A stretch of 64,000 bases of DNA from contig JBNGBT010000002.1 of the NCBI GenBank assembly GCA_049903315.1, positions 192,001 to 256,000 of the forward strand, read 5' to 3'. Of the stretch, positions 1 through 64,000 are shown in pieces (positions within the stretch are counted from its first letter, which is position 1; each line of letters begins with the position of its first letter). Source of the stretch: Candidatus Cloacimonadota bacterium (GTDB taxonomy: Bacteria; Cloacimonadota; Cloacimonadia; JGIOTU-2). The translations under genes were made by a program, and so were the position numbers. The notes under the pieces are model-generated. The model was not told the DNA's origin. It worked only from the letters and a program-made list of their open reading frames with translations, and did not search any database.

Positions 1-1
1 T

Positions 2-703
2 TCTGTGAAAGGTCCCGGCAAGATCACTGCAGGACAGATCACTACTCCAAAGGATGTTGAGATCATAAATAAAGACCTGTATCTCCTTGAACTGGTCGAT
101 GATGTTGAATTTCATATGGAACTCTGGGCTAATAACGGTATCGGCTATGTCCGCGAAAATGAGCATGATACCACTGATACACAAATAGGGGTTATTCCTA
201 TTGATTCAATTTATTCTCCTATTCGCAAAGTGAATTTCACTATCGGAAGAGAAAGAGTTGACGAGAAGATAGATTATGATAAGATCAATCTCGAGATGTG
301 GACTGATGGAAGTATTGTGCCTGAAGAAGCACTCAGTCTTTCTGCAAAGATATTAAAAGATTGTTTCCAGGCAATTATTCAATTTAAAGAAGAACCAAAA
401 TATATCAAGAGAGAAAAGATCGATCCTGAACTGAAAAATCTTCAGAAACTTATGAAAATGAAGGTTACTGAACTAGAACTGAGTGTTCGATGCAGCAACT
501 GTCTTGCAGCTTCCAAGATCGAATTTGTAAAAGAACTGGTTGCAAAATCAGAGAACCAGCTTCTTCGCTTACGAAATTTCGGCAAGAAGTCTCTCGATGA
601 AGTCAAAACTGTGCTAGATCGCTATGGATTGAAACTTGGAATGGATATTGAAAAAATAGATGACCAACTTGACACTCTTAAAAAAATTGAGGAACAAAAA
701 TGA
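2..703 (+). CDS. rpoA: DNA-directed RNA polymerase subunit alpha (5'-truncated by window)
   Basis: IPIDSIYSPIRKV, WTDGSI.PEEAL, ELELSVRCSNCL, LRNFGKKSLDEV motifs; directly upstream of rplQ. Confidence 0.98.
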   Translation, partial: SVKGPGKITAGQITTPKDVEIINKDLYLLELVDDVEFHMELWANNGIGYVRENEHDTTDTQIGVIPIDSIYSPIRKVNFTIGRERVDEKIDYDKINLEMWTDGSIVPEEALSLSAKILKDCFQAIIQFKEEPKYIKREKIDPELKNLQKLMKMKVTELELSVRCSNCLAASKIEFVKELVAKSENQLLRLRNFGKKSLDEVKTVLDRYGLKLGMDIEKIDDQLDTLKKIEEQK

Positions 704-1461
704 GACATCACAGAAAAGGTACTTCATCATTTGGCAGACTATTAGGACCTAAAAAAGCACTTTTGAATAATCTCGTAAAATCACTTTTGCAAAATAGCAG
801 AATCGAAACGACCTATCGTCGAGCAAAAGAAACAGGCCGTCTCGCAGAAAAACTGATCACTTATGGAAAAAAGGATACGGTTCATTCGCGCAGACAAGCA
901 TATAAAGTTTTAAAAGACAGAGATCTGGTAAAGAAACTCTTTGATGAAATCGCACCTCTCTTTAAAAATAGAAATGGCGGCTATACTCGTGTCATTAAAA
1001 CAGGTTTTCGTATTGGTGACGCAGCTCCCACAGCTATTGTCGAATTTGTAGAAGAGGAGATTACTGATAAGAAGAAAAAGAAATCCAAAACAGATAAATC
1101 AAAAGGCGCAAAGAAACCTGTTGTAGAAAAGAAAAAAGCAGAAAAGCCAAAAACTGAGAAAAAAGAAGAAGTCAAAAAAGTTGTCGAAGAGATCGAAGCA
1201 GAACCTGAAATTGAAGAAACTCCCGTAACTATCGAACCTGAGGTTGAAGAAAAACAAGAAGATCTCGAAGAAGCAAAAGAAGAAGTGGAAGAAGCTTTGA
1301 ATGAGGAAGTTGCAGAAGAAGCTCCAGTTGAAATTGAAGAAGAAGTTGTAGAAAAAAAAGTTGAAGAAGAAGAGAAAGTCGAGTCTGAAACTGAAAAGGA
1401 AGCCGAACCGGTAAAAGAAGAAAAATCTGAAGAAGTAGTTGACAAAGAAAAATCTGAATAG
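700..1461 (+). CDS. rplQ: 50S ribosomal protein L17 with long Lys/Glu-rich C-terminal extension
   Basis: MRH..., RIETT..RAKE, RNGGYTRVIK.GFR.GD.A; ATGA overlap with rpoA. Confidence 0.97.
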   Translation: MRHHRKGTSSFGRLLGPKKALLNNLVKSLLQNSRIETTYRRAKETGRLAEKLITYGKKDTVHSRRQAYKVLKDRDLVKKLFDEIAPLFKNRNGGYTRVIKTGFRIGDAAPTAIVEFVEEEITDKKKKKSKTDKSKGAKKPVVEKKKAEKPKTEKKEEVKKVVEEIEAEPEIEETPVTIEPEVEEKQEDLEEAKEEVEEALNEEVAEEAPVEIEEEVVEKKVEEEEKVESETEKEAEPVKEEKSEEVVDKEKSE

Positions 1462-1520
1462 TTAATTTTACATAAAGTTTTCCCCCTAAAGCGGTAGCTA
1501 TATCGCTTTAAAGACCTCCT

Positions 1521-1560
1521 CAGCCCAGGTGGCCTCCCCTCTGCCTGGGCTGTTTGTTAT
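1521..1560 (+). terminator. GC-rich hairpin after the alpha operon, probable intrinsic terminator
   Basis: cagcccaggtgg/ctgcctgggctg stem followed by tttgttat. Confidence 0.65.
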
Positions 1561-1604
1561 TGACTGAAAATTAAGTTGAGTTAATAAATTAATAAGGAGT
1601 AACT

Positions 1605-1811
1605 ATGCAAGATAAATGGGTATGCCCAAAATGTAAAAACAATCAATATGAAACCGACCAGTTCCAGGCAACCGGCGGTACTTTTACAAAACTGTTCAAC
1701 GTCCAATCCAAAAAATTCACAACAGTCACCTGCACACGCTGCAAATATACTGAAATCTATAAAGCTCCCACCAGTTCTTTGATTAATATCTTCGATTTCT
1801 TTACTAATTAG
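1605..1811 (+). CDS. Small zinc-ribbon nucleic-acid-binding protein
   Basis: CPKC...CTRCKYTEIY; AAGGAG RBS. Confidence 0.85.
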   Translation: MQDKWVCPKCKNNQYETDQFQATGGTFTKLFNVQSKKFTTVTCTRCKYTEIYKAPTSSLINIFDFFTN

Positions 1812-1840
1812 AATTTCTACGATTCACAACCTTCATTATA

Positions 1841-1898
1841 GTTCAGGATAAACCTGAACCTACAAAAAAAATATGTGTAGCGACTGTTTATTCCGTCG
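1841..1898. repeat. Pair of divergent GTAG-type REP-like hairpins
   Basis: Minus strand GTAG-gttcagg-tttat-cctgaac (1841-1863); plus strand GTAG-cgactg-tttatt-ccgtcg (1877-1898). Confidence 0.55.
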
Positions 1899-2236
1899 AT
1901 TGATTTAAGAATGAAGATTAAAGATAGATGATTTAAGATTTGTATAACGCGTTCAAGTGGGAGAAGTTACCTCTATATTCTTTAATAGCAGGAAGATTAA
2001 AATTTATAAATGATTATATCTTTGCGTTCTCTGCGTCTTTGCGATCTTTGCGAGAAAATATTTAGTGTGAAGAGATAGGTTCATCCCATTGATTGATTTA
2101 AGAATGAAGATTAACGATTGAAGATTTGAGATTTGTATAACACAATAACCGGAGAAGTTAACTCAATACATTTTAATAGTTCACAACAGAAATATACAAT
2201 TTCTTATATCTCTGTGAACTCTGTGCGCTCTGTGGT
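1898..2236. repeat. Imperfect tandem duplication (period about 193 bp) built from a 7-mer array and a 9-mer array
   Basis: gattgatttaagaatgaagatta at 1898 and 2091; ggagaagtta..ttaatag in both units; 9-mer arrays at 2020-2053 and 2210-2236. Confidence 0.85.
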
Positions 2237-2248
2237 GTAACATTTAAA

Positions 2249-3142
2249 TTAGAATTTCTCCGTTTCCTGTAAAATTCCAAATTGTAATCCATAATCACTC
2301 GCAAAGATGTCCTTGATTCCAAGATATAAAAAAATGCTCTCGAGAAGTATCGTACCCGATAATAATACATCAGAGCGATGCGGATCAAAGGGAATGAGCA
2401 TTTCTATTTCTTCATAAGATAATTTTTTCCACAAATCCCTAAAATAATGTACATCATCCAAAGTAAGAACCTGTTTGTGCACTTTTTCCGAAATCCATGT
2501 TTTCAATCCCTGTTTTACTGCAACGAGATTCGTGACAGTGCCGCCTATGCCAACAACTTTATATGAAGATGGCACATGTTCCTTGATGTTTGAATGAGAT
2601 AAAACATCCTTACATAAAGAATACTTATCTTCATCAGATTCGAAAAGATTATTCAGTCTTCGGACTCCCATTTTTAAGCTGACTGAATAGGTTATTTCGC
2701 TGTCTTCAACGATAATAAATTCAGTGCTACCACCACCGATATCAAAGATGATAAGATTTTTATACTCTTCAAATTCACACTTGTTTGCAAGGTAGTCATA
2801 ATACAATTCCTGTTCCTCAGAAAGAACATGATAGGGAAGTCCGTACTGCTTTTTCAACCAATGAGAAATTACAGAAATATTTTTTGCCTCTCTCGATGCT
2901 GATGTGCCGGTAATAATTATCCTATCTGCTGAATACTTACGAGAAACCTGGATATATTTATCGAGAATTGTTTTTGCTCTTTCAATCCCTTCCTCAGTCA
3001 ATAGTCCGTTTTTCATGCCTTTGCCAAGTGAAGAGGTTTGTGCATCGCGATGAAGAACGTGCCATGAGTTGTTTGATCTTTCAGCAACAAGTAGTAAAAT
3101 TGAATTCGTGCCTACATCAATGACCGCGCAGATGGCTTTCAT
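2249..3142 (-). CDS. ppx: Ppx/GppA family exopolyphosphatase
   Basis: IDVGTNS, TSASREAKN, FDIGGGSTE, GIGGT motifs; start set at MKAICAV. Confidence 0.9.
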   Translation of the reverse strand: MKAICAVIDVGTNSILLLVAERSNNSWHVLHRDAQTSSLGKGMKNGLLTEEGIERAKTILDKYIQVSRKYSADRIIITGTSASREAKNISVISHWLKKQYGLPYHVLSEEQELYYDYLANKCEFEEYKNLIIFDIGGGSTEFIIVEDSEITYSVSLKMGVRRLNNLFESDEDKYSLCKDVLSHSNIKEHVPSSYKVVGIGGTVTNLVAVKQGLKTWISEKVHKQVLTLDDVHYFRDLWKKLSYEEIEMLIPFDPHRSDVLLSGTILLESIFLYLGIKDIFASDYGLQFGILQETEKF

Positions 3143-3149
3143 ACAAGCA

Positions 3150-4205
3150 TTATAAAATCGATCGAATTTCCTTGAGAAGCTCAGCAATGATGTGCTTTTC
3201 AGGGATTTTTCTGATGATCTTTCCTTTCTTGAAAAGAACTGCCTGCCCTTTTCCTCCGGCAATGCCGATATCTGCTTCTTCAGCTTCTCCTGGTCCATTC
3301 ACGATGCATCCCATGACAGCGATGGAAATATTTTTCTCGATCTGCAATTTCTGAACTTCATCCTCAACTTTTCGTGCAATACCGATGATATCAATCTCTG
3401 TTCTTCCACAGGTGGGGCATACAATGAGGTGTGGACCCTTCCTGAGGTCGAGTGCCCGAAGTATCTCCAAACCGACTTTTACTTCCTCGACAGGATCATC
3501 TGCAAGCGATACACGCAGCGTATCGCCGATTCCTTCTGCAAGGAGTGTTCCGATGCCAATCGAGGACCGGATGGTGCCTGAGAACGCTGTACCGGCTTCT
3601 GTGACACCTAAATGCAAAGGAAAGTCACATTTCTCGCTGATCTTCCTGTAGGATTCGATCGTAAGCGGAACGGATGATGCTTTCAACGAGAGTTTTATGT
3701 TGTAAAAATTCTGAGATTCAAAAAAGCGTACATGACGCATAGCACTTTCCACAAGCGCATCCGCAGTGACGCCGTATTTCTTTTTTATATCCTTTTCAAG
3801 CGATCCTGCATTCACCCCGATGCGAATTGGAATATGAGCAATCTTTGCAGCCTCGATAATATATTTTACTTTATCATTACTTCCGATATTTCCGGGATTT
3901 ATGCGTATGCCATGCACACCTTTTTCAATTGCATGAATTGCCAGCTCATGATTGAAATGAATATCTCCGATAACAGGAATAGGGGATCCATCCAAAATTT
4001 TTGGCAGTGCATCCACAGCTTTCATGTCCGGTATTGCGACACGTATTATATCACATCCGTGAGCTGCACATTGCCTGATCTGTTCGAGTGTTTTCTCAGC
4101 ATCCCGGGTGTCCGTATTGGTCATGGACTGTACGGAAATGGGAGCATCACCACCGATTTTTACGTTACCAACTGCGATCTGCCGGGTTTTCTTCCTTGGG
4201 ATCAT
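3150..4205 (-). CDS. ispG: (E)-4-hydroxy-3-methylbut-2-enyl-diphosphate synthase
   Basis: ISVQSMTNT, RINPGNIG, LHLGVTEAG, CPTCGR, VMGCIVNGPGEA. Confidence 0.98.
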   Translation of the reverse strand: MIPRKKTRQIAVGNVKIGGDAPISVQSMTNTDTRDAEKTLEQIRQCAAHGCDIIRVAIPDMKAVDALPKILDGSPIPVIGDIHFNHELAIHAIEKGVHGIRINPGNIGSNDKVKYIIEAAKIAHIPIRIGVNAGSLEKDIKKKYGVTADALVESAMRHVRFFESQNFYNIKLSLKASSVPLTIESYRKISEKCDFPLHLGVTEAGTAFSGTIRSSIGIGTLLAEGIGDTLRVSLADDPVEEVKVGLEILRALDLRKGPHLIVCPTCGRTEIDIIGIARKVEDEVQKLQIEKNISIAVMGCIVNGPGEAEEADIGIAGGKGQAVLFKKGKIIRKIPEKHIIAELLKEIRSIL

Positions 4206-4663
4206 AAATGCTTTTTCTCGAAGTCCAATAATTTTTGTTTCACATCGATACCACCGCCAAAACCTCCCAGCCCTTTATCCGTGCGTATCACACGATGGCA
4301 GGGAATCACAATAGGAATGGGATTCACATGATTAGCGTTACCGACTGCTCTGGATGATCTTGGGTGACCTATTCCTAGCGCGACATCGTGATAGGTTTGT
4401 GTTTTTCCATAGGGAATCTGCTGAAGATATTCCCAGACTTTAATCTGAAAAGGAGTACCCACAAGCACGAGGGGCAGATCAAAGGTTTTTCTCTTTCCAG
4501 AAAAATATTCTTCAAGCTGTTTCAGATACTTATTATCTTTTGAAAGCTCGAAGATCACATCCTTATCCTTGCAGTCGAACTGAATAGTGTGCAATCCTTC
4601 ATCAGAAAAGGTAAGTAGGATGTTCACGATATTGTTTTTTAGAATGCTTTGATATAATTTCAT
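4202..4663 (-). CDS. ogt: Methylated-DNA-[protein]-cysteine S-methyltransferase
   Basis: GTPFQ..VW, RAVG.A...NP.PIVIPCHRV active site. Confidence 0.93.
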   Translation of the reverse strand: MKLYQSILKNNIVNILLTFSDEGLHTIQFDCKDKDVIFELSKDNKYLKQLEEYFSGKRKTFDLPLVLVGTPFQIKVWEYLQQIPYGKTQTYHDVALGIGHPRSSRAVGNANHVNPIPIVIPCHRVIRTDKGLGGFGGGIDVKQKLLDFEKKHL

Positions 4664-4715
4664 AAATTTATGTAGACTGAACAAGCCAGCTTATTGTCAA
4701 TAATTTCTTATTTTA

Positions 4716-5951
4716 TTATTTACTATCCGAAATGACTACTTGTAGATGTCCGTGCTTTCGGAGTGCAGGGAGTACAAGCAGAAATCCTATCAGAGAAAGT
4801 GCCGTGATACAAGCACAAAACAGGAAGAATAGGCGGAAGTCACCAGTGCCGATGATCGCACCACCAATCATAGGACCAAGGAAAAAGCCACCGTCAACCA
4901 TTTCAGTGCCGAAATTCTGGTTCAATGCCTGAAGCCGCGGCGTGGAAATGCGGAAAAGAACCGCATGTAAAATCGGATGAGCCACTCCCCAGCATAATCC
5001 GCAGACCGGCGCGAGTGCATAGAACAGGATCGAGCCTTTGGTCAAAGCAAGACCTGCATAAGCGATCACCAATACTGCCAACGCCCAGCCGATAAGGCGT
5101 TCAGCTTTGAACTGATCCATGAACGGGCCGCCAACCAGGCGTACGAGTATCATCGTGACAATGGCAATAGTGAAAAACAGCCCGGGATTTGCTACACCGA
5201 TCGAAGCCCCAAATTGTGCGCAATACACAAAAGATGACGCAATACAAATGAAGAGGACCAATATTATGACCAGCACTATGATAAGTTTGGGGGTCGAGAG
5301 ATCCTTGAAAAACTCACGGTGAGAGATGTGCTTAAATTTTTTTTTCATTTCATTGCCCTCAGCATCCCGGGGACGTATCAAAAGAAGAAGCGGAAATATA
5401 ATGAGCATGAACAATCCCGTTGCTGCAATAACCTTATCAAATCCGCCAAGAAGCGTGGTAAGGGGTCCAAGCAAGGGCGGTATAACAGCCATGGGCAGGA
5501 GCATGCTTGCTGAGGTAATACTAAACGCAAGACTTGCTTTTTTAGGCGGGATGAACGCTACAATAAGTGACATCTTCGACGCTGCCATACAAACATATGC
5601 AGCACCATGCACAAACCGCAGTATGAGCAAAGGCCAGATCGTGCCGGCAACGAGGTAGAACAGAAGTGATGCTGTATCAACAACTGTACTAATAGCGATC
5701 CATCTTCGGGCATTTGAGGGGAAAAGAAAGGGACTGATCAGCGGTCTGAGTACCAAACCACTCAAGGAGAATATGCTGATAATAATGCCTATAATGCCCG
5801 GACTGAAACCCTTTGATGCGAGATAGGGGGCAAAGGTAAAAAATACTGCAAGATTCAAATACGCCATGAAGATCATGATGTTCAGCGCAATGAAATCTTT
5901 GCTCAGCAGTTTGTGCGTTCCTGTTGTCTCTGTCATGAAAGGATACTCCAT
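4716..5951 (-). CDS. MFS transporter
   Basis: About 12 hydrophobic segments, 411 aa, LRFVHG motif. Confidence 0.88.
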   Translation of the reverse strand: MEYPFMTETTGTHKLLSKDFIALNIMIFMAYLNLAVFFTFAPYLASKGFSPGIIGIIISIFSLSGLVLRPLISPFLFPSNARRWIAISTVVDTASLLFYLVAGTIWPLLILRFVHGAAYVCMAASKMSLIVAFIPPKKASLAFSITSASMLLPMAVIPPLLGPLTTLLGGFDKVIAATGLFMLIIFPLLLLIRPRDAEGNEMKKKFKHISHREFFKDLSTPKLIIVLVIILVLFICIASSFVYCAQFGASIGVANPGLFFTIAIVTMILVRLVGGPFMDQFKAERLIGWALAVLVIAYAGLALTKGSILFYALAPVCGLCWGVAHPILHAVLFRISTPRLQALNQNFGTEMVDGGFFLGPMIGGAIIGTGDFRLFFLFCACITALSLIGFLLVLPALRKHGHLQVVISDSK

Positions 5952-6008
5952 TTTATTTTTACTGAAAAAAATATGTTAAAAATAAATAATGGATTGCTTA
6001 ATAAATTA

Positions 6009-6560
6009 TCAATTTTTCACGGAATGTGATCTCTCCACAGCCATTATATATCCTTGATCTTCGTTTACTGAAGTGACAGTTTTAATGTGTTGGAAACCAC
6101 ATTTTTCATAACATCGTATTGAACGTTTGTTATCAGGTGATGGAGCGAGTACACATCGTTCAGCATCCTCGTTTGAGAATATCAGTTCATTAAGTGATTG
6201 TTTAACGATCCTTGTGCCAAGTCCATGATTGAAAAGGTCTGGTTGACCAATAAAAAGATCGAGTCCATAATCTCCGGTTTTACCTGAGATTAGATCGCAC
6301 CAATCTGGATAATCCATAACGCGATAATATTGCAGATAGCCGATTGGTTGATCATTCAGAAGGATTATCATGCAATGAGTTCCTCCCTCGGGTTTTTCAA
6401 ATAAGTATTTTTTACGAAGCGCTTCTTCTGACGAAGTATATCCATTTCCATACCACCGCATGACCTCTTCGGTTGACAGCCACTTCTGCATAAAGGGGAT
6501 GTGCGATTCGTTAAGTGTGATAAATGTTATTGCCTTATCCAGTGGATGTGTCCCATTCAT
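6009..6560 (-). CDS. GNAT N-acetyltransferase, AAC(6')/Acetyltransf_8-like
   Basis: PIGYLQYY, GLDLFIG, GLGT, P.PDNKRSIRCYEKCGF; start uncertain. Confidence 0.8.
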   Translation of the reverse strand: MNGTHPLDKAITFITLNESHIPFMQKWLSTEEVMRWYGNGYTSSEEALRKKYLFEKPEGGTHCMIILLNDQPIGYLQYYRVMDYPDWCDLISGKTGDYGLDLFIGQPDLFNHGLGTRIVKQSLNELIFSNEDAERCVLAPSPDNKRSIRCYEKCGFQHIKTVTSVNEDQGYIMAVERSHSVKN

Positions 6561-6591
6561 GAGAAGAGCTGTTGCCAACGATATATCTTTT

Positions 6592-6801
6592 TTACCAGGA
6601 CACAAGTCCGTAGAGCAATGCAGCAATACCTACCACAAAATACACGATTACATTAATCCAGAAGAGTGTTGGCTTCTCTTCTTTTGCTATGTTAAAGTCG
6701 CCCTTGATTCTTACCTTACCTTTGGTGATACCTTTGTACCCGAACCAGATAAGAGCAAAACCGATGATAGAAATCAGTAATTTAACAATACCATGGTTCA
6801 T
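6592..6801 (-). CDS. Small two-TM membrane protein
   Basis: Two hydrophobic helices; GGAG RBS. Confidence 0.65.
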   Translation of the reverse strand: MNHGIVKLLISIIGFALIWFGYKGITKGKVRIKGDFNIAKEEKPTLFWINVIVYFVVGIAALLYGLVSW

Positions 6802-6964
6802 TATAGTCTCCAGTGGTTATAAATTTTCTATACATGGACACAGAGAACTACCAGATCCCTGTCAATAAATTTAACAAACTGCATTCGTCGGTAAAATCCA
6901 AACAACTTGACAAGTATAACTTTGAAATCATTAGAAAATTGAAACTTAATTCTCAGGAGATTAT

Positions 6965-8176
6965 ATGAAAAAATATATCATATTCTTTTTATTACTGTCA
7001 CTTACTTTATTCGGATGCTGTAAACTCACAAATCCCGACCTCAAAAAGAAATCATGGACTTTCATGTGGTATCTGGATGGGGATGAGGTCAGTATGCAGC
7101 AGGATTTTATTGCAGCATTCCATAATATCATCGCTTCAGGTGTAGGAAGCACCGACGAGATAAATATCATTATTCAGTTCGACAGGTACCCGCACATGGA
7201 TGATTTTGGCGGTTGGGAAATTGCAGAACGCTTTTATTACACGGCAGGTATGGAACCAACTCCTGAGAATGCAATTGCTGACTGGGGAGATGGTCAGGGC
7301 GGCAGAGAAGTGGATATGGCTGACCAGGAAACATTGCAGTCCTTTATCACATGGGCTGCTGCCAATTATCCCGCAGAACATTATGCGCTGATGCCGGCAG
7401 ATCATGGTTTTGGCTGGCAGGGGCTTATTATGGATATGACCAGCGATGGAAACTTCATGACGATCAGAGGACTGGTAGAAGCTCTGAATAATTCGGGAAT
7501 CCATTTTGACCTTCTGGCGCTCGATGCGTGCTCTATGCAGATGATCGAAGTGATGTATGAACTCAGAGATACCCCAATTGATATTATGGTAGGTTCGGAA
7601 AATCTCGGCACGACCTGGGCATTTACCCAGATACTGCAGGCGATCACCGATGATCCTGAGATCAGTGCAGCAAACCTCGGAAAAGAGATATGCGATTTTT
7701 ATTATGATATCCATAGTACGGATACCACTATCACACTCTCAACGGTACAATTCAATAAAGTGCCTGCGGTAACAGAAGCGGTTACAGACCTTGCAGTGAC
7801 CATTCTGGACAGTGTGCCATTTACTTCTGTGCAGACAAAAGCACAAATTGTGGTCGATGCGATCGATGATGCAGTCATTTATAAAAAGAATGGTTTGCAT
7901 TACGCATCTGCAGGAGGGATTTCAATCTACTGGCCTGCTTCCTTCCAGGGATACACCCCTGAAATGTTTTACTACAGCTACTTAGACGAGATCATTGATT
8001 TTCCCACGGACTCTTCCTGGCGTGAATTTCTCTACGTTTTCTACAATGTAATGCATTATGAAGGAGTGATCGAGCCGCAGATCTACGCAGTCAAAAATAC
8101 TCTTTCGTACTTCGACAGTACGAGTGTGGACCTTTATGATTTCTGTAAGGGCATTGTGGATTATCAAGCACCGTGA
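6965..8176 (+). CDS. Clostripain-family (C11) cysteine peptidase, lipoprotein
   Basis: Lipobox LFGC; WTFMWYLDGD, DHG.GW, LALDAC.M..IEV.YEL. Confidence 0.85.
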   Translation: MKKYIIFFLLLSLTLFGCCKLTNPDLKKKSWTFMWYLDGDEVSMQQDFIAAFHNIIASGVGSTDEINIIIQFDRYPHMDDFGGWEIAERFYYTAGMEPTPENAIADWGDGQGGREVDMADQETLQSFITWAAANYPAEHYALMPADHGFGWQGLIMDMTSDGNFMTIRGLVEALNNSGIHFDLLALDACSMQMIEVMYELRDTPIDIMVGSENLGTTWAFTQILQAITDDPEISAANLGKEICDFYYDIHSTDTTITLSTVQFNKVPAVTEAVTDLAVTILDSVPFTSVQTKAQIVVDAIDDAVIYKKNGLHYASAGGISIYWPASFQGYTPEMFYYSYLDEIIDFPTDSSWREFLYVFYNVMHYEGVIEPQIYAVKNTLSYFDSTSVDLYDFCKGIVDYQAP

Positions 8177-8246
8177 GAAATTTTACTGAGTTGTCACGGA
8201 CCATTCCGTGGTCGGATTGAAATTTTAAAATTTTAGGAGAATAACG

Positions 8247-10223
8247 ATGAAGAAAATTGTGCTATGTTTTGTGGTATGTATAATATTTACATGTTCATTA
8301 TCAGCCCAACCATGGTTGCAGAAGGATGAAGTATTCAACTCCAGCGGTGTGCCAAGTGTATCATTTTCGCAACCACGATTTGCAGACCTCGATGCTGATG
8401 GCGATCAGGATATGATCCTCGGAAATATTGATGATGCGCCAATCTATATTGAAAATATCGGTTCACCAACTATTCCTGTATTCACACCAGGTTCTGAAAT
8501 TTTTACCGGAACATCATCACTTGATGCGGAAATGGGAGTATGTGCAGACCTCGATAATGATGGAGATCTGGATTTTATCTCAGGCGGTTATACAGGTTTG
8601 AATTTTTTCGAAAATACCGGCACAATATACGTGCCTGTTTTCGAAAAAGTGAATAATTTCTTTGCAGGTTTGAGTGTCGGGCAGAATCCTGTACCTGATC
8701 TTGCAGATGTGGATGATGACAATGATCTGGATATGGTAGTCGGTTTCAGTGAGGATGGGAGTGTGAAGATATATTTGAACACAGGCACTCCGGAAACAGC
8801 TCAATTTTCAGAGGTGAATACTATCTCTATTGGAGATGTGGGCTTATATGCATATCCGAATTTCTGCGATCTCGATGCGGATAATGATCAGGATATTGTG
8901 GTTGGCAGAGATACTCACGGATTTGTCTATTATCAGAACAATGGAACTCCTCAGAGTGGTTTGTGGGAAGTGAATGCAAGTGTTTTCACAGGTATAGGAA
9001 GCGATTCCTACTGGAATTCACCCGGATTAACTGATCTGAACGGAGATGGAACAATCGACCTTATTTACGGCACTGCACAAGGTCCTCTGCATTATTACCA
9101 AAACAACGGAACACCAGCAGTACCTTCGTGGCTGGAGAACACGACACTTTTCGGCGGCGTGATCGATGTGGGGGGCGCGAGCAATCCATTCTTCTATGAT
9201 TTTGATGGAGACGGTGACTTTGATATGGTAAGCGGAAGCCAGCTTGGTGATATAAAATATTTTCAGAATGTTGGAACCGCATCTGCTTCTGCATGGGAAG
9301 AGGACAATGCCTATTTCGCAAGCATCGACCATTCAATTTATTCCTCGATCACACTTGGAGATGTATATAACAACGGGCTTGCAGATGCAATTGTAGGCGA
9401 TGTGAGCGGACATTTCTACTTCCATCGGAATACAGGTTTTAATTATGTTTTTGAAAGCGATGTACTCTCTTTTGTCAATTTGGGAGGATGGTCAGCTCCT
9501 CGTCTTGTTGACATGGATGATGACAATGACCTGGATATAGTTGCAGGAAATGAAGGAGGAAATTTATTCTATTTTGAAAACCAGGGCACACCATCTGCAC
9601 CGGATTGGGTCCAGGTAACAGGTTATTTCGGCAGCATCGATGTCGGCACTGATTGTGCTCCGACAGTAGGCGATCTCAGTATGAATAGCAGGTTGGATAT
9701 TGTAACCGGTGATATAAGCGGAGAGGTTCAATTTTTTGAAAATATCGAAGGTAACTGGACAGAGAATCCTTATTTCGTATCGGGAATTTCCGGAGATCAA
9801 AATACAACTCCCGCGCTTGTTGACTTGGATGGAGACGGCGATCTTGACCTAGTACTTGGGAATTACGGAGGCACTTTTAATTATTATGAAAACCAACATA
9901 TAATTGTGAGTGCTGATCCTGAAGTACAACAGACTAACTCATACAAGCTCAATAATTTCCCGAATCCGTTCAGACATTCAACAACAATTTCTTTTTCTGG
10001 AACCACTAATTTACACGAATTTTCACAAATTGATATTTACAATATTAGAGGACAACTTGTTCGCAAGCTTCGCCCTTTCACCTCTTCGCCAAGTCGCATT
10101 GTCGAAGTAAAATGGGATGGAAAAGATAATATGGGAAAAGAAATGAAACCGGGAATTTATTTCTATAAATTGAATGTAAATGACAAAACGGAAGCGGTGG
10201 AGAAATGTTTATTAATAAAATGA
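8247..10223 (+). CDS. Secreted FG-GAP/VCBS-repeat protein with T9SS-A/FlgD-Ig-like C-terminal domain
   Basis: Signal peptide; many DLDxDGDxD repeats; NFPNPF...IYNIRGQLV...WDG...GIYFY. Confidence 0.9.
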   Translation: MKKIVLCFVVCIIFTCSLSAQPWLQKDEVFNSSGVPSVSFSQPRFADLDADGDQDMILGNIDDAPIYIENIGSPTIPVFTPGSEIFTGTSSLDAEMGVCADLDNDGDLDFISGGYTGLNFFENTGTIYVPVFEKVNNFFAGLSVGQNPVPDLADVDDDNDLDMVVGFSEDGSVKIYLNTGTPETAQFSEVNTISIGDVGLYAYPNFCDLDADNDQDIVVGRDTHGFVYYQNNGTPQSGLWEVNASVFTGIGSDSYWNSPGLTDLNGDGTIDLIYGTAQGPLHYYQNNGTPAVPSWLENTTLFGGVIDVGGASNPFFYDFDGDGDFDMVSGSQLGDIKYFQNVGTASASAWEEDNAYFASIDHSIYSSITLGDVYNNGLADAIVGDVSGHFYFHRNTGFNYVFESDVLSFVNLGGWSAPRLVDMDDDNDLDIVAGNEGGNLFYFENQGTPSAPDWVQVTGYFGSIDVGTDCAPTVGDLSMNSRLDIVTGDISGEVQFFENIEGNWTENPYFVSGISGDQNTTPALVDLDGDGDLDLVLGNYGGTFNYYENQHIIVSADPEVQQTNSYKLNNFPNPFRHSTTISFSGTTNLHEFSQIDIYNIRGQLVRKLRPFTSSPSRIVEVKWDGKDNMGKEMKPGIYFYKLNVNDKTEAVEKCLLIK

Positions 10224-10780
10224 AGAAGATCAAAGGGTTGGTAATAGCTGCCTTCCTCACTATAATTCTATGGGGATTACCAAATGCTCTATTTGCAGAA
10301 AATAATATGGATGTATCTTTTGGTGCAGGCATTCCGAAATTTATCAATATTGGACTGCGATACAATGCAGCACAAATGCAGGTGGGTTTGAGTTATGGTT
10401 TCCTGCCGCTTGAAAATGAGATCTGTACATCATTAACCGGCGATATCTTCCTCCATTTTGCAGGACACTCAGCCCTTACTACAAGAAAACCGTGGTATGC
10501 TAAGTTTGGAATCAGCTATGTTCGAGATAAGCAGGAAGATAACACTTCATCATATGTATATTCAAACTTTCGGATTGGACGGGAGTTCTTTATTTCAAAA
10601 AAATTTGGGGTTGGAGCTGACCTTGGAATCAGTTTTGAATTATCCAAAGAAATAGAGGATGAACAGGCAGCTTCCGGTTGGTTCAACCTTGATTTAGATT
10701 TCCCGGTATTGCCTTGCTTCGGGATAAACATATTCTATCATTTCGGCTTTTTACCGCGCAATAATAGAGGAGGAGCATAA
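10220..10780 (+). CDS. Putative outer-membrane beta-barrel protein
   Basis: Signal peptide, amphipathic aromatic-rich strands; ATGA overlap with upstream gene. Confidence 0.65.
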   Translation: MKKIKGLVIAAFLTIILWGLPNALFAENNMDVSFGAGIPKFINIGLRYNAAQMQVGLSYGFLPLENEICTSLTGDIFLHFAGHSALTTRKPWYAKFGISYVRDKQEDNTSSYVYSNFRIGREFFISKKFGVGADLGISFELSKEIEDEQAASGWFNLDLDFPVLPCFGINIFYHFGFLPRNNRGGA

Positions 10781-11146
10781 ATGAAAAAAACTGATTGCTA
10801 CTGGTTTAGTCCATGTGGACTTTCCTGCGATAAATGCGGGATACATCTGCGAACACCTGAAGAACTCGCCTATTGGAAGAGTCAGAACGTCGATCATGAT
10901 AAGATAAAATGTGACGGATGCAGGTCGAGAGTGGACGGGAATCACTGGTCACCAAATTGCAGGATACTGGCGTGTTGTGTATATAAAAAAGAGTTATCCT
11001 TTTGTGCGCAATGTGATGAATTTCCATGCAAAATATTACTCAATTGGGCTGAGGAATATTCAGGACATGCAAAAGCTGTTGAGCGATTAAAGGAGATGAA
11101 AAAGCAAGGTGTTGTGCAATGGCTGGAAACGCATGGGTATGAGTAG
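10781..11146 (+). CDS. Cys-rich DUF3795-like protein
   Basis: PCG..C..C, C.GC, C.I..C, FCAQC.EFPC. Confidence 0.8.
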   Translation: MKKTDCYWFSPCGLSCDKCGIHLRTPEELAYWKSQNVDHDKIKCDGCRSRVDGNHWSPNCRILACCVYKKELSFCAQCDEFPCKILLNWAEEYSGHAKAVERLKEMKKQGVVQWLETHGYE

Positions 11147-11374
11147 GGGATTGATAATATTAACCGCGAAAAGCATAAAAAAATGTTGTGAGAAGAAATA
11201 ATATAAATTTGTTAAAATATATCTACATTAAATACTTCTTTTCAAATAATAATTTCATTTCAGTACTTTATGAATAAATTTAGAAATATTTTCTCATAAA
11301 ATTCTTAGTAGTAATTCTTGACATGTATGCGCTTTATTATTTTAGAAACAAGTAATTGATCAAGGCGGATTGAA

Positions 11375-12073
11375 TTGAATAAAAAGTTTTGGCTATATCT
11401 CATTATTTGTACGTGCTTATACTCCTTTAGTTTTGCACAGGAAGAATGTGTATGGACAAAAGATTTTATGGTGGAATCGCATCATTTTTCTTCAACGGGA
11501 AGCAATACTTATTTCATCCTTGAACCACATTATTATCTTATATTGGAAAATAATGATGTTGATGAGCGAGAGAGACTTGTCATTACTGTTCTTGATGAGA
11601 CAAAGCTAGTCGATGGTTTGGAGACGCGCATTGTCGAAGAAAGAGAATCAGTAAATGGTGAAATTATTGAAATTTCAAGAAATTATTTTGCCTTTGATAC
11701 GAACACGAGCAGTGTATTCTATTTTGGTGAGGAAGTTGATATACACAAGAACGGAGAGATAGTAAACCATCACGGAGCATGGGCTTCTGGTGAAAATGGT
11801 GCATTATTTGGTTTGATGATGCCAGGCGTTTTCCTACTCGGTGCGCGTTATTACCAGGAAATTGCTCCGGAAGTAGCTATGGATAGGGCAGAAATTCTCT
11901 CGATCTCAGATATATTAACCACTTCTTCAGAAAAATTTACAGATTGTCTGGTCGTCGAAGAAACGACCCCGCTTGAGCCAGAAGCGAAAGATTACAAGAT
12001 CTATGCACCCAGGATTGGTTTGATAAAAGACGGAGATCTTCTTTATGTGAAACATGGGTATAAGGAAGAATAA
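11375..12073 (+). CDS. Secreted hypothetical protein
   Basis: Signal peptide; TTGACA at 11318; 232 aa ORF. Confidence 0.75.
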   Translation: MNKKFWLYLIICTCLYSFSFAQEECVWTKDFMVESHHFSSTGSNTYFILEPHYYLILENNDVDERERLVITVLDETKLVDGLETRIVEERESVNGEIIEISRNYFAFDTNTSSVFYFGEEVDIHKNGEIVNHHGAWASGENGALFGLMMPGVFLLGARYYQEIAPEVAMDRAEILSISDILTTSSEKFTDCLVVEETTPLEPEAKDYKIYAPRIGLIKDGDLLYVKHGYKEE

Positions 12074-12158
12074 CATAGATGTTTTGCCAATATCGCAAAT
12101 TAAACTTTTTCAAAAATTATTACTCTAAACAAATGCAAAAATTTTTAAGGTGGTTAAA

Positions 12159-13286
12159 ATGAAAAAAAGAAAGGCAAGAAACTACGGTATTTTTACCATA
12201 TTTCTTATTGCATTTCTCTTCATCACTTCTCTTGCTATAGCTGGTCCGGGATCAAAAATACCTGCAAAAGCAAAAAACACAACCGAAAAGAAGGTCGCAG
12301 AAAATGTCACTGACAAGAAAGAGAAAGTAGAAACAACGCCTACCAAACAGAAGAATAAGACAACTGACGATGAAAAAGAGAAATCTGCCGTAAAAAAGAA
12401 GGTCGAAGTCATAACTGTTCCCAATAAGAAAAAAAGCGAAGATAAAACTCCGAATATTCAGATCGAGAAGACTAAAGTTGAACCTTCTTATGAAAAGAAA
12501 AATACAACTAGTTCAGATAAGATCTATGATAATCAACAATATCATCAGAATGCTGATAAGGATGTTTCTTCAAAGAATGATTTGATCATACATTCAAAAT
12601 CCTCAATCGATAAGAATACTGGTACTGATAGTGATATGATTGAGAACTATATCAAAGAAAAATCACACGGGATCCCTTCGAATTACATTTCTCCAAGGCA
12701 GATTCTCGAGCCTGAGGAGATTGAACACAACAATGATGTCCAGATCATAATCTACAATAATATTGAATATCGATGGTATTACGGATATTATTACGAGCCC
12801 TGGAATGGCTGCTATAGAAGAACATGGCCTTGTTTTGGATGGCGGATAAGCTGGCTCCCGCCATACTATTATACCTTCTGGTGGCGTGACATCGAGTATT
12901 ATTACTGTTGCAATGTCTATTATATATATTATGAAGATGAAGAAGAATATGTGGTTGTTCGTCCTCCGATTGGAGCGCTTGTCGAAACAATACCGGATTA
13001 CAGCGAGAAGCTCATCGTTGAAGGAGAAACGTACTTCATTGCTGATGGTATCCAATATAAAGCGGTTATAGTAAACGATGAAATTTGGTTCAAGGTCTTG
13101 AAATTCACTGAGAAAAACGAATATGCTGTCATTGAGCTGCCTGTTGGTTCACTCGTTGAGATTATACCTGGTGAGCGAGACTTGCTGTTTATTGATGGAG
13201 AAACCTACTACATTGCTGATAATGTCCAATATAAAGCAGTGATTGTGAATGACGAAATTTGGTTCAAGGTATTAAAAGTCGGATAG
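12159..13286 (+). CDS. Secreted protein with Lys-rich linker, Tyr/Trp-rich region and duplicated DUF6515-like C-terminal module
   Basis: Two copies of P.G.LVE.IP...GETY.IAD..QYKAVIVNDEIWFKVLK. Confidence 0.75.
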   Translation: MKKRKARNYGIFTIFLIAFLFITSLAIAGPGSKIPAKAKNTTEKKVAENVTDKKEKVETTPTKQKNKTTDDEKEKSAVKKKVEVITVPNKKKSEDKTPNIQIEKTKVEPSYEKKNTTSSDKIYDNQQYHQNADKDVSSKNDLIIHSKSSIDKNTGTDSDMIENYIKEKSHGIPSNYISPRQILEPEEIEHNNDVQIIIYNNIEYRWYYGYYYEPWNGCYRRTWPCFGWRISWLPPYYYTFWWRDIEYYYCCNVYYIYYEDEEEYVVVRPPIGALVETIPDYSEKLIVEGETYFIADGIQYKAVIVNDEIWFKVLKFTEKNEYAVIELPVGSLVEIIPGERDLLFIDGETYYIADNVQYKAVIVNDEIWFKVLKVG

Positions 13287-13490
13287 AGTTCACATAGAAG
13301 GAAAACAATTTTTAGTCTCCTGTAGAATAGGATTTTTTTGAGAAAAAATGTGTAAGAAGTGAATTATTTGACAAATAATCCAACTCTAAACCTATTATCG
13401 AACTATCATAATTATTTAATGTGAGCATTACAACATGTGTTAATTAATGCTTAATGTATTTCATAAAATTACACTTAGTGAGGAGATATC

Positions 13491-14624
13491 GTGGATAGAT
13501 TAGTAGAGTATTTCATTTCGTTAGTGGAAATTGATAGTGAATCTAGAGATGAAAAGAGAGTAGCTGAGAAGATTGCAAATGATCTAACTGAAATGGGGGC
13601 AGAAGTTATTTTCGATCATGCACATCATGCCACAAAGGGAAATGTGGGAAATCTCATTGCTAATTTCAAAGGAAAAATAGATAAATCCCCTTTACTTCTA
13701 TGCGCTCATACAGATACCGTAAAACCGGGCATAGGAGTCAAAGCTATTATAAAAGACGGCTATATAACAACTGATGGATCAACAATCCTCGGCAGCGATG
13801 ATAAAGCTGGTATTGCTCAAATCGTTGAGGCGATAAAACGCCTTCATGAAGAAGGTTATGAATATGCTCCGTTACAGGTTCTGTTTACCATTTCTGAAGA
13901 GATCGGTCTGCTTGGCGCAAAGAATCTTGATTATTCTCTTATCGATGCTAAGGTCGGCTTTGCCCTTGACTGGCACGGAGTATGTTCCATTGTTACCCAT
14001 GCTCCTTCATTGAATATTTTTGAGATCGTTGTGAATGGAAAGGAAGCACACGCTGGCGGGTCTCCGGAAAAAGGCATCAATGCGATCCAGGTTGCCGGTG
14101 AAGCTATCGGTAAGCTAAAACTTGGAAGAATTGATTTTGAGACCACTGCAAATATTGGAAATATCAAAGGCGGACTTGCGCATAATATTGTCCCGAAAAC
14201 ATGTTTTGTCAGTGGTGAAGTCCGAAGCCATGATGAGGAAAAACTAGAGAAAATCACAAATAATATTATTAAGACATTTGAAAAAGTTGCTGCGAAGTAT
14301 AAGGTGAAGTTTGATTCGAATGTATTTCAGGCTTCCTCGCATGGACATGTATTAAAGGATTTCGTTGCTCTTCAGATCAGTGAAGACGAAGAGATCGTGA
14401 AAATTGCGGAGAAAGCAGCGCGAAATATCGGTGTCGAGCCAAAAATAGAAACTGGTGGTGGCGGGAGTGATGCAAATGTATTTGCTGAACATGGGCTTAC
14501 TGTCCCTATTATTGGCACAGGTATGAACGATGTGCATTCCACACACGAAAATATTAAAATTGATGATCTGGAAAAAGTAACTCAATGGGTTGTTGAAATA
14601 ATAAAAGAATATAGTAAAAAATAA
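13491..14624 (+). CDS. M20 family metallopeptidase (peptidase T-like)
   Basis: AHTDTV, LGSDDKAG, EEIGLLG, GGGSDAN, H.T.E. Confidence 0.92.
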   Translation: MDRLVEYFISLVEIDSESRDEKRVAEKIANDLTEMGAEVIFDHAHHATKGNVGNLIANFKGKIDKSPLLLCAHTDTVKPGIGVKAIIKDGYITTDGSTILGSDDKAGIAQIVEAIKRLHEEGYEYAPLQVLFTISEEIGLLGAKNLDYSLIDAKVGFALDWHGVCSIVTHAPSLNIFEIVVNGKEAHAGGSPEKGINAIQVAGEAIGKLKLGRIDFETTANIGNIKGGLAHNIVPKTCFVSGEVRSHDEEKLEKITNNIIKTFEKVAAKYKVKFDSNVFQASSHGHVLKDFVALQISEDEEIVKIAEKAARNIGVEPKIETGGGGSDANVFAEHGLTVPIIGTGMNDVHSTHENIKIDDLEKVTQWVVEIIKEYSKK

Positions 14625-14651
14625 ATACTTCTCAAAGAAGGGAGTAGCAGA

Positions 14652-15794
14652 ATGAAAAAATATTTATTAGCACCCGGTCCTACACCGGTTCCCGAACAAA
14701 TCCTGCAGGTTATCTCAGAGCCAATGGTTCATCACAGAACCCCTGCATTCAAAGCAAAAGTAGGAAAAGCGATCGAGGGTCTGAAATATATTTTCCAGAC
14801 CAAAAATGATGTATTGATTTTTACCGCAAGCGGCACTGGCGCAATGGAAGGAGCGATTTCCAATGTACTCAATCCCGGAGATAAGGCAATTATCATTCGC
14901 GGTGGGAAATTCGGTGAACGCTGGGGTGAGATCGCTGAGAAATTCGGTGTACAACCACTGTACATCGATATCGAGTGGGGGACTGCAGTTGATCCCGCTC
15001 TTGTAGAAAAACTCCTCGAAGAAAATCCTGATGTGAAGAGTGTGTACACTCAGCTTACAGAAACCTCGACTTGTAGTGTTCAACCGGTAAAAGAACTCGG
15101 TGAAATTGTGAGTAAAACAGACACATTACTCGTCATCGATGCGATTTCCGGTCTTGGCGGACAGGAATTCTATATGGATGACTGGAAGGTCGATATCTGC
15201 GTTGCGGGTTCTCAAAAGGGTCTGATGCTTCCTCCCGGACATGCATATGCGGCAGTGAGTGAGAAAGCATGGAAAATGATCGGTACATGTACTCAGCCGA
15301 ATTATTATTTTAATTGGAAAAAGTATCGCAAAAAACTTGCGGAAAACACGGATCCCTACACTGGTTCAGTAATCCACATCAATGGTTTACTCGTTGCAAT
15401 CGATATGATTAAAGAACGTGGACTTGAGAACATGTTCTATCAGTATCATGTGCTTGCAAAAGCAGTCCGTGCAGCAGTAGCAGCACTTGGATTGGAACTG
15501 TATGCAAATCCTTCCTGCGATGTCGCAACAGCGGTAAAAGTACCCGAGTCAGTAGATGGACTCGCACTTGTGAAAAATCTCCGTGATAAATATGGCTTTA
15601 CAATTGCAGGTGGACAAGCTCCCATCAAAGGCAAGATATTCCGCATCGCACACATGGGATATATTGAAATATTCGATATTGTTTCAGTTATTTCTGCCTT
15701 GGAAATCGTGCTCAACGAACTTGGATGGAAATTTACTTGGGGTGCAGGACTTGCTGCAGCTCAGGAAGTACTTGCAAAAGAATATAAATTCTAA
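14652..15794 (+). CDS. Class V PLP aminotransferase (serine-pyruvate/alanine-glyoxylate type)
   Basis: PGPTPVP, SGTGAME, DAIS, GSQKGLMLPPG, FRIAHMG. Confidence 0.93.
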   Translation: MKKYLLAPGPTPVPEQILQVISEPMVHHRTPAFKAKVGKAIEGLKYIFQTKNDVLIFTASGTGAMEGAISNVLNPGDKAIIIRGGKFGERWGEIAEKFGVQPLYIDIEWGTAVDPALVEKLLEENPDVKSVYTQLTETSTCSVQPVKELGEIVSKTDTLLVIDAISGLGGQEFYMDDWKVDICVAGSQKGLMLPPGHAYAAVSEKAWKMIGTCTQPNYYFNWKKYRKKLAENTDPYTGSVIHINGLLVAIDMIKERGLENMFYQYHVLAKAVRAAVAALGLELYANPSCDVATAVKVPESVDGLALVKNLRDKYGFTIAGGQAPIKGKIFRIAHMGYIEIFDIVSVISALEIVLNELGWKFTWGAGLAAAQEVLAKEYKF

Positions 15795-15810
15795 TATTGA
15801 ATAACAATAT

Positions 15811-15836
15811 AAGGCGGGATCATTCCCGCCTTTCTT
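15811..15836 (+). terminator. Intrinsic terminator
   Basis: aaggcggga-tcat-tcccgcctt followed by T-rich tail. Confidence 0.8.
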
Positions 15837-15842
15837 ATTTAT

Positions 15843-17054
15843 ATGTCTGTAAAAATACTATCAATACAACCTAATACCCTTGCGGAAGAAATCGGATTAC
15901 AATCGGAAGATATTCTCATTTCGATAAATGGTCACGAAATACAAGATGTGCTCGATTACATTTTTTATCAAGCTGAAGAGAAACTCACATTAAGAATACA
16001 GCGCGGAGAGCACACGTTCACTCATTTTTTCGAGAAGAAGATTGATGAAGATATCGGGCTTGAAATCTACCCGCTCAAGGTTCGAAAGTGCGGCTGCAAC
16101 TGCATCTTTTGCTTCGTTGATCAGATACATCCCGATGCACGAGCTTCATTAAAAGTAAAAGACGATGATTTCCGGCTTTCCTTTTTTCATGGGAATTTTA
16201 TTACACTTTCAAATATGACTGAGAAAGATTTTCAAAGGATCATCGAGCAGCATCTTTCGCCTTTGTATATTTCTGTGCATTCGACTAATGATGCGCTGCG
16301 CCAGAAGATCATGCGGTACAAACACGAGATATCAATAATGGATAAGCTCTCATTTTTCGCTAATAATGGCATTACTTTGCATACACAGATCGTGCTTGTT
16401 CCCGGCTGGAATGACAGAGACGAGTTAAGAAAAACGGTCTATGACCTTGCTTCTCTTTATCCGGCTGTGCAATCTATAGGCATCGTACCTGTTGGACTGA
16501 CCAAATTCCGAAATAATCTCCCCGAGCTTTCGAAGGTGAGTCCGTCTCAGGCAAAGGAAGTAATCGTACGGTCTGAAAAATGGAGAACGAACTTTAAAGA
16601 AAAATATGATTCCGGTATTGTTTCCCTTGCTGATGAATTCTATCTACTTGCTGGAGAGTCCATACCGGAATCGGACTATTATGAAGGATACCCGCAAATT
16701 GAGAACGGCATCGGCATGGTGAAAGAATTTATTGATAATTGGGATGAGTATTCCTCAAATTTACTTAAACAACAAAAGAATAAGAAAGTCCTTTTTGTGA
16801 CAGGAGTTGCATTTTATCCAATCTTGGAAAATCTGGTAATAACTTTCAACTCAAAGCATGATCAAAATTGGAAAGTCATTCAGGTTGAAAACGAATTTCT
16901 CGGCAAAGATGTAACAGTTGCGGGTTTGCTTGCAGGTCAGGATGTCATAAGAGCAATTCAAACAGAAAAATATGATGTACTCATGCTTCCTGAGGAGATG
17001 TTAAATGTAGATGGTGTGACGCTGGATGGAATGAAAATTGAGGATATCAAGTGA
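15843..17054 (+). CDS. PDZ-fused radical SAM protein (DUF512 family)
   Basis: N-terminal PDZ; CxxxCxxC (CGCNCIFC); KDDD.RLSF..GNF; YPQIENG.G. Confidence 0.9.
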   Translation: MSVKILSIQPNTLAEEIGLQSEDILISINGHEIQDVLDYIFYQAEEKLTLRIQRGEHTFTHFFEKKIDEDIGLEIYPLKVRKCGCNCIFCFVDQIHPDARASLKVKDDDFRLSFFHGNFITLSNMTEKDFQRIIEQHLSPLYISVHSTNDALRQKIMRYKHEISIMDKLSFFANNGITLHTQIVLVPGWNDRDELRKTVYDLASLYPAVQSIGIVPVGLTKFRNNLPELSKVSPSQAKEVIVRSEKWRTNFKEKYDSGIVSLADEFYLLAGESIPESDYYEGYPQIENGIGMVKEFIDNWDEYSSNLLKQQKNKKVLFVTGVAFYPILENLVITFNSKHDQNWKVIQVENEFLGKDVTVAGLLAGQDVIRAIQTEKYDVLMLPEEMLNVDGVTLDGMKIEDIK

Positions 17055-17062
17055 TACTTAAT

Positions 17063-17734
17063 TTATAGAAAATCATTTGAATGCTCAATAAGTTCAGGGT
17101 AATTATTCGCCGGAGAGTTAACCTCTTGCGAGACCTCATAAAAATCAAGATCACTGTGAGAATAGGGGACAAGCAATTGTTTCAATTCTTTTACATTACG
17201 ATTATTGAACCACATTGAAAAGTCACTTTCAGATAGGATGACAGGCATGCGCGGATGTATCGATTTGATAACTTGAGAAGCATCGGTTGTAATAATGCTG
17301 CACGAAATGACCTTCTCACCAACAGGGGATTTCCAATTATCATATATGCCTGCAAAGCAGAATGGTTTGTTATCCTTGAGATGGATGAAATAGGGGAATT
17401 TCTGCGTGCCACGCTTTTGCCACTCATAAAAACCGTTCGCAACTATAAGGCAACGCCTTTTCTGGAATGAGTGTTTGAAACTCGGTTTTTCATCAATCGT
17501 TTCAGAACGTGCATTGATAAGCTTGGAACCAATTGCAATATCCTTCGCCCAGAAGGGAATTAAGCCCCATCTCATCGCAGTAAGTTTTGAACCTCCATTT
17601 TCATCAAGTATCACAGCAACATCTTGAGTTGGAGCAATATTATTACTTGGTTCGAGTTCGATCTCAATTTGATCGAGATTAAATATTTCCTTTATCTCTT
17701 TTGCTGTGTTAATTCTGGCAAATCTTCCGCACAT
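17063..17734 (-). CDS. SOS response-associated peptidase (SRAP/YedK/HMCES family)
   Basis: N-terminal MCGRF, WGLIP.W, INARSET, GFYEW, H.RMPVIL. Confidence 0.95.
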   Translation of the reverse strand: MCGRFARINTAKEIKEIFNLDQIEIELEPSNNIAPTQDVAVILDENGGSKLTAMRWGLIPFWAKDIAIGSKLINARSETIDEKPSFKHSFQKRRCLIVANGFYEWQKRGTQKFPYFIHLKDNKPFCFAGIYDNWKSPVGEKVISCSIITTDASQVIKSIHPRMPVILSESDFSMWFNNRNVKELKQLLVPYSHSDLDFYEVSQEVNSPANNYPELIEHSNDFL

Positions 17735-17736
17735 TG

Positions 17737-19032
17737 TTACTCCTTATTGTCATCTGCTTTCACCACCCTGATTTGATCCCACTGCGTGGTAAAATGCGGT
17801 GATTTATGTGCTCGCTTCATCATCCATGGTTTTTTTATACCAGTTGCTGCGTAATGCAGAGTACTGCTGCCCCATTTCTTGTTTATATTGTCGATTATCT
17901 CCGTAAGCCGTTTGTTCCTGCTATGAAAGTATGATTCGGTAAAGAGATTCAATTGGTATTTATCCTGCTCGACAATGCCGCTTAACATAACTCCGGCTTT
18001 TTTGTAACGATATCCTTTCCGATAGATTCTTTTCAGATTTTCGTGTGCGTGTTTGATGAAATCCGCAGTACTGTCTGTCGCTTCCGGCAGTTCATACATA
18101 TAAGCATTTGAATATTGCGGTTCTTTTGGCTTGAATCTATTTGTCGCCACAAATACCTGAATGAAGGATGCAAGGCATTTCTGTCTTCTGAGTTTTTCTA
18201 AGGCAGTTGTAACATATGTCGCCACTGCTTCTTCCATTTCTTCAAGCGTCTCGACCGGACGCCCAAATGAGCGTGAACTTACAATCTCTTTTTTATGAGG
18301 AGCGACCTCTTCTAAATCGATGGAAGGGATACCTCGAAGTTCAAAAACAGTTGCAAGCCCCATGACAGTCATATTTTTCTTCACCCATTTATCTGGAGCA
18401 TATTTTAGATCATATGCAGTGTGAAAGTTATTGCGCTTCAAGAGCTTTTCGTATTGCCAGCCCACTCCCCAGATGTCTGACACATCTACCTTTCTCAGGA
18501 ATTCATCAATTTCATGTTCACTGAACGGGGTTATATCGAGCACTCCTTTATACTTCTTGCTCTTCTTTGCAAAACGGTTCGCTACTTTCGCCAGAGTTTT
18601 TGTTTCCGCAATACCAATAGTAACGGGAATGCCGGTCCAGTTCGTGACAGTATTTTTGATCTTCCATCCATACTCAGTGAGGTCTCTATCAGCAAAACCT
18701 GACAATCCGAGAAAAGCTTCATCGATTGAGTAAATCTCAAGGTCTGGACTGAATTGCTCAAGTGTTTGCATCACACGATGCGACATGTCGCCATAAAGAG
18801 CATAATTTGAAGAGAAAACATAAATATTATGTTTTTTAATAAGATACTCGGCTTCGAAGACAGGTTTGCCAAAAGGCATTCCAAACGCTTTTGCTTCGTT
18901 AGAACGAGCTACGACGCACCCGTCATTATTTGAGAGAACAATAATTGGTCTGCCCTCAAGGTCTGGTCTGAAGACTCGCTCGCAGGAAGCATAGAAATTA
19001 TTACAATCAACAAGTGCGACTATGTTTTTCAT
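17737..19032 (-). CDS. umuC: Y-family DNA polymerase V subunit UmuC
   Basis: VDCNNFYASCE, LSNNDGC, SSNYALYGDMS, YSIDEAF, C-terminal SP.FTT.W. Confidence 0.96.
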   Translation of the reverse strand: MKNIVALVDCNNFYASCERVFRPDLEGRPIIVLSNNDGCVVARSNEAKAFGMPFGKPVFEAEYLIKKHNIYVFSSNYALYGDMSHRVMQTLEQFSPDLEIYSIDEAFLGLSGFADRDLTEYGWKIKNTVTNWTGIPVTIGIAETKTLAKVANRFAKKSKKYKGVLDITPFSEHEIDEFLRKVDVSDIWGVGWQYEKLLKRNNFHTAYDLKYAPDKWVKKNMTVMGLATVFELRGIPSIDLEEVAPHKKEIVSSRSFGRPVETLEEMEEAVATYVTTALEKLRRQKCLASFIQVFVATNRFKPKEPQYSNAYMYELPEATDSTADFIKHAHENLKRIYRKGYRYKKAGVMLSGIVEQDKYQLNLFTESYFHSRNKRLTEIIDNINKKWGSSTLHYAATGIKKPWMMKRAHKSPHFTTQWDQIRVVKADDNKE

Positions 19033-19051
19033 ATTATAACAAAACAATTCA

Positions 19052-19746
19052 GAATAGCACGCAGATCCACGCAGATCGAGCAGATTTTCGCTGAAAAATT
19101 TTTCTTTTATATTTTTTAAGCATTTTTTTTATGTAGTATGATTCTACTTGATTTTATTTGAAAATATTTTTCTTCTTACTTCAGGTTTTTTCCCAAAGTT
19201 AAGAATGAGTCCAATTTCGTATTTTGTTGCCTTAAGATAGTTAATTATTTGAGTATCATCTTCTGGACTAAGAAATTTGTTAGCTTTTAATTCTATTAAA
19301 ATTTTATCTTCTACAACCAGATCTGCAAAATAGTCTCCAACCAACTTGTCCCGATAATATACTTTTATTGGTTTCTGTGATTCAACAGAGAAACCTTTTA
19401 ATTCCAATTCAAACTTGAGTGATTTTTCATATACTTTCTCTAAAAAGCCATATCCAAGTAGATTATACACTTTGAAGAAACAGTGAATAATATCATCTGT
19501 TAAATCAGAAAATTTATATTTCATCTATTTCATCCTTAGCATGTTTTTTATTTTCTTTATCAGCGCTTATCAGTATAATCAGTGTTCATCAGTGTCCCAT
19601 TCTTTTTAATAGAAATCAGTTCCACGAAGATTAAGCAGATTCCCCTGATGGCGTATACAGATAAATATTTTATAATAAATTTTATTTATCATTTATTATT
19701 TTTTTAGTGTTCATCAGTTTGACCAGCGTTCATCTGCGTTCCATTC
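19052..19746. mobile_element. Putative GxxExxY element: nuclease-fold gene bracketed by imperfect inverted arrays, plus an adjacent empty module
   Basis: Arms 19052-19094 and 19560-19602; empty module 19608-19746; lies between umuD and umuC. Confidence 0.6.
19144..19524 (-). CDS. GxxExxY protein (PDDEXK_3-like)
   Basis: LGYGFLEKVYE, AD..VE.KI.IELK, Q..NYLKAT...GL.LNFG. Confidence 0.93.
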   Translation of the reverse strand: MKYKFSDLTDDIIHCFFKVYNLLGYGFLEKVYEKSLKFELELKGFSVESQKPIKVYYRDKLVGDYFADLVVEDKILIELKANKFLSPEDDTQIINYLKATKYEIGLILNFGKKPEVRRKIFSNKIK

Positions 19747-20217
19747 TTATATCGGTTTGTGTATAACATAAGTAACCACGCCCCAGATGTGGAAATCCAT
19801 GTCATCAGTGATCTCGAGAGGTTTGAAATTGATATTGCTGGACTGCAGATAGAGTTTATCGTTTTGATGCCAGATCCTCTTCACGGTGAGTTCGCCATTC
19901 ACTGCTGCGATCACTATTTTTTGCTTTTCTGCTTGAACTGATCTGTCAACAATGAGTAAATCTCCGGAATGTATTGCAGCATCGATCATAGAATCACCTT
20001 CCACCCGGACAAAAAAAGTTGCTGCAGGATGCTTGATAAGGAATTTGTTCAAATCAAGTGTGGATTCGATATAGTCGCTTGCTGGAGAAGGGAATCCGGC
20101 TGTGATCTCCGATTTGTACATAGGAAGTTCGAGTTCTATGCCCTCTTCATAACTCATGATCTTCGCGATACCCTTTCCTCGTTTCAAGGGACGGATATTA
20201 TTATCTTTTTGCTTCAT
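19747..20217 (-). CDS. umuD: DNA polymerase V subunit UmuD (S24 autopeptidase)
   Basis: AGFPSPA cleavage site, RVEGDSM, GELTVKR; start uncertain. Confidence 0.93.
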   Translation of the reverse strand: MKQKDNNIRPLKRGKGIAKIMSYEEGIELELPMYKSEITAGFPSPASDYIESTLDLNKFLIKHPAATFFVRVEGDSMIDAAIHSGDLLIVDRSVQAEKQKIVIAAVNGELTVKRIWHQNDKLYLQSSNINFKPLEITDDMDFHIWGVVTYVIHKPI

Positions 20218-20881
20218 ATTTACACGCTCTTGCTCCAAATAATTTTGTGCCAATCCGTATGATATTCGCACCTTCTTCGATGGCAATTTTATAGGAATTG
20301 CTCATACCCATAGAAAGAAATTTCATTTCAATATTCGGAATGTCCAGCTTTGCAATATGATCGAAAATCTTCCGTGTTTCCACAAAATAGGAACGCGCAT
20401 CTTCAGGATCGCCGGTAAAAGGTCCCATAGTCATGAGTCCCATTATCTTTACGTGAGGAAGCAGTGCAATTTCTCTTATAAGTTGTTCAACATCTTCCGG
20501 CATCACGCCATTCTTCTGCGGTTCACGTCCGCTGTTTACCTCAATGAGGATAGACATAATTTTATTATTGAGCTCAGCATATTTATCAATTTTTCGTGCA
20601 AGTTTGAGGGTATCAACTGTCTCGATCATATCAAAAATTGGCACAACCTGTACAACTTTGTTACTTTGTAGATGTCCGATGAAATGCCACCGTGCTTTAT
20701 CACCAATTATTTCATGAACAGCAACTGCTTCCTGTACATAATTTTCACCAATTTTATTTATGCCTGCTTCTATTGCTTCAAGGATTTCCTCAGCAGTTCT
20801 CGTCTTGGCAGCAGCAACCAACTCGATGCCTTCAGGAATTTCGGAAAGTAAACGTTTAACATTCTCTGTTATTAAACTCAT
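20201..20881 (-). CDS. yggS: PLP homeostasis protein YggS
   Basis: GENYVQE, WHFIGHLQSNK, LSMGMS, RIGT.LFG. Confidence 0.96.
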   Translation of the reverse strand: MSLITENVKRLLSEIPEGIELVAAAKTRTAEEILEAIEAGINKIGENYVQEAVAVHEIIGDKARWHFIGHLQSNKVVQVVPIFDMIETVDTLKLARKIDKYAELNNKIMSILIEVNSGREPQKNGVMPEDVEQLIREIALLPHVKIMGLMTMGPFTGDPEDARSYFVETRKIFDHIAKLDIPNIEMKFLSMGMSNSYKIAIEEGANIIRIGTKLFGARACKYEAKR

Positions 20882-20900
20882 TATGTCCTTTCATAACTAA

Positions 20901-20966
20901 TCACACATTATGAACAACATTCATCTTGATGAACATTCCTTTGTCAACTCCTATCTCATTACATTG
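20901..20966 (-). repeat. Diverged orphan copy of the 3' end of gene 21895-22119
   Basis: Encodes NEIGVDKGMFIKMNVVHNV* versus NEIGVDKGRYIKMNVVQNV*; 54/60 nt identical. Confidence 0.92.
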
Positions 20967-21027
20967 AATATCCAATATCCAGCAAGGAATGTTCAATGAT
21001 GAAGTATTTTTCAGGAAAATTACTTAA

Positions 21028-21076
21028 AAATCATCAATCTGAAATCAATAATCTTAAATCATAAATCTCCAATCTT
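21028..21076. repeat. Degenerate 7-mer tandem array (xAATCxx, 7 units)
   Basis: aaatcat caatctg aaatcaa taatctt aaatcat aaatctc caatctt. Confidence 0.8.
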
Positions 21077-21181
21077 ACAACATGCTCATTGTTCTTAATT
21101 TTCAAAACGATATTTATAAAAAAGTAAGTTGCTGTAACCAGCAGAGTTATTTCTGTTAGCACAGTTATTTTTTTTTATTTT

Positions 21182-21841
21182 TCAAAAAACTATTGATAAT
21201 TGTATATTACATATAAACATTTTTATTCCAAAATCAGCCGAAATACGAAAAAAAGAATTTTTACTGATTTTAAAGCTGTATCCTCCACCAACTGTAACAT
21301 TTGGTAAGAAACCCACATATGCTAAAGAAGCCACATAATCACACCCGAGATTTACCGTAGTATAATAGCCTTTTCTATCTAAGTTTTTAAAATTGTTTAT
21401 AGCTATTGATATTCCAGTAATACCGACAGCTCTAAGTGCATTAGCGTGTAAAACTATTATATTCTCTTTAATATAACTGCAACTGTCGCTTGTGATCCAA
21501 CCATAGCCAAGATATATTCCGGGAATCAAACCGGGTGACAGACTGGCAATATAGCAACCTTTCGAGGAACGAATTTTTTCTCCTAAAGACCTAGGTTTTT
21601 CATTATGTGTAATATTATTTTCATCATCTAGAACATTTTCAGATTCATTGTTCAATGAGTAAAGATACAAATGATTATTGCTTGATTTATTAGTAAGCAG
21701 CTTGTTATATTCAAGATCAATAATATAAGCATTTCCAAAGTTATTATTTGAATCTGTCACTGTTGTGATAAGATTTGCTTCAACAAATACTACTAAGAAC
21801 ACAATTAAACCTACGATAATACCCATCAGTTTTTTAAACAT
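21182..21841 (-). CDS. AT-rich exported hypothetical protein, possible outer-membrane protein
   Basis: N-terminal hydrophobic segment, C-terminal Phe; visibly lower GC than neighbours. Confidence 0.7.
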   Translation of the reverse strand: MFKKLMGIIVGLIVFLVVFVEANLITTVTDSNNNFGNAYIIDLEYNKLLTNKSSNNHLYLYSLNNESENVLDDENNITHNEKPRSLGEKIRSSKGCYIASLSPGLIPGIYLGYGWITSDSCSYIKENIIVLHANALRAVGITGISIAINNFKNLDRKGYYTTVNLGCDYVASLAYVGFLPNVTVGGGYSFKISKNSFFRISADFGIKMFICNIQLSIVF

Positions 21842-21894
21842 TTTTTACTTCATACCCCCATTTTTAAATATAAGAATTCTTACTTTAAAGTTCA

Positions 21895-22119
21895 TCATAC
21901 ATTTTGAACAACATTCATCTTAATATACCTTCCTTTGTCAACTCCTATCTCATTTCCACATTGGCAGAGCACTTTATTGTTATTATAAATAGCGTCGTCT
22001 TCAATAATCCGCTTCTTATGGCAGCGTAGAATATGTCCTCGTCCTACTTTTTCATATTTGAATATTTTACTCTTGCATTTGTCGCACCTGATAATAATGA
22101 TGCGGGAACGGTCTGCCAT
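21895..22119 (-). CDS. Small Cys-containing (zinc-ribbon-like) hypothetical protein
   Basis: CDKC...C...CQCG; starts 1 nt after the helicase stop codon. Confidence 0.75.
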   Translation of the reverse strand: MADRSRIIIIRCDKCKSKIFKYEKVGRGHILRCHKKRIIEDDAIYNNNKVLCQCGNEIGVDKGRYIKMNVVQNV

Positions 22120-22120
22120 A

Positions 22121-25100
22121 TTAGAAAAGCTCTTGCTGTGAGTGTGGAGTTGCGGGTTTTTTCTTTTTCTTGTACTCTATCTTCTTTTCTTCAAGGAGTT
22201 CCTGCTCGATCGCTGTTATGAAAGGAGATTGCTTTTGTACATAGGATTTTCCATAGAGAAAGCGGTTTTGGGCATGTGTCAGATAAAGCTGATCTCTTGC
22301 ACGGGTCATGCCGACATAGAATAATCTTCGCTCTTCATCGATGTCGCATTTCTTATCTTCAAATAATGAATAGGGAAGTATCCCATTTTCGCATCCTGCA
22401 ATAAAAACGCAGTCGAATTCAAGCCCTTTTGCAGAATGGAGGGTGAGGAGGTTCACTCGTTCAAGTGTGAAATCACTCGTGTCCACGCCGGAACCAAGTA
22501 CCGTAAATTTCAGAAATGCATCGAAACCATCTCCAAAATTCTCGGCATAGTTCATGAGCTTTCTTATAGATTCATCCAATCGAATTTTCTCTTTGAAGAA
22601 TTTCTTGATGATCATGTCGAGTGCCTGCTGCACATCATTCTCAATAAGACAGATTTTAAGTTCAGTGAGATCGGGGATGGTCAGAATATTTCGCTTTATC
22701 AGTTCATCTATGAGAAACATATTTCTTGGATTGAGTGCAAGACGCAGCACATCGAGGATGGATTTCACCGGTTCTTCAAAAAATAAGGAATTCTCTGTTA
22801 CTTTTTGATAGGGAATGGAGTGGTCATTGAGTGCTTTTTCCAATGCAGGCATCTGCGCTTTAAGACGGCAAAGGATCGCCACATCGGACAAACTTGTTAC
22901 CCTTGAGCCTTCGCTTCCATCGGTGATGGAGCTGTCCATTGAGAAGAATCGTACGCCGCCAATCAATTGTTCGATTTCACGGGCAATGAACTCAGCTTCG
23001 CTTTTATCTGTGCCGTGAGAAGTAATATTGATCTTCACACCTTCATGCAGTCCGGAGAGCATTTCCTGAGCTTCAATAACCTGGTTGGATGCGCTGAGAA
23101 TTGTGTTGGAGCAGCGATAACTTTGCAAAAGTGAAACGATATGGGCTTGTGGATAATCCTTCTGGAATTTCTTGATAAAACCGACATCCGCACCACGAAA
23201 GCCGTAAATCGCCTGGTTTGGATCTCCTATCGCAGTTATGTTTGCCAGTTTTTCCGGTTTGATGAGTTTTATAAGCTGATACTGCGCTGCATTAATATCC
23301 TGAAATTCATCAATGAGAATGAACTGCAATTTTTTCTGATAATGTTGCCGAATTTTCTGTTCACTCTTTAAAAGCATGACCGGTTTGTAGATCATATCTT
23401 CAATATCAAAAAGATTAAATTGAAGGAGCGCTTTCTCATATTGCATGAAATATTCTTTGGTCGAATTTTTTCTTATTTTTGATTGAGGAATCGCTTTCTG
23501 CTTGATACGTGAAATTTCCTCTGAGAGCTGCTTTGCATCTTTTTTATCACATCCTGCTTTTTCAATAAGGAAACGCTGCTTATCTTGTTCATCAAGGATG
23601 CCGAATTGGGAATCCCGTTTGAAATATGCTGCATGTTCTTTCAGGATCGAGTAACCAAAGGAGTGGAAGGTTGATACCTGCAGTTCCTCTTTTGAAGTGT
23701 TATCGAGTATGTTATCGAGGCGCTCTTTCATCTCTTCAGCAGCTTTGTTCGTGAAGGTTACTGCGAGAATATTCGCCGGTTTAATACCAAGCTGTTTGAT
23801 GAAGTAGGCAATCCGTGCAGTCAGAGTTCTTGTTTTACCTGTTCCCGGTCCTGCGAGGATGAGGAGTGGTCCCGGATAGTATTGTACTGCGAGTTTTTGA
23901 TCTTCGTTGAGTTCCTCAAGAAAATCAGAAGGAGTTTGTTGAATTACCCTTTTTTCTTCTTTTTTTTTGAAGAATTCGGGTTCGTCCTCTTTTGTATGCA
24001 ATTTCTGAAATGATGCGATGTCAAAATTTATCAGCGGTTTTGAAGATGGAGGTTTAATTTCTTTTTTGAGATCGGTAAAGAGTGCTTCCTGGTTTTGCAG
24101 ATCCTTTATTTCTTCCCTTGTGAAAGTTCTGATTTTGCCGTATTCACCGTCAAATCCTTCTTCGATATGCACCTGTCCATTGCGCATCCTTCTGATAGAT
24201 TCTGTAAGGATTTCATTGGTTTTTTTCTGTACTTCATCAAGAGGAGTGTGGAGGAGAATATCAAATTCAGAGTCAAATTTCTGCAGCAAAGCATCATATG
24301 CTTGTGTGACTTTTTTGGAATTCTTTCCTACACCCAAAATTTCCGAAAGGATCTCATCCAAAGTGATAAGAGAATGGAATGTATGCCTGTGTGGTCGTGC
24401 TTCAGGATCAGCTCTGTCTGCAAGCTGTGCAACGCGATTGAGCACGCCGACTGTTACTTTTTTTCCACATACAGGGCAAATTCCTTTATGTATTAGGGTT
24501 TGAACAGGATCCCAGCTTATGCCGCATTTTCGATGTCCGTCATAATGATATTTTCCTTCCTGTGGAAAGAACTCGACCGTACCTAAAAACTGATCCTTAT
24601 TTCCTGATTTCATTGCCTTGTGAATGGCTTCATAACTGAGTTCAGTGTCGAATAGATTTGCTTCTCTGCCGAGTTTTGAAGGTGAGTGTGCATCGGAGTT
24701 TGAGATAAGTGTATATTTATCCAGGAAAGAGCACACCCAATTCATAGGAGGATCGGAAGAAAGTCCTGTTTCAACTGCAAAGATGTGCTCTGCAAGGTCT
24801 TCGTAGCATTCCTCGATCGTGTCGAAGCCCGATTTTGAACCGAGTGCAGAAAACCACGGTGTCCAGATATGTGCAGGAACTAGAAACGCATCATCCGAGG
24901 TTTCGAGAACAATTTCAAGCAGATCGCGTGAGTCAAGCCCAAGTATCGGTCTGCCATCAGAGGTTATATTTCCGATTTGAGAAAGCTTGTTTTGTATTTT
25001 TTCGACCGTGACAAAATCCGGCGCAAAAAGCACATTATGCACTTTTCGGACTTTTCCATTTTTTTTATAGATATTACTTATTTCCGCAGTCAAAATAAAG

Positions 25101-25339
25101 CGGGTGAGATTATTGCTTTGTACTTTTTGAAATTCATTTTTAAGTGTAAAAAGTCCCTGTTCAGCAGGTTCGAGTTTTTCTCTGAGTTCCTTAAGCCATC
25201 CGGGGTGTGAGAAGTCACCGGTTCCGACAACTGTGATTCCTTTTTTCTGCGCCCATTTATCGAGTTCTTCCGGGATCAGGTCTTTGCTCGTGGCAATTGA
25301 AAAATGCGAGTGAATGTGGAAATCTGCGATAAATTTCAT
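22121..25339 (-). CDS. Endonuclease Q (PHP-fold) / UvrD-PcrA helicase fusion
   Basis: ADFHIHSHFS, PAHIWTPW, SNSDAHS, GKYHYDGHRKC; AGPGTGKT, DEFQD, GDPNQAIYGFRG, HSAKGLEF, EERRLFYVGMTRA. Confidence 0.93.
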   Translation of the reverse strand: MKFIADFHIHSHFSIATSKDLIPEELDKWAQKKGITVVGTGDFSHPGWLKELREKLEPAEQGLFTLKNEFQKVQSNNLTRFILTAEISNIYKKNGKVRKVHNVLFAPDFVTVEKIQNKLSQIGNITSDGRPILGLDSRDLLEIVLETSDDAFLVPAHIWTPWFSALGSKSGFDTIEECYEDLAEHIFAVETGLSSDPPMNWVCSFLDKYTLISNSDAHSPSKLGREANLFDTELSYEAIHKAMKSGNKDQFLGTVEFFPQEGKYHYDGHRKCGISWDPVQTLIHKGICPVCGKKVTVGVLNRVAQLADRADPEARPHRHTFHSLITLDEILSEILGVGKNSKKVTQAYDALLQKFDSEFDILLHTPLDEVQKKTNEILTESIRRMRNGQVHIEEGFDGEYGKIRTFTREEIKDLQNQEALFTDLKKEIKPPSSKPLINFDIASFQKLHTKEDEPEFFKKKEEKRVIQQTPSDFLEELNEDQKLAVQYYPGPLLILAGPGTGKTRTLTARIAYFIKQLGIKPANILAVTFTNKAAEEMKERLDNILDNTSKEELQVSTFHSFGYSILKEHAAYFKRDSQFGILDEQDKQRFLIEKAGCDKKDAKQLSEEISRIKQKAIPQSKIRKNSTKEYFMQYEKALLQFNLFDIEDMIYKPVMLLKSEQKIRQHYQKKLQFILIDEFQDINAAQYQLIKLIKPEKLANITAIGDPNQAIYGFRGADVGFIKKFQKDYPQAHIVSLLQSYRCSNTILSASNQVIEAQEMLSGLHEGVKINITSHGTDKSEAEFIAREIEQLIGGVRFFSMDSSITDGSEGSRVTSLSDVAILCRLKAQMPALEKALNDHSIPYQKVTENSLFFEEPVKSILDVLRLALNPRNMFLIDELIKRNILTIPDLTELKICLIENDVQQALDMIIKKFFKEKIRLDESIRKLMNYAENFGDGFDAFLKFTVLGSGVDTSDFTLERVNLLTLHSAKGLEFDCVFIAGCENGILPYSLFEDKKCDIDEERRLFYVGMTRARDQLYLTHAQNRFLYGKSYVQKQSPFITAIEQELLEEKKIEYKKKKKPATPHSQQELF

Positions 25340-25343
25340 ACAA

Positions 25344-26453
25344 TTACGTCGCAGTTCGGAAAAGCCCAATCAAGCCGATAGTCCCAAATATAATATTCGC
25401 AAACCATGCAGCCATGACCGGTGAGAGCAATTCGTTATATCCGAGACTCTGTCCGAATCTCACCATTGAGATGTAAAAAAAACAGATCGCAATCGCTATC
25501 ACGAAGCTGATCCCGCGCGATTTTCCTCTTTTTGAGAGCGTTGCAAGGGGTATGCAGAACAGTATCATTATCATATTCACAAATGGATATGCTAATTTAA
25601 GATTCATTTCCACAAGTTCTTTCTGATGCTTTTCTCCGATCCTCCGCAAACGCTCCACATAATCCTGCAGCTCAAAAACGGTCATCTCATCTGGTTTTTT
25701 AGTACTCTTCACCAGATCCTGCGGCTGTATATGAATATCATCAAAAAACTGTTCCTCAAAATTTGTGAAGGATATGAGCTTGTTGTCTTCAAATTCACGA
25801 ATATACCCGTTATAAAAAGTGAGTTTCATCTCCTTACCATTCCTTATTGAATCAGCTTCCCAGAGTCCGTGCTCTGCGTGTATCTTTTTTATAATATGAT
25901 TATCATCATTAAAGATCGAGATGTCGATATTCTTTATTTTATCTTTATAGCCATCGAGAAAGCCGATGTAGTACAGTCGGTTTTTATCATCCTTATATTG
26001 AATATCGGAGCGGACACGGATATCGGATTTTTTTTGGTTTTTTATCTTAACTCTTTCGATATAAACACGCGTATCTTCTGCCCATGGCATGACAGTGTCT
26101 CCGAATACAAACAACAGGATTGTTACGAGAAATCCAAATGCAAAAAGCGGGACTGACATTCTTTTTATGCTGATGCCAGCGCTGCGGATTGCGACAGTTT
26201 CGTTATGTTTACCCATGTACTGCATCAGGAAAAGACCTGCAAGAAGGATAGCTACCGGTGAGGAGAGTACAACTATATAGGGAATTCGTAAGATAAAATA
26301 TGACACTACATCCCAGAATGCCGGCTCTTCACTGAAAAACCTACTCCATTTTTCAAAGAATTCTATCACCATAAATATCGCAGCAAAAGAAGCAAGAATG
26401 ACAAGGTAAAGACGGGCAAAACTTTTAAATAGATATTTATCAATTATTTTCAT
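25344..26453 (-). CDS. lptG: LPS export ABC permease LptG
   Basis: YjgP/YjgQ architecture, NE..A.RSAGIS, AAW.ANIIF. Confidence 0.85.
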   Translation of the reverse strand: MKIIDKYLFKSFARLYLVILASFAAIFMVIEFFEKWSRFFSEEPAFWDVVSYFILRIPYIVVLSSPVAILLAGLFLMQYMGKHNETVAIRSAGISIKRMSVPLFAFGFLVTILLFVFGDTVMPWAEDTRVYIERVKIKNQKKSDIRVRSDIQYKDDKNRLYYIGFLDGYKDKIKNIDISIFNDDNHIIKKIHAEHGLWEADSIRNGKEMKLTFYNGYIREFEDNKLISFTNFEEQFFDDIHIQPQDLVKSTKKPDEMTVFELQDYVERLRRIGEKHQKELVEMNLKLAYPFVNMIMILFCIPLATLSKRGKSRGISFVIAIAICFFYISMVRFGQSLGYNELLSPVMAAWFANIIFGTIGLIGLFRTAT

Positions 26454-27762
26454 AGGATGATTCTTTTTTCTGCTTACGCTTGAAGAAGTTCTTGAATTTT
26501 TCTATATGAATTACCTTTCTTTCGCGCATTGAATAGATCACAAGATAGATTCCGACCATAGTGAAAAGTATATTTGATATCCACATGCCGATAAAGGGTG
26601 AGATGATCATCTTGTCCGCAAGCTCCTCGCCAGCAAAAAGTGAGATATAATAAACAACAAACACGAGAGAACTTACAATGAAACCCATGCCAACGGAATT
26701 CGTCCTGGTCATCATGCCTATAGGTGCCCCAATGAGAATAAACACAAGGCAGGCAAAAGCGATGGAATATTTTTTATCGATCTCAACCTGGTATTTGCTG
26801 ATCTCTCTACTCAAGCTGTAAATGCGCTGGTCACGGACATTTATAAGATGTTTGAGTTTATTTATTTCTTCCTGAGTTCCCTGTTCGGGATTTTCTTCCA
26901 TTGCGAGAAGCTGCTCTTCATACTTCTGCTTATCATTGATCTTCTCCTGGCGCTGACGGTCGAGGTCTTCGATATGTAGCTTCATGTCTGAAGAACTCAT
27001 TTCCCTGTCACCGCGTTGCGCAAGATGTGCTTCACTTACGCCGATGCCGAGGTCGGGGATTTTTATTCTGTACTCTTTGAATACAATGGTTGTGTAATCC
27101 TGCGGATCATCTTTTGAAATTTCATGGATAAGTCCGTTGTACAATGTTGCATAAAGAGAGTTCCCACCATTGAATAATTCTATATTCCCGTACGCAGCGG
27201 TTATTGTTCTGGGATATTTGCCGTTGCTCTTATCATAAATGACAATGTCGTTGTATTTTTCACCATCTTCAGATTTGTCGTGATAATAGAAATTGTAATC
27301 TTTCAGTTCTGTAAAAAGTCCGGGCTTTAGTTCTGAAGTGGGTCTTCGCGTGCTTATTTTAATGAGGAGGTTTTTCAGTTCAAAATTGCTCTCCGGCAAA
27401 ATGTGGTCGTTGAAGTATATCATAAAAAGAGAGATGAGTATTGCAACGATCACGACCGGTTTCATCATTCTGTAAATATTGATGCCGCTTGCTTTGAAGG
27501 CGGTTATTTCGTTGTCGGATGAAAGCCGCCCAAAAGCCATAATGGTCGCAACGAGTACTGCCATAGGAATTGCGAGTGCAAGCATGAAAGGTAAACTTAA
27601 TACAAAAACCTGCGTGGTCGTCCAGAGGTCGAGGTGCTTGGTGATGATGAGATTCAGTAAATCAAGCACTCTGTCCAGCAGCATAATGAAGGTAATGACT
27701 ACGACGGATAGTACAAAGGGACCTGCATGCTCACGGAGAATGTATTTTGATAATATTTTCAT
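26440..27762 (-). CDS. lptF: LPS export ABC permease LptF
   Basis: GRLSSDNEITAFKASGI; KKYSIAFAC. Confidence 0.85.
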   Translation of the reverse strand: MKILSKYILREHAGPFVLSVVVITFIMLLDRVLDLLNLIITKHLDLWTTTQVFVLSLPFMLALAIPMAVLVATIMAFGRLSSDNEITAFKASGINIYRMMKPVVIVAILISLFMIYFNDHILPESNFELKNLLIKISTRRPTSELKPGLFTELKDYNFYYHDKSEDGEKYNDIVIYDKSNGKYPRTITAAYGNIELFNGGNSLYATLYNGLIHEISKDDPQDYTTIVFKEYRIKIPDLGIGVSEAHLAQRGDREMSSSDMKLHIEDLDRQRQEKINDKQKYEEQLLAMEENPEQGTQEEINKLKHLINVRDQRIYSLSREISKYQVEIDKKYSIAFACLVFILIGAPIGMMTRTNSVGMGFIVSSLVFVVYYISLFAGEELADKMIISPFIGMWISNILFTMVGIYLVIYSMRERKVIHIEKFKNFFKRKQKKESSYENN

Positions 27763-27835
27763 TGAACGACCTTAGCTGTGCAGTTTTTGAGACGTGAGAA
27801 AATTGTCAATTTTTGGGAAAAAATAACAAAGGATA

Positions 27836-28003
27836 TTAACCACCCGACTCCGTTCCGACATGTCTGGAACTACGCCGCGGCAGGCGAAAAACACGAAAAA
27901 ACACCAAACAAATACCACGCAAAGAGCGCAAAGAAAAGAAGACGCAAAGGACGCCCGGCTTCTTCCCGATGTGTCGGGACGGATACGCCGTGGCAAGCAG
28001 AGA
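27836..28003. repeat. Two copies of a ~42-bp palindromic element embedded in 9-mer (CACGAAA/CGCAAAG) arrays
   Basis: ccgactccg-ttccgacatgtctggaa-ctacgccgcggcagg (27844) and ccggcttc-ttcccgatgtgtcggga-cggatacgccgtggcaag (27955). Confidence 0.75.
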
Positions 28004-28206
28004 TTAACAATAATAACACAAAATATATCATTCCTGGGGAAGAATAAATACTGCATACTTCTAAGATCTAAAATCGTAGTTCGATATTCATTATTCGTAA
28101 ATATTATATTTTACATAGTGTTTGAAAAAAAGTAAAACAAAAAAATATAAATAAAGAAATTTTACTTTCATATCTTACCTTAGGTGAAATCCGTTTCATG
28201 TTCTTT

Positions 28207-28262
28207 ATCTGCGTTCATCAGCATTAGCTGCGAAAGCCGTAAGGCGAATCTGCGTGCTATTC
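28207..28262. repeat. Solo right arm of the GxxExxY-type repeat
   Basis: Ends atctgcgtgctattc, the exact reverse complement of 19052-19066. Confidence 0.75.
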
Positions 28263-28329
28263 CTATTTTAAGAATTCATGATGCATTTTTGTCTTGACAA
28301 GTTTCTGAGCAGATGATCCAATCATCATG

Positions 28330-28350
28330 AAACTGAAATAATTTCAGTTT
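28330..28350. promoter_or_regulatory. Perfect 10-1-10 palindrome between promoter and RBS, putative operator
   Basis: aaactgaaat-a-atttcagttt; TTGACA at 28294. Confidence 0.55.
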
Positions 28351-28366
28351 TGTAAAGAGAGGTAAA

Positions 28367-30319
28367 ATGGAAAAAAAGTTATTTTTATTGGTTTTATCTT
28401 TATTATGTTCGGGAATAGTTAACGCTGCCATCCTCAACGTGCCGTCTGAATATTATTCAATCCAAGCAGGTATAGACTCTTCATCAGTTGGAGATACCGT
28501 CTTAGTCCAACCGGGAACCTATGTGGAGAATATTAACTACAATGGCAAAAATATTACAGTTGCTTCATTGTTTCTGACGACGCAGGATACTACATATATT
28601 TCACAGACGATTATTGATGGCAATCAAAACGGGAGTGTTGTTATTTTCGAGAATGGAGAAGATTCGACAGCGATTTTAAGTGGATTTACAATTACCAATG
28701 GATATGCCGACATTCCATATGAATATGGAGGTGGTATTAATTGTTCGCAGAATTCTTGCCCTGAACTGAGTAATTTACTGATTTTTTCAAATTATTCAAA
28801 AGGCTGGGGAGGGGGAATCAGTTGTTGGAATGGTTCGAATGTTTATTTAAAATCCTCTAAAATTTATGATAATCATGCAGATCATGGGGGCGGTGTTAGT
28901 TGTTATAATTCGAGTCCTAGCATTTCTGATGTTTTAATAAGTAATAATTCGTCTGAGTTTTTTGGAGGTGGTTTTTATTGTAAAGAGTATTCTTCTCCCA
29001 CATTTACTGATGTAGAAATATCCAATAATATTGCATATCTTTGTGGAGGAGGTATAGCTTTATACCGGAATTCATCCCCTACATTTAACCATGTACGCAT
29101 AAACAATAATTATTGTGAAGATGATGACGGTTTGGGGGGAGGTCTTTTTGTTACTCGTTCATCAGTAAGTTTGTTCTGCGCGACAATTAACCAAAATACA
29201 GCAGCCCATGGAGGTGCAATTCGTTGTGCATTAAATGCAATTGTTGAAATAAATGATTCACATTTTTATGAAAATATCTCCTATTGTAATGCAGGATGTA
29301 TTTCATGTGATGATTCAGATATATTTATGAAAAGTTGTACTATTAACAGTTCAAATGCGTTAAGTTATGCGGGTGCCTTGTATATTTGGGATAGTTCTTA
29401 TGTAAAATTGGATAGTGTGGCTTTACTGAATAATATCTCAAGTGTAGGTGGTGGAATAAATGTCGAAAATTCAACGCTTGATATTTACAGCAGTTATTTG
29501 TATAACAATTCTGCTTGCGATGGGGGAGCAATAATCAGTTTTAATTCTGATTTGAATATCTTCAATAGTCTTTTTGTTGAAAATGGAACGTATGAAGGTG
29601 GGAGTGCAATTGATGCAAGAAATAGTACAGATGTGTATTGTTGTAATCTCACAACAACCGATAATTATGCTCAAACAAGCTGTGGTGGCATCAAGTGTGA
29701 TTCAAGTTCTGAACTTGAGATGTATAATTCTATCTTGTGGAACGACACACAACCCGAAATTATTGGTAATAATGTATCAGTAATGAACTCTGATATACAA
29801 GGAGATTGGACAGGTGTGGGAAATATTGATATTGATCCCATGTTTGCAGACACGTTGAATGAAGATTATCGTTTGACTGAGAATTCTCAATGTATAGACG
29901 CAGGAATACCAGACACGACAGGACTGGACATTCCATCGTGGGATATGGATGGTAATATTCGAGTATGGGATGGGAATGGTGATGGAATAGCGATCATTGA
30001 CATGGGAGCGTATGAATATGGAGCACCATCTTATTCAATTGATCCTCCAGACATTCCGCATACTGCAATGATTTGGAATTTCCCAAATCCAACCAAAAAT
30101 TCAACCACAATACACTATTCTCTCAAACAAAATTCTCATGTAAAAATCAGCATTTACAACGTTAAAGGACAGTTAACTTCAATAATTGTGAATGAAGAAC
30201 AAATCAAAGGAGAACATTCAGTAATTTATAATACTGAAAAATTAAAATCTGGAGTGTATTTTTATAAGATTGAAGCTGGAGAATTGTCAGAAATTAAGAA
30301 GTTGGTTGTGATAAAATAA
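28367..30319 (+). CDS. Secreted right-handed beta-helix (GGxI-repeat) protein with T9SS-A/FlgD-like C-terminal domain
   Basis: Signal peptide, repeated N.A..GGG motifs, IDMGAYEYG, NFPNP...GVYFY. Confidence 0.88.
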   Translation: MEKKLFLLVLSLLCSGIVNAAILNVPSEYYSIQAGIDSSSVGDTVLVQPGTYVENINYNGKNITVASLFLTTQDTTYISQTIIDGNQNGSVVIFENGEDSTAILSGFTITNGYADIPYEYGGGINCSQNSCPELSNLLIFSNYSKGWGGGISCWNGSNVYLKSSKIYDNHADHGGGVSCYNSSPSISDVLISNNSSEFFGGGFYCKEYSSPTFTDVEISNNIAYLCGGGIALYRNSSPTFNHVRINNNYCEDDDGLGGGLFVTRSSVSLFCATINQNTAAHGGAIRCALNAIVEINDSHFYENISYCNAGCISCDDSDIFMKSCTINSSNALSYAGALYIWDSSYVKLDSVALLNNISSVGGGINVENSTLDIYSSYLYNNSACDGGAIISFNSDLNIFNSLFVENGTYEGGSAIDARNSTDVYCCNLTTTDNYAQTSCGGIKCDSSSELEMYNSILWNDTQPEIIGNNVSVMNSDIQGDWTGVGNIDIDPMFADTLNEDYRLTENSQCIDAGIPDTTGLDIPSWDMDGNIRVWDGNGDGIAIIDMGAYEYGAPSYSIDPPDIPHTAMIWNFPNPTKNSTTIHYSLKQNSHVKISIYNVKGQLTSIIVNEEQIKGEHSVIYNTEKLKSGVYFYKIEAGELSEIKKLVVIK

Positions 30320-30322
30320 ATT

Positions 30323-30505
30323 AATAGGACGCTGATCCACGCAGATTGAACAGATTTTCGCAGATTAAGAATTTTATTTATTTTTTTCATTTTATTTTCT
30401 AAATCAGTGTTCACCCTGTGAAATAATCCCGATACATCGGGATTCCTGCTTTGCAGGATTTCGCGGGGTAAATCAGCATAATCTGTGTTCATCAGTGTTC
30501 TATTC
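30323..30505. mobile_element. Gene-less (MITE-like) copy of the GxxExxY element containing a nested cruciform palindrome
   Basis: Left arm 37/42 identical to 19053-19094; right arm ends atcagtgttctattc; insert at 30413-30469. Confidence 0.7.
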
Positions 30506-30585
30506 TTCTGGTATTTTTCTAGATTATATCTATAAAAAATCCTTAAACTTGACAGCTCCATCCCTAAAGAACTTATTCCAAATAC

Positions 30586-31044
30586 ATGAAAAATGAAAAC
30601 AAAATTCTCAAAGAAGTTATCATCTATTGCGACGGCTCATGCAAAGGAAATCCCGGTCCTGGTGGGTGGGCATCAATACTTGTCTATCGTAGAAAAAGAA
30701 AAATTCTCACCGGTTTTGCCAGAGAAACGACCAACAACATCATGGAACTCACCTGCGCGGTCAAAGCGCTTGAAGCATTAAAAGAGCCATGCACAGTCGT
30801 AGTTTACTCGGACTCGACATATCTCGTGAAAGGCATGACTGAATGGTTACAGAACTGGAAAGAGAAGCAATGGAAAAATTCACAAAAAAAACTCATTAAG
30901 AATCTTGAATTATGGCAGCAGCTCGATAGATTCGCAAAGAAACACACGATATACTGGCAGTGGCTCAAAGGGCACGAAGGCCATCCTGAAAACGAAGAAT
31001 GTGACAGGTTGGCAAAAAATGAAATAAAAAAACGTTTAAAATAA
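30586..31044 (+). CDS. rnhA: Ribonuclease HI
   Basis: DGSC.GNPGPGGW, TTNN.MEL, DS.Y, W.KGH.GHPENE.CD.LA. Confidence 0.97.
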   Translation: MKNENKILKEVIIYCDGSCKGNPGPGGWASILVYRRKRKILTGFARETTNNIMELTCAVKALEALKEPCTVVVYSDSTYLVKGMTEWLQNWKEKQWKNSQKKLIKNLELWQQLDRFAKKHTIYWQWLKGHEGHPENEECDRLAKNEIKKRLK

Positions 31045-31065
31045 TATGATCTATCAGGAGATTTA

Positions 31066-31572
31066 ATGAAAAAAATAATTTTACTTATGATTATTCCTTT
31101 GTTATTATTCGGCTGTAGTTTGCTTAAGAATGTTCCCAAAGAGCGTCTGCAAACTCAATTCCTTCCTGAATATGTGAAAAATCTCTATCTTGGCATGCCT
31201 CTCGAAGATTTTGAAGAGATCAAAGATATGAATACTATGATCGCTGAAAAGGGAATCTCATTTCGACATCAGTATGAAGAAGTTATCAATGATGACCGGC
31301 TTGAATCAATAGTGTATTACTTTGATGCGAATATTTCATCTCAACCCTTGTATGAAATGATCTTTATTTTCAAGCCGGATTTTAATGTAAAAACCTATGC
31401 CAATGAAATGTATGGCACACCTTCGGTTGATTTTCATTTACCATTTGACGAATGGTGCTGGCCGAGTGGGGAAGGTTTCCAGATCGTTGCATGGACTTTT
31501 GAAAACAAACTTGTTATCATCGGTACGATCAAGAAGACCGAATGGGGCGACCTTAATATTTGCGGAGAATAA
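31066..31572 (+). CDS. Hypothetical lipoprotein
   Basis: Lipobox LFGC; AGGAG RBS. Confidence 0.75.
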   Translation: MKKIILLMIIPLLLFGCSLLKNVPKERLQTQFLPEYVKNLYLGMPLEDFEEIKDMNTMIAEKGISFRHQYEEVINDDRLESIVYYFDANISSQPLYEMIFIFKPDFNVKTYANEMYGTPSVDFHLPFDEWCWPSGEGFQIVAWTFENKLVIIGTIKKTEWGDLNICGE

Positions 31573-32138
31573 TGGTTTTTGAAACACCTCGTTTGATCAT
31601 CAGAATTCCTACAACAAAAGATGAAGATGTGGATTTTTATTTCCAGCTCTGGAATGATCCGCGCGTGATGAAGAATGTCGGTTTTCCAAAAGGACTTATG
31701 AAGCGTAGGGAAGATATCATTGCACAACTTGCCCGAATCTATCCATCTGAATACGACCGTACTTTGATAGTGATAGAAAAACAGAGCAACAAACCGGTTG
31801 GAGAATGCAAGCTGGGTTCAGCAAACGAAGAAGGCGTTGCACATACTGATGTGAAATTAATACCTGAATTCTGGGGAAAGGGATTTGGTGTAGAGATTAA
31901 ACAAGCATTGGTTGATTATCTCTTTACCCATACAACTTGTAATTCGATAGAAGCATCTCCAAACAAAGAGAATATTGCGTCTCAGAAAATGCAGGAAAAA
32001 GTAGGCGGCATACGAATCAGAGAAGGGACATATCATTTCCCGGAGCACATGAAATCCTATACAAAATCTGTTGACTTGTACATTTATAGATTGGATCGAG
32101 CTGTCTGGCAAAAAAATATAAAATTTGATAATAAATGA
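31572..32138 (+). CDS. GNAT N-acetyltransferase (RimJ/RimL-like)
   Basis: ETPRL, FWGKGFG.E, N.ASQK..EK.G; TAATG overlap. Confidence 0.85.
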   Translation: MVFETPRLIIRIPTTKDEDVDFYFQLWNDPRVMKNVGFPKGLMKRREDIIAQLARIYPSEYDRTLIVIEKQSNKPVGECKLGSANEEGVAHTDVKLIPEFWGKGFGVEIKQALVDYLFTHTTCNSIEASPNKENIASQKMQEKVGGIRIREGTYHFPEHMKSYTKSVDLYIYRLDRAVWQKNIKFDNK

Positions 32139-32176
32139 AAATGTTAAAATTTTAAAAATAAAAGGAGATTTTAGAT

Positions 32177-32536
32177 ATGGAAAATGCAATTACTTATTTG
32201 AATGCAAATCCGATTTTGTGGGTAATTCTTGGTATTTTAGCTGTTTTATTAATTGTTGCAATTATTAAAAAGATGTTCAAATTACTTATTGTACTGGTTG
32301 TGATCGCACTGGTATATTTAGGTTATTTATTCTTCACAGGTAAGGAAATTCCCATGAATAAAGAGGGCTGGATCGAGCATGGTAAGGAGTTGATTGAAAA
32401 AGGAAAAGATGCCGGTAAAGACCTGCTTGATAAGGGAAAAGAAGCAGGAAAAGATCTGCTAGAAAAAGGGAAAGACGCAGGTGAGGATTTGATAGAGAAA
32501 GGTAAGGAGGAATTGAAGAAGAAAACAGATGGTTAG
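32177..32536 (+). CDS. Small membrane protein with 11-residue amphipathic repeats
   Basis: Two TM helices, then four GKD/ELLEKGKE/DA-type repeats. Confidence 0.75.
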   Translation: MENAITYLNANPILWVILGILAVLLIVAIIKKMFKLLIVLVVIALVYLGYLFFTGKEIPMNKEGWIEHGKELIEKGKDAGKDLLDKGKEAGKDLLEKGKDAGEDLIEKGKEELKKKTDG

Positions 32537-32582
32537 AATGCTGTAAAAATGTTGTTTCCTATAATTGAATTTTTCTAATTCT

Positions 32583-32609
32583 CTCTGTGTACTCTGTGTA
32601 CTCTGTGGT
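32583..32609. repeat. 9-mer array (ctctgtgta x3)
   Basis: Same family as 2210-2236. Confidence 0.75.
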
Positions 32610-32636
32610 TATATTATAATTCTGTTTACCCTTCTA

Positions 32637-33296
32637 TTAGGCTCTGATCACCCCGAAACTGACTGCAGAATTTATCATTGCTTGCAGTTCATTGATGGCT
32701 TTGGATACCGACTGCCCGATGAGATCCATTTTGGATATTTGGTAGATGCGTTCGGATGCTTTTTTGATTTCCTGGGCAGAAAATATCTGTTCAACAAGCC
32801 CGCAGGATTTTATAAGAGATATAATTACAATATCGCGGGGTTCGGGAATTTCATCACTGAGAACGATCTTACGAATACGATTCTTGACTGTTAATTCTTC
32901 TGTATTGTTAAGAATAGGATACCGCTTTTGAGGAAAAAGCCCGAGAATTTTCTTCTTCTTTTCTTCAAGAATACCGTTATTAACAAGCCGTTGTGTTAGC
33001 ACTTCTCTCAGATTGCTGTATTTGTTTCTTATCTCTTTTACCCAATATAAAGCATTCTTGCTGTCAGGATATTGCTTGATCATTTGAATAATATCATCAT
33101 AGACAGGATCACCTGTTTCAGTATCATCAATGAGGATCAGGTGCTCAAGATCAGTATCTATTTTATTTTCTAACGCAAGTTCCATCAAAATAGCTCCTGC
33201 AAGTGCGCTTTCGAAAGACATAAGCGACATAGGTAGAAAATTTCCCTTCTTGTCATCAAGAGAAAGTAAAATTAATTCTTCTGCAAAACTAAGCAT
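32637..33296 (-). CDS. GPP34/GOLPH3 (Vps74) family protein
   Basis: LSFAEELILL.LDD..G, LAGA.L.ELAL..KI, L...GIL......LGLFP..RYP. Confidence 0.85.
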   Translation of the reverse strand: MLSFAEELILLSLDDKKGNFLPMSLMSFESALAGAILMELALENKIDTDLEHLILIDDTETGDPVYDDIIQMIKQYPDSKNALYWVKEIRNKYSNLREVLTQRLVNNGILEEKKKKILGLFPQKRYPILNNTEELTVKNRIRKIVLSDEIPEPRDIVIISLIKSCGLVEQIFSAQEIKKASERIYQISKMDLIGQSVSKAINELQAMINSAVSFGVIRA

Positions 33297-33478
33297 CCAC
33301 ATTCTCCATAGATTTATTTACATACGATTCACTTGAAATGAAAAAAAACAGTCAATGAAATTTATTCAATTAAAAAAATAAACTGAGAAAACATCCAAAA
33401 TGACAAATACTTTGACAAGAATAATCCATCTCCGTCATATATAGACGATATAAAGAAATGTTATTCGTTGGAGGATAG

Positions 33479-34843
33479 ATGATTAATCCGCAGATATTCA
33501 GAGAATATGATATACGTGGCATTGTTGATAAGGATCTCACAGACCATGCTGTCGAGAATATCGGGCTCAGCTTTGGCACCTATTTACATAAATTGAATTT
33601 AAAAACCGTTGCTCTCGGCGGGGACTGCCGCCTCAGCTCGAATAAATTTCGTGCAATACTCAGCAATGCGCTTCAAGAAACGGGTTGCAAAGTTATTGAT
33701 GTGGGCACAGTTCCCACACCTGTATTGTATTATGCAATAGAAAAATTGAAGACAGATGGTGGAATAATGGTTACCGGAAGTCACAATCCTCCGGAATTCA
33801 ACGGCTTTAAACTCTGCGTAGGCACCTTTTCCATTTATGGGCAGGAAATTCAGAAGATTAGAGAGATCATTGATGAGGGCGTATACATTTCCGGAGAAGG
33901 TTCTTATGAAAAATATGATTCAATCATTCAGGATTACCAGGATTATGTGGTGGAACATCTTCTATTGGACAGACCTCTCAAGGTGATCGTGGACTCAGGA
34001 AATGGCACTGCCGGACCAGTTGCGCCAGATATTTATCGCAGATTGGGATGCAAGGTCATTTCCCTTTTTGAAGAAATGGACGGCACCTTTCCAAATCATC
34101 ATCCTGATCCCACTGTCGAAAAAAATATTGAAACGCTTATCAGAAAAGTGATAGATGAAAAAGCTGATCTTGGAATTGGCTTTGATGGCGATTCCGATCG
34201 CATTGGCGCAGTTGATGAGAATGGAAATATTGTGTGGGGCGATCAGCTTCTCATGATATTTTCACGAGCTTTACTCAAAGATCACCCTGGTGCAACAATT
34301 ATTTCTGAAGTGAAAGCATCAAAAAATTTCTATGATGATGTGCGAAAACAAGGTGGAAATCCAATTATGTGGAAAACCGGGCACTCACTTATTAAGGAAA
34401 AAATGAGAGAGGAAGAAGCGCTTCTCGGTGGAGAAATGAGCGGACACATGTTCTTTGCAGATAAGTATTTCGGTTATGATGATGCAATCTATGCTGGTGG
34501 CAGACTGCTTGAAATTCTCTCCCGAACTGACAAACATCTCAGCGAACTGCTCTCTGATGTACCTCCTGTTTACAACACTCCTGAGATCAGAATTGACTGT
34601 CCTGATGAAAAGAAATTCGAGGTCGTTGAACAGGTGAAAAGTTATTTTGAAAAGAAGAAATGCAATATAAATGATATTGACGGAATGCGTATTACTTTTG
34701 AGGACGGATGGGCTTTAGTGCGCGCCTCGAACACCCAACCCGTGCTGGTACTCAGGTTTGAAAGCACTACAGAACAGCGCCTTGCTGAGATCAAAGATAT
34801 GATCATGAGAAAAGTTGAGGAGTTTATTAAAGCAGCTTCCTGA
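33479..34843 (+). CDS. Phosphomannomutase/phosphoglucomutase (AlgC-like)
   Basis: FREYDIRG, TGSHNP, DGDSDR, GEMSGH, RASNTQP. Confidence 0.95.
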   Translation: MINPQIFREYDIRGIVDKDLTDHAVENIGLSFGTYLHKLNLKTVALGGDCRLSSNKFRAILSNALQETGCKVIDVGTVPTPVLYYAIEKLKTDGGIMVTGSHNPPEFNGFKLCVGTFSIYGQEIQKIREIIDEGVYISGEGSYEKYDSIIQDYQDYVVEHLLLDRPLKVIVDSGNGTAGPVAPDIYRRLGCKVISLFEEMDGTFPNHHPDPTVEKNIETLIRKVIDEKADLGIGFDGDSDRIGAVDENGNIVWGDQLLMIFSRALLKDHPGATIISEVKASKNFYDDVRKQGGNPIMWKTGHSLIKEKMREEEALLGGEMSGHMFFADKYFGYDDAIYAGGRLLEILSRTDKHLSELLSDVPPVYNTPEIRIDCPDEKKFEVVEQVKSYFEKKKCNINDIDGMRITFEDGWALVRASNTQPVLVLRFESTTEQRLAEIKDMIMRKVEEFIKAAS

Positions 34844-34847
34844 TCCC

Positions 34848-35324
34848 ATGAGCTTTTCACGCGAGATATACGTTTCTGATCTGCTTTCCCCGGAAGCTAT
34901 TAGCCTCAATATTACTGAACCGAATAAAATACAGCTTCTACAATTTTTATGCACTCGCATGTCGAAAGTGTATTCTGATGTTGACGAGAAACCATTTTTC
35001 AGAGATATTTCACAAAGAGAGAATGATCTTTCCACAGGCATTGGAAATCATATTGCGATTCCTCATGCAATTTCAGAAAATGCCAAAAAACTTCACCTCT
35101 TCTTTGCTACACATACAGGCATTGAATATGACTCTCTTGATGGAAAACCGGTGAATATCATTTTTATGCTTGCAATACCTTCAGCAAAAAAACAACTATA
35201 CTCGTCATTTCTTATGCAGGTCTCTTCTCTAATGAGAATACGCGAACTAAGAGATGAATTGATAAAAGCAAAAAAATCCGAACAAGTCATAGGGCTTTTC
35301 AAAAAATATGAGAATATGAAATAA
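34848..35324 (+). CDS. PTS EIIA-type 2 (fructose/Ntr-like) domain protein
   Basis: RE...STGIG..IAIPHA; DSLDGKPV..IF.L. Confidence 0.88.
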   Translation: MSFSREIYVSDLLSPEAISLNITEPNKIQLLQFLCTRMSKVYSDVDEKPFFRDISQRENDLSTGIGNHIAIPHAISENAKKLHLFFATHTGIEYDSLDGKPVNIIFMLAIPSAKKQLYSSFLMQVSSLMRIRELRDELIKAKKSEQVIGLFKKYENMK

Positions 35325-38300
35325 TGAAAAAAATAGTCTGCCTTCTCATTTTATTAAGTGTTTCTGTAGTTCTTATCGCAGAAACTGAATCCATGACCCT
35401 TCATTTTACGAAGGAAGACTTTACGTTTACAAAGCAAAATAATTATGATGTGATTAATCCTCCGCAGAATAATAATTTTGTATTTACTACGGGATTAGGC
35501 GAACCGCAGCTTCCCTTGAAAATTATCACACTCTCGATCCCTTATGATAAAGAGATAAGTGAAGTGAAGATAATTCATAAAAAGGTACATGCACTCAAGG
35601 GTGAGTTCTTGCTCTATCCAGTGCAAAAGCCAAAAGTATTATCAGATGAATCTCCAATGGAGTTTATTACTGCTGATCCTGCCATCTACGGGAAATCATC
35701 AATATTCCCTGAGCATGTCCTACAAATCTCAAGATCGGGATTTCTTTCCGGATATCATCTCGGATCTTTTTTAGTGAGTCCTTTTCAATATGATTCTTTA
35801 AATAACGAGCTGGTTTTTATAGATGAACTCAAATTAGAAATAGTGTATTCTGAGAGCAAAACATCCGGCATCGAAATTTCGCAGAGAAGCCAAGCAACTC
35901 AAACCTTTCTCTCGGAGCAGATAGCAAAGGTTGCTTATAATAAAAATGATATTCATGATCCTCATACTGTTCTTAAAGAAGTTAAGGACGATATTTATGA
36001 ATACGTGATCATTACAACGAATAATTTTAAGGCAGAATTCCAGCCACTTGCTGAGTGGAAAACGCAGAAAGGAATTCGCACACTGGTTGTTTCTACCACA
36101 GATATTTTCAATAATTATGGTGGAGTTGATAATGCGGAGAAAGTAAGGAATTTCATAAAGGATTACTATCAAAACCATGGAACATTGTGGATTCTTCTTG
36201 GTGGAGATACGAATTTTGTCCCATACAGAGTAGCATTTGCTTTTGACTGTGAATATAGTTCGTATTCGGATAATTTTCTTCCCTGTGATCTTTATTTTTC
36301 CGACCTTAACGGCACATGGAATGATAACGGCAATCTGATTTACGGCGAACTTGAAGACAATATAGATATGTATCCTGATGTGTTCGTTGGTCGGGCATCT
36401 GTAGAAAACATCCAGGAAGTTACTGCCTTTGTCGATAAAATTCTCACTTATGAAAAGAATCCACCTACTGATTATCAAACAGATATGATGTTCCTTGCTC
36501 AGGTTTTATGGAATGATCCGTACACCGATTCCGGGGTAAGTAAAAATTTTATTGATGAAGCATACGTGCCATTTCAGTTCGATCCAATAACAAAGTTATA
36601 TCAATCACTTGGAAATACATCACTTGATATTGTAATGGACAGTCTTAATGCAGGAAAGCACATTGTAAATCATTGTGGTCACGCATGGTATGGATCGATG
36701 TCACTCGGTAACGGTTCACTTCATAATAGTAATATGGATAATCTTACGAATGCGCCTGCATTCTCGATATGGTACACGATCGGATGTTGGCCCGCAGCTT
36801 TTGATTATAACTGCATTGCTGAACATTGGATAAATAATGCTAATGGCGGAGGGGTAGCTTTCATAGGAAATTCACGCTATGGATGGGGAAGTCCGGGCAA
36901 TCCGCTTTATGGGTATTCAGACACATTTGATCAGGAGTTTTTTAAACAACTTTTTCAGGATGAAATACATAATATTGGTATGACTATGGCATTTGCAAAA
37001 TCTGTGTATGTGCCTTATTCAAGAAATGAGAATGTCTTCCGCTGGTGCGAATATGAGATAAACCTTCTCGGCGAACCGGAGATGCAGATATGGACTGATC
37101 TTCCGCAGAATTTATACGTAACGCATCCTGATAGTATTGCAATTGGAAATTGCGATGTGCAGATCACCGTTAGTGATGGAACGAATCCTTTGAAAAATGC
37201 TCGAGTATGTATGATGCAAAGTGATGAAATATATCAAGTGGCTTATACTGATATGCAGGGAATGGCTTATTTCTCGATTTCCACATGCAATGTAATTGAG
37301 GATATTCTTCTGACAGTAACTGCAGAGGACTATTTACCCTATCAAAGCACTATAAAGGTTATCGGAGATATTCCATATGTGATGATTGATTCTTATACAA
37401 CGAATAATTCGGTGCACGGATATGTGATACCTGGAACAAATGTAAGCGTGGATGCAGGATTCCATAATTTCGGACAGATGCCAGCACAGAATGTTGATGT
37501 TCTTCTCATAAATACAAGTGACCTTATAACGCTCATAGACAGCACTCATTATATTTCATACCTTGATCCTAAAACAGGTATCTTTGAAGAAAATGTTTTT
37601 TCCTTCTATGTTTCCCCTGAAGTTGAAAATGGGGAAGTGCTTCCAATTCAATACTCAATTACAGATAATGCAGATGGTTTGTGGGAAGGAACAATTTCAG
37701 TAACAGGTGCCTCTCCTATTTTTGAATATATATATCACCAGGTTTTCGATTCGACAAACGGGAATGGAAACAACATTCCTGAACCGGGTGAGCAGATTGA
37801 TATCAGGCTTATCGTAAAAAACACAGGGCTTTCTCAATCATTCGATACTCAACTTTCTCTTTCCTCGGATAGCCCGTGTGTGAATATACCCTATTGCATC
37901 TGGGATATTGGTGATGTGCCTGCAGGTCAGTGTACAGAATGCACAGTCACTTTGATGATAAACAGCTCATGCATTCCACCGGAATTCGCAGATATTGAAC
38001 TCGCGTTTATAGATAGTCTGGGATTTACATGTGTCGATACATTCAAACTTACAATTGGTGAGACAGGATTTTCTGATGATGTGGAATCCGGAGATGACAA
38101 ATGGACTCATTGGGGAACTGAAGATCTCTGGCATCTTACTGATCGAAAATCAGTATCCGGCGATCATAGCTGGTACTGTGGAATTGAAGATTCAACATAT
38201 TATCCTGATAATGTAAACGAAGTACTCGAATCGATTTCGTTTACTATTGGAACAAATCCTGCACTTACTTTCTGGAGCTGGTATGAATTCACAAACTACG

Positions 38301-40483
38301 GTGTAGATGGTTTTTATGTAGAGATATATAACGGCACCGAATGGGTCATCCTCGATTTTATCGGAAGCGGAGGAGCGCTTCCTATACTCACTACAAAAAA
38401 TGGCTGGCTGGAATATACGTATGACCTTTCAGATATTCCTTCGGGAACTGAATCACAAATCCGATTCCAGTTCGTAAGCGATGATGAGGATGTTGCTGAA
38501 GGTGTTTATATAGATGATGTTGTAGTATTTACGGATGATTGCCCAATTTCTGTTGATTTTATTGCAGATACCTTTTATGGTGAAGAACCGGTCAGCGTGC
38601 AGTTTTCTGATCTCAGTTATGCTGAAACAGGTCCGATCACAAGCTGGGATTGGGATTTTGGAGATGGAAATACTTCACTCGAAATGGATCCCCAGCACAC
38701 TTATATTGAAGACGGATTATATACAGTCACATTGCAGGTAGCAGACCAATTCGGAATTACATCATTTACAAAAAAAACTGATTATCTTCATATCCTGCCT
38801 GATACAACGAAGACAGTATATGTGAATCCTGACGGCACAGGTGATTTCACAAATATTTCAGAAGCGCTTGATGTTCTGAATGCAGGGGACAGTCTCATCA
38901 TCGCAGACGGAGTGTATGAAGGGATAATGAATACCGGTCTGGCTATCCCGAAAGATAATATCACGATCAGCTCTGAGAATGGTTATGAAAATTGTATTAT
39001 AGACGGAAGTGATCTTTATACTGCTTTTATGTGTGGATTTAAGGATGGAGTTACATTTTCAGGCATTACATTCTCTCACTGTTATCATAATGGATATGGA
39101 GGTGCAATAAGCACGAATGGCTCCACAACATTTATGAATTGCCTTTTTCAAGAATGTTCTTCAGATTATGATGGCGGTGCGATCTGGGCTGTTGGCGGAA
39201 CTTACTTAGAGATTGAAGATTGCCTTTTTGAAAACTGTGCTGCAGATGAAGGTGGTGCAGCTTACATCGAGCTCCTTGAAGAAGTTACGGTTAGAAATAG
39301 TGAGTTTTTATATTGCCAGAGTAATGATGATTCAGGTGGTGCACTCTACTTGAATGTCATCAATACCCTTGATATCAACTCTTGTGATTTTAATCAATGC
39401 AGTGCTTTGACTCCTGGTGAGGGTGGCGCAATCGTTACAAAAGATGTGTACTCAATGCAGATAAAGAATTCTCATTTCAACGAATGCGAGTCTGTTATTA
39501 ATGGAGGAGCTTTACACACTGAGGATTGCCAGGATGCCCTATTCGATTCATGCTCATTTATGTATAATGAGTCGGCAAGTGGTGGTGCGATCAAATTGGA
39601 AAATTCTTCTGTAGATATTACACATTGCGAATTCGGTTTCAATGAAGCGACTATCGGCGCAGGATGTTACATTGGACAGGGATCAATGGTCATAATCGAC
39701 AATTCATTGTTTTATGAAAATTCAAGCACTGCGACGAACTCCAAAGGGGGAGCACTTTATATTAATGATTGTGTGACTGCAGTAATAAATTCTACGATTG
39801 CCAATAATAACATGAATTCTCAGGGAGGTGGTATCAGTCATCTTGGTACTCATGTAATGTCAGTCTACAATTCGATACTGTGGAACAACTATCCGACAGA
39901 TATTTGGGCTGTTGATTCTACAAGAATAAATATCGCATATTCCGATGTAACAGAGCCATGGAACGGGCAGGGAAATATTTCTGCTGATCCACTTTTTGTG
40001 AATGTGTCAACATATGATTATCATTTTGATGAACTTTCCCCTTGCATCGATGTGGGGAGAAATAATTATGTGCAGGTGGAAACCGATCTTGATACACATG
40101 TACGTATTTGGGATGGTTCGGGAATTGGAGAAGCCATCGTGGATATGGGGTGTTACGAATACGGTGCACCAATTTTTTCTGTTGATCCAGATATTCCACA
40201 ATACGATGGAGCTTCTCTTGTAAAGAACTTCCCGAATCCGTTTACAAATCAAACAAAAATAAGTTACTATTTACCTACTCAGCTGCACTGTTCCATAGCG
40301 ATCTATAATATTAAAGGACAAAAGGTTGTCTCGCTCGTAAGTCAAATGGAGCAAGCAGGATATCACACTGTTAAATGGGATGGGAAGGATCATTATGATA
40401 TAGATGTAGCCAACGGTATTTACTTCTACATTTTGGAAACAGAAAAACAAAAATCTGTAAGGAAGTTAGTTCTGATGAGATGA
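35324..40483 (+). CDS. Large gingipain-like C25 cysteine peptidase with propeptide, Ig, MAM-like, PKD and beta-helix domains and T9SS-A/FlgD-like CTD
   Basis: LLGGD, VGR, NHCGH, IGC, GGVAFIG..R, LLGEP; WDWDFGDG (PKD); NFPNPF...WDG. Confidence 0.9.
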   Translation: MKKIVCLLILLSVSVVLIAETESMTLHFTKEDFTFTKQNNYDVINPPQNNNFVFTTGLGEPQLPLKIITLSIPYDKEISEVKIIHKKVHALKGEFLLYPVQKPKVLSDESPMEFITADPAIYGKSSIFPEHVLQISRSGFLSGYHLGSFLVSPFQYDSLNNELVFIDELKLEIVYSESKTSGIEISQRSQATQTFLSEQIAKVAYNKNDIHDPHTVLKEVKDDIYEYVIITTNNFKAEFQPLAEWKTQKGIRTLVVSTTDIFNNYGGVDNAEKVRNFIKDYYQNHGTLWILLGGDTNFVPYRVAFAFDCEYSSYSDNFLPCDLYFSDLNGTWNDNGNLIYGELEDNIDMYPDVFVGRASVENIQEVTAFVDKILTYEKNPPTDYQTDMMFLAQVLWNDPYTDSGVSKNFIDEAYVPFQFDPITKLYQSLGNTSLDIVMDSLNAGKHIVNHCGHAWYGSMSLGNGSLHNSNMDNLTNAPAFSIWYTIGCWPAAFDYNCIAEHWINNANGGGVAFIGNSRYGWGSPGNPLYGYSDTFDQEFFKQLFQDEIHNIGMTMAFAKSVYVPYSRNENVFRWCEYEINLLGEPEMQIWTDLPQNLYVTHPDSIAIGNCDVQITVSDGTNPLKNARVCMMQSDEIYQVAYTDMQGMAYFSISTCNVIEDILLTVTAEDYLPYQSTIKVIGDIPYVMIDSYTTNNSVHGYVIPGTNVSVDAGFHNFGQMPAQNVDVLLINTSDLITLIDSTHYISYLDPKTGIFEENVFSFYVSPEVENGEVLPIQYSITDNADGLWEGTISVTGASPIFEYIYHQVFDSTNGNGNNIPEPGEQIDIRLIVKNTGLSQSFDTQLSLSSDSPCVNIPYCIWDIGDVPAGQCTECTVTLMINSSCIPPEFADIELAFIDSLGFTCVDTFKLTIGETGFSDDVESGDDKWTHWGTEDLWHLTDRKSVSGDHSWYCGIEDSTYYPDNVNEVLESISFTIGTNPALTFWSWYEFTNYGVDGFYVEIYNGTEWVILDFIGSGGALPILTTKNGWLEYTYDLSDIPSGTESQIRFQFVSDDEDVAEGVYIDDVVVFTDDCPISVDFIADTFYGEEPVSVQFSDLSYAETGPITSWDWDFGDGNTSLEMDPQHTYIEDGLYTVTLQVADQFGITSFTKKTDYLHILPDTTKTVYVNPDGTGDFTNISEALDVLNAGDSLIIADGVYEGIMNTGLAIPKDNITISSENGYENCIIDGSDLYTAFMCGFKDGVTFSGITFSHCYHNGYGGAISTNGSTTFMNCLFQECSSDYDGGAIWAVGGTYLEIEDCLFENCAADEGGAAYIELLEEVTVRNSEFLYCQSNDDSGGALYLNVINTLDINSCDFNQCSALTPGEGGAIVTKDVYSMQIKNSHFNECESVINGGALHTEDCQDALFDSCSFMYNESASGGAIKLENSSVDITHCEFGFNEATIGAGCYIGQGSMVIIDNSLFYENSSTATNSKGGALYINDCVTAVINSTIANNNMNSQGGGISHLGTHVMSVYNSILWNNYPTDIWAVDSTRINIAYSDVTEPWNGQGNISADPLFVNVSTYDYHFDELSPCIDVGRNNYVQVETDLDTHVRIWDGSGIGEAIVDMGCYEYGAPIFSVDPDIPQYDGASLVKNFPNPFTNQTKISYYLPTQLHCSIAIYNIKGQKVVSLVSQMEQAGYHTVKWDGKDHYDIDVANGIYFYILETEKQKSVRKLVLMR

Positions 40484-40630
40484 TATGAAACCAGTTTTCG
40501 CATGTAAACCATAGTAAGGTAATATCTGGGGAATATTAATTAACTACCACTCCTATAGTCTTTTATATATCTTGACGCATTACACTACCCATTTTTCCGT
40601 AACCCCCCAAAAACAAAAGGAGATCTTTAA

Positions 40631-43513
40631 ATGAAATATAAGATTTTTTATATCATTAGTATTTTGTTACTTAGTACAACCTCATATCTGGTTGCGCTCA
40701 ATCCCGTTCTTGTTTCAATCCCATATGATACAGAAATTAATCAGAAAGTTTATGAAAATACACAAGTTTTACATATAACAGATCATGTTATTATCGCTGA
40801 AGCTTCATCAGAAAATTTAAGTAATCTTAAGGACTATACTGTTATCGATACAGAACCGTGGAGTCAGAAATACTTTTTAATTTCCAGCCCTAAAAAAGAA
40901 GATGTAATTATTAGATCGGATTGGGGTAAATTGCTTTTTTCAGAAAACGAACTTGCACTTATCAAAGCTGATGAAGTGCCTTTGGAAGAGATAATTAATA
41001 ATGATTATGTCTTTGTTGAATTACGCAGAAACTTCTTTGAAGCGACCGAACGAAAAATTTGTCCTAAAGACACCTATCAGGTAAATCGAGGAATTATAGA
41101 TGATCTTATTGCGCTTATTGAGCAGGACTCTGTAGAAAGTTATATTCAATCTTTGGAGGATTTCCAAACTCGTTATGCGTATGCTGATACTAGAGACGAA
41201 GTTGCTCAATGGATCGCTAATAAGTTCTTGTCCTTCGGTATTACATCTGTCGAGCAGGATTCCTTTTATTATAATGGTATTTGGCACAAAGATGTGGTCG
41301 CAGTTATTCCCGGGAATGTGAGTCCAGATGAATATATTTTTATTGGAGGGCACCACGACTCGATAGTCCATTTTGGAGCCAATCCCAATCCAATGGTATT
41401 TGCACCAGGTGCTGATGATAACGGAAGCTCTACTGCAGGAGTTCTAGAGATAGCACGTGTGCTCATGGAAATGGATTATGAACCAGATGTCAATCTTGTT
41501 TTCTGTACTTTTGGTGCTGAAGAGATAGGTCTTGTGGGAAGCCATTTTCTTGCTCAAGCTGTTTCTCAGTTAGGACTTGATCTACGTGCAATGATCAATG
41601 CAGACATGATCGCAAATAATACACGCGATCCTGGAGAATGGCTTGTTGATGTATTTCGATATACTGGAGCTGAGCATCTGTATGAACTGGCACTCCAACT
41701 CATACCTCAATATACAACTCTTAGTTTTGGATCTTCAGGTCTTAACAGCAGTGGTTCAGATAGCTATGCTTTCTGGGTGAATGGATATGATCCAGTATAT
41801 TTCTTCGAAAATGAATTTTCTCCTTATTACCATTCGAATCAGGATCTTATGATAAACTGCGATATTCCATACTGTACAGAGATCATTAAACTGCAGCTTG
41901 CCACACTTATATCTCTGGAATCAATGCCCCCTGCAGTTACTCATTACCAGCTCATGGATGGAGGAAGTGGCTCAGAACTCTATCTCCAATGGAATAGTTC
42001 ACTTGTTGCCGATATTGATCATTATCAGATTGGGGTTGGAACAACTTCCGGCATATATACCTCAACTTATACGACAAACGATACAACTTTTGCATTAACA
42101 GATCTTACAGAAGGTCAGCTGTACTATGTTGGAGTATCTGCAGTAAATACCTCGAGTACAAGCAGCTTCATAGTAGAAAAATCGCTAGCTCCTGAAGCAT
42201 TACCGCGAATGCCGGATAATTTTGTTGCAAATCCTGAATGGTTTAAAATTGAACTCTCCTGGTCACCAAATCCAGAAATGGATCTAGATGGATATGAGCT
42301 CTATCGAAGTGAACTCCAGACCGGACCCTATGAACTCCTTACTACTTCGCTTCTGGAAGATACATTGTACACCGACACAGATGTATCCAGTGGTCAGTTT
42401 TACTATTACTATGTTCACGCACTTGATGATGAAGGACATATCAGTCTATCAACAGATTCGTTAAAAAGCAGAGCAGTTACCCTTGATCAGGGAATTCTTC
42501 TGGTTGATAATACAAAGGATGGAATTGGAACTTTCATGAATCCAACTGATGCTGAATGTGATGCTTATTATGATGAATTACTCGATGGATATACTGTTAC
42601 TCAATATGATACCTATCAGGAAGAGCAGGTAACTCTCGCGCAGCTTGGTCCGTATTCTACCGTCTATTGGTATATCGATGATGCATCAGGTACTTCATCG
42701 GCAGGATTGTCAATTCCAGATATTGAGCAATATCTCGATTTTGGCGGACAAATTCTTATTTCCGGATTTAAATTGACAGATGTATTCTCGGAAGAATTAG
42801 GGTATCCCCGGTATTTTGAGGAAGGTACATTCTGTTATGATTATCTAAAGCTTGGTGAAGCAGACATGGATAATTTCGCTCGATTTTACTATGCTGATCC
42901 TGTTTTTTCAGGTTTTGAAGCTTTTTATATAGATACCACCAAAACACTCGCGGCTGCAGATTATCATATCTTCAGAGTAGAGAGTGTCACCCCAAATGAT
43001 GATGGATTTTCCGTTTATAATTACGAGAGTTTATATGAAGATACGAGTCCCTTTGGTGTCATGAATGGTATGCCGGTGAGTACTGCGTATTTTGGAGTAG
43101 ATTATCAATCATTTACAATTCCGGTTCCTTTCTATTATATACAACTCGATGATGCCAGAACATTTATCGATCATCTTTTCCAAGATTATTTTGGAGAAAC
43201 TGTCGGTATCGATGATCCTGGTGTTCATCCGTCACAAGAAATCATGTTACATCAAAATTATCCTAATCCGTTAAGGAATACAACTACCTTTTCCTTTGTG
43301 ATACCAGATAATCATACATCTGCTAAGATTAGGATATTTAATCTTCGAGGACAGCTGATCAATGAACTCACTGGATCTGATACTCGAGCCAATGAGATGA
43401 TCTGGGATGGAAAGAACAGAAAGGGTAAGGATCTTGCCAACGGTATTTACTTCTACAGTCTAATTTTCGATGACAAGATTGTCCAGACAAAGAAATTAGT
43501 GATTCTAAGATAG
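40631..43513 (+). CDS. Secreted M28 metallopeptidase with FN3 domains and T9SS-A/FlgD-like CTD
   Basis: GGHHDS, PGADDNGS, GAEEIGL.GS, SD...F, YH; NYPNP...WDG...GIYFY. Confidence 0.9.
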   Translation: MKYKIFYIISILLLSTTSYLVALNPVLVSIPYDTEINQKVYENTQVLHITDHVIIAEASSENLSNLKDYTVIDTEPWSQKYFLISSPKKEDVIIRSDWGKLLFSENELALIKADEVPLEEIINNDYVFVELRRNFFEATERKICPKDTYQVNRGIIDDLIALIEQDSVESYIQSLEDFQTRYAYADTRDEVAQWIANKFLSFGITSVEQDSFYYNGIWHKDVVAVIPGNVSPDEYIFIGGHHDSIVHFGANPNPMVFAPGADDNGSSTAGVLEIARVLMEMDYEPDVNLVFCTFGAEEIGLVGSHFLAQAVSQLGLDLRAMINADMIANNTRDPGEWLVDVFRYTGAEHLYELALQLIPQYTTLSFGSSGLNSSGSDSYAFWVNGYDPVYFFENEFSPYYHSNQDLMINCDIPYCTEIIKLQLATLISLESMPPAVTHYQLMDGGSGSELYLQWNSSLVADIDHYQIGVGTTSGIYTSTYTTNDTTFALTDLTEGQLYYVGVSAVNTSSTSSFIVEKSLAPEALPRMPDNFVANPEWFKIELSWSPNPEMDLDGYELYRSELQTGPYELLTTSLLEDTLYTDTDVSSGQFYYYYVHALDDEGHISLSTDSLKSRAVTLDQGILLVDNTKDGIGTFMNPTDAECDAYYDELLDGYTVTQYDTYQEEQVTLAQLGPYSTVYWYIDDASGTSSAGLSIPDIEQYLDFGGQILISGFKLTDVFSEELGYPRYFEEGTFCYDYLKLGEADMDNFARFYYADPVFSGFEAFYIDTTKTLAAADYHIFRVESVTPNDDGFSVYNYESLYEDTSPFGVMNGMPVSTAYFGVDYQSFTIPVPFYYIQLDDARTFIDHLFQDYFGETVGIDDPGVHPSQEIMLHQNYPNPLRNTTTFSFVIPDNHTSAKIRIFNLRGQLINELTGSDTRANEMIWDGKNRKGKDLANGIYFYSLIFDDKIVQTKKLVILR

Positions 43514-43533
43514 AATATTACTTATTAAGAATT

Positions 43534-43566
43534 AAGAGGAAAGTCTTCATTGCTTTCCTCTTTTTT
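43534..43566 (+). terminator. Intrinsic terminator
   Basis: aagaggaaag/ctttcctctt stem plus T-run. Confidence 0.75.
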
Positions 43567-43612
43567 CTTTTCAAGAATAATTTCTCAAAGAGAATTTTAA
43601 GTATATGAATTC

Positions 43613-43647
43613 ATCCCAAGTCATTCCCTGCGTGACCGACTCGGGAT
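43613..43647. repeat. 35-bp hairpin, direct repeat of 44243-44277
   Basis: Shared loop ttccctgcgtgac; stems atcccaagtc/gactcgggat and atcacgagtcg/cgactcgtgat. Confidence 0.85.
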
Positions 43648-43663
43648 TCAATAAATTCTATTC

Positions 43664-43723
43664 GTAGCGGCTGAACATGTTCAGCCTCTACATCTCTCGT
43701 TACCAAACCCCGGCTTGGTTATG
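43664..43723 (-). repeat. Inverted copy of the composite REP (cattaccaag...ttggtaatgag plus GTAG hairpin)
   Basis: Reverse complement resembles 46438-46503 and 47512-47577, with a shorter linker. Confidence 0.8.
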
Positions 43724-43982
43724 TGAACTCTGTAATCAGGGACCAGTTCAAATAATTTACATTGGGATCTTATGTTACTTCTTCTTAAAAAAAATTTCAA
43801 TAACCAAACAATATATTTCTTGACGTTAATTTTATTTCCATAACCAAAAGAAAATTAATATAGTTATTCCTCTATATTTGAACTTGTTGTTGTACTTATT
43901 GCTTCAACTCATGTTTGATTAAGAATGTGTGCGGTCTGACAATCCGCCTGTATTGTATCACGAAATGAAAAGGACCAGAGAA

Positions 43983-44193
43983 ATGTTTAAGAAATTGAAA
44001 ATAGTATCGGGAATGATGATGGTTATATTGTTCCTATTAAGCACAAACCTGTTCGCACAAAACTATAGTGGAGGATCCGGGACTGAGGAAGATCCATATT
44101 ACATTACAAGCAAGACAAATCTAAAATATCTCTCTGAAAAATCAGGTAAATGGCAAAACAGCAGAGACGAAAAAACTCATTTTAATGAGATAA
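43983..44193 (+). pseudogene. Internally deleted secreted CTD protein gene
   Basis: Signal peptide and YSGGSGTEEDPY joined out of frame to VNGKTAETKKLILMR* (44146-44193), the same C-terminus as gene 44363-46303. Confidence 0.85.
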
Positions 44194-44362
44194 AAAAACA
44201 CGACTCAGTCTGCAAGAATGAGTCGGGGTGAAAAGAATATTTATCACGAGTCGTTCCCTGCGTGACCGACTCGTGATTCAAATATAGAAGTTTAATATAG
44301 TGTATTTAATGCTCAACGTGTTAACTTTCTGATTAATTTAAAAAAATGTGAAAGGAAAAAGA

Positions 44363-46303
44363 ATGAAAAAAATGAATTTAGTGTTTATCTTATTATTTAC
44401 AATAGTTTTGATGACTGGCACGAAGCTGGCAGCACAAACAACGTTATATGTTGATGCTTCTGCTAGCGGAAGTAACAACGGCACAAACTGGACTAATGCC
44501 TACACTTCTTTTCAGTCAGCTCTTGATGGAGCCGTTTCCGGCGATCAAATTTGGGTAGCTAAAGGAACATACAATCCAAGTTATGATTATGGTTTGGGAG
44601 GTGGTTCACGTTATTACCATTTCCGCATGATAAATGGTGTGGCAATCTACGGTGGCTTTACGGGGACAGAAAGTGCTGTGAGCGAGAGAACAAATTACGG
44701 TTTTGGTGAAGCAAACGAAACCATACTGAGCGGGGACATCGGGGCGATTGGTGATAATACCGACAACTGCTACCACGTTATTTATCATCCTTCTTTCTCT
44801 ACTAACCTTACTGCCATTCTAGACGGCTTTACCATTACAGATGGGAATGCGGATGATGGCAATGATCCGCACAAAAGCGGTGGTGGAATGCATAATGATC
44901 GTTCTTCTCCGACTCTTACCAATTGTACTTTCACATCGAATTCAGCTAAATACGGAGGTGGACTGTATAATTTTAATCAAAATTCTCCTTCACTTACGAA
45001 TTGCACCTTCATATTGAATTCGGCTGTTTATGACGGCGGTGGAATGCTTAATAAACAATTGTCCACTCCGGCCATTACCAATTGTACTTTCACATCGAAT
45101 TCAGCTAGATACGGAGGTGGACTGTATAATAATTCTTCTTCTCCTTATGTTACGAATTGCGCCTTCACCTCGAATTCAGTTTCTTGGTGGGGCGGTGGAA
45201 TGTTTAATAATTCTTCTTCTCCAACAGTTACCAATTGCACCTTCACATCGAATTCGGCTGATGAGTCCGGAGGTGGGATATTTAATTATTTTGCTGCTTC
45301 TTCACCGACCCTTAATAATTGCATTGTTTGGGGAAATGATGCTCCAGATGGTGATGAAATTTATAATAATCAGGGAACAATCACGCTGAATTACTCCTGT
45401 TATGCAAATGACACGGGTGATGTTTACGGTACACCAGTAGTTTCGCACTGCATCACCTCCGATCCCTGTTTCGTGGGCGTCGAAAATAATCCAGACCATC
45501 CTTACAGCATAGGCGGTATTTCGCCTTGTTGTGATACCGGAAATGACAGCTATAATTCTGAAGAATATGATATAAGGGGAGAAGGATATCCAAGGAAACT
45601 AAATAAGAGCACTGGTGGTTCTGGAACGATCGATATGGGCGCTTATGAATATAAAATAGGGACTGATCCAACACTTCCTGTCACCCTTTCCGCCTTCACC
45701 GCAGAATTCATCAATAATACCTCAACCCTTTACTGGGAAACCCAATCTGAGGTAGACAATCTTGGTTGGAATCTTTACAGAAATGTTGTGCAGGAATTCT
45801 CTAACTCGGAACAGATCACTCATGAAATGATACCCGGTAACGGCACGATCACAGAGCCAAGTTACTATAATTTTGAAGATACAGCCGATCTTGAGATTGG
45901 ACACACCTATTATTACTGGCTGGAAAGCATAGACTACAGCGGGATCTCACAAGTGTACAGCAGGGTAGCTCAGATCACGATTCCTGATCCTTCTGTGAAT
46001 CCCCAGAATATCGAGCCGCCAATAGTGTATGATTTCAAAAATATACCAAATCCGATAAGCGGTAATGCACAATTCCAGTTCACCTTTGATAAATCAAGCA
46101 TGGTTTCGGTCTCGATTTATAATATTCTTGGTGAATTAGTTCAAACTCTCCCGCAAGTAATGACACAGCCGGATGAAACTGCTCATATATACTGGAATGG
46201 CAAAAACAGTAATGGAAAAGAACTCACACCTGGTGTCTATTTCTACAACCTCATTGTGAATGGAAAAACAGCAGAAACAAAGAAACTCATTTTAATGAGA
46301 TAA
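44363..46303 (+). CDS. Secreted beta-helix protein (choice-of-anchor Q/PMP-like) with T9SS-A/FlgD-like CTD
   Basis: YVDASA.G.NNGT.W..AY; repeated TNCTF.SNSA..GGG; IDMGAYE; LPV.L..F; GVYFY. Confidence 0.88.
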   Translation: MKKMNLVFILLFTIVLMTGTKLAAQTTLYVDASASGSNNGTNWTNAYTSFQSALDGAVSGDQIWVAKGTYNPSYDYGLGGGSRYYHFRMINGVAIYGGFTGTESAVSERTNYGFGEANETILSGDIGAIGDNTDNCYHVIYHPSFSTNLTAILDGFTITDGNADDGNDPHKSGGGMHNDRSSPTLTNCTFTSNSAKYGGGLYNFNQNSPSLTNCTFILNSAVYDGGGMLNKQLSTPAITNCTFTSNSARYGGGLYNNSSSPYVTNCAFTSNSVSWWGGGMFNNSSSPTVTNCTFTSNSADESGGGIFNYFAASSPTLNNCIVWGNDAPDGDEIYNNQGTITLNYSCYANDTGDVYGTPVVSHCITSDPCFVGVENNPDHPYSIGGISPCCDTGNDSYNSEEYDIRGEGYPRKLNKSTGGSGTIDMGAYEYKIGTDPTLPVTLSAFTAEFINNTSTLYWETQSEVDNLGWNLYRNVVQEFSNSEQITHEMIPGNGTITEPSYYNFEDTADLEIGHTYYYWLESIDYSGISQVYSRVAQITIPDPSVNPQNIEPPIVYDFKNIPNPISGNAQFQFTFDKSSMVSVSIYNILGELVQTLPQVMTQPDETAHIYWNGKNSNGKELTPGVYFYNLIVNGKTAETKKLILMR

Positions 46304-46466
46304 CAGATTGTTCATTACCAAGCTGGGGCTTGGTAATGAGGAAAGAACTCACACCCGGTGTCTATTTCTACAACCTCATTGTGAATGGGACAACAGCAGA
46401 AACGAAGAAACTCATTTTAATGAGATAACGGATTGTTCATTACCAAGCTGGGGTTTGGTAATGAGG
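46217..46466 (+). repeat. 125-bp tandem duplication of the gene 3' end plus REP hairpin
   Basis: Units 46217-46341 and 46342-46466, about 6 substitutions. Confidence 0.95.
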
Positions 46467-46479
46467 ATACATTTTCGGT

Positions 46480-46503
46480 GTAGGGGCTGAACATGTTCAG
46501 CCC
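46480..46503 (+). repeat. GTAG-family REP-like hairpin
   Basis: GTAG-gggctgaac-at-gttcagccc; identical at 47554-47577, variant at 43664. Confidence 0.8.
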
Positions 46504-46788
46504 TTCTATTTATCTGTCAGAACGTACTATAGTTTAATATTGCATCAATTTATTGACATGCTGAATCGGTTCGTAATGAAGTTGGAATCAACACAAAATG
46601 TCTTCCAATTATTTTCGTCGTTGATAATGAGCTCGGTATCAATATGGGTTTTATCGAGGTAAGAGTTTCCAAAAAATAGCTAAAAGCCATATAATGTTTA
46701 TTTTAGTGTATTTAAAGCTCAAAGTGTGTTAATTTTCTATTTATTTTATATGGTGAAAGAATAAAAACAGATCGAGAAAAAAGGAAAA

Positions 46789-47295
46789 ATGAAAAAAAGT
46801 AAGAAATCAAAAATGAAAACATTTTATCAGAATGTATTTATTATCTTCGTGATTTGTATTTTCGGTTGCCAACAGCCCCGACAAAAATCTATAGAAAAGG
46901 AGAATGAAATGATTAAAACAGAAGTCAAAGAGCAATTCAATCAACTAATTTCTGCATTAAACAATTTGGATTCAAATGCATGGTCCGGATTTTATAGCAA
47001 AGATGAGTTTGTGTCATCATTTGTCAGTACAGATTTTTACTCGAATCGAGGTGAATTCATAGAGGCAATAAAACATTATTTTGCACTGAGAGAGCATCAG
47101 CAGGTTGAACCACTCGAAGTACAAGTTACAGAGCTATCTCCAACTGTGGCTCTATTAACGAGTCAAGAAAAGACGGAAATGCGATTGAAAAATGGTGAAA
47201 AATTCAAATCCAAACATGTTTTTACAATGATCTGGAAAAAAGAGCATGACGGATGGAAGATTATACATTCTCATGAATCATGGATTGCTGAGTAG
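46789..47295 (+). CDS. NTF2/SnoaL-like (DUF4440-type) lipoprotein
   Basis: IFGC lipobox; C-terminal T.IWKK..DGWKIIHSHES. Confidence 0.82.
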   Translation: MKKSKKSKMKTFYQNVFIIFVICIFGCQQPRQKSIEKENEMIKTEVKEQFNQLISALNNLDSNAWSGFYSKDEFVSSFVSTDFYSNRGEFIEAIKHYFALREHQQVEPLEVQVTELSPTVALLTSQEKTEMRLKNGEKFKSKHVFTMIWKKEHDGWKIIHSHESWIAE

Positions 47296-47479
47296 TATAA
47301 ATAAATAAATTCCTTAAGTTCACTTTTCCTATTACCAAAAAAGGAGTATTCCTTTAGCTTCATATGATGAGTAGATAAAAACGAATTTTATCATTATTTA
47401 TCAGTCTATCTTTTATAATAAAGGTTTGAAAAACACATCGGTTTGATAAAAAGTATCTAGTTGAGAATGTTTGAAATGT

Positions 47480-47579
47480 AGAAACTCATGTTAATGAGAT
47501 AAAAGATTGTTCTTTACCAAGCTGGGGCTTGGTAATGAGAATACATTTTCGTTGTAGGGGCTGAACATGTTCAGCCCTT
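47480..47579 (+). repeat. 100-bp direct repeat of 46406-46505 (gene end plus two REPs)
   Basis: Colinear at offset 1074 with few substitutions. Confidence 0.92.
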
Positions 47580-47600
47580 TTTTTATTATAGAATATCCAA

Positions 47601-48488
47601 TTATTCTAAATAAACTCCAACGCCGACAATAAGCACATCACCATCAACCTCGATCTGCCTTATATACGATGATTTTGCAGAAAGTTTATCGTCACCGGGC
47701 TTATTCCAAAAATAATCTACCCAACCGCAGCCATTTTCTCTTCCAACTTCAAGCATTTCTCGTATAAAGTATTTACCTTCTTCATCTTGAGTATCATAAA
47801 GATTTGTTCCTTCAATTTCCGGATGTACGAGGAGTGTTCCTTCTTCATCGAGTACAAATACATAATTGTCGTTGAAAATAAATTCGGATGTGGGATCTCT
47901 TAATTCGTCAAAAGCTGTTATTCCTTCTTCTTCAATCATATCAGCAGCTTCGTTCACTTGATCCACAATAAAAGCTTGTTCCATTTTCATATTGTAAAGT
48001 CCGCAGCCTGCAATATATTTCTTTCCGGATGGAGCAATTGCAGATCGCACAAAAGTCGTCTTCCATGTGGATTCATCCTGGCCTGGAATATTCCACAAAT
48101 AATGAGACCAACCGCTGCTGTCTTCGCTGGACACTTCAATGATGAACCATTTGATAAAAGGTTTTCCGTTCACGTCTGTGAGTTCCATTACATTAGTACC
48201 GACCAAGGCAGTACTCGCATGAGCATATACCATCGCGTCCGGATCAATAATAAAAATATACTTATCACCATGACGCCATTTGGAATCCTGAACTGCAAAT
48301 TCGGCAAATGCATCTTCGCCCTTTTCTTCGATCAATACAGCGGCATCATTCACGAGGTCTACTAATTGTTCAGTTTCTTTATACTGATATTCTGCATCTT
48401 CAGCACATAAGCTTAGACTCAAGATTAGAAAACTAATCAAAACACAAAATGATCGTAAAAACTGAGTGAAGTACTTTTCTTTTTTCAT
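47601..48488 (-). CDS. Secreted protein with two single-Cache domains and no signalling domain
   Basis: Two copies of YIF..D....AH....G.N.....D..GK.FI......GW..Y.W..PG. Confidence 0.85.
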   Translation of the reverse strand: MKKEKYFTQFLRSFCVLISFLILSLSLCAEDAEYQYKETEQLVDLVNDAAVLIEEKGEDAFAEFAVQDSKWRHGDKYIFIIDPDAMVYAHASTALVGTNVMELTDVNGKPFIKWFIIEVSSEDSSGWSHYLWNIPGQDESTWKTTFVRSAIAPSGKKYIAGCGLYNMKMEQAFIVDQVNEAADMIEEEGITAFDELRDPTSEFIFNDNYVFVLDEEGTLLVHPEIEGTNLYDTQDEEGKYFIREMLEVGRENGCGWVDYFWNKPGDDKLSAKSSYIRQIEVDGDVLIVGVGVYLE

Positions 48489-48622
48489 TTTTGCTCCTGG
48501 ATTTATATTTGGATAATTCTCCGGAATTTAGGAATTTATCAAATTTTACGTCAATATTTATATTTTCATCTCTTAATTCCATTGTCTGTTATCTCATGAA
48601 GTTAGGAAATGATTCTTTATAC

Positions 48623-48664
48623 AAAAACATTTTGATGAAATAGAAAACACGACTCAGTCTGCAA
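48623..48664 (+). repeat. Decayed direct repeat of 44171-44215
   Basis: aaaaacattttgatgaaatagaaaacacgactcagtctgcaa. Confidence 0.8.
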
Positions 48665-48800
48665 TATTAGGAAAGTGTGATGAATTTTATTTTATACAGA
48701 TTATCATTTTCTAATGATATTTATCTTGACGCCAAAAATACAGATTAATTCCTTTACAGATAATTCAAATTCTCATATGAGAAATTAATCAGGAGGTCTG

Positions 48801-49553
48801 ATGATAGAAATCCTTGACCTGAAAAAGGTCTTTGAAAACAAAAAAAAGGGAACAGTATCCTACAAGGAAGCACTCAAGGGCATCAGCTTCATGTGCAAAC
48901 CGGGTGAGATTTTCGGTCTGCTCGGTCCTAATGGTGCAGGAAAAACAACCACACTTCGCTGTATCTCGACCCTGATAAAGCCGACATCTGGTCAAATCAC
49001 AGTCAATGGCTTTGATTCACAGAAAAATGACAGGCAAGTGCGCTCGATAATTGGCTTTCTTACCAGTGATATGAAGCTGGATGGCTTCTTTACACCGGAT
49101 TATATGATGGATTACTTTGGTCGCTTGAATAAAATGGCTCCGGATGCAGTTGCGGAACGGAAAGAAATACTTATCAAAGAACTGCACATGGAGGAGTTCC
49201 GCCATAAGAAAATCGATAAGCTTTCAAGCGGTATGAAGCAGAAAACATCCATTGCGATCAGTCTTGTTCATAATCCGGATGTGATAATCTTTGATGAACC
49301 AACCAACGGGCTGGATGTTGTCACAGCAAAGAATGTCACCGATTTCCTGAAGAAATATGCGAAAGAGGGGAAAACTGTACTCATATCCACGCATATTATG
49401 GGTGTTGCAGAACAGATCTGCGACAAGATCGGAATTTTGATAGAAGGACTTATAAAAGAACTGGGTACTCTCGACGAGATAGTAAAAAGGAATAACACGG
49501 ACAATCTTGAAGATGTATTCTTCAAATATCTGGAGGTGCAAGATGTTGAGTGA
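48801..49553 (+). CDS. ABC transporter ATP-binding protein (NatA-like)
   Basis: GPNGAGKTT, LSSGMKQK, FDEPT.GLD. Confidence 0.92.
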   Translation: MIEILDLKKVFENKKKGTVSYKEALKGISFMCKPGEIFGLLGPNGAGKTTTLRCISTLIKPTSGQITVNGFDSQKNDRQVRSIIGFLTSDMKLDGFFTPDYMMDYFGRLNKMAPDAVAERKEILIKELHMEEFRHKKIDKLSSGMKQKTSIAISLVHNPDVIIFDEPTNGLDVVTAKNVTDFLKKYAKEGKTVLISTHIMGVAEQICDKIGILIEGLIKELGTLDEIVKRNNTDNLEDVFFKYLEVQDVE

Positions 49554-50784
49554 TGCCTATATCATAATGAAAAAAGAGTTAAAACGGCTTTTCACAGATA
49601 AACGAACTGTCTTCTTCATGGTCGTGCTTCCGCTTGTTATGCTCCCGCTCATGTACACGGTGATGGGGAAGATAAGTCAATCCAGATCAGCTGATATACG
49701 GTCCTATCACGGAACTGTTTTTATTGCCCCTGAAATGCAGAAAGAATCCCCGATCTATAAAGAGTTCATCTCAATTATTAATAGCCAAATGAATGTCACG
49801 CTTAATGAAATACCTGAAGCATACATTCCAACTGCGAAGGAACTGATTACTGATAAGGAAGCTCAGTTATTGATAACTTTCCCCGAAAATATTGATCTTG
49901 CATTTGATGCGATACAGCCATTTGATATACATGTCTTTTATAATGGGGCATCAGATTATTCAACCTATTTTTACAGGATGACTCATAATGCGGTCAATTC
50001 ATTGGCTGACACATTGATAGTTTTTAGATTGGAATCTCTTGATATACCAACTGACATTCTTACACCTGTTACTGCAAACGAAACGATCAGTTATGATGAA
50101 ATCAATCTCGCAAAAAAGGGGAGTGAGGTTGGCAAGGCATTTGGCGTGCTTCTTCCATTTATTATCATTCTGTATCTGTTTGTGAGTTCCATGCAGGTGG
50201 GTATTGATACAGTATCCGGTGAGAAAGAACGCGGAACATTGGCTATCCTGCTTGTTAATCAAGTGGACAGGGCTTCAATAATACTCGGAAAACTCCTGGC
50301 TGTCGTGTGTGCATCTTTTGCAAGTGCGATAAGTTCTGTGGTCGGTCTGATGATCGCAGGAAGATTCTTTCTTAAAGACCTGTTCCGTTCCTCTGCAAGT
50401 ATGTCTGATTTTATTTTAGGAGCGAATCAAATTCTTCAGCTTGCAATTTTGCTTATTCCAGTTGCAATACTGCTCGTCTCATTAGTGTTAATTTGCGCAA
50501 CATATGCTCGAAATTCAAAAGAAGCAGCCGGTTTGGTCATGCCTCTTTACATGGTCGTTTTGATCTTGAGTATCGGCACAAGCTCGATGGGAGAAACAGT
50601 TCCCACATGGATGAATTATGCTCCTATCATTAATACAGTTGTTGCTCTAAAATCCATATTTATTAAGGCATCGACTTGGGGAAGTGTTATTATAGCAGCT
50701 GCATCAAGTCTTATTTTTGCTGGAATACTCATCTATTTCATGCTCAAGATGTTCAAAAGCGAAAAGATATTATTTAGAATTTAA
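49543..50784 (+). CDS. ABC-2 type permease (NatB-like)
   Basis: KKEL, SGEKERGTL..LL, multiple TM helices. Confidence 0.87.
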   Translation: MLSDAYIIMKKELKRLFTDKRTVFFMVVLPLVMLPLMYTVMGKISQSRSADIRSYHGTVFIAPEMQKESPIYKEFISIINSQMNVTLNEIPEAYIPTAKELITDKEAQLLITFPENIDLAFDAIQPFDIHVFYNGASDYSTYFYRMTHNAVNSLADTLIVFRLESLDIPTDILTPVTANETISYDEINLAKKGSEVGKAFGVLLPFIIILYLFVSSMQVGIDTVSGEKERGTLAILLVNQVDRASIILGKLLAVVCASFASAISSVVGLMIAGRFFLKDLFRSSASMSDFILGANQILQLAILLIPVAILLVSLVLICATYARNSKEAAGLVMPLYMVVLILSIGTSSMGETVPTWMNYAPIINTVVALKSIFIKASTWGSVIIAAASSLIFAGILIYFMLKMFKSEKILFRI

Positions 50785-50793
50785 GGAGTTTTC

Positions 50794-52173
50794 ATGATTG
50801 AAAAAGATATATCAAAATATAAAAAAATGTTTTCAGAATATACTGAACTGCGTATTCAGGAAAATCGAAACTGCGCCATTTCAGTAGTGAACGGCGATAT
50901 AATGGGGAATAACAGAAGTTCGGAAAGTGGAGTATCCGCACGTGTGTATAAAAAAGGCGTATGGGGTTTTTCGTCCAATCCGACTATTTCTGATGAAACA
51001 GTCCAAACTGTCATTAAAGCAGCCACAGAAAATGCCCTTTATCTAAATGACAGGGAACGCAGAAACAAGCTCCCCCTTCCTGTCTCAATAGGTACTGCAG
51101 AAAAAGATTTTATGACTGAGAAGAAGAGGAAAACGCAGAAAGAAATGATTGATTTTCTCAAAGAAATTGATTCCTACATCGGAAAAACATACACAGATCT
51201 CACTGCAAGGACAACTGTGTATCGCTGCCTGGAGATGGAAAAAGCTCTCCTTACTTCAGAAGGTTCCCAGGCATATTCTATGATCCCGAGATCTATAATC
51301 TATACTTCTTTAAGTTTAACCAAGGACGGTCAGCCTTTTGAGCTTTATGAAGTTTTTGGTGGATTTGGACAATTTGAAGACCTCTTCATCAAACCGGAAA
51401 ACCTTTATGAGAAAATCGACACACAGTATGAACATCTAAAGAAAAAATCCGAAGGCGTGTATGCAAAAGCAGGTATGGCAGACTGTATTTTCGGACCTGA
51501 TCTCGCAGGTATTCTATCCCATGAAGCAATTGGTCATACAGTAGAAGCGGATATTGTGCTTGGCGGTTCGATCGCAGCTAATTATCTCAACAAAGTAGTT
51601 GCAAATCCGAACATGACTATGATTGATTATGCTCATACTGCGATGGGTAAACTATGCCCGATACCTGTATTTGTCGATGATGAAGGCACGAAAGCAGAAG
51701 ATGCAGTTCTTATTGAGAATGGCGTCCTGAAAACCTTCATGCATAATAAAGAGAGTGCACAACATTTCGGAGTCAAACCCACAGGCAATGCCCGTGCTTA
51801 TACCTATTCTGATGAACCGATAATTCGTATGAGAAATACTGCAATAGTGCCGGGAAATGACAAACTCGAAGATATGATCGCTTCTATAGATGACGGATAC
51901 TATCTCATGCAGGCATCAAACGGACAGGCAGATTCCACAAGTGAATTCATGTTCGGTATAGTCAAAGGGTATGAGATCAAAAACGGAAAACTTGGAAAAG
52001 GGATCAAAGATACGACTATTTCCGGCGTTGCATTCGAGATGTTGAAGACAATAGATATGATCTCCGATGATATGTCGTGGTCATGCGGTGGGATGTGCGG
52101 AAAAAAACAACTTATTCCTGTTGGCATGGGCGGACCTGCCGTGAAATGCAAAGTCAATATTGGAGGTAAATAA
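50794..52173 (+). CDS. tldD: TldD metalloprotease
   Basis: HEAIGH..EAD, DDEG, TGNAR, RMRNT, CGK.Q..PV..GGP. Confidence 0.92.
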   Translation: MIEKDISKYKKMFSEYTELRIQENRNCAISVVNGDIMGNNRSSESGVSARVYKKGVWGFSSNPTISDETVQTVIKAATENALYLNDRERRNKLPLPVSIGTAEKDFMTEKKRKTQKEMIDFLKEIDSYIGKTYTDLTARTTVYRCLEMEKALLTSEGSQAYSMIPRSIIYTSLSLTKDGQPFELYEVFGGFGQFEDLFIKPENLYEKIDTQYEHLKKKSEGVYAKAGMADCIFGPDLAGILSHEAIGHTVEADIVLGGSIAANYLNKVVANPNMTMIDYAHTAMGKLCPIPVFVDDEGTKAEDAVLIENGVLKTFMHNKESAQHFGVKPTGNARAYTYSDEPIIRMRNTAIVPGNDKLEDMIASIDDGYYLMQASNGQADSTSEFMFGIVKGYEIKNGKLGKGIKDTTISGVAFEMLKTIDMISDDMSWSCGGMCGKKQLIPVGMGGPAVKCKVNIGGK

Positions 52174-53468
52174 TGAAAACTGATAGAGAACTTGTAAAAT
52201 ACTGCATAGACAGAATGCTCCAAAAAGGCGCTGATAAAGCACAATGTTATCTCAAATTCAATAAGAAGCATGAGCTTAATGTTGATGCAGGCGAGATGAC
52301 ACTCCTGAGAACAACCTTTGATACCAGCATCCTGTTCAAGGCAATTATCAATGACCAGAAAGGCGATTTGAAGATCAATAAAATGGACGAAGATTCTCTT
52401 GATAAAGCTGTAGACCAAGTGATCGAACTTGCCCAGTCATCTTTACCGGATAAAGCGAATGATATTGCAGAAAAACAACCTCCCAAAGAATTTACTGCGG
52501 GTCGGGAAGAAGCTGATCTCGATGTAATGTATGATCGGCTCCATGATTTTGTACTTTATGAGAAGGAACATTATCCACAAACAATGATAGAACAATCAAT
52601 TATAGATTTTACACAGTCAAACATACTCATTCAGAATTCAAATGGTGTAGATTTTCAAGGCAATCGCGGTTTGTATTCCTTTTCTGTGATGTTTACTTCT
52701 AAGGAAGGAGAAAAGGCATCATCCTTCAATTATTCAGGATGTTCAATGAAAGAGCTCGATAAACCTCTGCATGAATACGCTTCTGTTGATATGCTTCTGG
52801 GGCAATCTAGCCAGCAGATACACACCTCGGCTTTTACGGGAAAGATGGTCGGTGATGTGATCATCACACCGGACTGTCTCTCATCATTTATATACTACAT
52901 TACAGCTTATCTTTCGGATTATTCTCTCATCTCTGGAAGTTCGATCTACAAGGATAAGCTGAATGAAAAGATCGCAAATGATTCCTTGACATTAAATTCA
53001 TATCCACGCTCTCCTCAGATAGCAAAAAATTACTTCTTCACGCGAGATGGGTTTGAAGCTCAAAATATGACCATTATTGAAAAAGGTGTGCTCAAATCCT
53101 TCCTGCTTTCGCAATATGGAGCGAATAAAACTGGCAAACCAAAAGCAGTGAACAGTGGTGGATGCTACATTGTTGAACCGGGTACTTCCTCATTTGAAGA
53201 CATGGTTTCGTCAATTGGTAAAGGATTACTGCTTTGCAGATTTTCCGGTGGAAATCCAAGTGATAACGGAGATTTTTCCGGTGTTGCAAAAAACAGTTAT
53301 CTTATAGAAAATGGAAAAATTTCCAAACCTGTTAATGAGACAATGATCGCTGGTAATCTTGCAGAAATGATAAGCAATATTGCAAATATTTCCCAAGAAA
53401 GAATTGATTATGGTAGTGCAATTTATCCCTGGATTCAGGTGAAAGGAATAACTATTTCAGGAAAATAA
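52173..53468 (+). CDS. pmbA: PmbA/TldE protein
   Basis: Coupled to tldD; GDFSG, IENG.I..PV.E.MIAGN; no HExxxH. Confidence 0.85.
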   Translation: MKTDRELVKYCIDRMLQKGADKAQCYLKFNKKHELNVDAGEMTLLRTTFDTSILFKAIINDQKGDLKINKMDEDSLDKAVDQVIELAQSSLPDKANDIAEKQPPKEFTAGREEADLDVMYDRLHDFVLYEKEHYPQTMIEQSIIDFTQSNILIQNSNGVDFQGNRGLYSFSVMFTSKEGEKASSFNYSGCSMKELDKPLHEYASVDMLLGQSSQQIHTSAFTGKMVGDVIITPDCLSSFIYYITAYLSDYSLISGSSIYKDKLNEKIANDSLTLNSYPRSPQIAKNYFFTRDGFEAQNMTIIEKGVLKSFLLSQYGANKTGKPKAVNSGGCYIVEPGTSSFEDMVSSIGKGLLLCRFSGGNPSDNGDFSGVAKNSYLIENGKISKPVNETMIAGNLAEMISNIANISQERIDYGSAIYPWIQVKGITISGK

Positions 53469-53483
53469 ACGCGGAGAACAATT

Positions 53484-53921
53484 ATGGAAGTATATCAACA
53501 CACACAGAGAAGCAAGATAATGCTTTTTATCATCATCTTTGTGCTGTTATTCATGCTTTTTCTCATGTATAAAATCGGATTCAATTGGATTGGTGCTATT
53601 GTTTTTATTTTAATGGTCGTTGCATTATATCTATTTAATTCCTTGATAGTAAGAGTGAACTCCGAAAAAATATATGTTGCTTTTGGTCCGGGTTTGATCA
53701 AAAGAATAATTCCAGTCAGCAAGATCATTTCAGCAGAAAAGGTCTGGAATAAATGGTATTATGGTTTCGGGATACGCCTTGTACCAGGGGGAACTATGTT
53801 CAATGTCGCTGGATATGATGCGGTAGAATTAAAATTATCAGACGGAAAAGTCTTCCGAATTGGTACTGATGAACCTGATGCACTATTAAACGCCATACAA
53901 TCTCAAATGGGAATAAAATAA
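53484..53921 (+). CDS. Membrane protein with two TM helices and a PH-like domain
   Basis: GFGIR, AVEL, FRIGTDEP. Confidence 0.75.
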   Translation: MEVYQHTQRSKIMLFIIIFVLLFMLFLMYKIGFNWIGAIVFILMVVALYLFNSLIVRVNSEKIYVAFGPGLIKRIIPVSKIISAEKVWNKWYYGFGIRLVPGGTMFNVAGYDAVELKLSDGKVFRIGTDEPDALLNAIQSQMGIK

Positions 53922-53950
53922 TCTGAATCAATAAAAAATATGGAGCAACG

Positions 53951-54529
53951 ATGAAAGTTCTCATTATATATGCTCATCCATATGAAGGAAGTTTCAATAA
54001 AGCTATTTTGGATAATACTATTGATGGCTTGAAACATGCAGGTCATGAGTATGAACTTATTGATCTCAATGCAGAGGGATTCAACCCGGTTCTCACTTGC
54101 GAAGAGCTAGCGAAGTATCCAGAGGGTGAGTATTTTGATCCGAAGGTAGGGGAATATCTCGCAAAAATTAAAAATGCTGAACACCTTGTTTTGATCTTTC
54201 CCATTTGGTGGGGTGATGCACCTGCTATCCTTAAGGGATTCTTTGATAAAGTATTATTAAAAAAACATACCTATGATTTTAAAGGTAACTGGCCGCAGGG
54301 TAAACTAAAAGGAAGATCCGCAACAGTTATCTCAACAATGAACAGTCCTAAAATATTCTATAATTTCATAGGCAAAGCACCAATAAAACACACTGTGATA
54401 AGCGGCACACTAAAATTATGCGGTATAAAACCGGTGAAGTGGATAGAGTTCTCGCAAGTTGTTTCTGCTTCAAATGAGAAACGAGAAAGGATGCTCGATA
54501 GGGTATTGGATTATTTTACGAATTTGTAA
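53951..54529 (+). CDS. NAD(P)H:quinone oxidoreductase (flavodoxin-2 family)
   Basis: AHP...SFN, FPIWW..APA.LKGFFD. Confidence 0.92.
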   Translation: MKVLIIYAHPYEGSFNKAILDNTIDGLKHAGHEYELIDLNAEGFNPVLTCEELAKYPEGEYFDPKVGEYLAKIKNAEHLVLIFPIWWGDAPAILKGFFDKVLLKKHTYDFKGNWPQGKLKGRSATVISTMNSPKIFYNFIGKAPIKHTVISGTLKLCGIKPVKWIEFSQVVSASNEKRERMLDRVLDYFTNL

Positions 54530-54576
54530 ATATTAAAATACTATTAAATAAATTAAGAAAGGAGAGGTGATATATT

Positions 54577-54692
54577 ATGGAGTAAATCGACTTTGTCGAT
54601 TTAACATTGACGCAGTCAATGTAGTCCACGAATAAAAATATGGAGTGAATCAACTATGTCGATTTTTGCATTGACACAGTCAATGCACTCCA
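54577..54692 (+). repeat. Two Y-shaped REP-like repeats upstream of the RAYT gene
   Basis: 54577-54628 and 54640-54692: atggagt-aaatcgacNNNgtcgattt-cattgacNNNgtcaatg-a(g/c)tcca. Confidence 0.92.
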
Positions 54693-54706
54693 AAAAGAGT
54701 ATTAAA

Positions 54707-55252
54707 ATGGAAGAAACCTACAAAAAGTATCAACATAATCCACCGCATGTGTATGTCCCGAACGTAAAGTATTTTGTTACATCCTCTACGTTAGGAAAAT
54801 ATCATTATTTGCAATCTGAAGAAGCTAAATGGGCTGCACTTCATTATCTTACAAAATCATTGGATCTTTTTAATTGGGAATTAGAAGATTGGGTGATCTT
54901 AGATAATCATATTCATATAATGATAAATGCACCAGAAGATTCTACTACATTATCTCAATTGTTCAATAATTTTCATCGATTTACTGCAAACTGGTTATCA
55001 AAACACAATATAAAAAAAGTGCAAGAGAAATATTTTCATAATTATTGGGATACGTGCATAACGTATGAGAAGTCATATTTTTGTAGACTTCATTATATTT
55101 GGTATAATCCTGTTAAGCATGGCTACGTAGAAAGTCCTGAGAAATGGAAGTTTGGTAGTTATTATTTCCGATATAAAGAAGATATGAGGGAGATGGAACA
55201 AATAATTAAAACATATCCAATTGATAGAATGAAAATAGATGATGAATTTTAA
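54707..55252 (+). CDS. REP-associated tyrosine transposase (RAYT; IS200/Y1 HUH family)
   Basis: PPH, YFVT, HUH motif NHIH, YIWYNPVKHG, W..GSY; start set at MEETY. Confidence 0.9.
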   Translation: MEETYKKYQHNPPHVYVPNVKYFVTSSTLGKYHYLQSEEAKWAALHYLTKSLDLFNWELEDWVILDNHIHIMINAPEDSTTLSQLFNNFHRFTANWLSKHNIKKVQEKYFHNYWDTCITYEKSYFCRLHYIWYNPVKHGYVESPEKWKFGSYYFRYKEDMREMEQIIKTYPIDRMKIDDEF

Positions 55253-55263
55253 ATATGGAAATT

Positions 55264-55379
55264 ATGGAGTAAATCGACTGGATTGATTTAACATTGACTC
55301 AGTCAATGCAGTCCAAAGAAGACGTATATGGAGTAAATCGACTGTGTCGATTTAGCATTGACATAGTCAATGCAGTCCA
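55264..55379 (+). repeat. Two Y-shaped REP-like repeats downstream of the RAYT gene
   Basis: 55264-55315 and 55328-55379, same orientation and consensus as the upstream pair. Confidence 0.92.
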
Positions 55380-55430
55380 AAACGGGAAAGGATGCTCGAT
55401 AGAATTTTGATTATTTTACGAACTTGTAAA
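55380..55430 (+). repeat. Diverged orphan copy of the 3' end of the oxidoreductase gene (54479-54530)
   Basis: 46/52 identity (5 substitutions, 1 gap). Confidence 0.92.
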
Positions 55431-55601
55431 ATAGGAGAATTGGTAAAAGTAGATGAACAGGAGTTGGGAAAGTATGCAAAGTGCAGGAATTACTAGACTA
55501 TGAGTATAATGTAACACAATATACGTCTTCACTGCACTAAGCCGAGATAGGTCGGACTGTTAAGTTACCAATTCAAAGCATTCAAAAGATTCAAAAAAAA
55601 T

Positions 55602-55647
55602 TTGACAAATAATTTTCTTTTCCTAAAAAATAGACCGACGGTCGGTC
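55602..55647 (+). promoter_or_regulatory. Promoter -35 (TTGACA) and palindromic TetR-type operator
   Basis: gaccgac-g-gtcggtc at 55633-55647, just upstream of the TetR gene. Confidence 0.75.
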
Positions 55648-55670
55648 AATAAGAATTGAAAGGAAATAAT

Positions 55671-56360
55671 ATGACTCGTATCGTGAAGAAGCATGACGTC
55701 AGGAAAAATGAAATTCTTGATGCCGCCCAAACATTGTTCTACTCGAAGGGCTTTGATCAAACATCGATCAACCAGATCATCGATCAGATTGGTATTGCCA
55801 AAGGTACAATTTACCATTATTTCAAATCCAAATATGAATTACTGGATGCAGTTGTTGAACGGTTGATCATGCAGATGAAAGATGCTGTCCAACCAATACT
55901 CACAAATGAGGAACTCAGTGCAATTGATAAATTCAATATGACCTTCAAGATAATCGGGCAGATGAAATTCGAAAGAAAAGAGTTCATGCTCGAACTTTTA
56001 CGAGTGATGAATAGAGATGAAAATGTCATATTACATCAGAAGATGGTCTCGCGATCTATTGATTATATTGCTCCCATACTATCTCAAATAATCAAAGAAG
56101 GAATACAGGAGCACTCTTTAGACTGTGAGTATCCTGATGAGGTTGCAGCATATATACTTGGTCTTTCCGGATATATGAATAGATATTTTACAAAGATAAT
56201 TATTGAAATCCAAGAGGGAAGAGCGGAAATAGAGGTTTATATGATTCATCTCAAAGGACTTGAAAGGGTGATCGAAAGGATGATCGGCGCTGAAAAAGAA
56301 ACACTCTCGCTGGCGGATGAAACATTAGTCAGAAAATTTTTTACTGATCAGGAGGATTAA
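55671..56360 (+). CDS. TetR/AcrR family transcriptional regulator
   Basis: EILDAA..LF..KGF..TSI..I....GIAKGTIYHYFKSK. Confidence 0.95.
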   Translation: MTRIVKKHDVRKNEILDAAQTLFYSKGFDQTSINQIIDQIGIAKGTIYHYFKSKYELLDAVVERLIMQMKDAVQPILTNEELSAIDKFNMTFKIIGQMKFERKEFMLELLRVMNRDENVILHQKMVSRSIDYIAPILSQIIKEGIQEHSLDCEYPDEVAAYILGLSGYMNRYFTKIIIEIQEGRAEIEVYMIHLKGLERVIERMIGAEKETLSLADETLVRKFFTDQED

Positions 56361-57065
56361 ATGCCATTACTCGAATTACAGGGCGTTATCAAAAACTACA
56401 TGAAAGGTGAGCAGATCATACCTGCACTCCGGGGTGTGGATCTCATTATTGAAAAGGGAGATTTTTTATCAATTGTTGGTCCGTCAGGAAGCGGAAAATC
56501 GACATTGCTGAATATTATAGGATGCATCGATACTCCCACGGAAGGCAAGGTGCTGTATAACGGAGATGATCTTACAATTTTATCAGATAAAGAGAAAACC
56601 TATTACCGTAAAGAGAATATCTCATTCATATTTCAATCCTTCAATCTCATTCCTGTACTCACTGTTCGTGAGAACGTTGAGCTTCCTCTAATCATAGAAA
56701 AAAAATTCAACAAAACTGAAATTTATGAAAAGGTCACGAAGATCATCGAGATTGTAGGTCTGGAAGACATGGCTGATCGTTTTCCACGAGAACTTTCAGG
56801 TGGGCAGGAGCAGCGTGTAGCGATTGCCAGGGCATTGGTAAAAAATCCTCTGGTTGTGCTGGCTGACGAACCCACTGCAAACCTTGATTCAGAAATGTCT
56901 GAAGATATTATTTCGGTCATGCAGAAAATGAATGAGGAAATTCATACCACATTTATTTTCTCAACCCATGATCCTCTGGTTGAGAAGCATGCAAAGCGCG
57001 TCATCATATTACGTGACGGCATGATCGCATCGGACGAAAGGAAGAACCATGGGAACACTCAGTAA
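56361..57065 (+). CDS. ABC ATP-binding protein (LolD/MacB-like)
   Basis: GPSGSGKST, LSGGQEQRVAIARAL, ADEPTANLD. Confidence 0.93.
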   Translation: MPLLELQGVIKNYMKGEQIIPALRGVDLIIEKGDFLSIVGPSGSGKSTLLNIIGCIDTPTEGKVLYNGDDLTILSDKEKTYYRKENISFIFQSFNLIPVLTVRENVELPLIIEKKFNKTEIYEKVTKIIEIVGLEDMADRFPRELSGGQEQRVAIARALVKNPLVVLADEPTANLDSEMSEDIISVMQKMNEEIHTTFIFSTHDPLVEKHAKRVIILRDGMIASDERKNHGNTQ

Positions 57066-58299
57066 AATCGCATGGCGCAATGTGCGCAGGAACAAACGCC
57101 GCACCTTTCTTTCTGCACTCGTGATCGCTGTTGGACTGAGCATCTATATCATGATGAATTCTGTGATGACAGGTATGGATCGCGCGAATATCGATAACCT
57201 CATTGAATTGAGTACCTCTTCGATTAAAATCACAACTGAGAAGTATGGTGAAGAGAAAGAATCGCTTCCCCTCAAATACGGCATTTCCATACCAGATGAA
57301 GTAATTGCTTATATACAAGATCAGAAACATGTGATAGGAGCAACACCAAGAACACAATTCCTCGGGCAACTTTCCAACTGGGAAGATACAATGCCGATAA
57401 TAGGGCAGGTTATTGATATAGAAACTGATCGTTCTGTTTTTAATCTTGATAACTACATTATCGGTGAGTATTTCACAGGTACAGAAGAAAATGAGATAAT
57501 GCTCGGAAAAGATCTGGCGGAAGAAATGGCAGTGGGGGTAGGTGAATATATTACACTCTATGCACTCACCAAATTTGATAGCAGAAATGCCGACGAATTT
57601 TATATTGTCGGACTCCTTAACACGACTGATCCAAATATCAATTTGAACACTGCTTTGATCAGCTATCAGACTGCGGATGAATTTCTCGACCTCGAAAATC
57701 TGGTTACAGAGATCAATGTCGCAGTTGAAAGAAGAGTTAACTACAATCAATTTACTAAAGATGTGAACGAAATTGCAAAACAAATAGAACAAAATTTTCC
57801 TGATCTGCAAATCGATACTTTCGAGGAAATGGCAAGTGCATTCCTGGGTATTACAGAACAAAAAAAGGCATTCGGTTCAATCATCATGTTGATCATACTT
57901 GCCATCGCTGCTGTAGGGATTTTTAACTCTGTGCTGATGAGTGTATATGAACGAATAAGAGAAATCGGTGTGCTCCGTGCCCAGGGATTCAAAAGAAAGG
58001 AAATTGTGACTCTTTTCATTTGGGAAGGTTTTTTTATCGGCTTTTTAGGAAGTGTCATGGGAGTTGTCCTCGGCTGCGGTATTAATCTCTATTTGGTCAT
58101 GAAGGGCTTTCCTCTGGATAAATTCGTCGGTTTTCAGAATAGTGGAATTCCATACTGGGGTACTTTGTATGGAGAATGGAATATTGGCACAATAATCTTC
58201 GCATTTTGTTTCGGGCTGCTCGTTGCACTCGCTGCAAGTTATCTTCCTTCGAGAATGGCTTCAAAGTTGGAAGTAACCAAAGCATTGCGTTTCGTATAA
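57049..58299 (+). CDS. FtsX-like (LolC/E/MacB-type) ABC permease
   Basis: AWRN..RNKRRT, SV.ER.REIG.LRA.G. Confidence 0.9.
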   Translation: MGTLSKIAWRNVRRNKRRTFLSALVIAVGLSIYIMMNSVMTGMDRANIDNLIELSTSSIKITTEKYGEEKESLPLKYGISIPDEVIAYIQDQKHVIGATPRTQFLGQLSNWEDTMPIIGQVIDIETDRSVFNLDNYIIGEYFTGTEENEIMLGKDLAEEMAVGVGEYITLYALTKFDSRNADEFYIVGLLNTTDPNINLNTALISYQTADEFLDLENLVTEINVAVERRVNYNQFTKDVNEIAKQIEQNFPDLQIDTFEEMASAFLGITEQKKAFGSIIMLIILAIAAVGIFNSVLMSVYERIREIGVLRAQGFKRKEIVTLFIWEGFFIGFLGSVMGVVLGCGINLYLVMKGFPLDKFVGFQNSGIPYWGTLYGEWNIGTIIFAFCFGLLVALAASYLPSRMASKLEVTKALRFV

Positions 58300-58306
58300 G
58301 GAGTAT

Positions 58307-59548
58307 ATGATGTCATTTATCCAAAAATTTGCAATGAGAAATGTCGGGAGAAATAAGCGCCGCTCATTGCTTGCAGTGATATCGGTTACGCTTTCAATTC
58401 TCTTGATCGTGTTTCTCCAAGGTTTGATCGGGGGCTTTCTCGACAACCTCGTACACAACTATACAAAAAATGAAACAGGTCATATCAGAATTGCTACAGA
58501 GAAATTTGAAGAGAAAGCAAAGTTCTTTCCTGTAACCGAAAATATAAAAAATCCCCAGCAGATCATAGCTGAGATTACAAATGATGAATCAATTAACAGG
58601 AAAATTAAGTCAATAAGTCAGCGCATCACCTTTGGGGTTCTACTCACGAATAAGGGAAACAATAGGCAGGCACTTGCATTTGCGGGTGATCCCGAGATAG
58701 AAAAGAGCTTGTTAATGCTCAATCGATCAATAATTCCCGGAGGAAGATATCTCGAAGCTGGAAACGAAGCAATCGTAGGAAAGATTCTTGCAGACGATCT
58801 TGGTTACAAGCTTGGCGATGAGATAAGTGTCATGACACAGGGAAGTGATTATGCACTTCACCTTAAGAAATTCAGAATCGTGGGTATGTTTGATACAGGA
58901 TTAAGAATGTATGATGAGAGAATATTCCAGATACCTCTTTCCAGTGCGCAGGAATTACTTCGGATGCCGGGTCAGGTACAGCAGATTGTGATCATGCTTG
59001 ATAACTATTATGATTCTGAAAAAGTAGCCCGTGAATTAGCGCCGAAGTTAGCAAAATATGATGTGGTTGTGTCATCCTGGAAAGAAATCGGCGGATATGC
59101 AGTGTGGGTGGATATGGCAAACCAGATCTACAACTGGATCTATATTGTGATTGCATTCCTTGGTGCTTTTATTATTGCAAATATCATGATGATGGTCGTG
59201 CTGGAACGCAGAAGGGAGATCGGCATCATTAAATCAATGGGTTTCACGAATGGTCAGGTACTCTCAATGTTCGTAAGCGAAGGCATGCTGCTTGGCTTTA
59301 TAGGAAGTGTTGTCGGTGCGCTTATTGGACTCGGTATTGTGACATTTCTTCATTTTCACGGTATTGATTTCTCTAAAATGATGGGGGGCATAGAATTCCC
59401 CATGAGTAATATTATATATCTCAGACTGAATGTTCTCAGTTTGTTAATTGCGATCCTCCTGGGAACTCTGGTCTCAACAATAGTTTCGTTCTTCCCATCC
59501 CGAAGAGCAGAAAAAATGAAGATCGTAGATTCTCTGAAAAGTGTATAA
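58307..59548 (+). CDS. FtsX-like (LolC/E/MacB-type) ABC permease
   Basis: RNVGRNKRRS, ERRREIG..KSMG. Confidence 0.9.
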   Translation: MMSFIQKFAMRNVGRNKRRSLLAVISVTLSILLIVFLQGLIGGFLDNLVHNYTKNETGHIRIATEKFEEKAKFFPVTENIKNPQQIIAEITNDESINRKIKSISQRITFGVLLTNKGNNRQALAFAGDPEIEKSLLMLNRSIIPGGRYLEAGNEAIVGKILADDLGYKLGDEISVMTQGSDYALHLKKFRIVGMFDTGLRMYDERIFQIPLSSAQELLRMPGQVQQIVIMLDNYYDSEKVARELAPKLAKYDVVVSSWKEIGGYAVWVDMANQIYNWIYIVIAFLGAFIIANIMMMVVLERRREIGIIKSMGFTNGQVLSMFVSEGMLLGFIGSVVGALIGLGIVTFLHFHGIDFSKMMGGIEFPMSNIIYLRLNVLSLLIAILLGTLVSTIVSFFPSRRAEKMKIVDSLKSV

Positions 59549-59560
59549 ATAGGAGTAATC

Positions 59561-60307
59561 ATGAAAAAAGTAATCATATTCATAATCCTGTTTGGATGTT
59601 TCTCTTTTCTTTATGGACAGAATTTAATTCTCACAGGACTTGGAATTCTTCAGAAGATAGATGAGAATGAATTTTATAAAACTATAGAATATACAGGATT
59701 GATGACTATTCATATCGATGACGAGATAAGAACCAAGAGAATGACCACACAAGCAAAGACTGAAGGTCAAAAAGCACTGGTTGAATTTACAAATCCTGAA
59801 GATTACGGCACGAAGTATCTGATGATGGAAGATGAGCTTTGGATATATTTTCCGAGTGAAGAAGAGATTGTAAAAATCTCAGGGCATATGCTCAAAGAGG
59901 GGATGATGGGCAGCGATTTTTCCTATGAAGATGCACTGGAAGCAAGCAAGATAGCTGAAAAATATGAGGTTCAAATTGCCGAACAAGATACTTTAAATGG
60001 GCATGTGTGCTGGGTACTGACACTCAATGCGAAAGTGAAAGATGTACCGTATTACTCCAGAAAAATGTGGGTTGATCAGGATCTTTTTATTCCATGGAAG
60101 GAAGAGATGTATGCTAAATCAGGTCGTTTACTCAAAGAAATGAATGTGCTTGAGGTTAAGCAGTTTGGGAATCGCTACTTCCCTGTCAAATCAGAGATGG
60201 TGAACAAGCTGAGAAAAAACAGTAAAACAGTTTTTGAACTTGAAGATATTGCATTTGATGTCGATCTGCCAGACAATATGTTCAGCTTAAGATATTTACA
60301 ACATTAA
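59561..60307 (+). CDS. LolA-like outer-membrane lipoprotein-sorting protein
   Basis: F..P...GT.YL, LWIY.PS, MGSDFSYED. Confidence 0.85.
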   Translation: MKKVIIFIILFGCFSFLYGQNLILTGLGILQKIDENEFYKTIEYTGLMTIHIDDEIRTKRMTTQAKTEGQKALVEFTNPEDYGTKYLMMEDELWIYFPSEEEIVKISGHMLKEGMMGSDFSYEDALEASKIAEKYEVQIAEQDTLNGHVCWVLTLNAKVKDVPYYSRKMWVDQDLFIPWKEEMYAKSGRLLKEMNVLEVKQFGNRYFPVKSEMVNKLRKNSKTVFELEDIAFDVDLPDNMFSLRYLQH

Positions 60308-60313
60308 GAAACC

Positions 60314-61411
60314 ATGAAAAAAAAAATGATAGTAGTTTTCTTATTATTGCTCATTACAGCAGGACTTATTGCTGATACACAATCCGGTTTGAAGATCTGG
60401 GGCTCAAATTTTATCGATCTCAGCGGGTACCATTATCTGAATAATGAAAACGATTCGCTCAAAATTGGTGCAATGAATACATTTCGATTAAACTTCCAAA
60501 ATAGAAATAAGCGTTATGCAAAGATTGTAGGCAATTTAGATTTGATCATTCCCTTGGGCTATACTGCAGATCAATTTCACGATTTGATCGATGCATCGGA
60601 TTCACTCTCATTGCCATATTATCCACTTTTTGTATATGGCAATACTCCGGTTATGCTGGACATCAGAAAATTGTATCTCTCTGTTTATTTGCCCTTTGCA
60701 GACATCACACTGGGGAGGCAGATCATAAACTATGGTAAGGGAGTCGTTTTTTCACCGATCGATGTATTCTCAACAGTAGATGTAACGAATATTAATTTTG
60801 AACGGCATGGCAGTGATGTAGCTGCAATCAAAATTCCTCTCTCATATCTTTCGGGTCTTGACATCATGACTGAACTTCCCAGGAAAAATCATGAATATTC
60901 GACGGCGATTCGAGGATATTTCAACGCAATGGGATTTGATTTCGCACTCAATACAATTTATAAGCATAGAGCTGAGAAATTGATTGCAGGTTTATCCTTT
61001 AAAGGTGACGCCTTCTTCGGTGTGTATGGTGAACTTGTGGAACACTTTGCGAACGATTATTCGGATAAATATTTTGAAGGAATGCTTGGGCTCGATTATT
61101 CGATTCACAACCTTTATCTCTTCAGGTGTGAATATTATTACAAAAACAGCAATATCCAGAATGAGTGGGGGAAACAGAATCTTTTTCTTTCCTTTCAATA
61201 TGTCATAAACGATCTTATGAACGTATCTGCACATATGATTGGAAGTGATGTTGGTGGGGATGCGCAAACCTTTATATATATGGGTCAGTTCTACTACAAT
61301 ATTCTCCAGAATGTTGATCTTATAACCTATGCTCGGTATTTTTCGTATAAAGAAAATTTGATTACTTTGCCCGATATAGAATATGCAGTAAGAGTGGAAG
61401 TTAAGTTTTAA
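60314..61411 (+). CDS. Putative outer-membrane beta-barrel protein
   Basis: Signal peptide, LGRQ.I..G.G..FSP.D, C-terminal Phe. Confidence 0.75.
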   Translation: MKKKMIVVFLLLLITAGLIADTQSGLKIWGSNFIDLSGYHYLNNENDSLKIGAMNTFRLNFQNRNKRYAKIVGNLDLIIPLGYTADQFHDLIDASDSLSLPYYPLFVYGNTPVMLDIRKLYLSVYLPFADITLGRQIINYGKGVVFSPIDVFSTVDVTNINFERHGSDVAAIKIPLSYLSGLDIMTELPRKNHEYSTAIRGYFNAMGFDFALNTIYKHRAEKLIAGLSFKGDAFFGVYGELVEHFANDYSDKYFEGMLGLDYSIHNLYLFRCEYYYKNSNIQNEWGKQNLFLSFQYVINDLMNVSAHMIGSDVGGDAQTFIYMGQFYYNILQNVDLITYARYFSYKENLITLPDIEYAVRVEVKF

Positions 61412-61552
61412 GAGTACGTAGAGAAGAATTTAACCACGAAATACACGAAAAGAACAAATAAAATTAAGGGTGGAGTTAAGTAACGCAAGATTCCAATTTA
61501 TCAATGCGTAACCACTATTTGGTGGAGAGGACTGATCTTACGTATTTATAAG

Positions 61553-61577
61553 ACTCAACATCGGAATGTTGAGTTAC
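61553..61577 (-). repeat. GTAA-led REP-like hairpin
   Basis: actcaacat-cgga-atgttgagt-tac; faces a degenerate partner gtaacgcaagattcc at 61480. Confidence 0.55.
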
Positions 61578-61698
61578 TTAAAGAAACTTATGATTGTTCC
61601 GAAAATACTTACTTTGATGATAAAAATGAAATTTATACTTTCTTTATTTTATGATCAGGTTAAATCAGAGTCATCAGCCCCAATCAATGAGCATATAC

Positions 61699-61729
61699 AA
61701 AAAAACGACCGAAATTGCTTCCGGTCGTT
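61699..61729 (-). terminator. Intrinsic terminator of asnA
   Basis: aacgaccg/cggtcgtt stem with A-run on the plus strand. Confidence 0.7.
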
Positions 61730-61749
61730 GTCTTTATTATGAATATTTT

Positions 61750-62877
61750 TTATTCAAGCACAAAGATATTCTTCTTTGCACAGATTTCTTTTAGTTTGTC
61801 GGGCCATACAGTCACAGTGACTTCGCCGAGGTGGGCTTTTCTGAGGAAGTACATATAGGTACGTGCCTGTCCGATACCGCCACCAATGCTCAAAGGAATT
61901 TTGTCATTAAGGATTGCTTGATGATACGGAAGATCGAGGAAATCGAGCTGACCGGAGATCTTGAGTTGTTGTTTGAGGGTATCTTTGGTTACACGAATAC
62001 CCATTGAAGAGAGTTCATGACGACGCTTGGTCACAGGATTCCATACAAGGATGTCACCATTGAGTCCATGAGTCTGCATTCTGTTGGGACCTGTTGTTTC
62101 TGTTACCCAATCATCATAGTCTGCGGCTCTCATCTCATGTGGATATCCATCCTTAAGCACCCAGCCGATACCAATAATGAACACGCCAGGATATTTTTTG
62201 ATGATCTCCGTTTCACGCTGTTTACGAGGAAGATCGGGATACATTTCCAGGATTTCTTCTGCATGGATGAATTTGAGCTCTTCAGGAAAGTCGGGGTATC
62301 TGCTGTCTTTAAGCTGAGGGAACATCTCCTGAGCGAGTTTTCCGGCACCAAGAAGCACTTTCCAGATCTTTTTTACGACCATTTTCAGGAATTCAAGGTT
62401 TCTGTCATCAGCAGTAATTACTCTTTCCCAATCCCACTGATCAACATAAGATGAGTGATCGTGATCGAGGAAATAGTCCTTTCTCACAGCTCGCATATCA
62501 GTGTTGATGCCTTCTCCAGGTTTACAATCAAATTCTTTGAGAGCAAGGCGTTTCCACTTTGTGGCTGCTTGAACAACCTGTGCCTGGATGGGTTCTTTAA
62601 GTCCAAGTCCGCAAGGAAATTGCACTGGAGATCGTGAGCCATCTCTGTCGAGATAGTCGTTCACGCCACTTTTCACATCAACGATAAGGGGAACCTGAAC
62701 CATTATCAAATTCAGTTCTTTGCAAAGATTTTCTTCGATATACCTTTTCATTTCGTATAAGGCAATCATTGTTTCTTTTGGAGTCAGCAAAGATTTGTAA
62801 TCATCAGGAAGGATTTGTTCAACCTTCTCATACGTGCTGATTCCGGGTCCTGCTAAGTCTGCTTTTTTGTCTAACAT
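61750..62877 (-). CDS. asnA: Aspartate--ammonia ligase
   Basis: KWKR.AL, HS.YVDQWDWE, RA.DYDDW, GLNGDI, ELSSMGIRV, SIGGGIGQ.R; start set at MLDKK. Confidence 0.95.
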   Translation of the reverse strand: MLDKKADLAGPGISTYEKVEQILPDDYKSLLTPKETMIALYEMKRYIEENLCKELNLIMVQVPLIVDVKSGVNDYLDRDGSRSPVQFPCGLGLKEPIQAQVVQAATKWKRLALKEFDCKPGEGINTDMRAVRKDYFLDHDHSSYVDQWDWERVITADDRNLEFLKMVVKKIWKVLLGAGKLAQEMFPQLKDSRYPDFPEELKFIHAEEILEMYPDLPRKQRETEIIKKYPGVFIIGIGWVLKDGYPHEMRAADYDDWVTETTGPNRMQTHGLNGDILVWNPVTKRRHELSSMGIRVTKDTLKQQLKISGQLDFLDLPYHQAILNDKIPLSIGGGIGQARTYMYFLRKAHLGEVTVTVWPDKLKEICAKKNIFVLE

Positions 62878-63076
62878 GTGTTTTATTCTCCAATTAAGTA
62901 TTGATTTTGGGGACAGCAGAAAAAATAATTTCAAGGCTGTCAATTTTATCAGGATACGCTTAAAAGATATGAATATAAAAACAACATTTAAGCATTCGAG
63001 GTGTTTAATTTTTCTACAAAAACTCGACACAAATGTCTCACCATTCAGGTATTGGAAAAAATTCAGGTACCATTTT

Positions 63077-64000
63077 ATGCTCAAGCGTTTTATTAAATTC
63101 TATAAACCTCACAAATGGCTTTTCATTCTTGATATGTCCGTCGCATTTCTGGCTGCGATCCTGTCAGTATTCTACCCGATGATCACGCGCAGTCTGCTCA
63201 AAACCTATATTCCAAATAAGGATATTCACGGCATTGTGCTCATGCTCTCGCTTTTAGGCGGGATCATGATCTTCAAAGCGATCTTCACCTACATCCGTAT
63301 TCGCTGGGGACATATTATGGGTGTACGTATGGAAACTGATATGAGGACTGACATCTTCACACACCTGCAAAAGCTTTCTTTCAATTATTTTGATAATGTG
63401 AAAACCGGACATCTTATGTCGCGCATTTCCAATGATCTGAATATGATAGCCGAGGTTGCTCATCATGCGCCGGAAGATTTTATTATTTCCGTATTCATCA
63501 TCATCGGTTCTTTTGTTGCCATGTTCTATTACAGTGCACCGCTTGCTGCTATCGCACTCATCCCACTCCCGTTGCTGCTCGTGTGGGGGCTTACTTACGG
63601 GCGGAGAATGAAGGGTGGATTCAGGCTCGTCAGAAAGCGAATCGCAGACATAAACAGCAGTGTGGAAAATTCGGTACAAGGTATACGAGAAGTGAAATCT
63701 TTTACCAATGAAGAACTCGAGATGGAGAAGTTTGAGTACATTAATTTCAGCTTCAAGACAGCAAAAGAAAAGATGTATAAGATCATGAGTACCTATTTTG
63801 CAGGTATGACCGGATTGACTGATTTTTATTACCTTATCGTGATCGCAGGCGGAGTGTATCTTATTTATATGGGAAAAATTGATGTGATCGATCTGCTTGC
63901 ATTCACGTTGTATATCAATTTTATTCTGAAGCCCATAGATCGACTTATTCATTTTACCGAGCAGTTCCAGCAGGGAAGTGCTGCCTTTGAGCGGTTTATC
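63077..64000 (+). CDS. ABC exporter, fused permease/ATPase (3'-truncated by window)
   Basis: Read by hand: MLKRFIKFYKPHKWLFILDM...WGHIMGVRMETDMR.D.F.HLQKLSF.YFD..KTG.LMSRI.NDL; absent from the ORF track because it has no stop in the window. Confidence 0.9.
   Translation, partial: MLKRFIKFYKPHKWLFILDMSVAFLAAILSVFYPMITRSLLKTYIPNKDIHGIVLMLSLLGGIMIFKAIFTYIRIRWGHIMGVRMETDMRTDIFTHLQKLSFNYFDNVKTGHLMSRISNDLNMIAEVAHHAPEDFIISVFIIIGSFVAMFYYSAPLAAIALIPLPLLLVWGLTYGRRMKGGFRLVRKRIADINSSVENSVQGIREVKSFTNEELEMEKFEYINFSFKTAKEKMYKIMSTYFAGMTGLTDFYYLIVIAGGVYLIYMGKIDVIDLLAFTLYINFILKPIDRLIHFTEQFQQGSAAFERFI

What the first reader, a model, noticed from the sequence alone, without database searches (positions are those of the whole stretch)
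1806..61481. Recurring insertion signature: cargo placed right after a gene and closed by a diverged copy of that gene's 3' end
Seen in sequence: the same architecture at independent loci. (a) ppx end 2247-2266 / 1806-1825, 18/20, about 420 bp of repeats between. (b) 21895-21954 / 20901-20960, 54/60, cargo gene plus 7-mer array. (c) Oxidoreductase 54479-54530 / 55380-55430, 46/52, RAYT plus REPs. (d) The KKLILMR* ends at 44-48 kb. (e) Weaker: 61389-61406 / 61465-61481. The orphan copy is always downstream in the gene's own polarity and runs up to or across the stop codon, and REP-like or short-period repeats lie in the insert. In (b), (c) and (d) many differences are synonymous or conservative (cga/cgg, agg/aga, aat/aac, gta/gtg, att/atc, V/I, Y/F). 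Established: transposon target duplications are usually short and initially exact; att duplications need a recombinase, and none is seen here. Inference: an integrase-independent route in which incoming DNA carrying a homologous gene end plus cargo replaces the resident end and leaves the old end behind, possibly with repeat-directed nicking by RAYT or GxxExxY proteins at the other junction. I do not know of a described system with this exact signature.
Basis: partly seen in the sequence, partly recalled or inferred. Interest (0 to 1): 0.85.

Follow-up and report, generated by a model that had tools for sequence, protein, structure and literature searches.

The report
Gene-end scars of one-sided recombination
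At several places in this marine bacterium's genome, new DNA arrived together with a relative's version of the neighbouring gene's end and pushed the old gene end aside as a short leftover, a scar known from toxin loci and laboratory crosses and seen here at ordinary genes.

Summary
The architecture is real. 13 of 2,426 gene ends recur in downstream non-coding DNA, against 0.6 in permutations; 9 survive curation and 5 are single-copy genes with an unrelated insert. Window cases b and c are solid. Case d mixes a tandem duplication with paralogue remnants, a is ambiguous, and e is within noise.

Relatives hold empty alleles. At two loci the working copy and the orphan each continue into a different lineage's flank. 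Differences are codon-structured: 30 of 45 fall at third positions. So the incoming end replaced the resident one.

Two claims fail. Mirror scars (orphan 5′ starts upstream, e.g. ileS 239/252) exist. RAYT, GxxExxY and four-helix elements do not routinely leave this scar (0/17, 0/30, 0/34 tests).

Best reading: one-anchor additive recombination, either homology-facilitated illegitimate recombination or single crossover of a circle. It is proposed for rhs and T6SS loci and shown for the lacZ end in E. coli. Repeat ends are over-represented at the joints (3 of 10, against 1.8–7.1%), so a nick-assisted variant stays open. New variant of a known kind.

The parts
21895..22119 (-). (b) 74-aa CxxC zinc-ribbon-like gene (no Pfam hit); its last 60 nt (21895-21954) are the working end
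   Evidence: directly upstream of yggS in G003, G005, G006, G008, G010
21182..21841 (-). (b) cargo gene, 219 aa, no family; also inserted here in G007 and G001 (68-69% identity)
20964..21074 (-). (b) 7-mer array plus multi-copy repeat of the kind that flanks four-helix-bundle genes; it ends at the joint
   Evidence: coverage of 9 or more copies up to about 3 nt before the joint
20901..20966 (-). (b) orphan gene end, 54/60 plus CAATGT across a 3-nt gap; contiguous with the native spacer and RBS of yggS; holds TTGACA, TTCAT-N4-ATGAA and CATAAT; only 2/57 differences from the G007 orphan
20201..20881 (-). yggS, first gene of the yggS-umuD-(GxxExxY)-umuC-like-SRAP run downstream of orphan b
   Evidence: umuC named from its sequence, not from a family call
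53951..54529 (+). (c) flavodoxin-fold NAD(P)H oxidoreductase; 54479-54530 is the working end
54530..54573 (+). (c) 45-nt spacer with RBS, homologous to the spacer that precedes a different gene in G004 and G005
54574..54695 (+). (c) two REP units (about 55 nt, double hairpin)
   Evidence: families D11, D14, D17
54707..55252 (+). (c) REP-associated tyrosine transposase (NF047646, 85.4 bits, cut-off 80); absent from the same REP array in G006
55261..55382 (+). (c) two REP units; the last ends in GTCCAAAA, the letters that G004 and G005 alleles of the gene carry at the joint position
55380..55430 (+). (c) orphan gene end, 46/52, with a 1-nt deletion; a shorter version (about 20 nt) is in G006
44348..46303 (+). 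(d) T9SS-type-tail protein ending KKLILMR*
46217..46466 (+). (d1) 125-nt tandem copies of gene end plus REP, 120/126; joint at GTAATG, shared by the REP end and the gene
46789..47295 (+). (d2) cargo: SnoaL/DUF4440 lipoprotein-like gene
47473..47580 (+). (d2) orphan end (26/30) followed by the same two REPs as after the gene
43929..44231 (+). (d0) collapsed paralogue: a 5' start fused to a KKLILMR* end (44146-44193); not the signature
2247..2266 (-). (a) ppx 3' end
1826..2246 (-). (a) spacer of 9-mer and 7-mer arrays, largely shared with G004
1806..1825 (-). (a) 18/20 match to the ppx end, overlapping the stop of the convergent DUF2082 gene; ambiguous
1605..1811 (+). DUF2082 zinc-ribbon gene (PF09855), convergent with ppx
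61389..61481 (+). (e) gene end, 9-mer array, 16/17 match with one gap; within noise

Best explanation
These are scars of one-anchor additive recombination between related strains or species. Donor DNA carries part of gene A plus whatever lies next to A in the donor (cargo gene, REP/RAYT, short-period repeats). It recombines homologously inside A, so A now ends with the donor's end and flank. Its far end is joined illegitimately, often at a 5-8 nt microhomology, to the recipient chromosome 20-90 nt before A's old stop. The old end, its spacer and the next gene's signals stay downstream. Equivalent form: the donor piece first closes into a circle at that microhomology and then integrates by one crossover. 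If the anchor lies in the gene downstream of the cargo, the mirror scar results (an orphan 5' start upstream). SHOWN: excess over controls, empty alleles, two-lineage flanks, codon-structured divergence, mirror class, no neighbouring integrase. INFERRED: RecA use, uptake by transformation, linear versus circular intermediate, and that orphans are short because long repeats loop out and because joints that keep the downstream RBS or promoter survive.
For: Excess: 13 of 2,426 ends score 30 or more, against permutation mean 0.6 (max 2), antisense 2 and mid-gene 2 (10 of 2,192 vs 1.0). Empty alleles: b in 5 of the 9 same-genus genomes where the site was read; C44:252553 in G002, G007 and G009; ileS in G002. 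Two-lineage flanks: at C44:252553 the working copy runs on into G002-type spacer, while the orphan aligns to G009 continuously for 1,090 columns into the next gene and keeps the GAG ATG TGA stop read in G004, G007 and G009. At ileS the working copy has G004-type upstream DNA and the orphan follows the upstream gene as in G002. At C44:112154 the orphan continues into the spacer of the empty G003 allele. Codon structure in 8 pairs: 30 of 45 differences at third positions, 24 synonymous vs 17 non-synonymous codons, P=7e-4 against my rough 0.33 expectation for an exact copy that drifted. An arbitrary donor end: at C11:219865 a sigma54 response regulator is cut inside its AAA domain (profile 2-119 of 168) and runs in frame into the orphan, with no repeat near. 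Microhomologies are visible at b, c and d1. comEC and dprA are present (weak, they ring in 10 and 11 of 14 controls). Literature: PMC3240628 section 12 (56 of 60 clones gave the duplication PCR product; 14 sequenced held 109-950 bp lacZ-end duplications, read as single crossover of a circle), PMC2935791, PMC5361080.
Against: No excess in 359 kb from five relatives (1 vs 0.9 of 303 ends; about 1.6 expected at this genome's rate, so low power). Sliding identity along the genes shows no clear donor tract. One locus (C11) gives 10 of the 24 synonymous codons; without it 14 vs 12, P=0.02 against 0.33. At b, four genomes have orphans starting within about 5 nt of each other, and G000 and G007 each share one codon between their own two copies. 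That points to one old event, selection and later gene conversion, so some empty alleles may be loop-out products rather than ancestors. 4 of the 9 curated hits are tandem or paralogue remnants that need no foreign DNA. Joints sit at repeat ends more often than a blind joint predicts. In E. coli conjugation true HFIR was 10^6-fold rarer than homologous recombination, and 3 of 4 joints had no homology (PMC3240628).
Confidence: 0.6

Rival explanations
1. Element-assisted version. A RAYT (HUH) or GxxExxY nuclease nicks at the end of its repeat. The freed end, or an excised ssDNA circle carrying flanking gene sequence, is joined at a microhomology in the gene end, and homology in the gene completes integration. 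The element sets the non-homologous joint.
For: 3 of 10 joints lie within 5 nt of the end of a repeat with 3 or more copies (b, d1, e), and c sits at the end of a low-copy REP. Background is 1.8% of non-coding positions, or 7.1% near repeats. The REP end GTCCAAAA equals the G004/G005 allele at the joint. The mirror case C24:2958 has a hairpin repeat right after the orphan start. TnpA-REP cleaves up- and downstream of REPs and was proposed to capture flanking genes or fragments (PMC3333891, passages).
Against: 0 of 17 testable other RAYT rows, including an 87%-identical protein with the same REP at another site. 0 true of 30 GxxExxY and 0 of 34 four-helix 3'-end tests; 0 of 27 and 0 of 23 5'-start tests. 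Joints at C11, C44:252553, d2 and a have no multi-copy repeat within 200 nt upstream, and the ileS joint shows none by eye. One of the three counted joints (e) is itself within noise. Hairpins could favour illegitimate joints passively, or later repeat insertions could have trimmed the orphans.
Confidence: 0.15
2. Within-genome events. An exact short tandem or target duplication (slippage at microhomology, or collapse of a paralogue array) later drifted. The gene copy collected synonymous changes, and cargo entered between the copies afterwards.
For: It fits d1 (125-nt tandem with a GTAATG joint), d0, and the GxxExxY, four-helix and histidine-kinase remnants among the 13 hits. Orphan c resembles the G003 and G006 gene ends more than its own partner does at several positions, as an ancestral copy would. 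10-18% of variable segments in three species are flanked by short direct repeats (PMC2884548, passages).
Against: A neutral orphan should add position-blind changes, yet 30 of 45 are at third positions (P=0.003 against my rough 0.45). It does not explain two-lineage flanks or the truncated cargo fused to the orphan at C11.
Confidence: 0.17
3. Remnants of integrase-made att sites. Islands that restore a gene's 3' or 5' end with a diverged copy later lost the integrase and most of the cargo.
For: The geometry is the same as attL/attR at protein-coding targets (recalled; dusA-associated islands seen in the listing). Both polarities are known for such islands (recalled).
Against: Inserts are 0.1-1.7 kb at many unrelated targets. 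No tyrosine recombinase lies on the window's contig or beside the curated loci, and none was seen in the relatives' inserts read. Serine recombinases were not searched.
Confidence: 0.05
4. Assembly chimera of co-occurring strains.
For: The genome is metagenome-assembled, and only short-read contigs are available; contigs break at the d1 repeat.
Against: b, c and C44:112154 are shared with other species' genomes. c is spanned by one contig without differing letters in 4 of 4 runs, e in 3 of 4. The d1 junction piece has near single-copy depth in the 3 runs where it is listed.
Confidence: 0.02

Closest known systems
Homology-facilitated illegitimate recombination (HFIR) and single crossover of a re-circularised donor (PMC3240628; original transformation papers seen only as references in PMC2884548 and PMC5361080)
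   Same: One homologous anchor, one illegitimate joint, no recombinase. The circle form gave 109-950 bp duplications of the lacZ end flanking the insert.
   Different: Laboratory HFIR is scored as deletion of recipient DNA. Here the joint falls inside the anchor gene and leaves a diverged 20-250 nt leftover. The copies come from diverged alleles, and the events are old and natural.
rhs C-terminal displacement (PMC2935791) and T6SS effector-immunity displacement in Vibrio (PMC5361080)
   Same: An incoming 3' end replaces the resident end, which is shunted downstream as an orphan. A circle or HFIR model is proposed and no integrase is seen.
   Different: There the swapped end is a variable toxin tip under diversifying selection and arrays build up. 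Here the ends are near-synonymous versions of ordinary genes (flavodoxin-fold oxidoreductase, ATP-grasp, DUF2007, ileS start), the payload is an unrelated neighbour, and mirror 5' scars occur.
REPtron / RAYT-REP units (NF047646; PMC3333891, PMC2817692)
   Same: Locus c holds an HUH Y1 transposase between REP hairpin arrays. An array without the gene exists in G006, like the precise tnpA-REP loss described in E. coli.
   Different: The RAYT here is cargo inside a scar, and its relatives at other sites have no gene-end copy. These RAYTs occupy many different sites within one family of genomes.
Integrase-driven islands that restore a protein-coding target (attL/attR)
   Same: Diverged direct repeat of a gene end or start around cargo.
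   Different: No integrase, many targets, very small inserts.

Membership tests
HFIR / one-anchor additive recombination | Homologous anchor from a different allele on one side of the foreign DNA | tested here: met
   Two-lineage flanks at C44:252553 and ileS; third-position bias. The donor tract itself was not resolved.
HFIR / one-anchor additive recombination | Illegitimate joint with little or no homology at the other side | tested here: met
   5-8 nt shared letters at b, c and d1, read by eye; cargo cut mid-domain at C11
HFIR / one-anchor additive recombination | Works with the anchor on either side (both polarities) | tested here: met
   Mirror scars at ileS, C22:65261, C24:2958 and C44:13704
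HFIR / one-anchor additive recombination | RecA dependence and a linear incoming molecule (versus a circle) | not testable with these tools
   Uncultured lineage; comEC and dprA are present
rhs/T6SS-type polymorphic C-terminal displacement | Old 3' end shunted downstream as an orphan | tested here: met
rhs/T6SS-type polymorphic C-terminal displacement | Exchanged tip is a non-homologous toxin domain with an immunity gene, in arrays | tested here: not met
   Ends are homologous and mostly synonymous; cargo families are unrelated to toxins where a family was found
RAYT/REP (REPtron) for 54574-55382 | Y1 HUH transposase above the RAYT cut-off | tested here: met
   NF047646, 85.4 bits vs cut-off 80
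RAYT/REP (REPtron) for 54574-55382 | Flanked on both sides by REP hairpin arrays | tested here: met
RAYT-, GxxExxY- or four-helix-made long target duplication | Other insertions of the element carry the same flanking gene-end copy | tested here: not met
   0 of 17, 0 true of 30, 0 of 34
Integrase att remnants | Recombinase gene in or beside the insert | tested here: not met
   PF00589 has 6 matches, none on C22 or beside curated loci; serine recombinases not tested
Diversity-generating retroelement (VR/TR) | Reverse transcriptase present and differences confined to template adenines | tested here: not met
   No PF00078 match (genome 96% complete); differences involve all bases

The most novel reading that the evidence does not exclude
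In this repeat-rich lineage the many mobile RAYT/REP, GxxExxY and four-helix repeat elements supply the non-homologous joint by nicking or hairpin-directed joining at their repeat ends. Any gene end or start then becomes a landing pad for neighbours from related species: a general, integrase-free, one-anchor gene-addition route whose joint is set by the repeat rather than by chance.
Probability: 0.15. Interest if true: 0.75.

Novelty: new variant of a known kind. Interest (0 to 1): 0.42.

Why it matters
HFIR and circle integration are known from laboratory crosses and were inferred for toxin loci, but natural footprints at ordinary genes are rarely pointed out. A diverged 20-250 nt copy of a gene end or start around small cargo gives a countable, polarised scar: it marks which copy came in, which lineage was resident, and where the joint lies. 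A simple genome scan can therefore measure how much small-gene and REP/RAYT acquisition runs through one-anchor recombination, and whether repeat ends direct the joint. It is not a new molecular system on present evidence.

Tried and rejected
1. First scan against all downstream DNA: swamped by tandem paralogues (end-down 27 vs end-up 24 at score 18 or more); replaced by masked non-coding targets with permutation.
2. Four of the 13 hits were dropped on inspection: C66:92410 (a REP forms the gene end), C55:188997 (start of the next paralogous regulator), C11:53440 (A-rich paralogue end) and C21:530 (repeat array). C11:131130 was also dropped (REP).
3. The codon table had b one base out of frame and included d0; both were corrected.
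4. Element-made duplication was tested on RAYT, GxxExxY and four-helix loci and not found. 5 of 22 RAYT rows were untestable; two tested rows are the same sequence (16 distinct); only 30 of 42 GxxExxY and 30 of 69 four-helix matches were fetched, 4 and 3 of them from this genome. The two GxxExxY scores above 30 were 9-mer arrays read as ORFs.
5. Donor tract by sliding identity at uvrD-Zn gene and C44:252553: no clear switch.
6. Promoter in orphan b: the consensus scan does not list it, the genome shows no sharp -10 spacing after TTGACA, and TTCAT-N4-ATGAA occurs at only 2 non-coding sites. Left as a hint. recA and lexA were not found with my motif search, so no SOS box was tested.
7. Replication in relatives' DNA: no excess, low power.
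8. C11:219865 has no comparable allele in relatives (1 of 20 genomes, different C-terminus).
9. No empty-allele joint was listed in four laid runs (contigs drop rare variants). No RNA holder was listed.
10. DGR and RNA-templated routes: no reverse transcriptase found.
11. Literature searches found no paper describing this scar genome-wide at ordinary genes or in this lineage. The library lacks most subscription papers, and no supplements were read.
Full report
SETTING. The window is G000:C22:192001-256000 of a 2.96-Mb, 71-contig assembly. Runs that hold it are mostly seawater or marine metagenomes. It encodes many T9SS-type-tail proteins, and the closest named relative of its RAYT (87%) lies in a record titled Candidatus Cloacimonadota. 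I therefore treat it as Cloacimonadota-like. Ten same-genus and ten same-family genomes were available by handle.

OBSERVATION. All five matches are in the sequence. b is 54/60 and c is 46/52 with a 1-nt deletion in the orphan. d is three things: a 125-nt tandem copy of gene end plus REP (120/126); an end plus two REPs repeated after a DUF4440 gene; and a collapsed paralogue upstream. a overlaps the stop of a convergent DUF2082 gene and scores in the ambiguous zone (26; 16 observed vs 7 permuted). Its motif is also in G003 and G004, where it does not match their ppx ends. e is within noise and was not seen in relatives.

GENOME-WIDE TEST. I aligned the last 40 nt of each called gene to the non-coding part of the next 3 kb. 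With small ORFs included, 13 of 2,426 score 30 or more, against a permutation mean of 0.6 (max 2 in 10 rounds), 2 for the antisense target and 2 for mid-gene queries (10 of 2,192 vs 1.0). Four hits are false on inspection. Four are tandem or paralogue remnants (d1, a GxxExxY copy, a four-helix copy, a histidine-kinase end). Five are single-copy genes with an unrelated insert: b, c, C44:112154, C44:252553 and C11:219865. The signal is real but modest, a few per megabase. In 359 kb from five relatives there was no excess (1 vs 0.9 of 303), where about 1.6 was expected, so that test is uninformative rather than supportive.

NOT AN ARTEFACT. b is shared with G007, c with G006 (REP array and a shorter orphan, no RAYT) and C44:112154 with G004. 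Single contigs span c without differing letters in 4 of 4 runs from four studies, and e in 3 of 4. The d1 junction piece has roughly single-copy depth in the 3 runs where it is listed.

WHICH COPY IS OLD. At b the zinc-ribbon gene abuts yggS in G003, G005, G006, G008 and G010. In G000, G007 and G001 (same cargo) and G009 (two other genes) an insert intervenes, and an orphan end runs on into that genome's own spacer and yggS start. At C44:252553 (ATP-grasp gene, rsgA cargo on the other strand, then tauE) G002, G007 and G009 are empty. The working copy continues into G002-type spacer. The orphan aligns to G009 continuously into tauE and keeps the stop seen in G004, G007 and G009, which the working copy has lost by a 2-nt deletion. 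G003 carries rsgA between the same genes without an orphan, and its match to G000 ends just past the TTGACA upstream of rsgA, about 12 nt before the orphan. At C11:219865 a sigma54 response regulator stops inside its AAA domain and runs in frame into an 80-nt orphan with 10 synonymous differences. Across 8 pairs, 30 of 45 differences are at third positions, and 24 codons are synonymous against 17 not. That is P=7e-8 against neutral 0.2 and 7e-4 against my rough 0.33 for an exact copy that drifted; without C11 it is 14 vs 12, P=0.02. The two copies mostly diverged while both were coding, as alleles of different lineages would.

POLARITY. Starts duplicated upstream are also in excess (16 vs 4.6, inflated by imprecise start calls). 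Clear cases: ileS, where 252 nt of promoter, leader and start (239 identical) enclose a 380-aa cargo not found within 1.5 kb upstream in 9 of 9 relatives, with G002 showing the empty order and G004 the working copy's upstream repeat; C22:65261; C24:2958; and C44:13704. An anchor on either side predicts this. A 3'-specific system does not.

ROLE OF THE ELEMENTS. The window's RAYT passes NF047646. None of 17 testable other RAYT rows (16 distinct; 22 fetched) has a copy of the upstream gene end, including an 87%-identical protein with the same REP after another gene. GxxExxY gave 0 true of 30 and four-helix 0 of 34 3'-end tests, and 0 of 27 and 0 of 23 start tests. So these elements do not make the scar as a rule. 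Yet 3 of 10 joints lie within 5 nt of a multi-copy repeat end (b, d1, e), c lies at a low-copy REP end, and the background is 1.8%, or 7.1% near repeats. At c the REP's last letters GTCCAAAA are exactly what G004 and G005 alleles carry at the joint; b shows CAATGT or TTCAT, and d1 GTAATG. Four joints have no multi-copy repeat within 200 nt upstream. Repeat ends are favoured, not required; nicking, passive hairpin effects and later trimming are not separated. No tyrosine recombinase lies beside the loci and no reverse transcriptase was found.

WHY ORPHAN b LASTS. The G000 and G007 orphans differ at 2 of 57 positions while their yggS genes are 80% identical. All four orphans keep TTGACA, TTCAT-N4-ATGAA and CATAAT, and the last two have decayed in the G000 and G007 working copies. 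I infer a cis-element for the yggS-umuD-umuC-SRAP run; the promoter scan did not confirm it. This also means b may be one old event with later loop-out and conversion, so its empty alleles need not all be ancestral.

MECHANISM. Most likely (0.6): one-anchor additive recombination. Homologous exchange occurs inside the gene, and an illegitimate joint forms shortly before the old stop, or a circle closed at that joint integrates by one crossover. Rivals are within-genome duplication and drift (0.17, enough for d and the paralogue remnants), element-nicked joints (0.15), att remnants (0.05) and artefact (0.02). RecA use, uptake route and the reason for short orphans are inferred.

COMPARISON. PMC3240628 (passages and section 12 read): in E. 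coli conjugation 56 of 60 clones gave the duplication PCR product, and 14 sequenced ones held 109-950 bp lacZ-end duplications, read as single crossover of a shortened circle; 4 were true HFIR. PMC2935791 (passages): rhs tips displaced downstream through a circular intermediate. PMC5361080 (passages): HFIR proposed for T6SS modules that shift old 3' ends back. PMC3333891 (passages): TnpA-REP cuts on both sides of REPs and may capture flanking fragments. PMC2884548 (passages): homology-assisted illegitimate recombination proposed for dimorphic loci. PMC2817692, PMC3784515 and the dusA paper were seen as listings only. The original transformation papers were seen only as references. No supplements were read. 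My searches found no genome-wide description of this scar at ordinary genes.

VERDICT. A real and well-spotted pattern, with the right core idea but an overstated uniformity. It is a new variant of a known kind. Interest 0.42; the repeat-directed version would deserve 0.75 at probability 0.15.

Noticed in passing
window 19144-19524 and 19053-19748: GxxExxY gene with 9-mer repeat flanks sits between umuD and the umuC-like gene; 42 matches in 9 of 11 genus genomes at many different sites, so it behaves as a mobile unit of unknown mechanism.
   Followed up: partly
G000 and genus: Four-helix-bundle (TIGR02436) genes, 3-16 per genome, are flanked by short-period arrays (often 6-7-mers) in inverted arrangement; several are broken or tandemly decayed.
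   Followed up: partly
L080-L102: RAYTs of this subfamily occupy many unrelated sites right after gene ends, up to 3 matches per genome, with GGAG(T)...ACTCCA-bounded REPs in direct orientation; they look more mobile than the single-copy RAYTs described in the PMC5581495 abstract.
   Followed up: partly
window 20901-20960: Gene end doubling as a conserved cis-element (TTGACA, TTCAT-N4-ATGAA, CATAAT) upstream of yggS-umuD-umuC-SRAP; possible operator or promoter.
   Followed up: partly
L216:1330-1530 and 2930-3125 (G000:C7, ileS leader): A roughly 180-nt ileS leader is highly conserved in all 10 genus genomes read and ends in a GC hairpin plus U-run; it may be an attenuator or riboswitch-like leader. 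Not searched against Rfam.
   Followed up: no
L074:2769-3277 (G006): The oxidoreductase of locus c is frameshifted in G006.
   Followed up: no
window 1605-1811: Small DUF2082 zinc-ribbon gene between rplQ and ppx, present in most same-genus loci read and absent from the g3 and g6 loci; the ppx-DUF2082 spacer is an insertion hot spot (GxxExxY in G007, different repeats in others).
   Followed up: partly
window 12940-13280 and 32391-32502: Coding internal repeats: a 174-nt two-copy domain repeat and a 33-nt repeat.
   Followed up: no
G000:C11:60896-116304: Long tandem array of about 800-aa paralogous genes with similar starts and ends.
   Followed up: no
L151:17321-17700 (G001): Near-identical local duplication of more than 110 nt at a 260-nt offset.
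   Followed up: no
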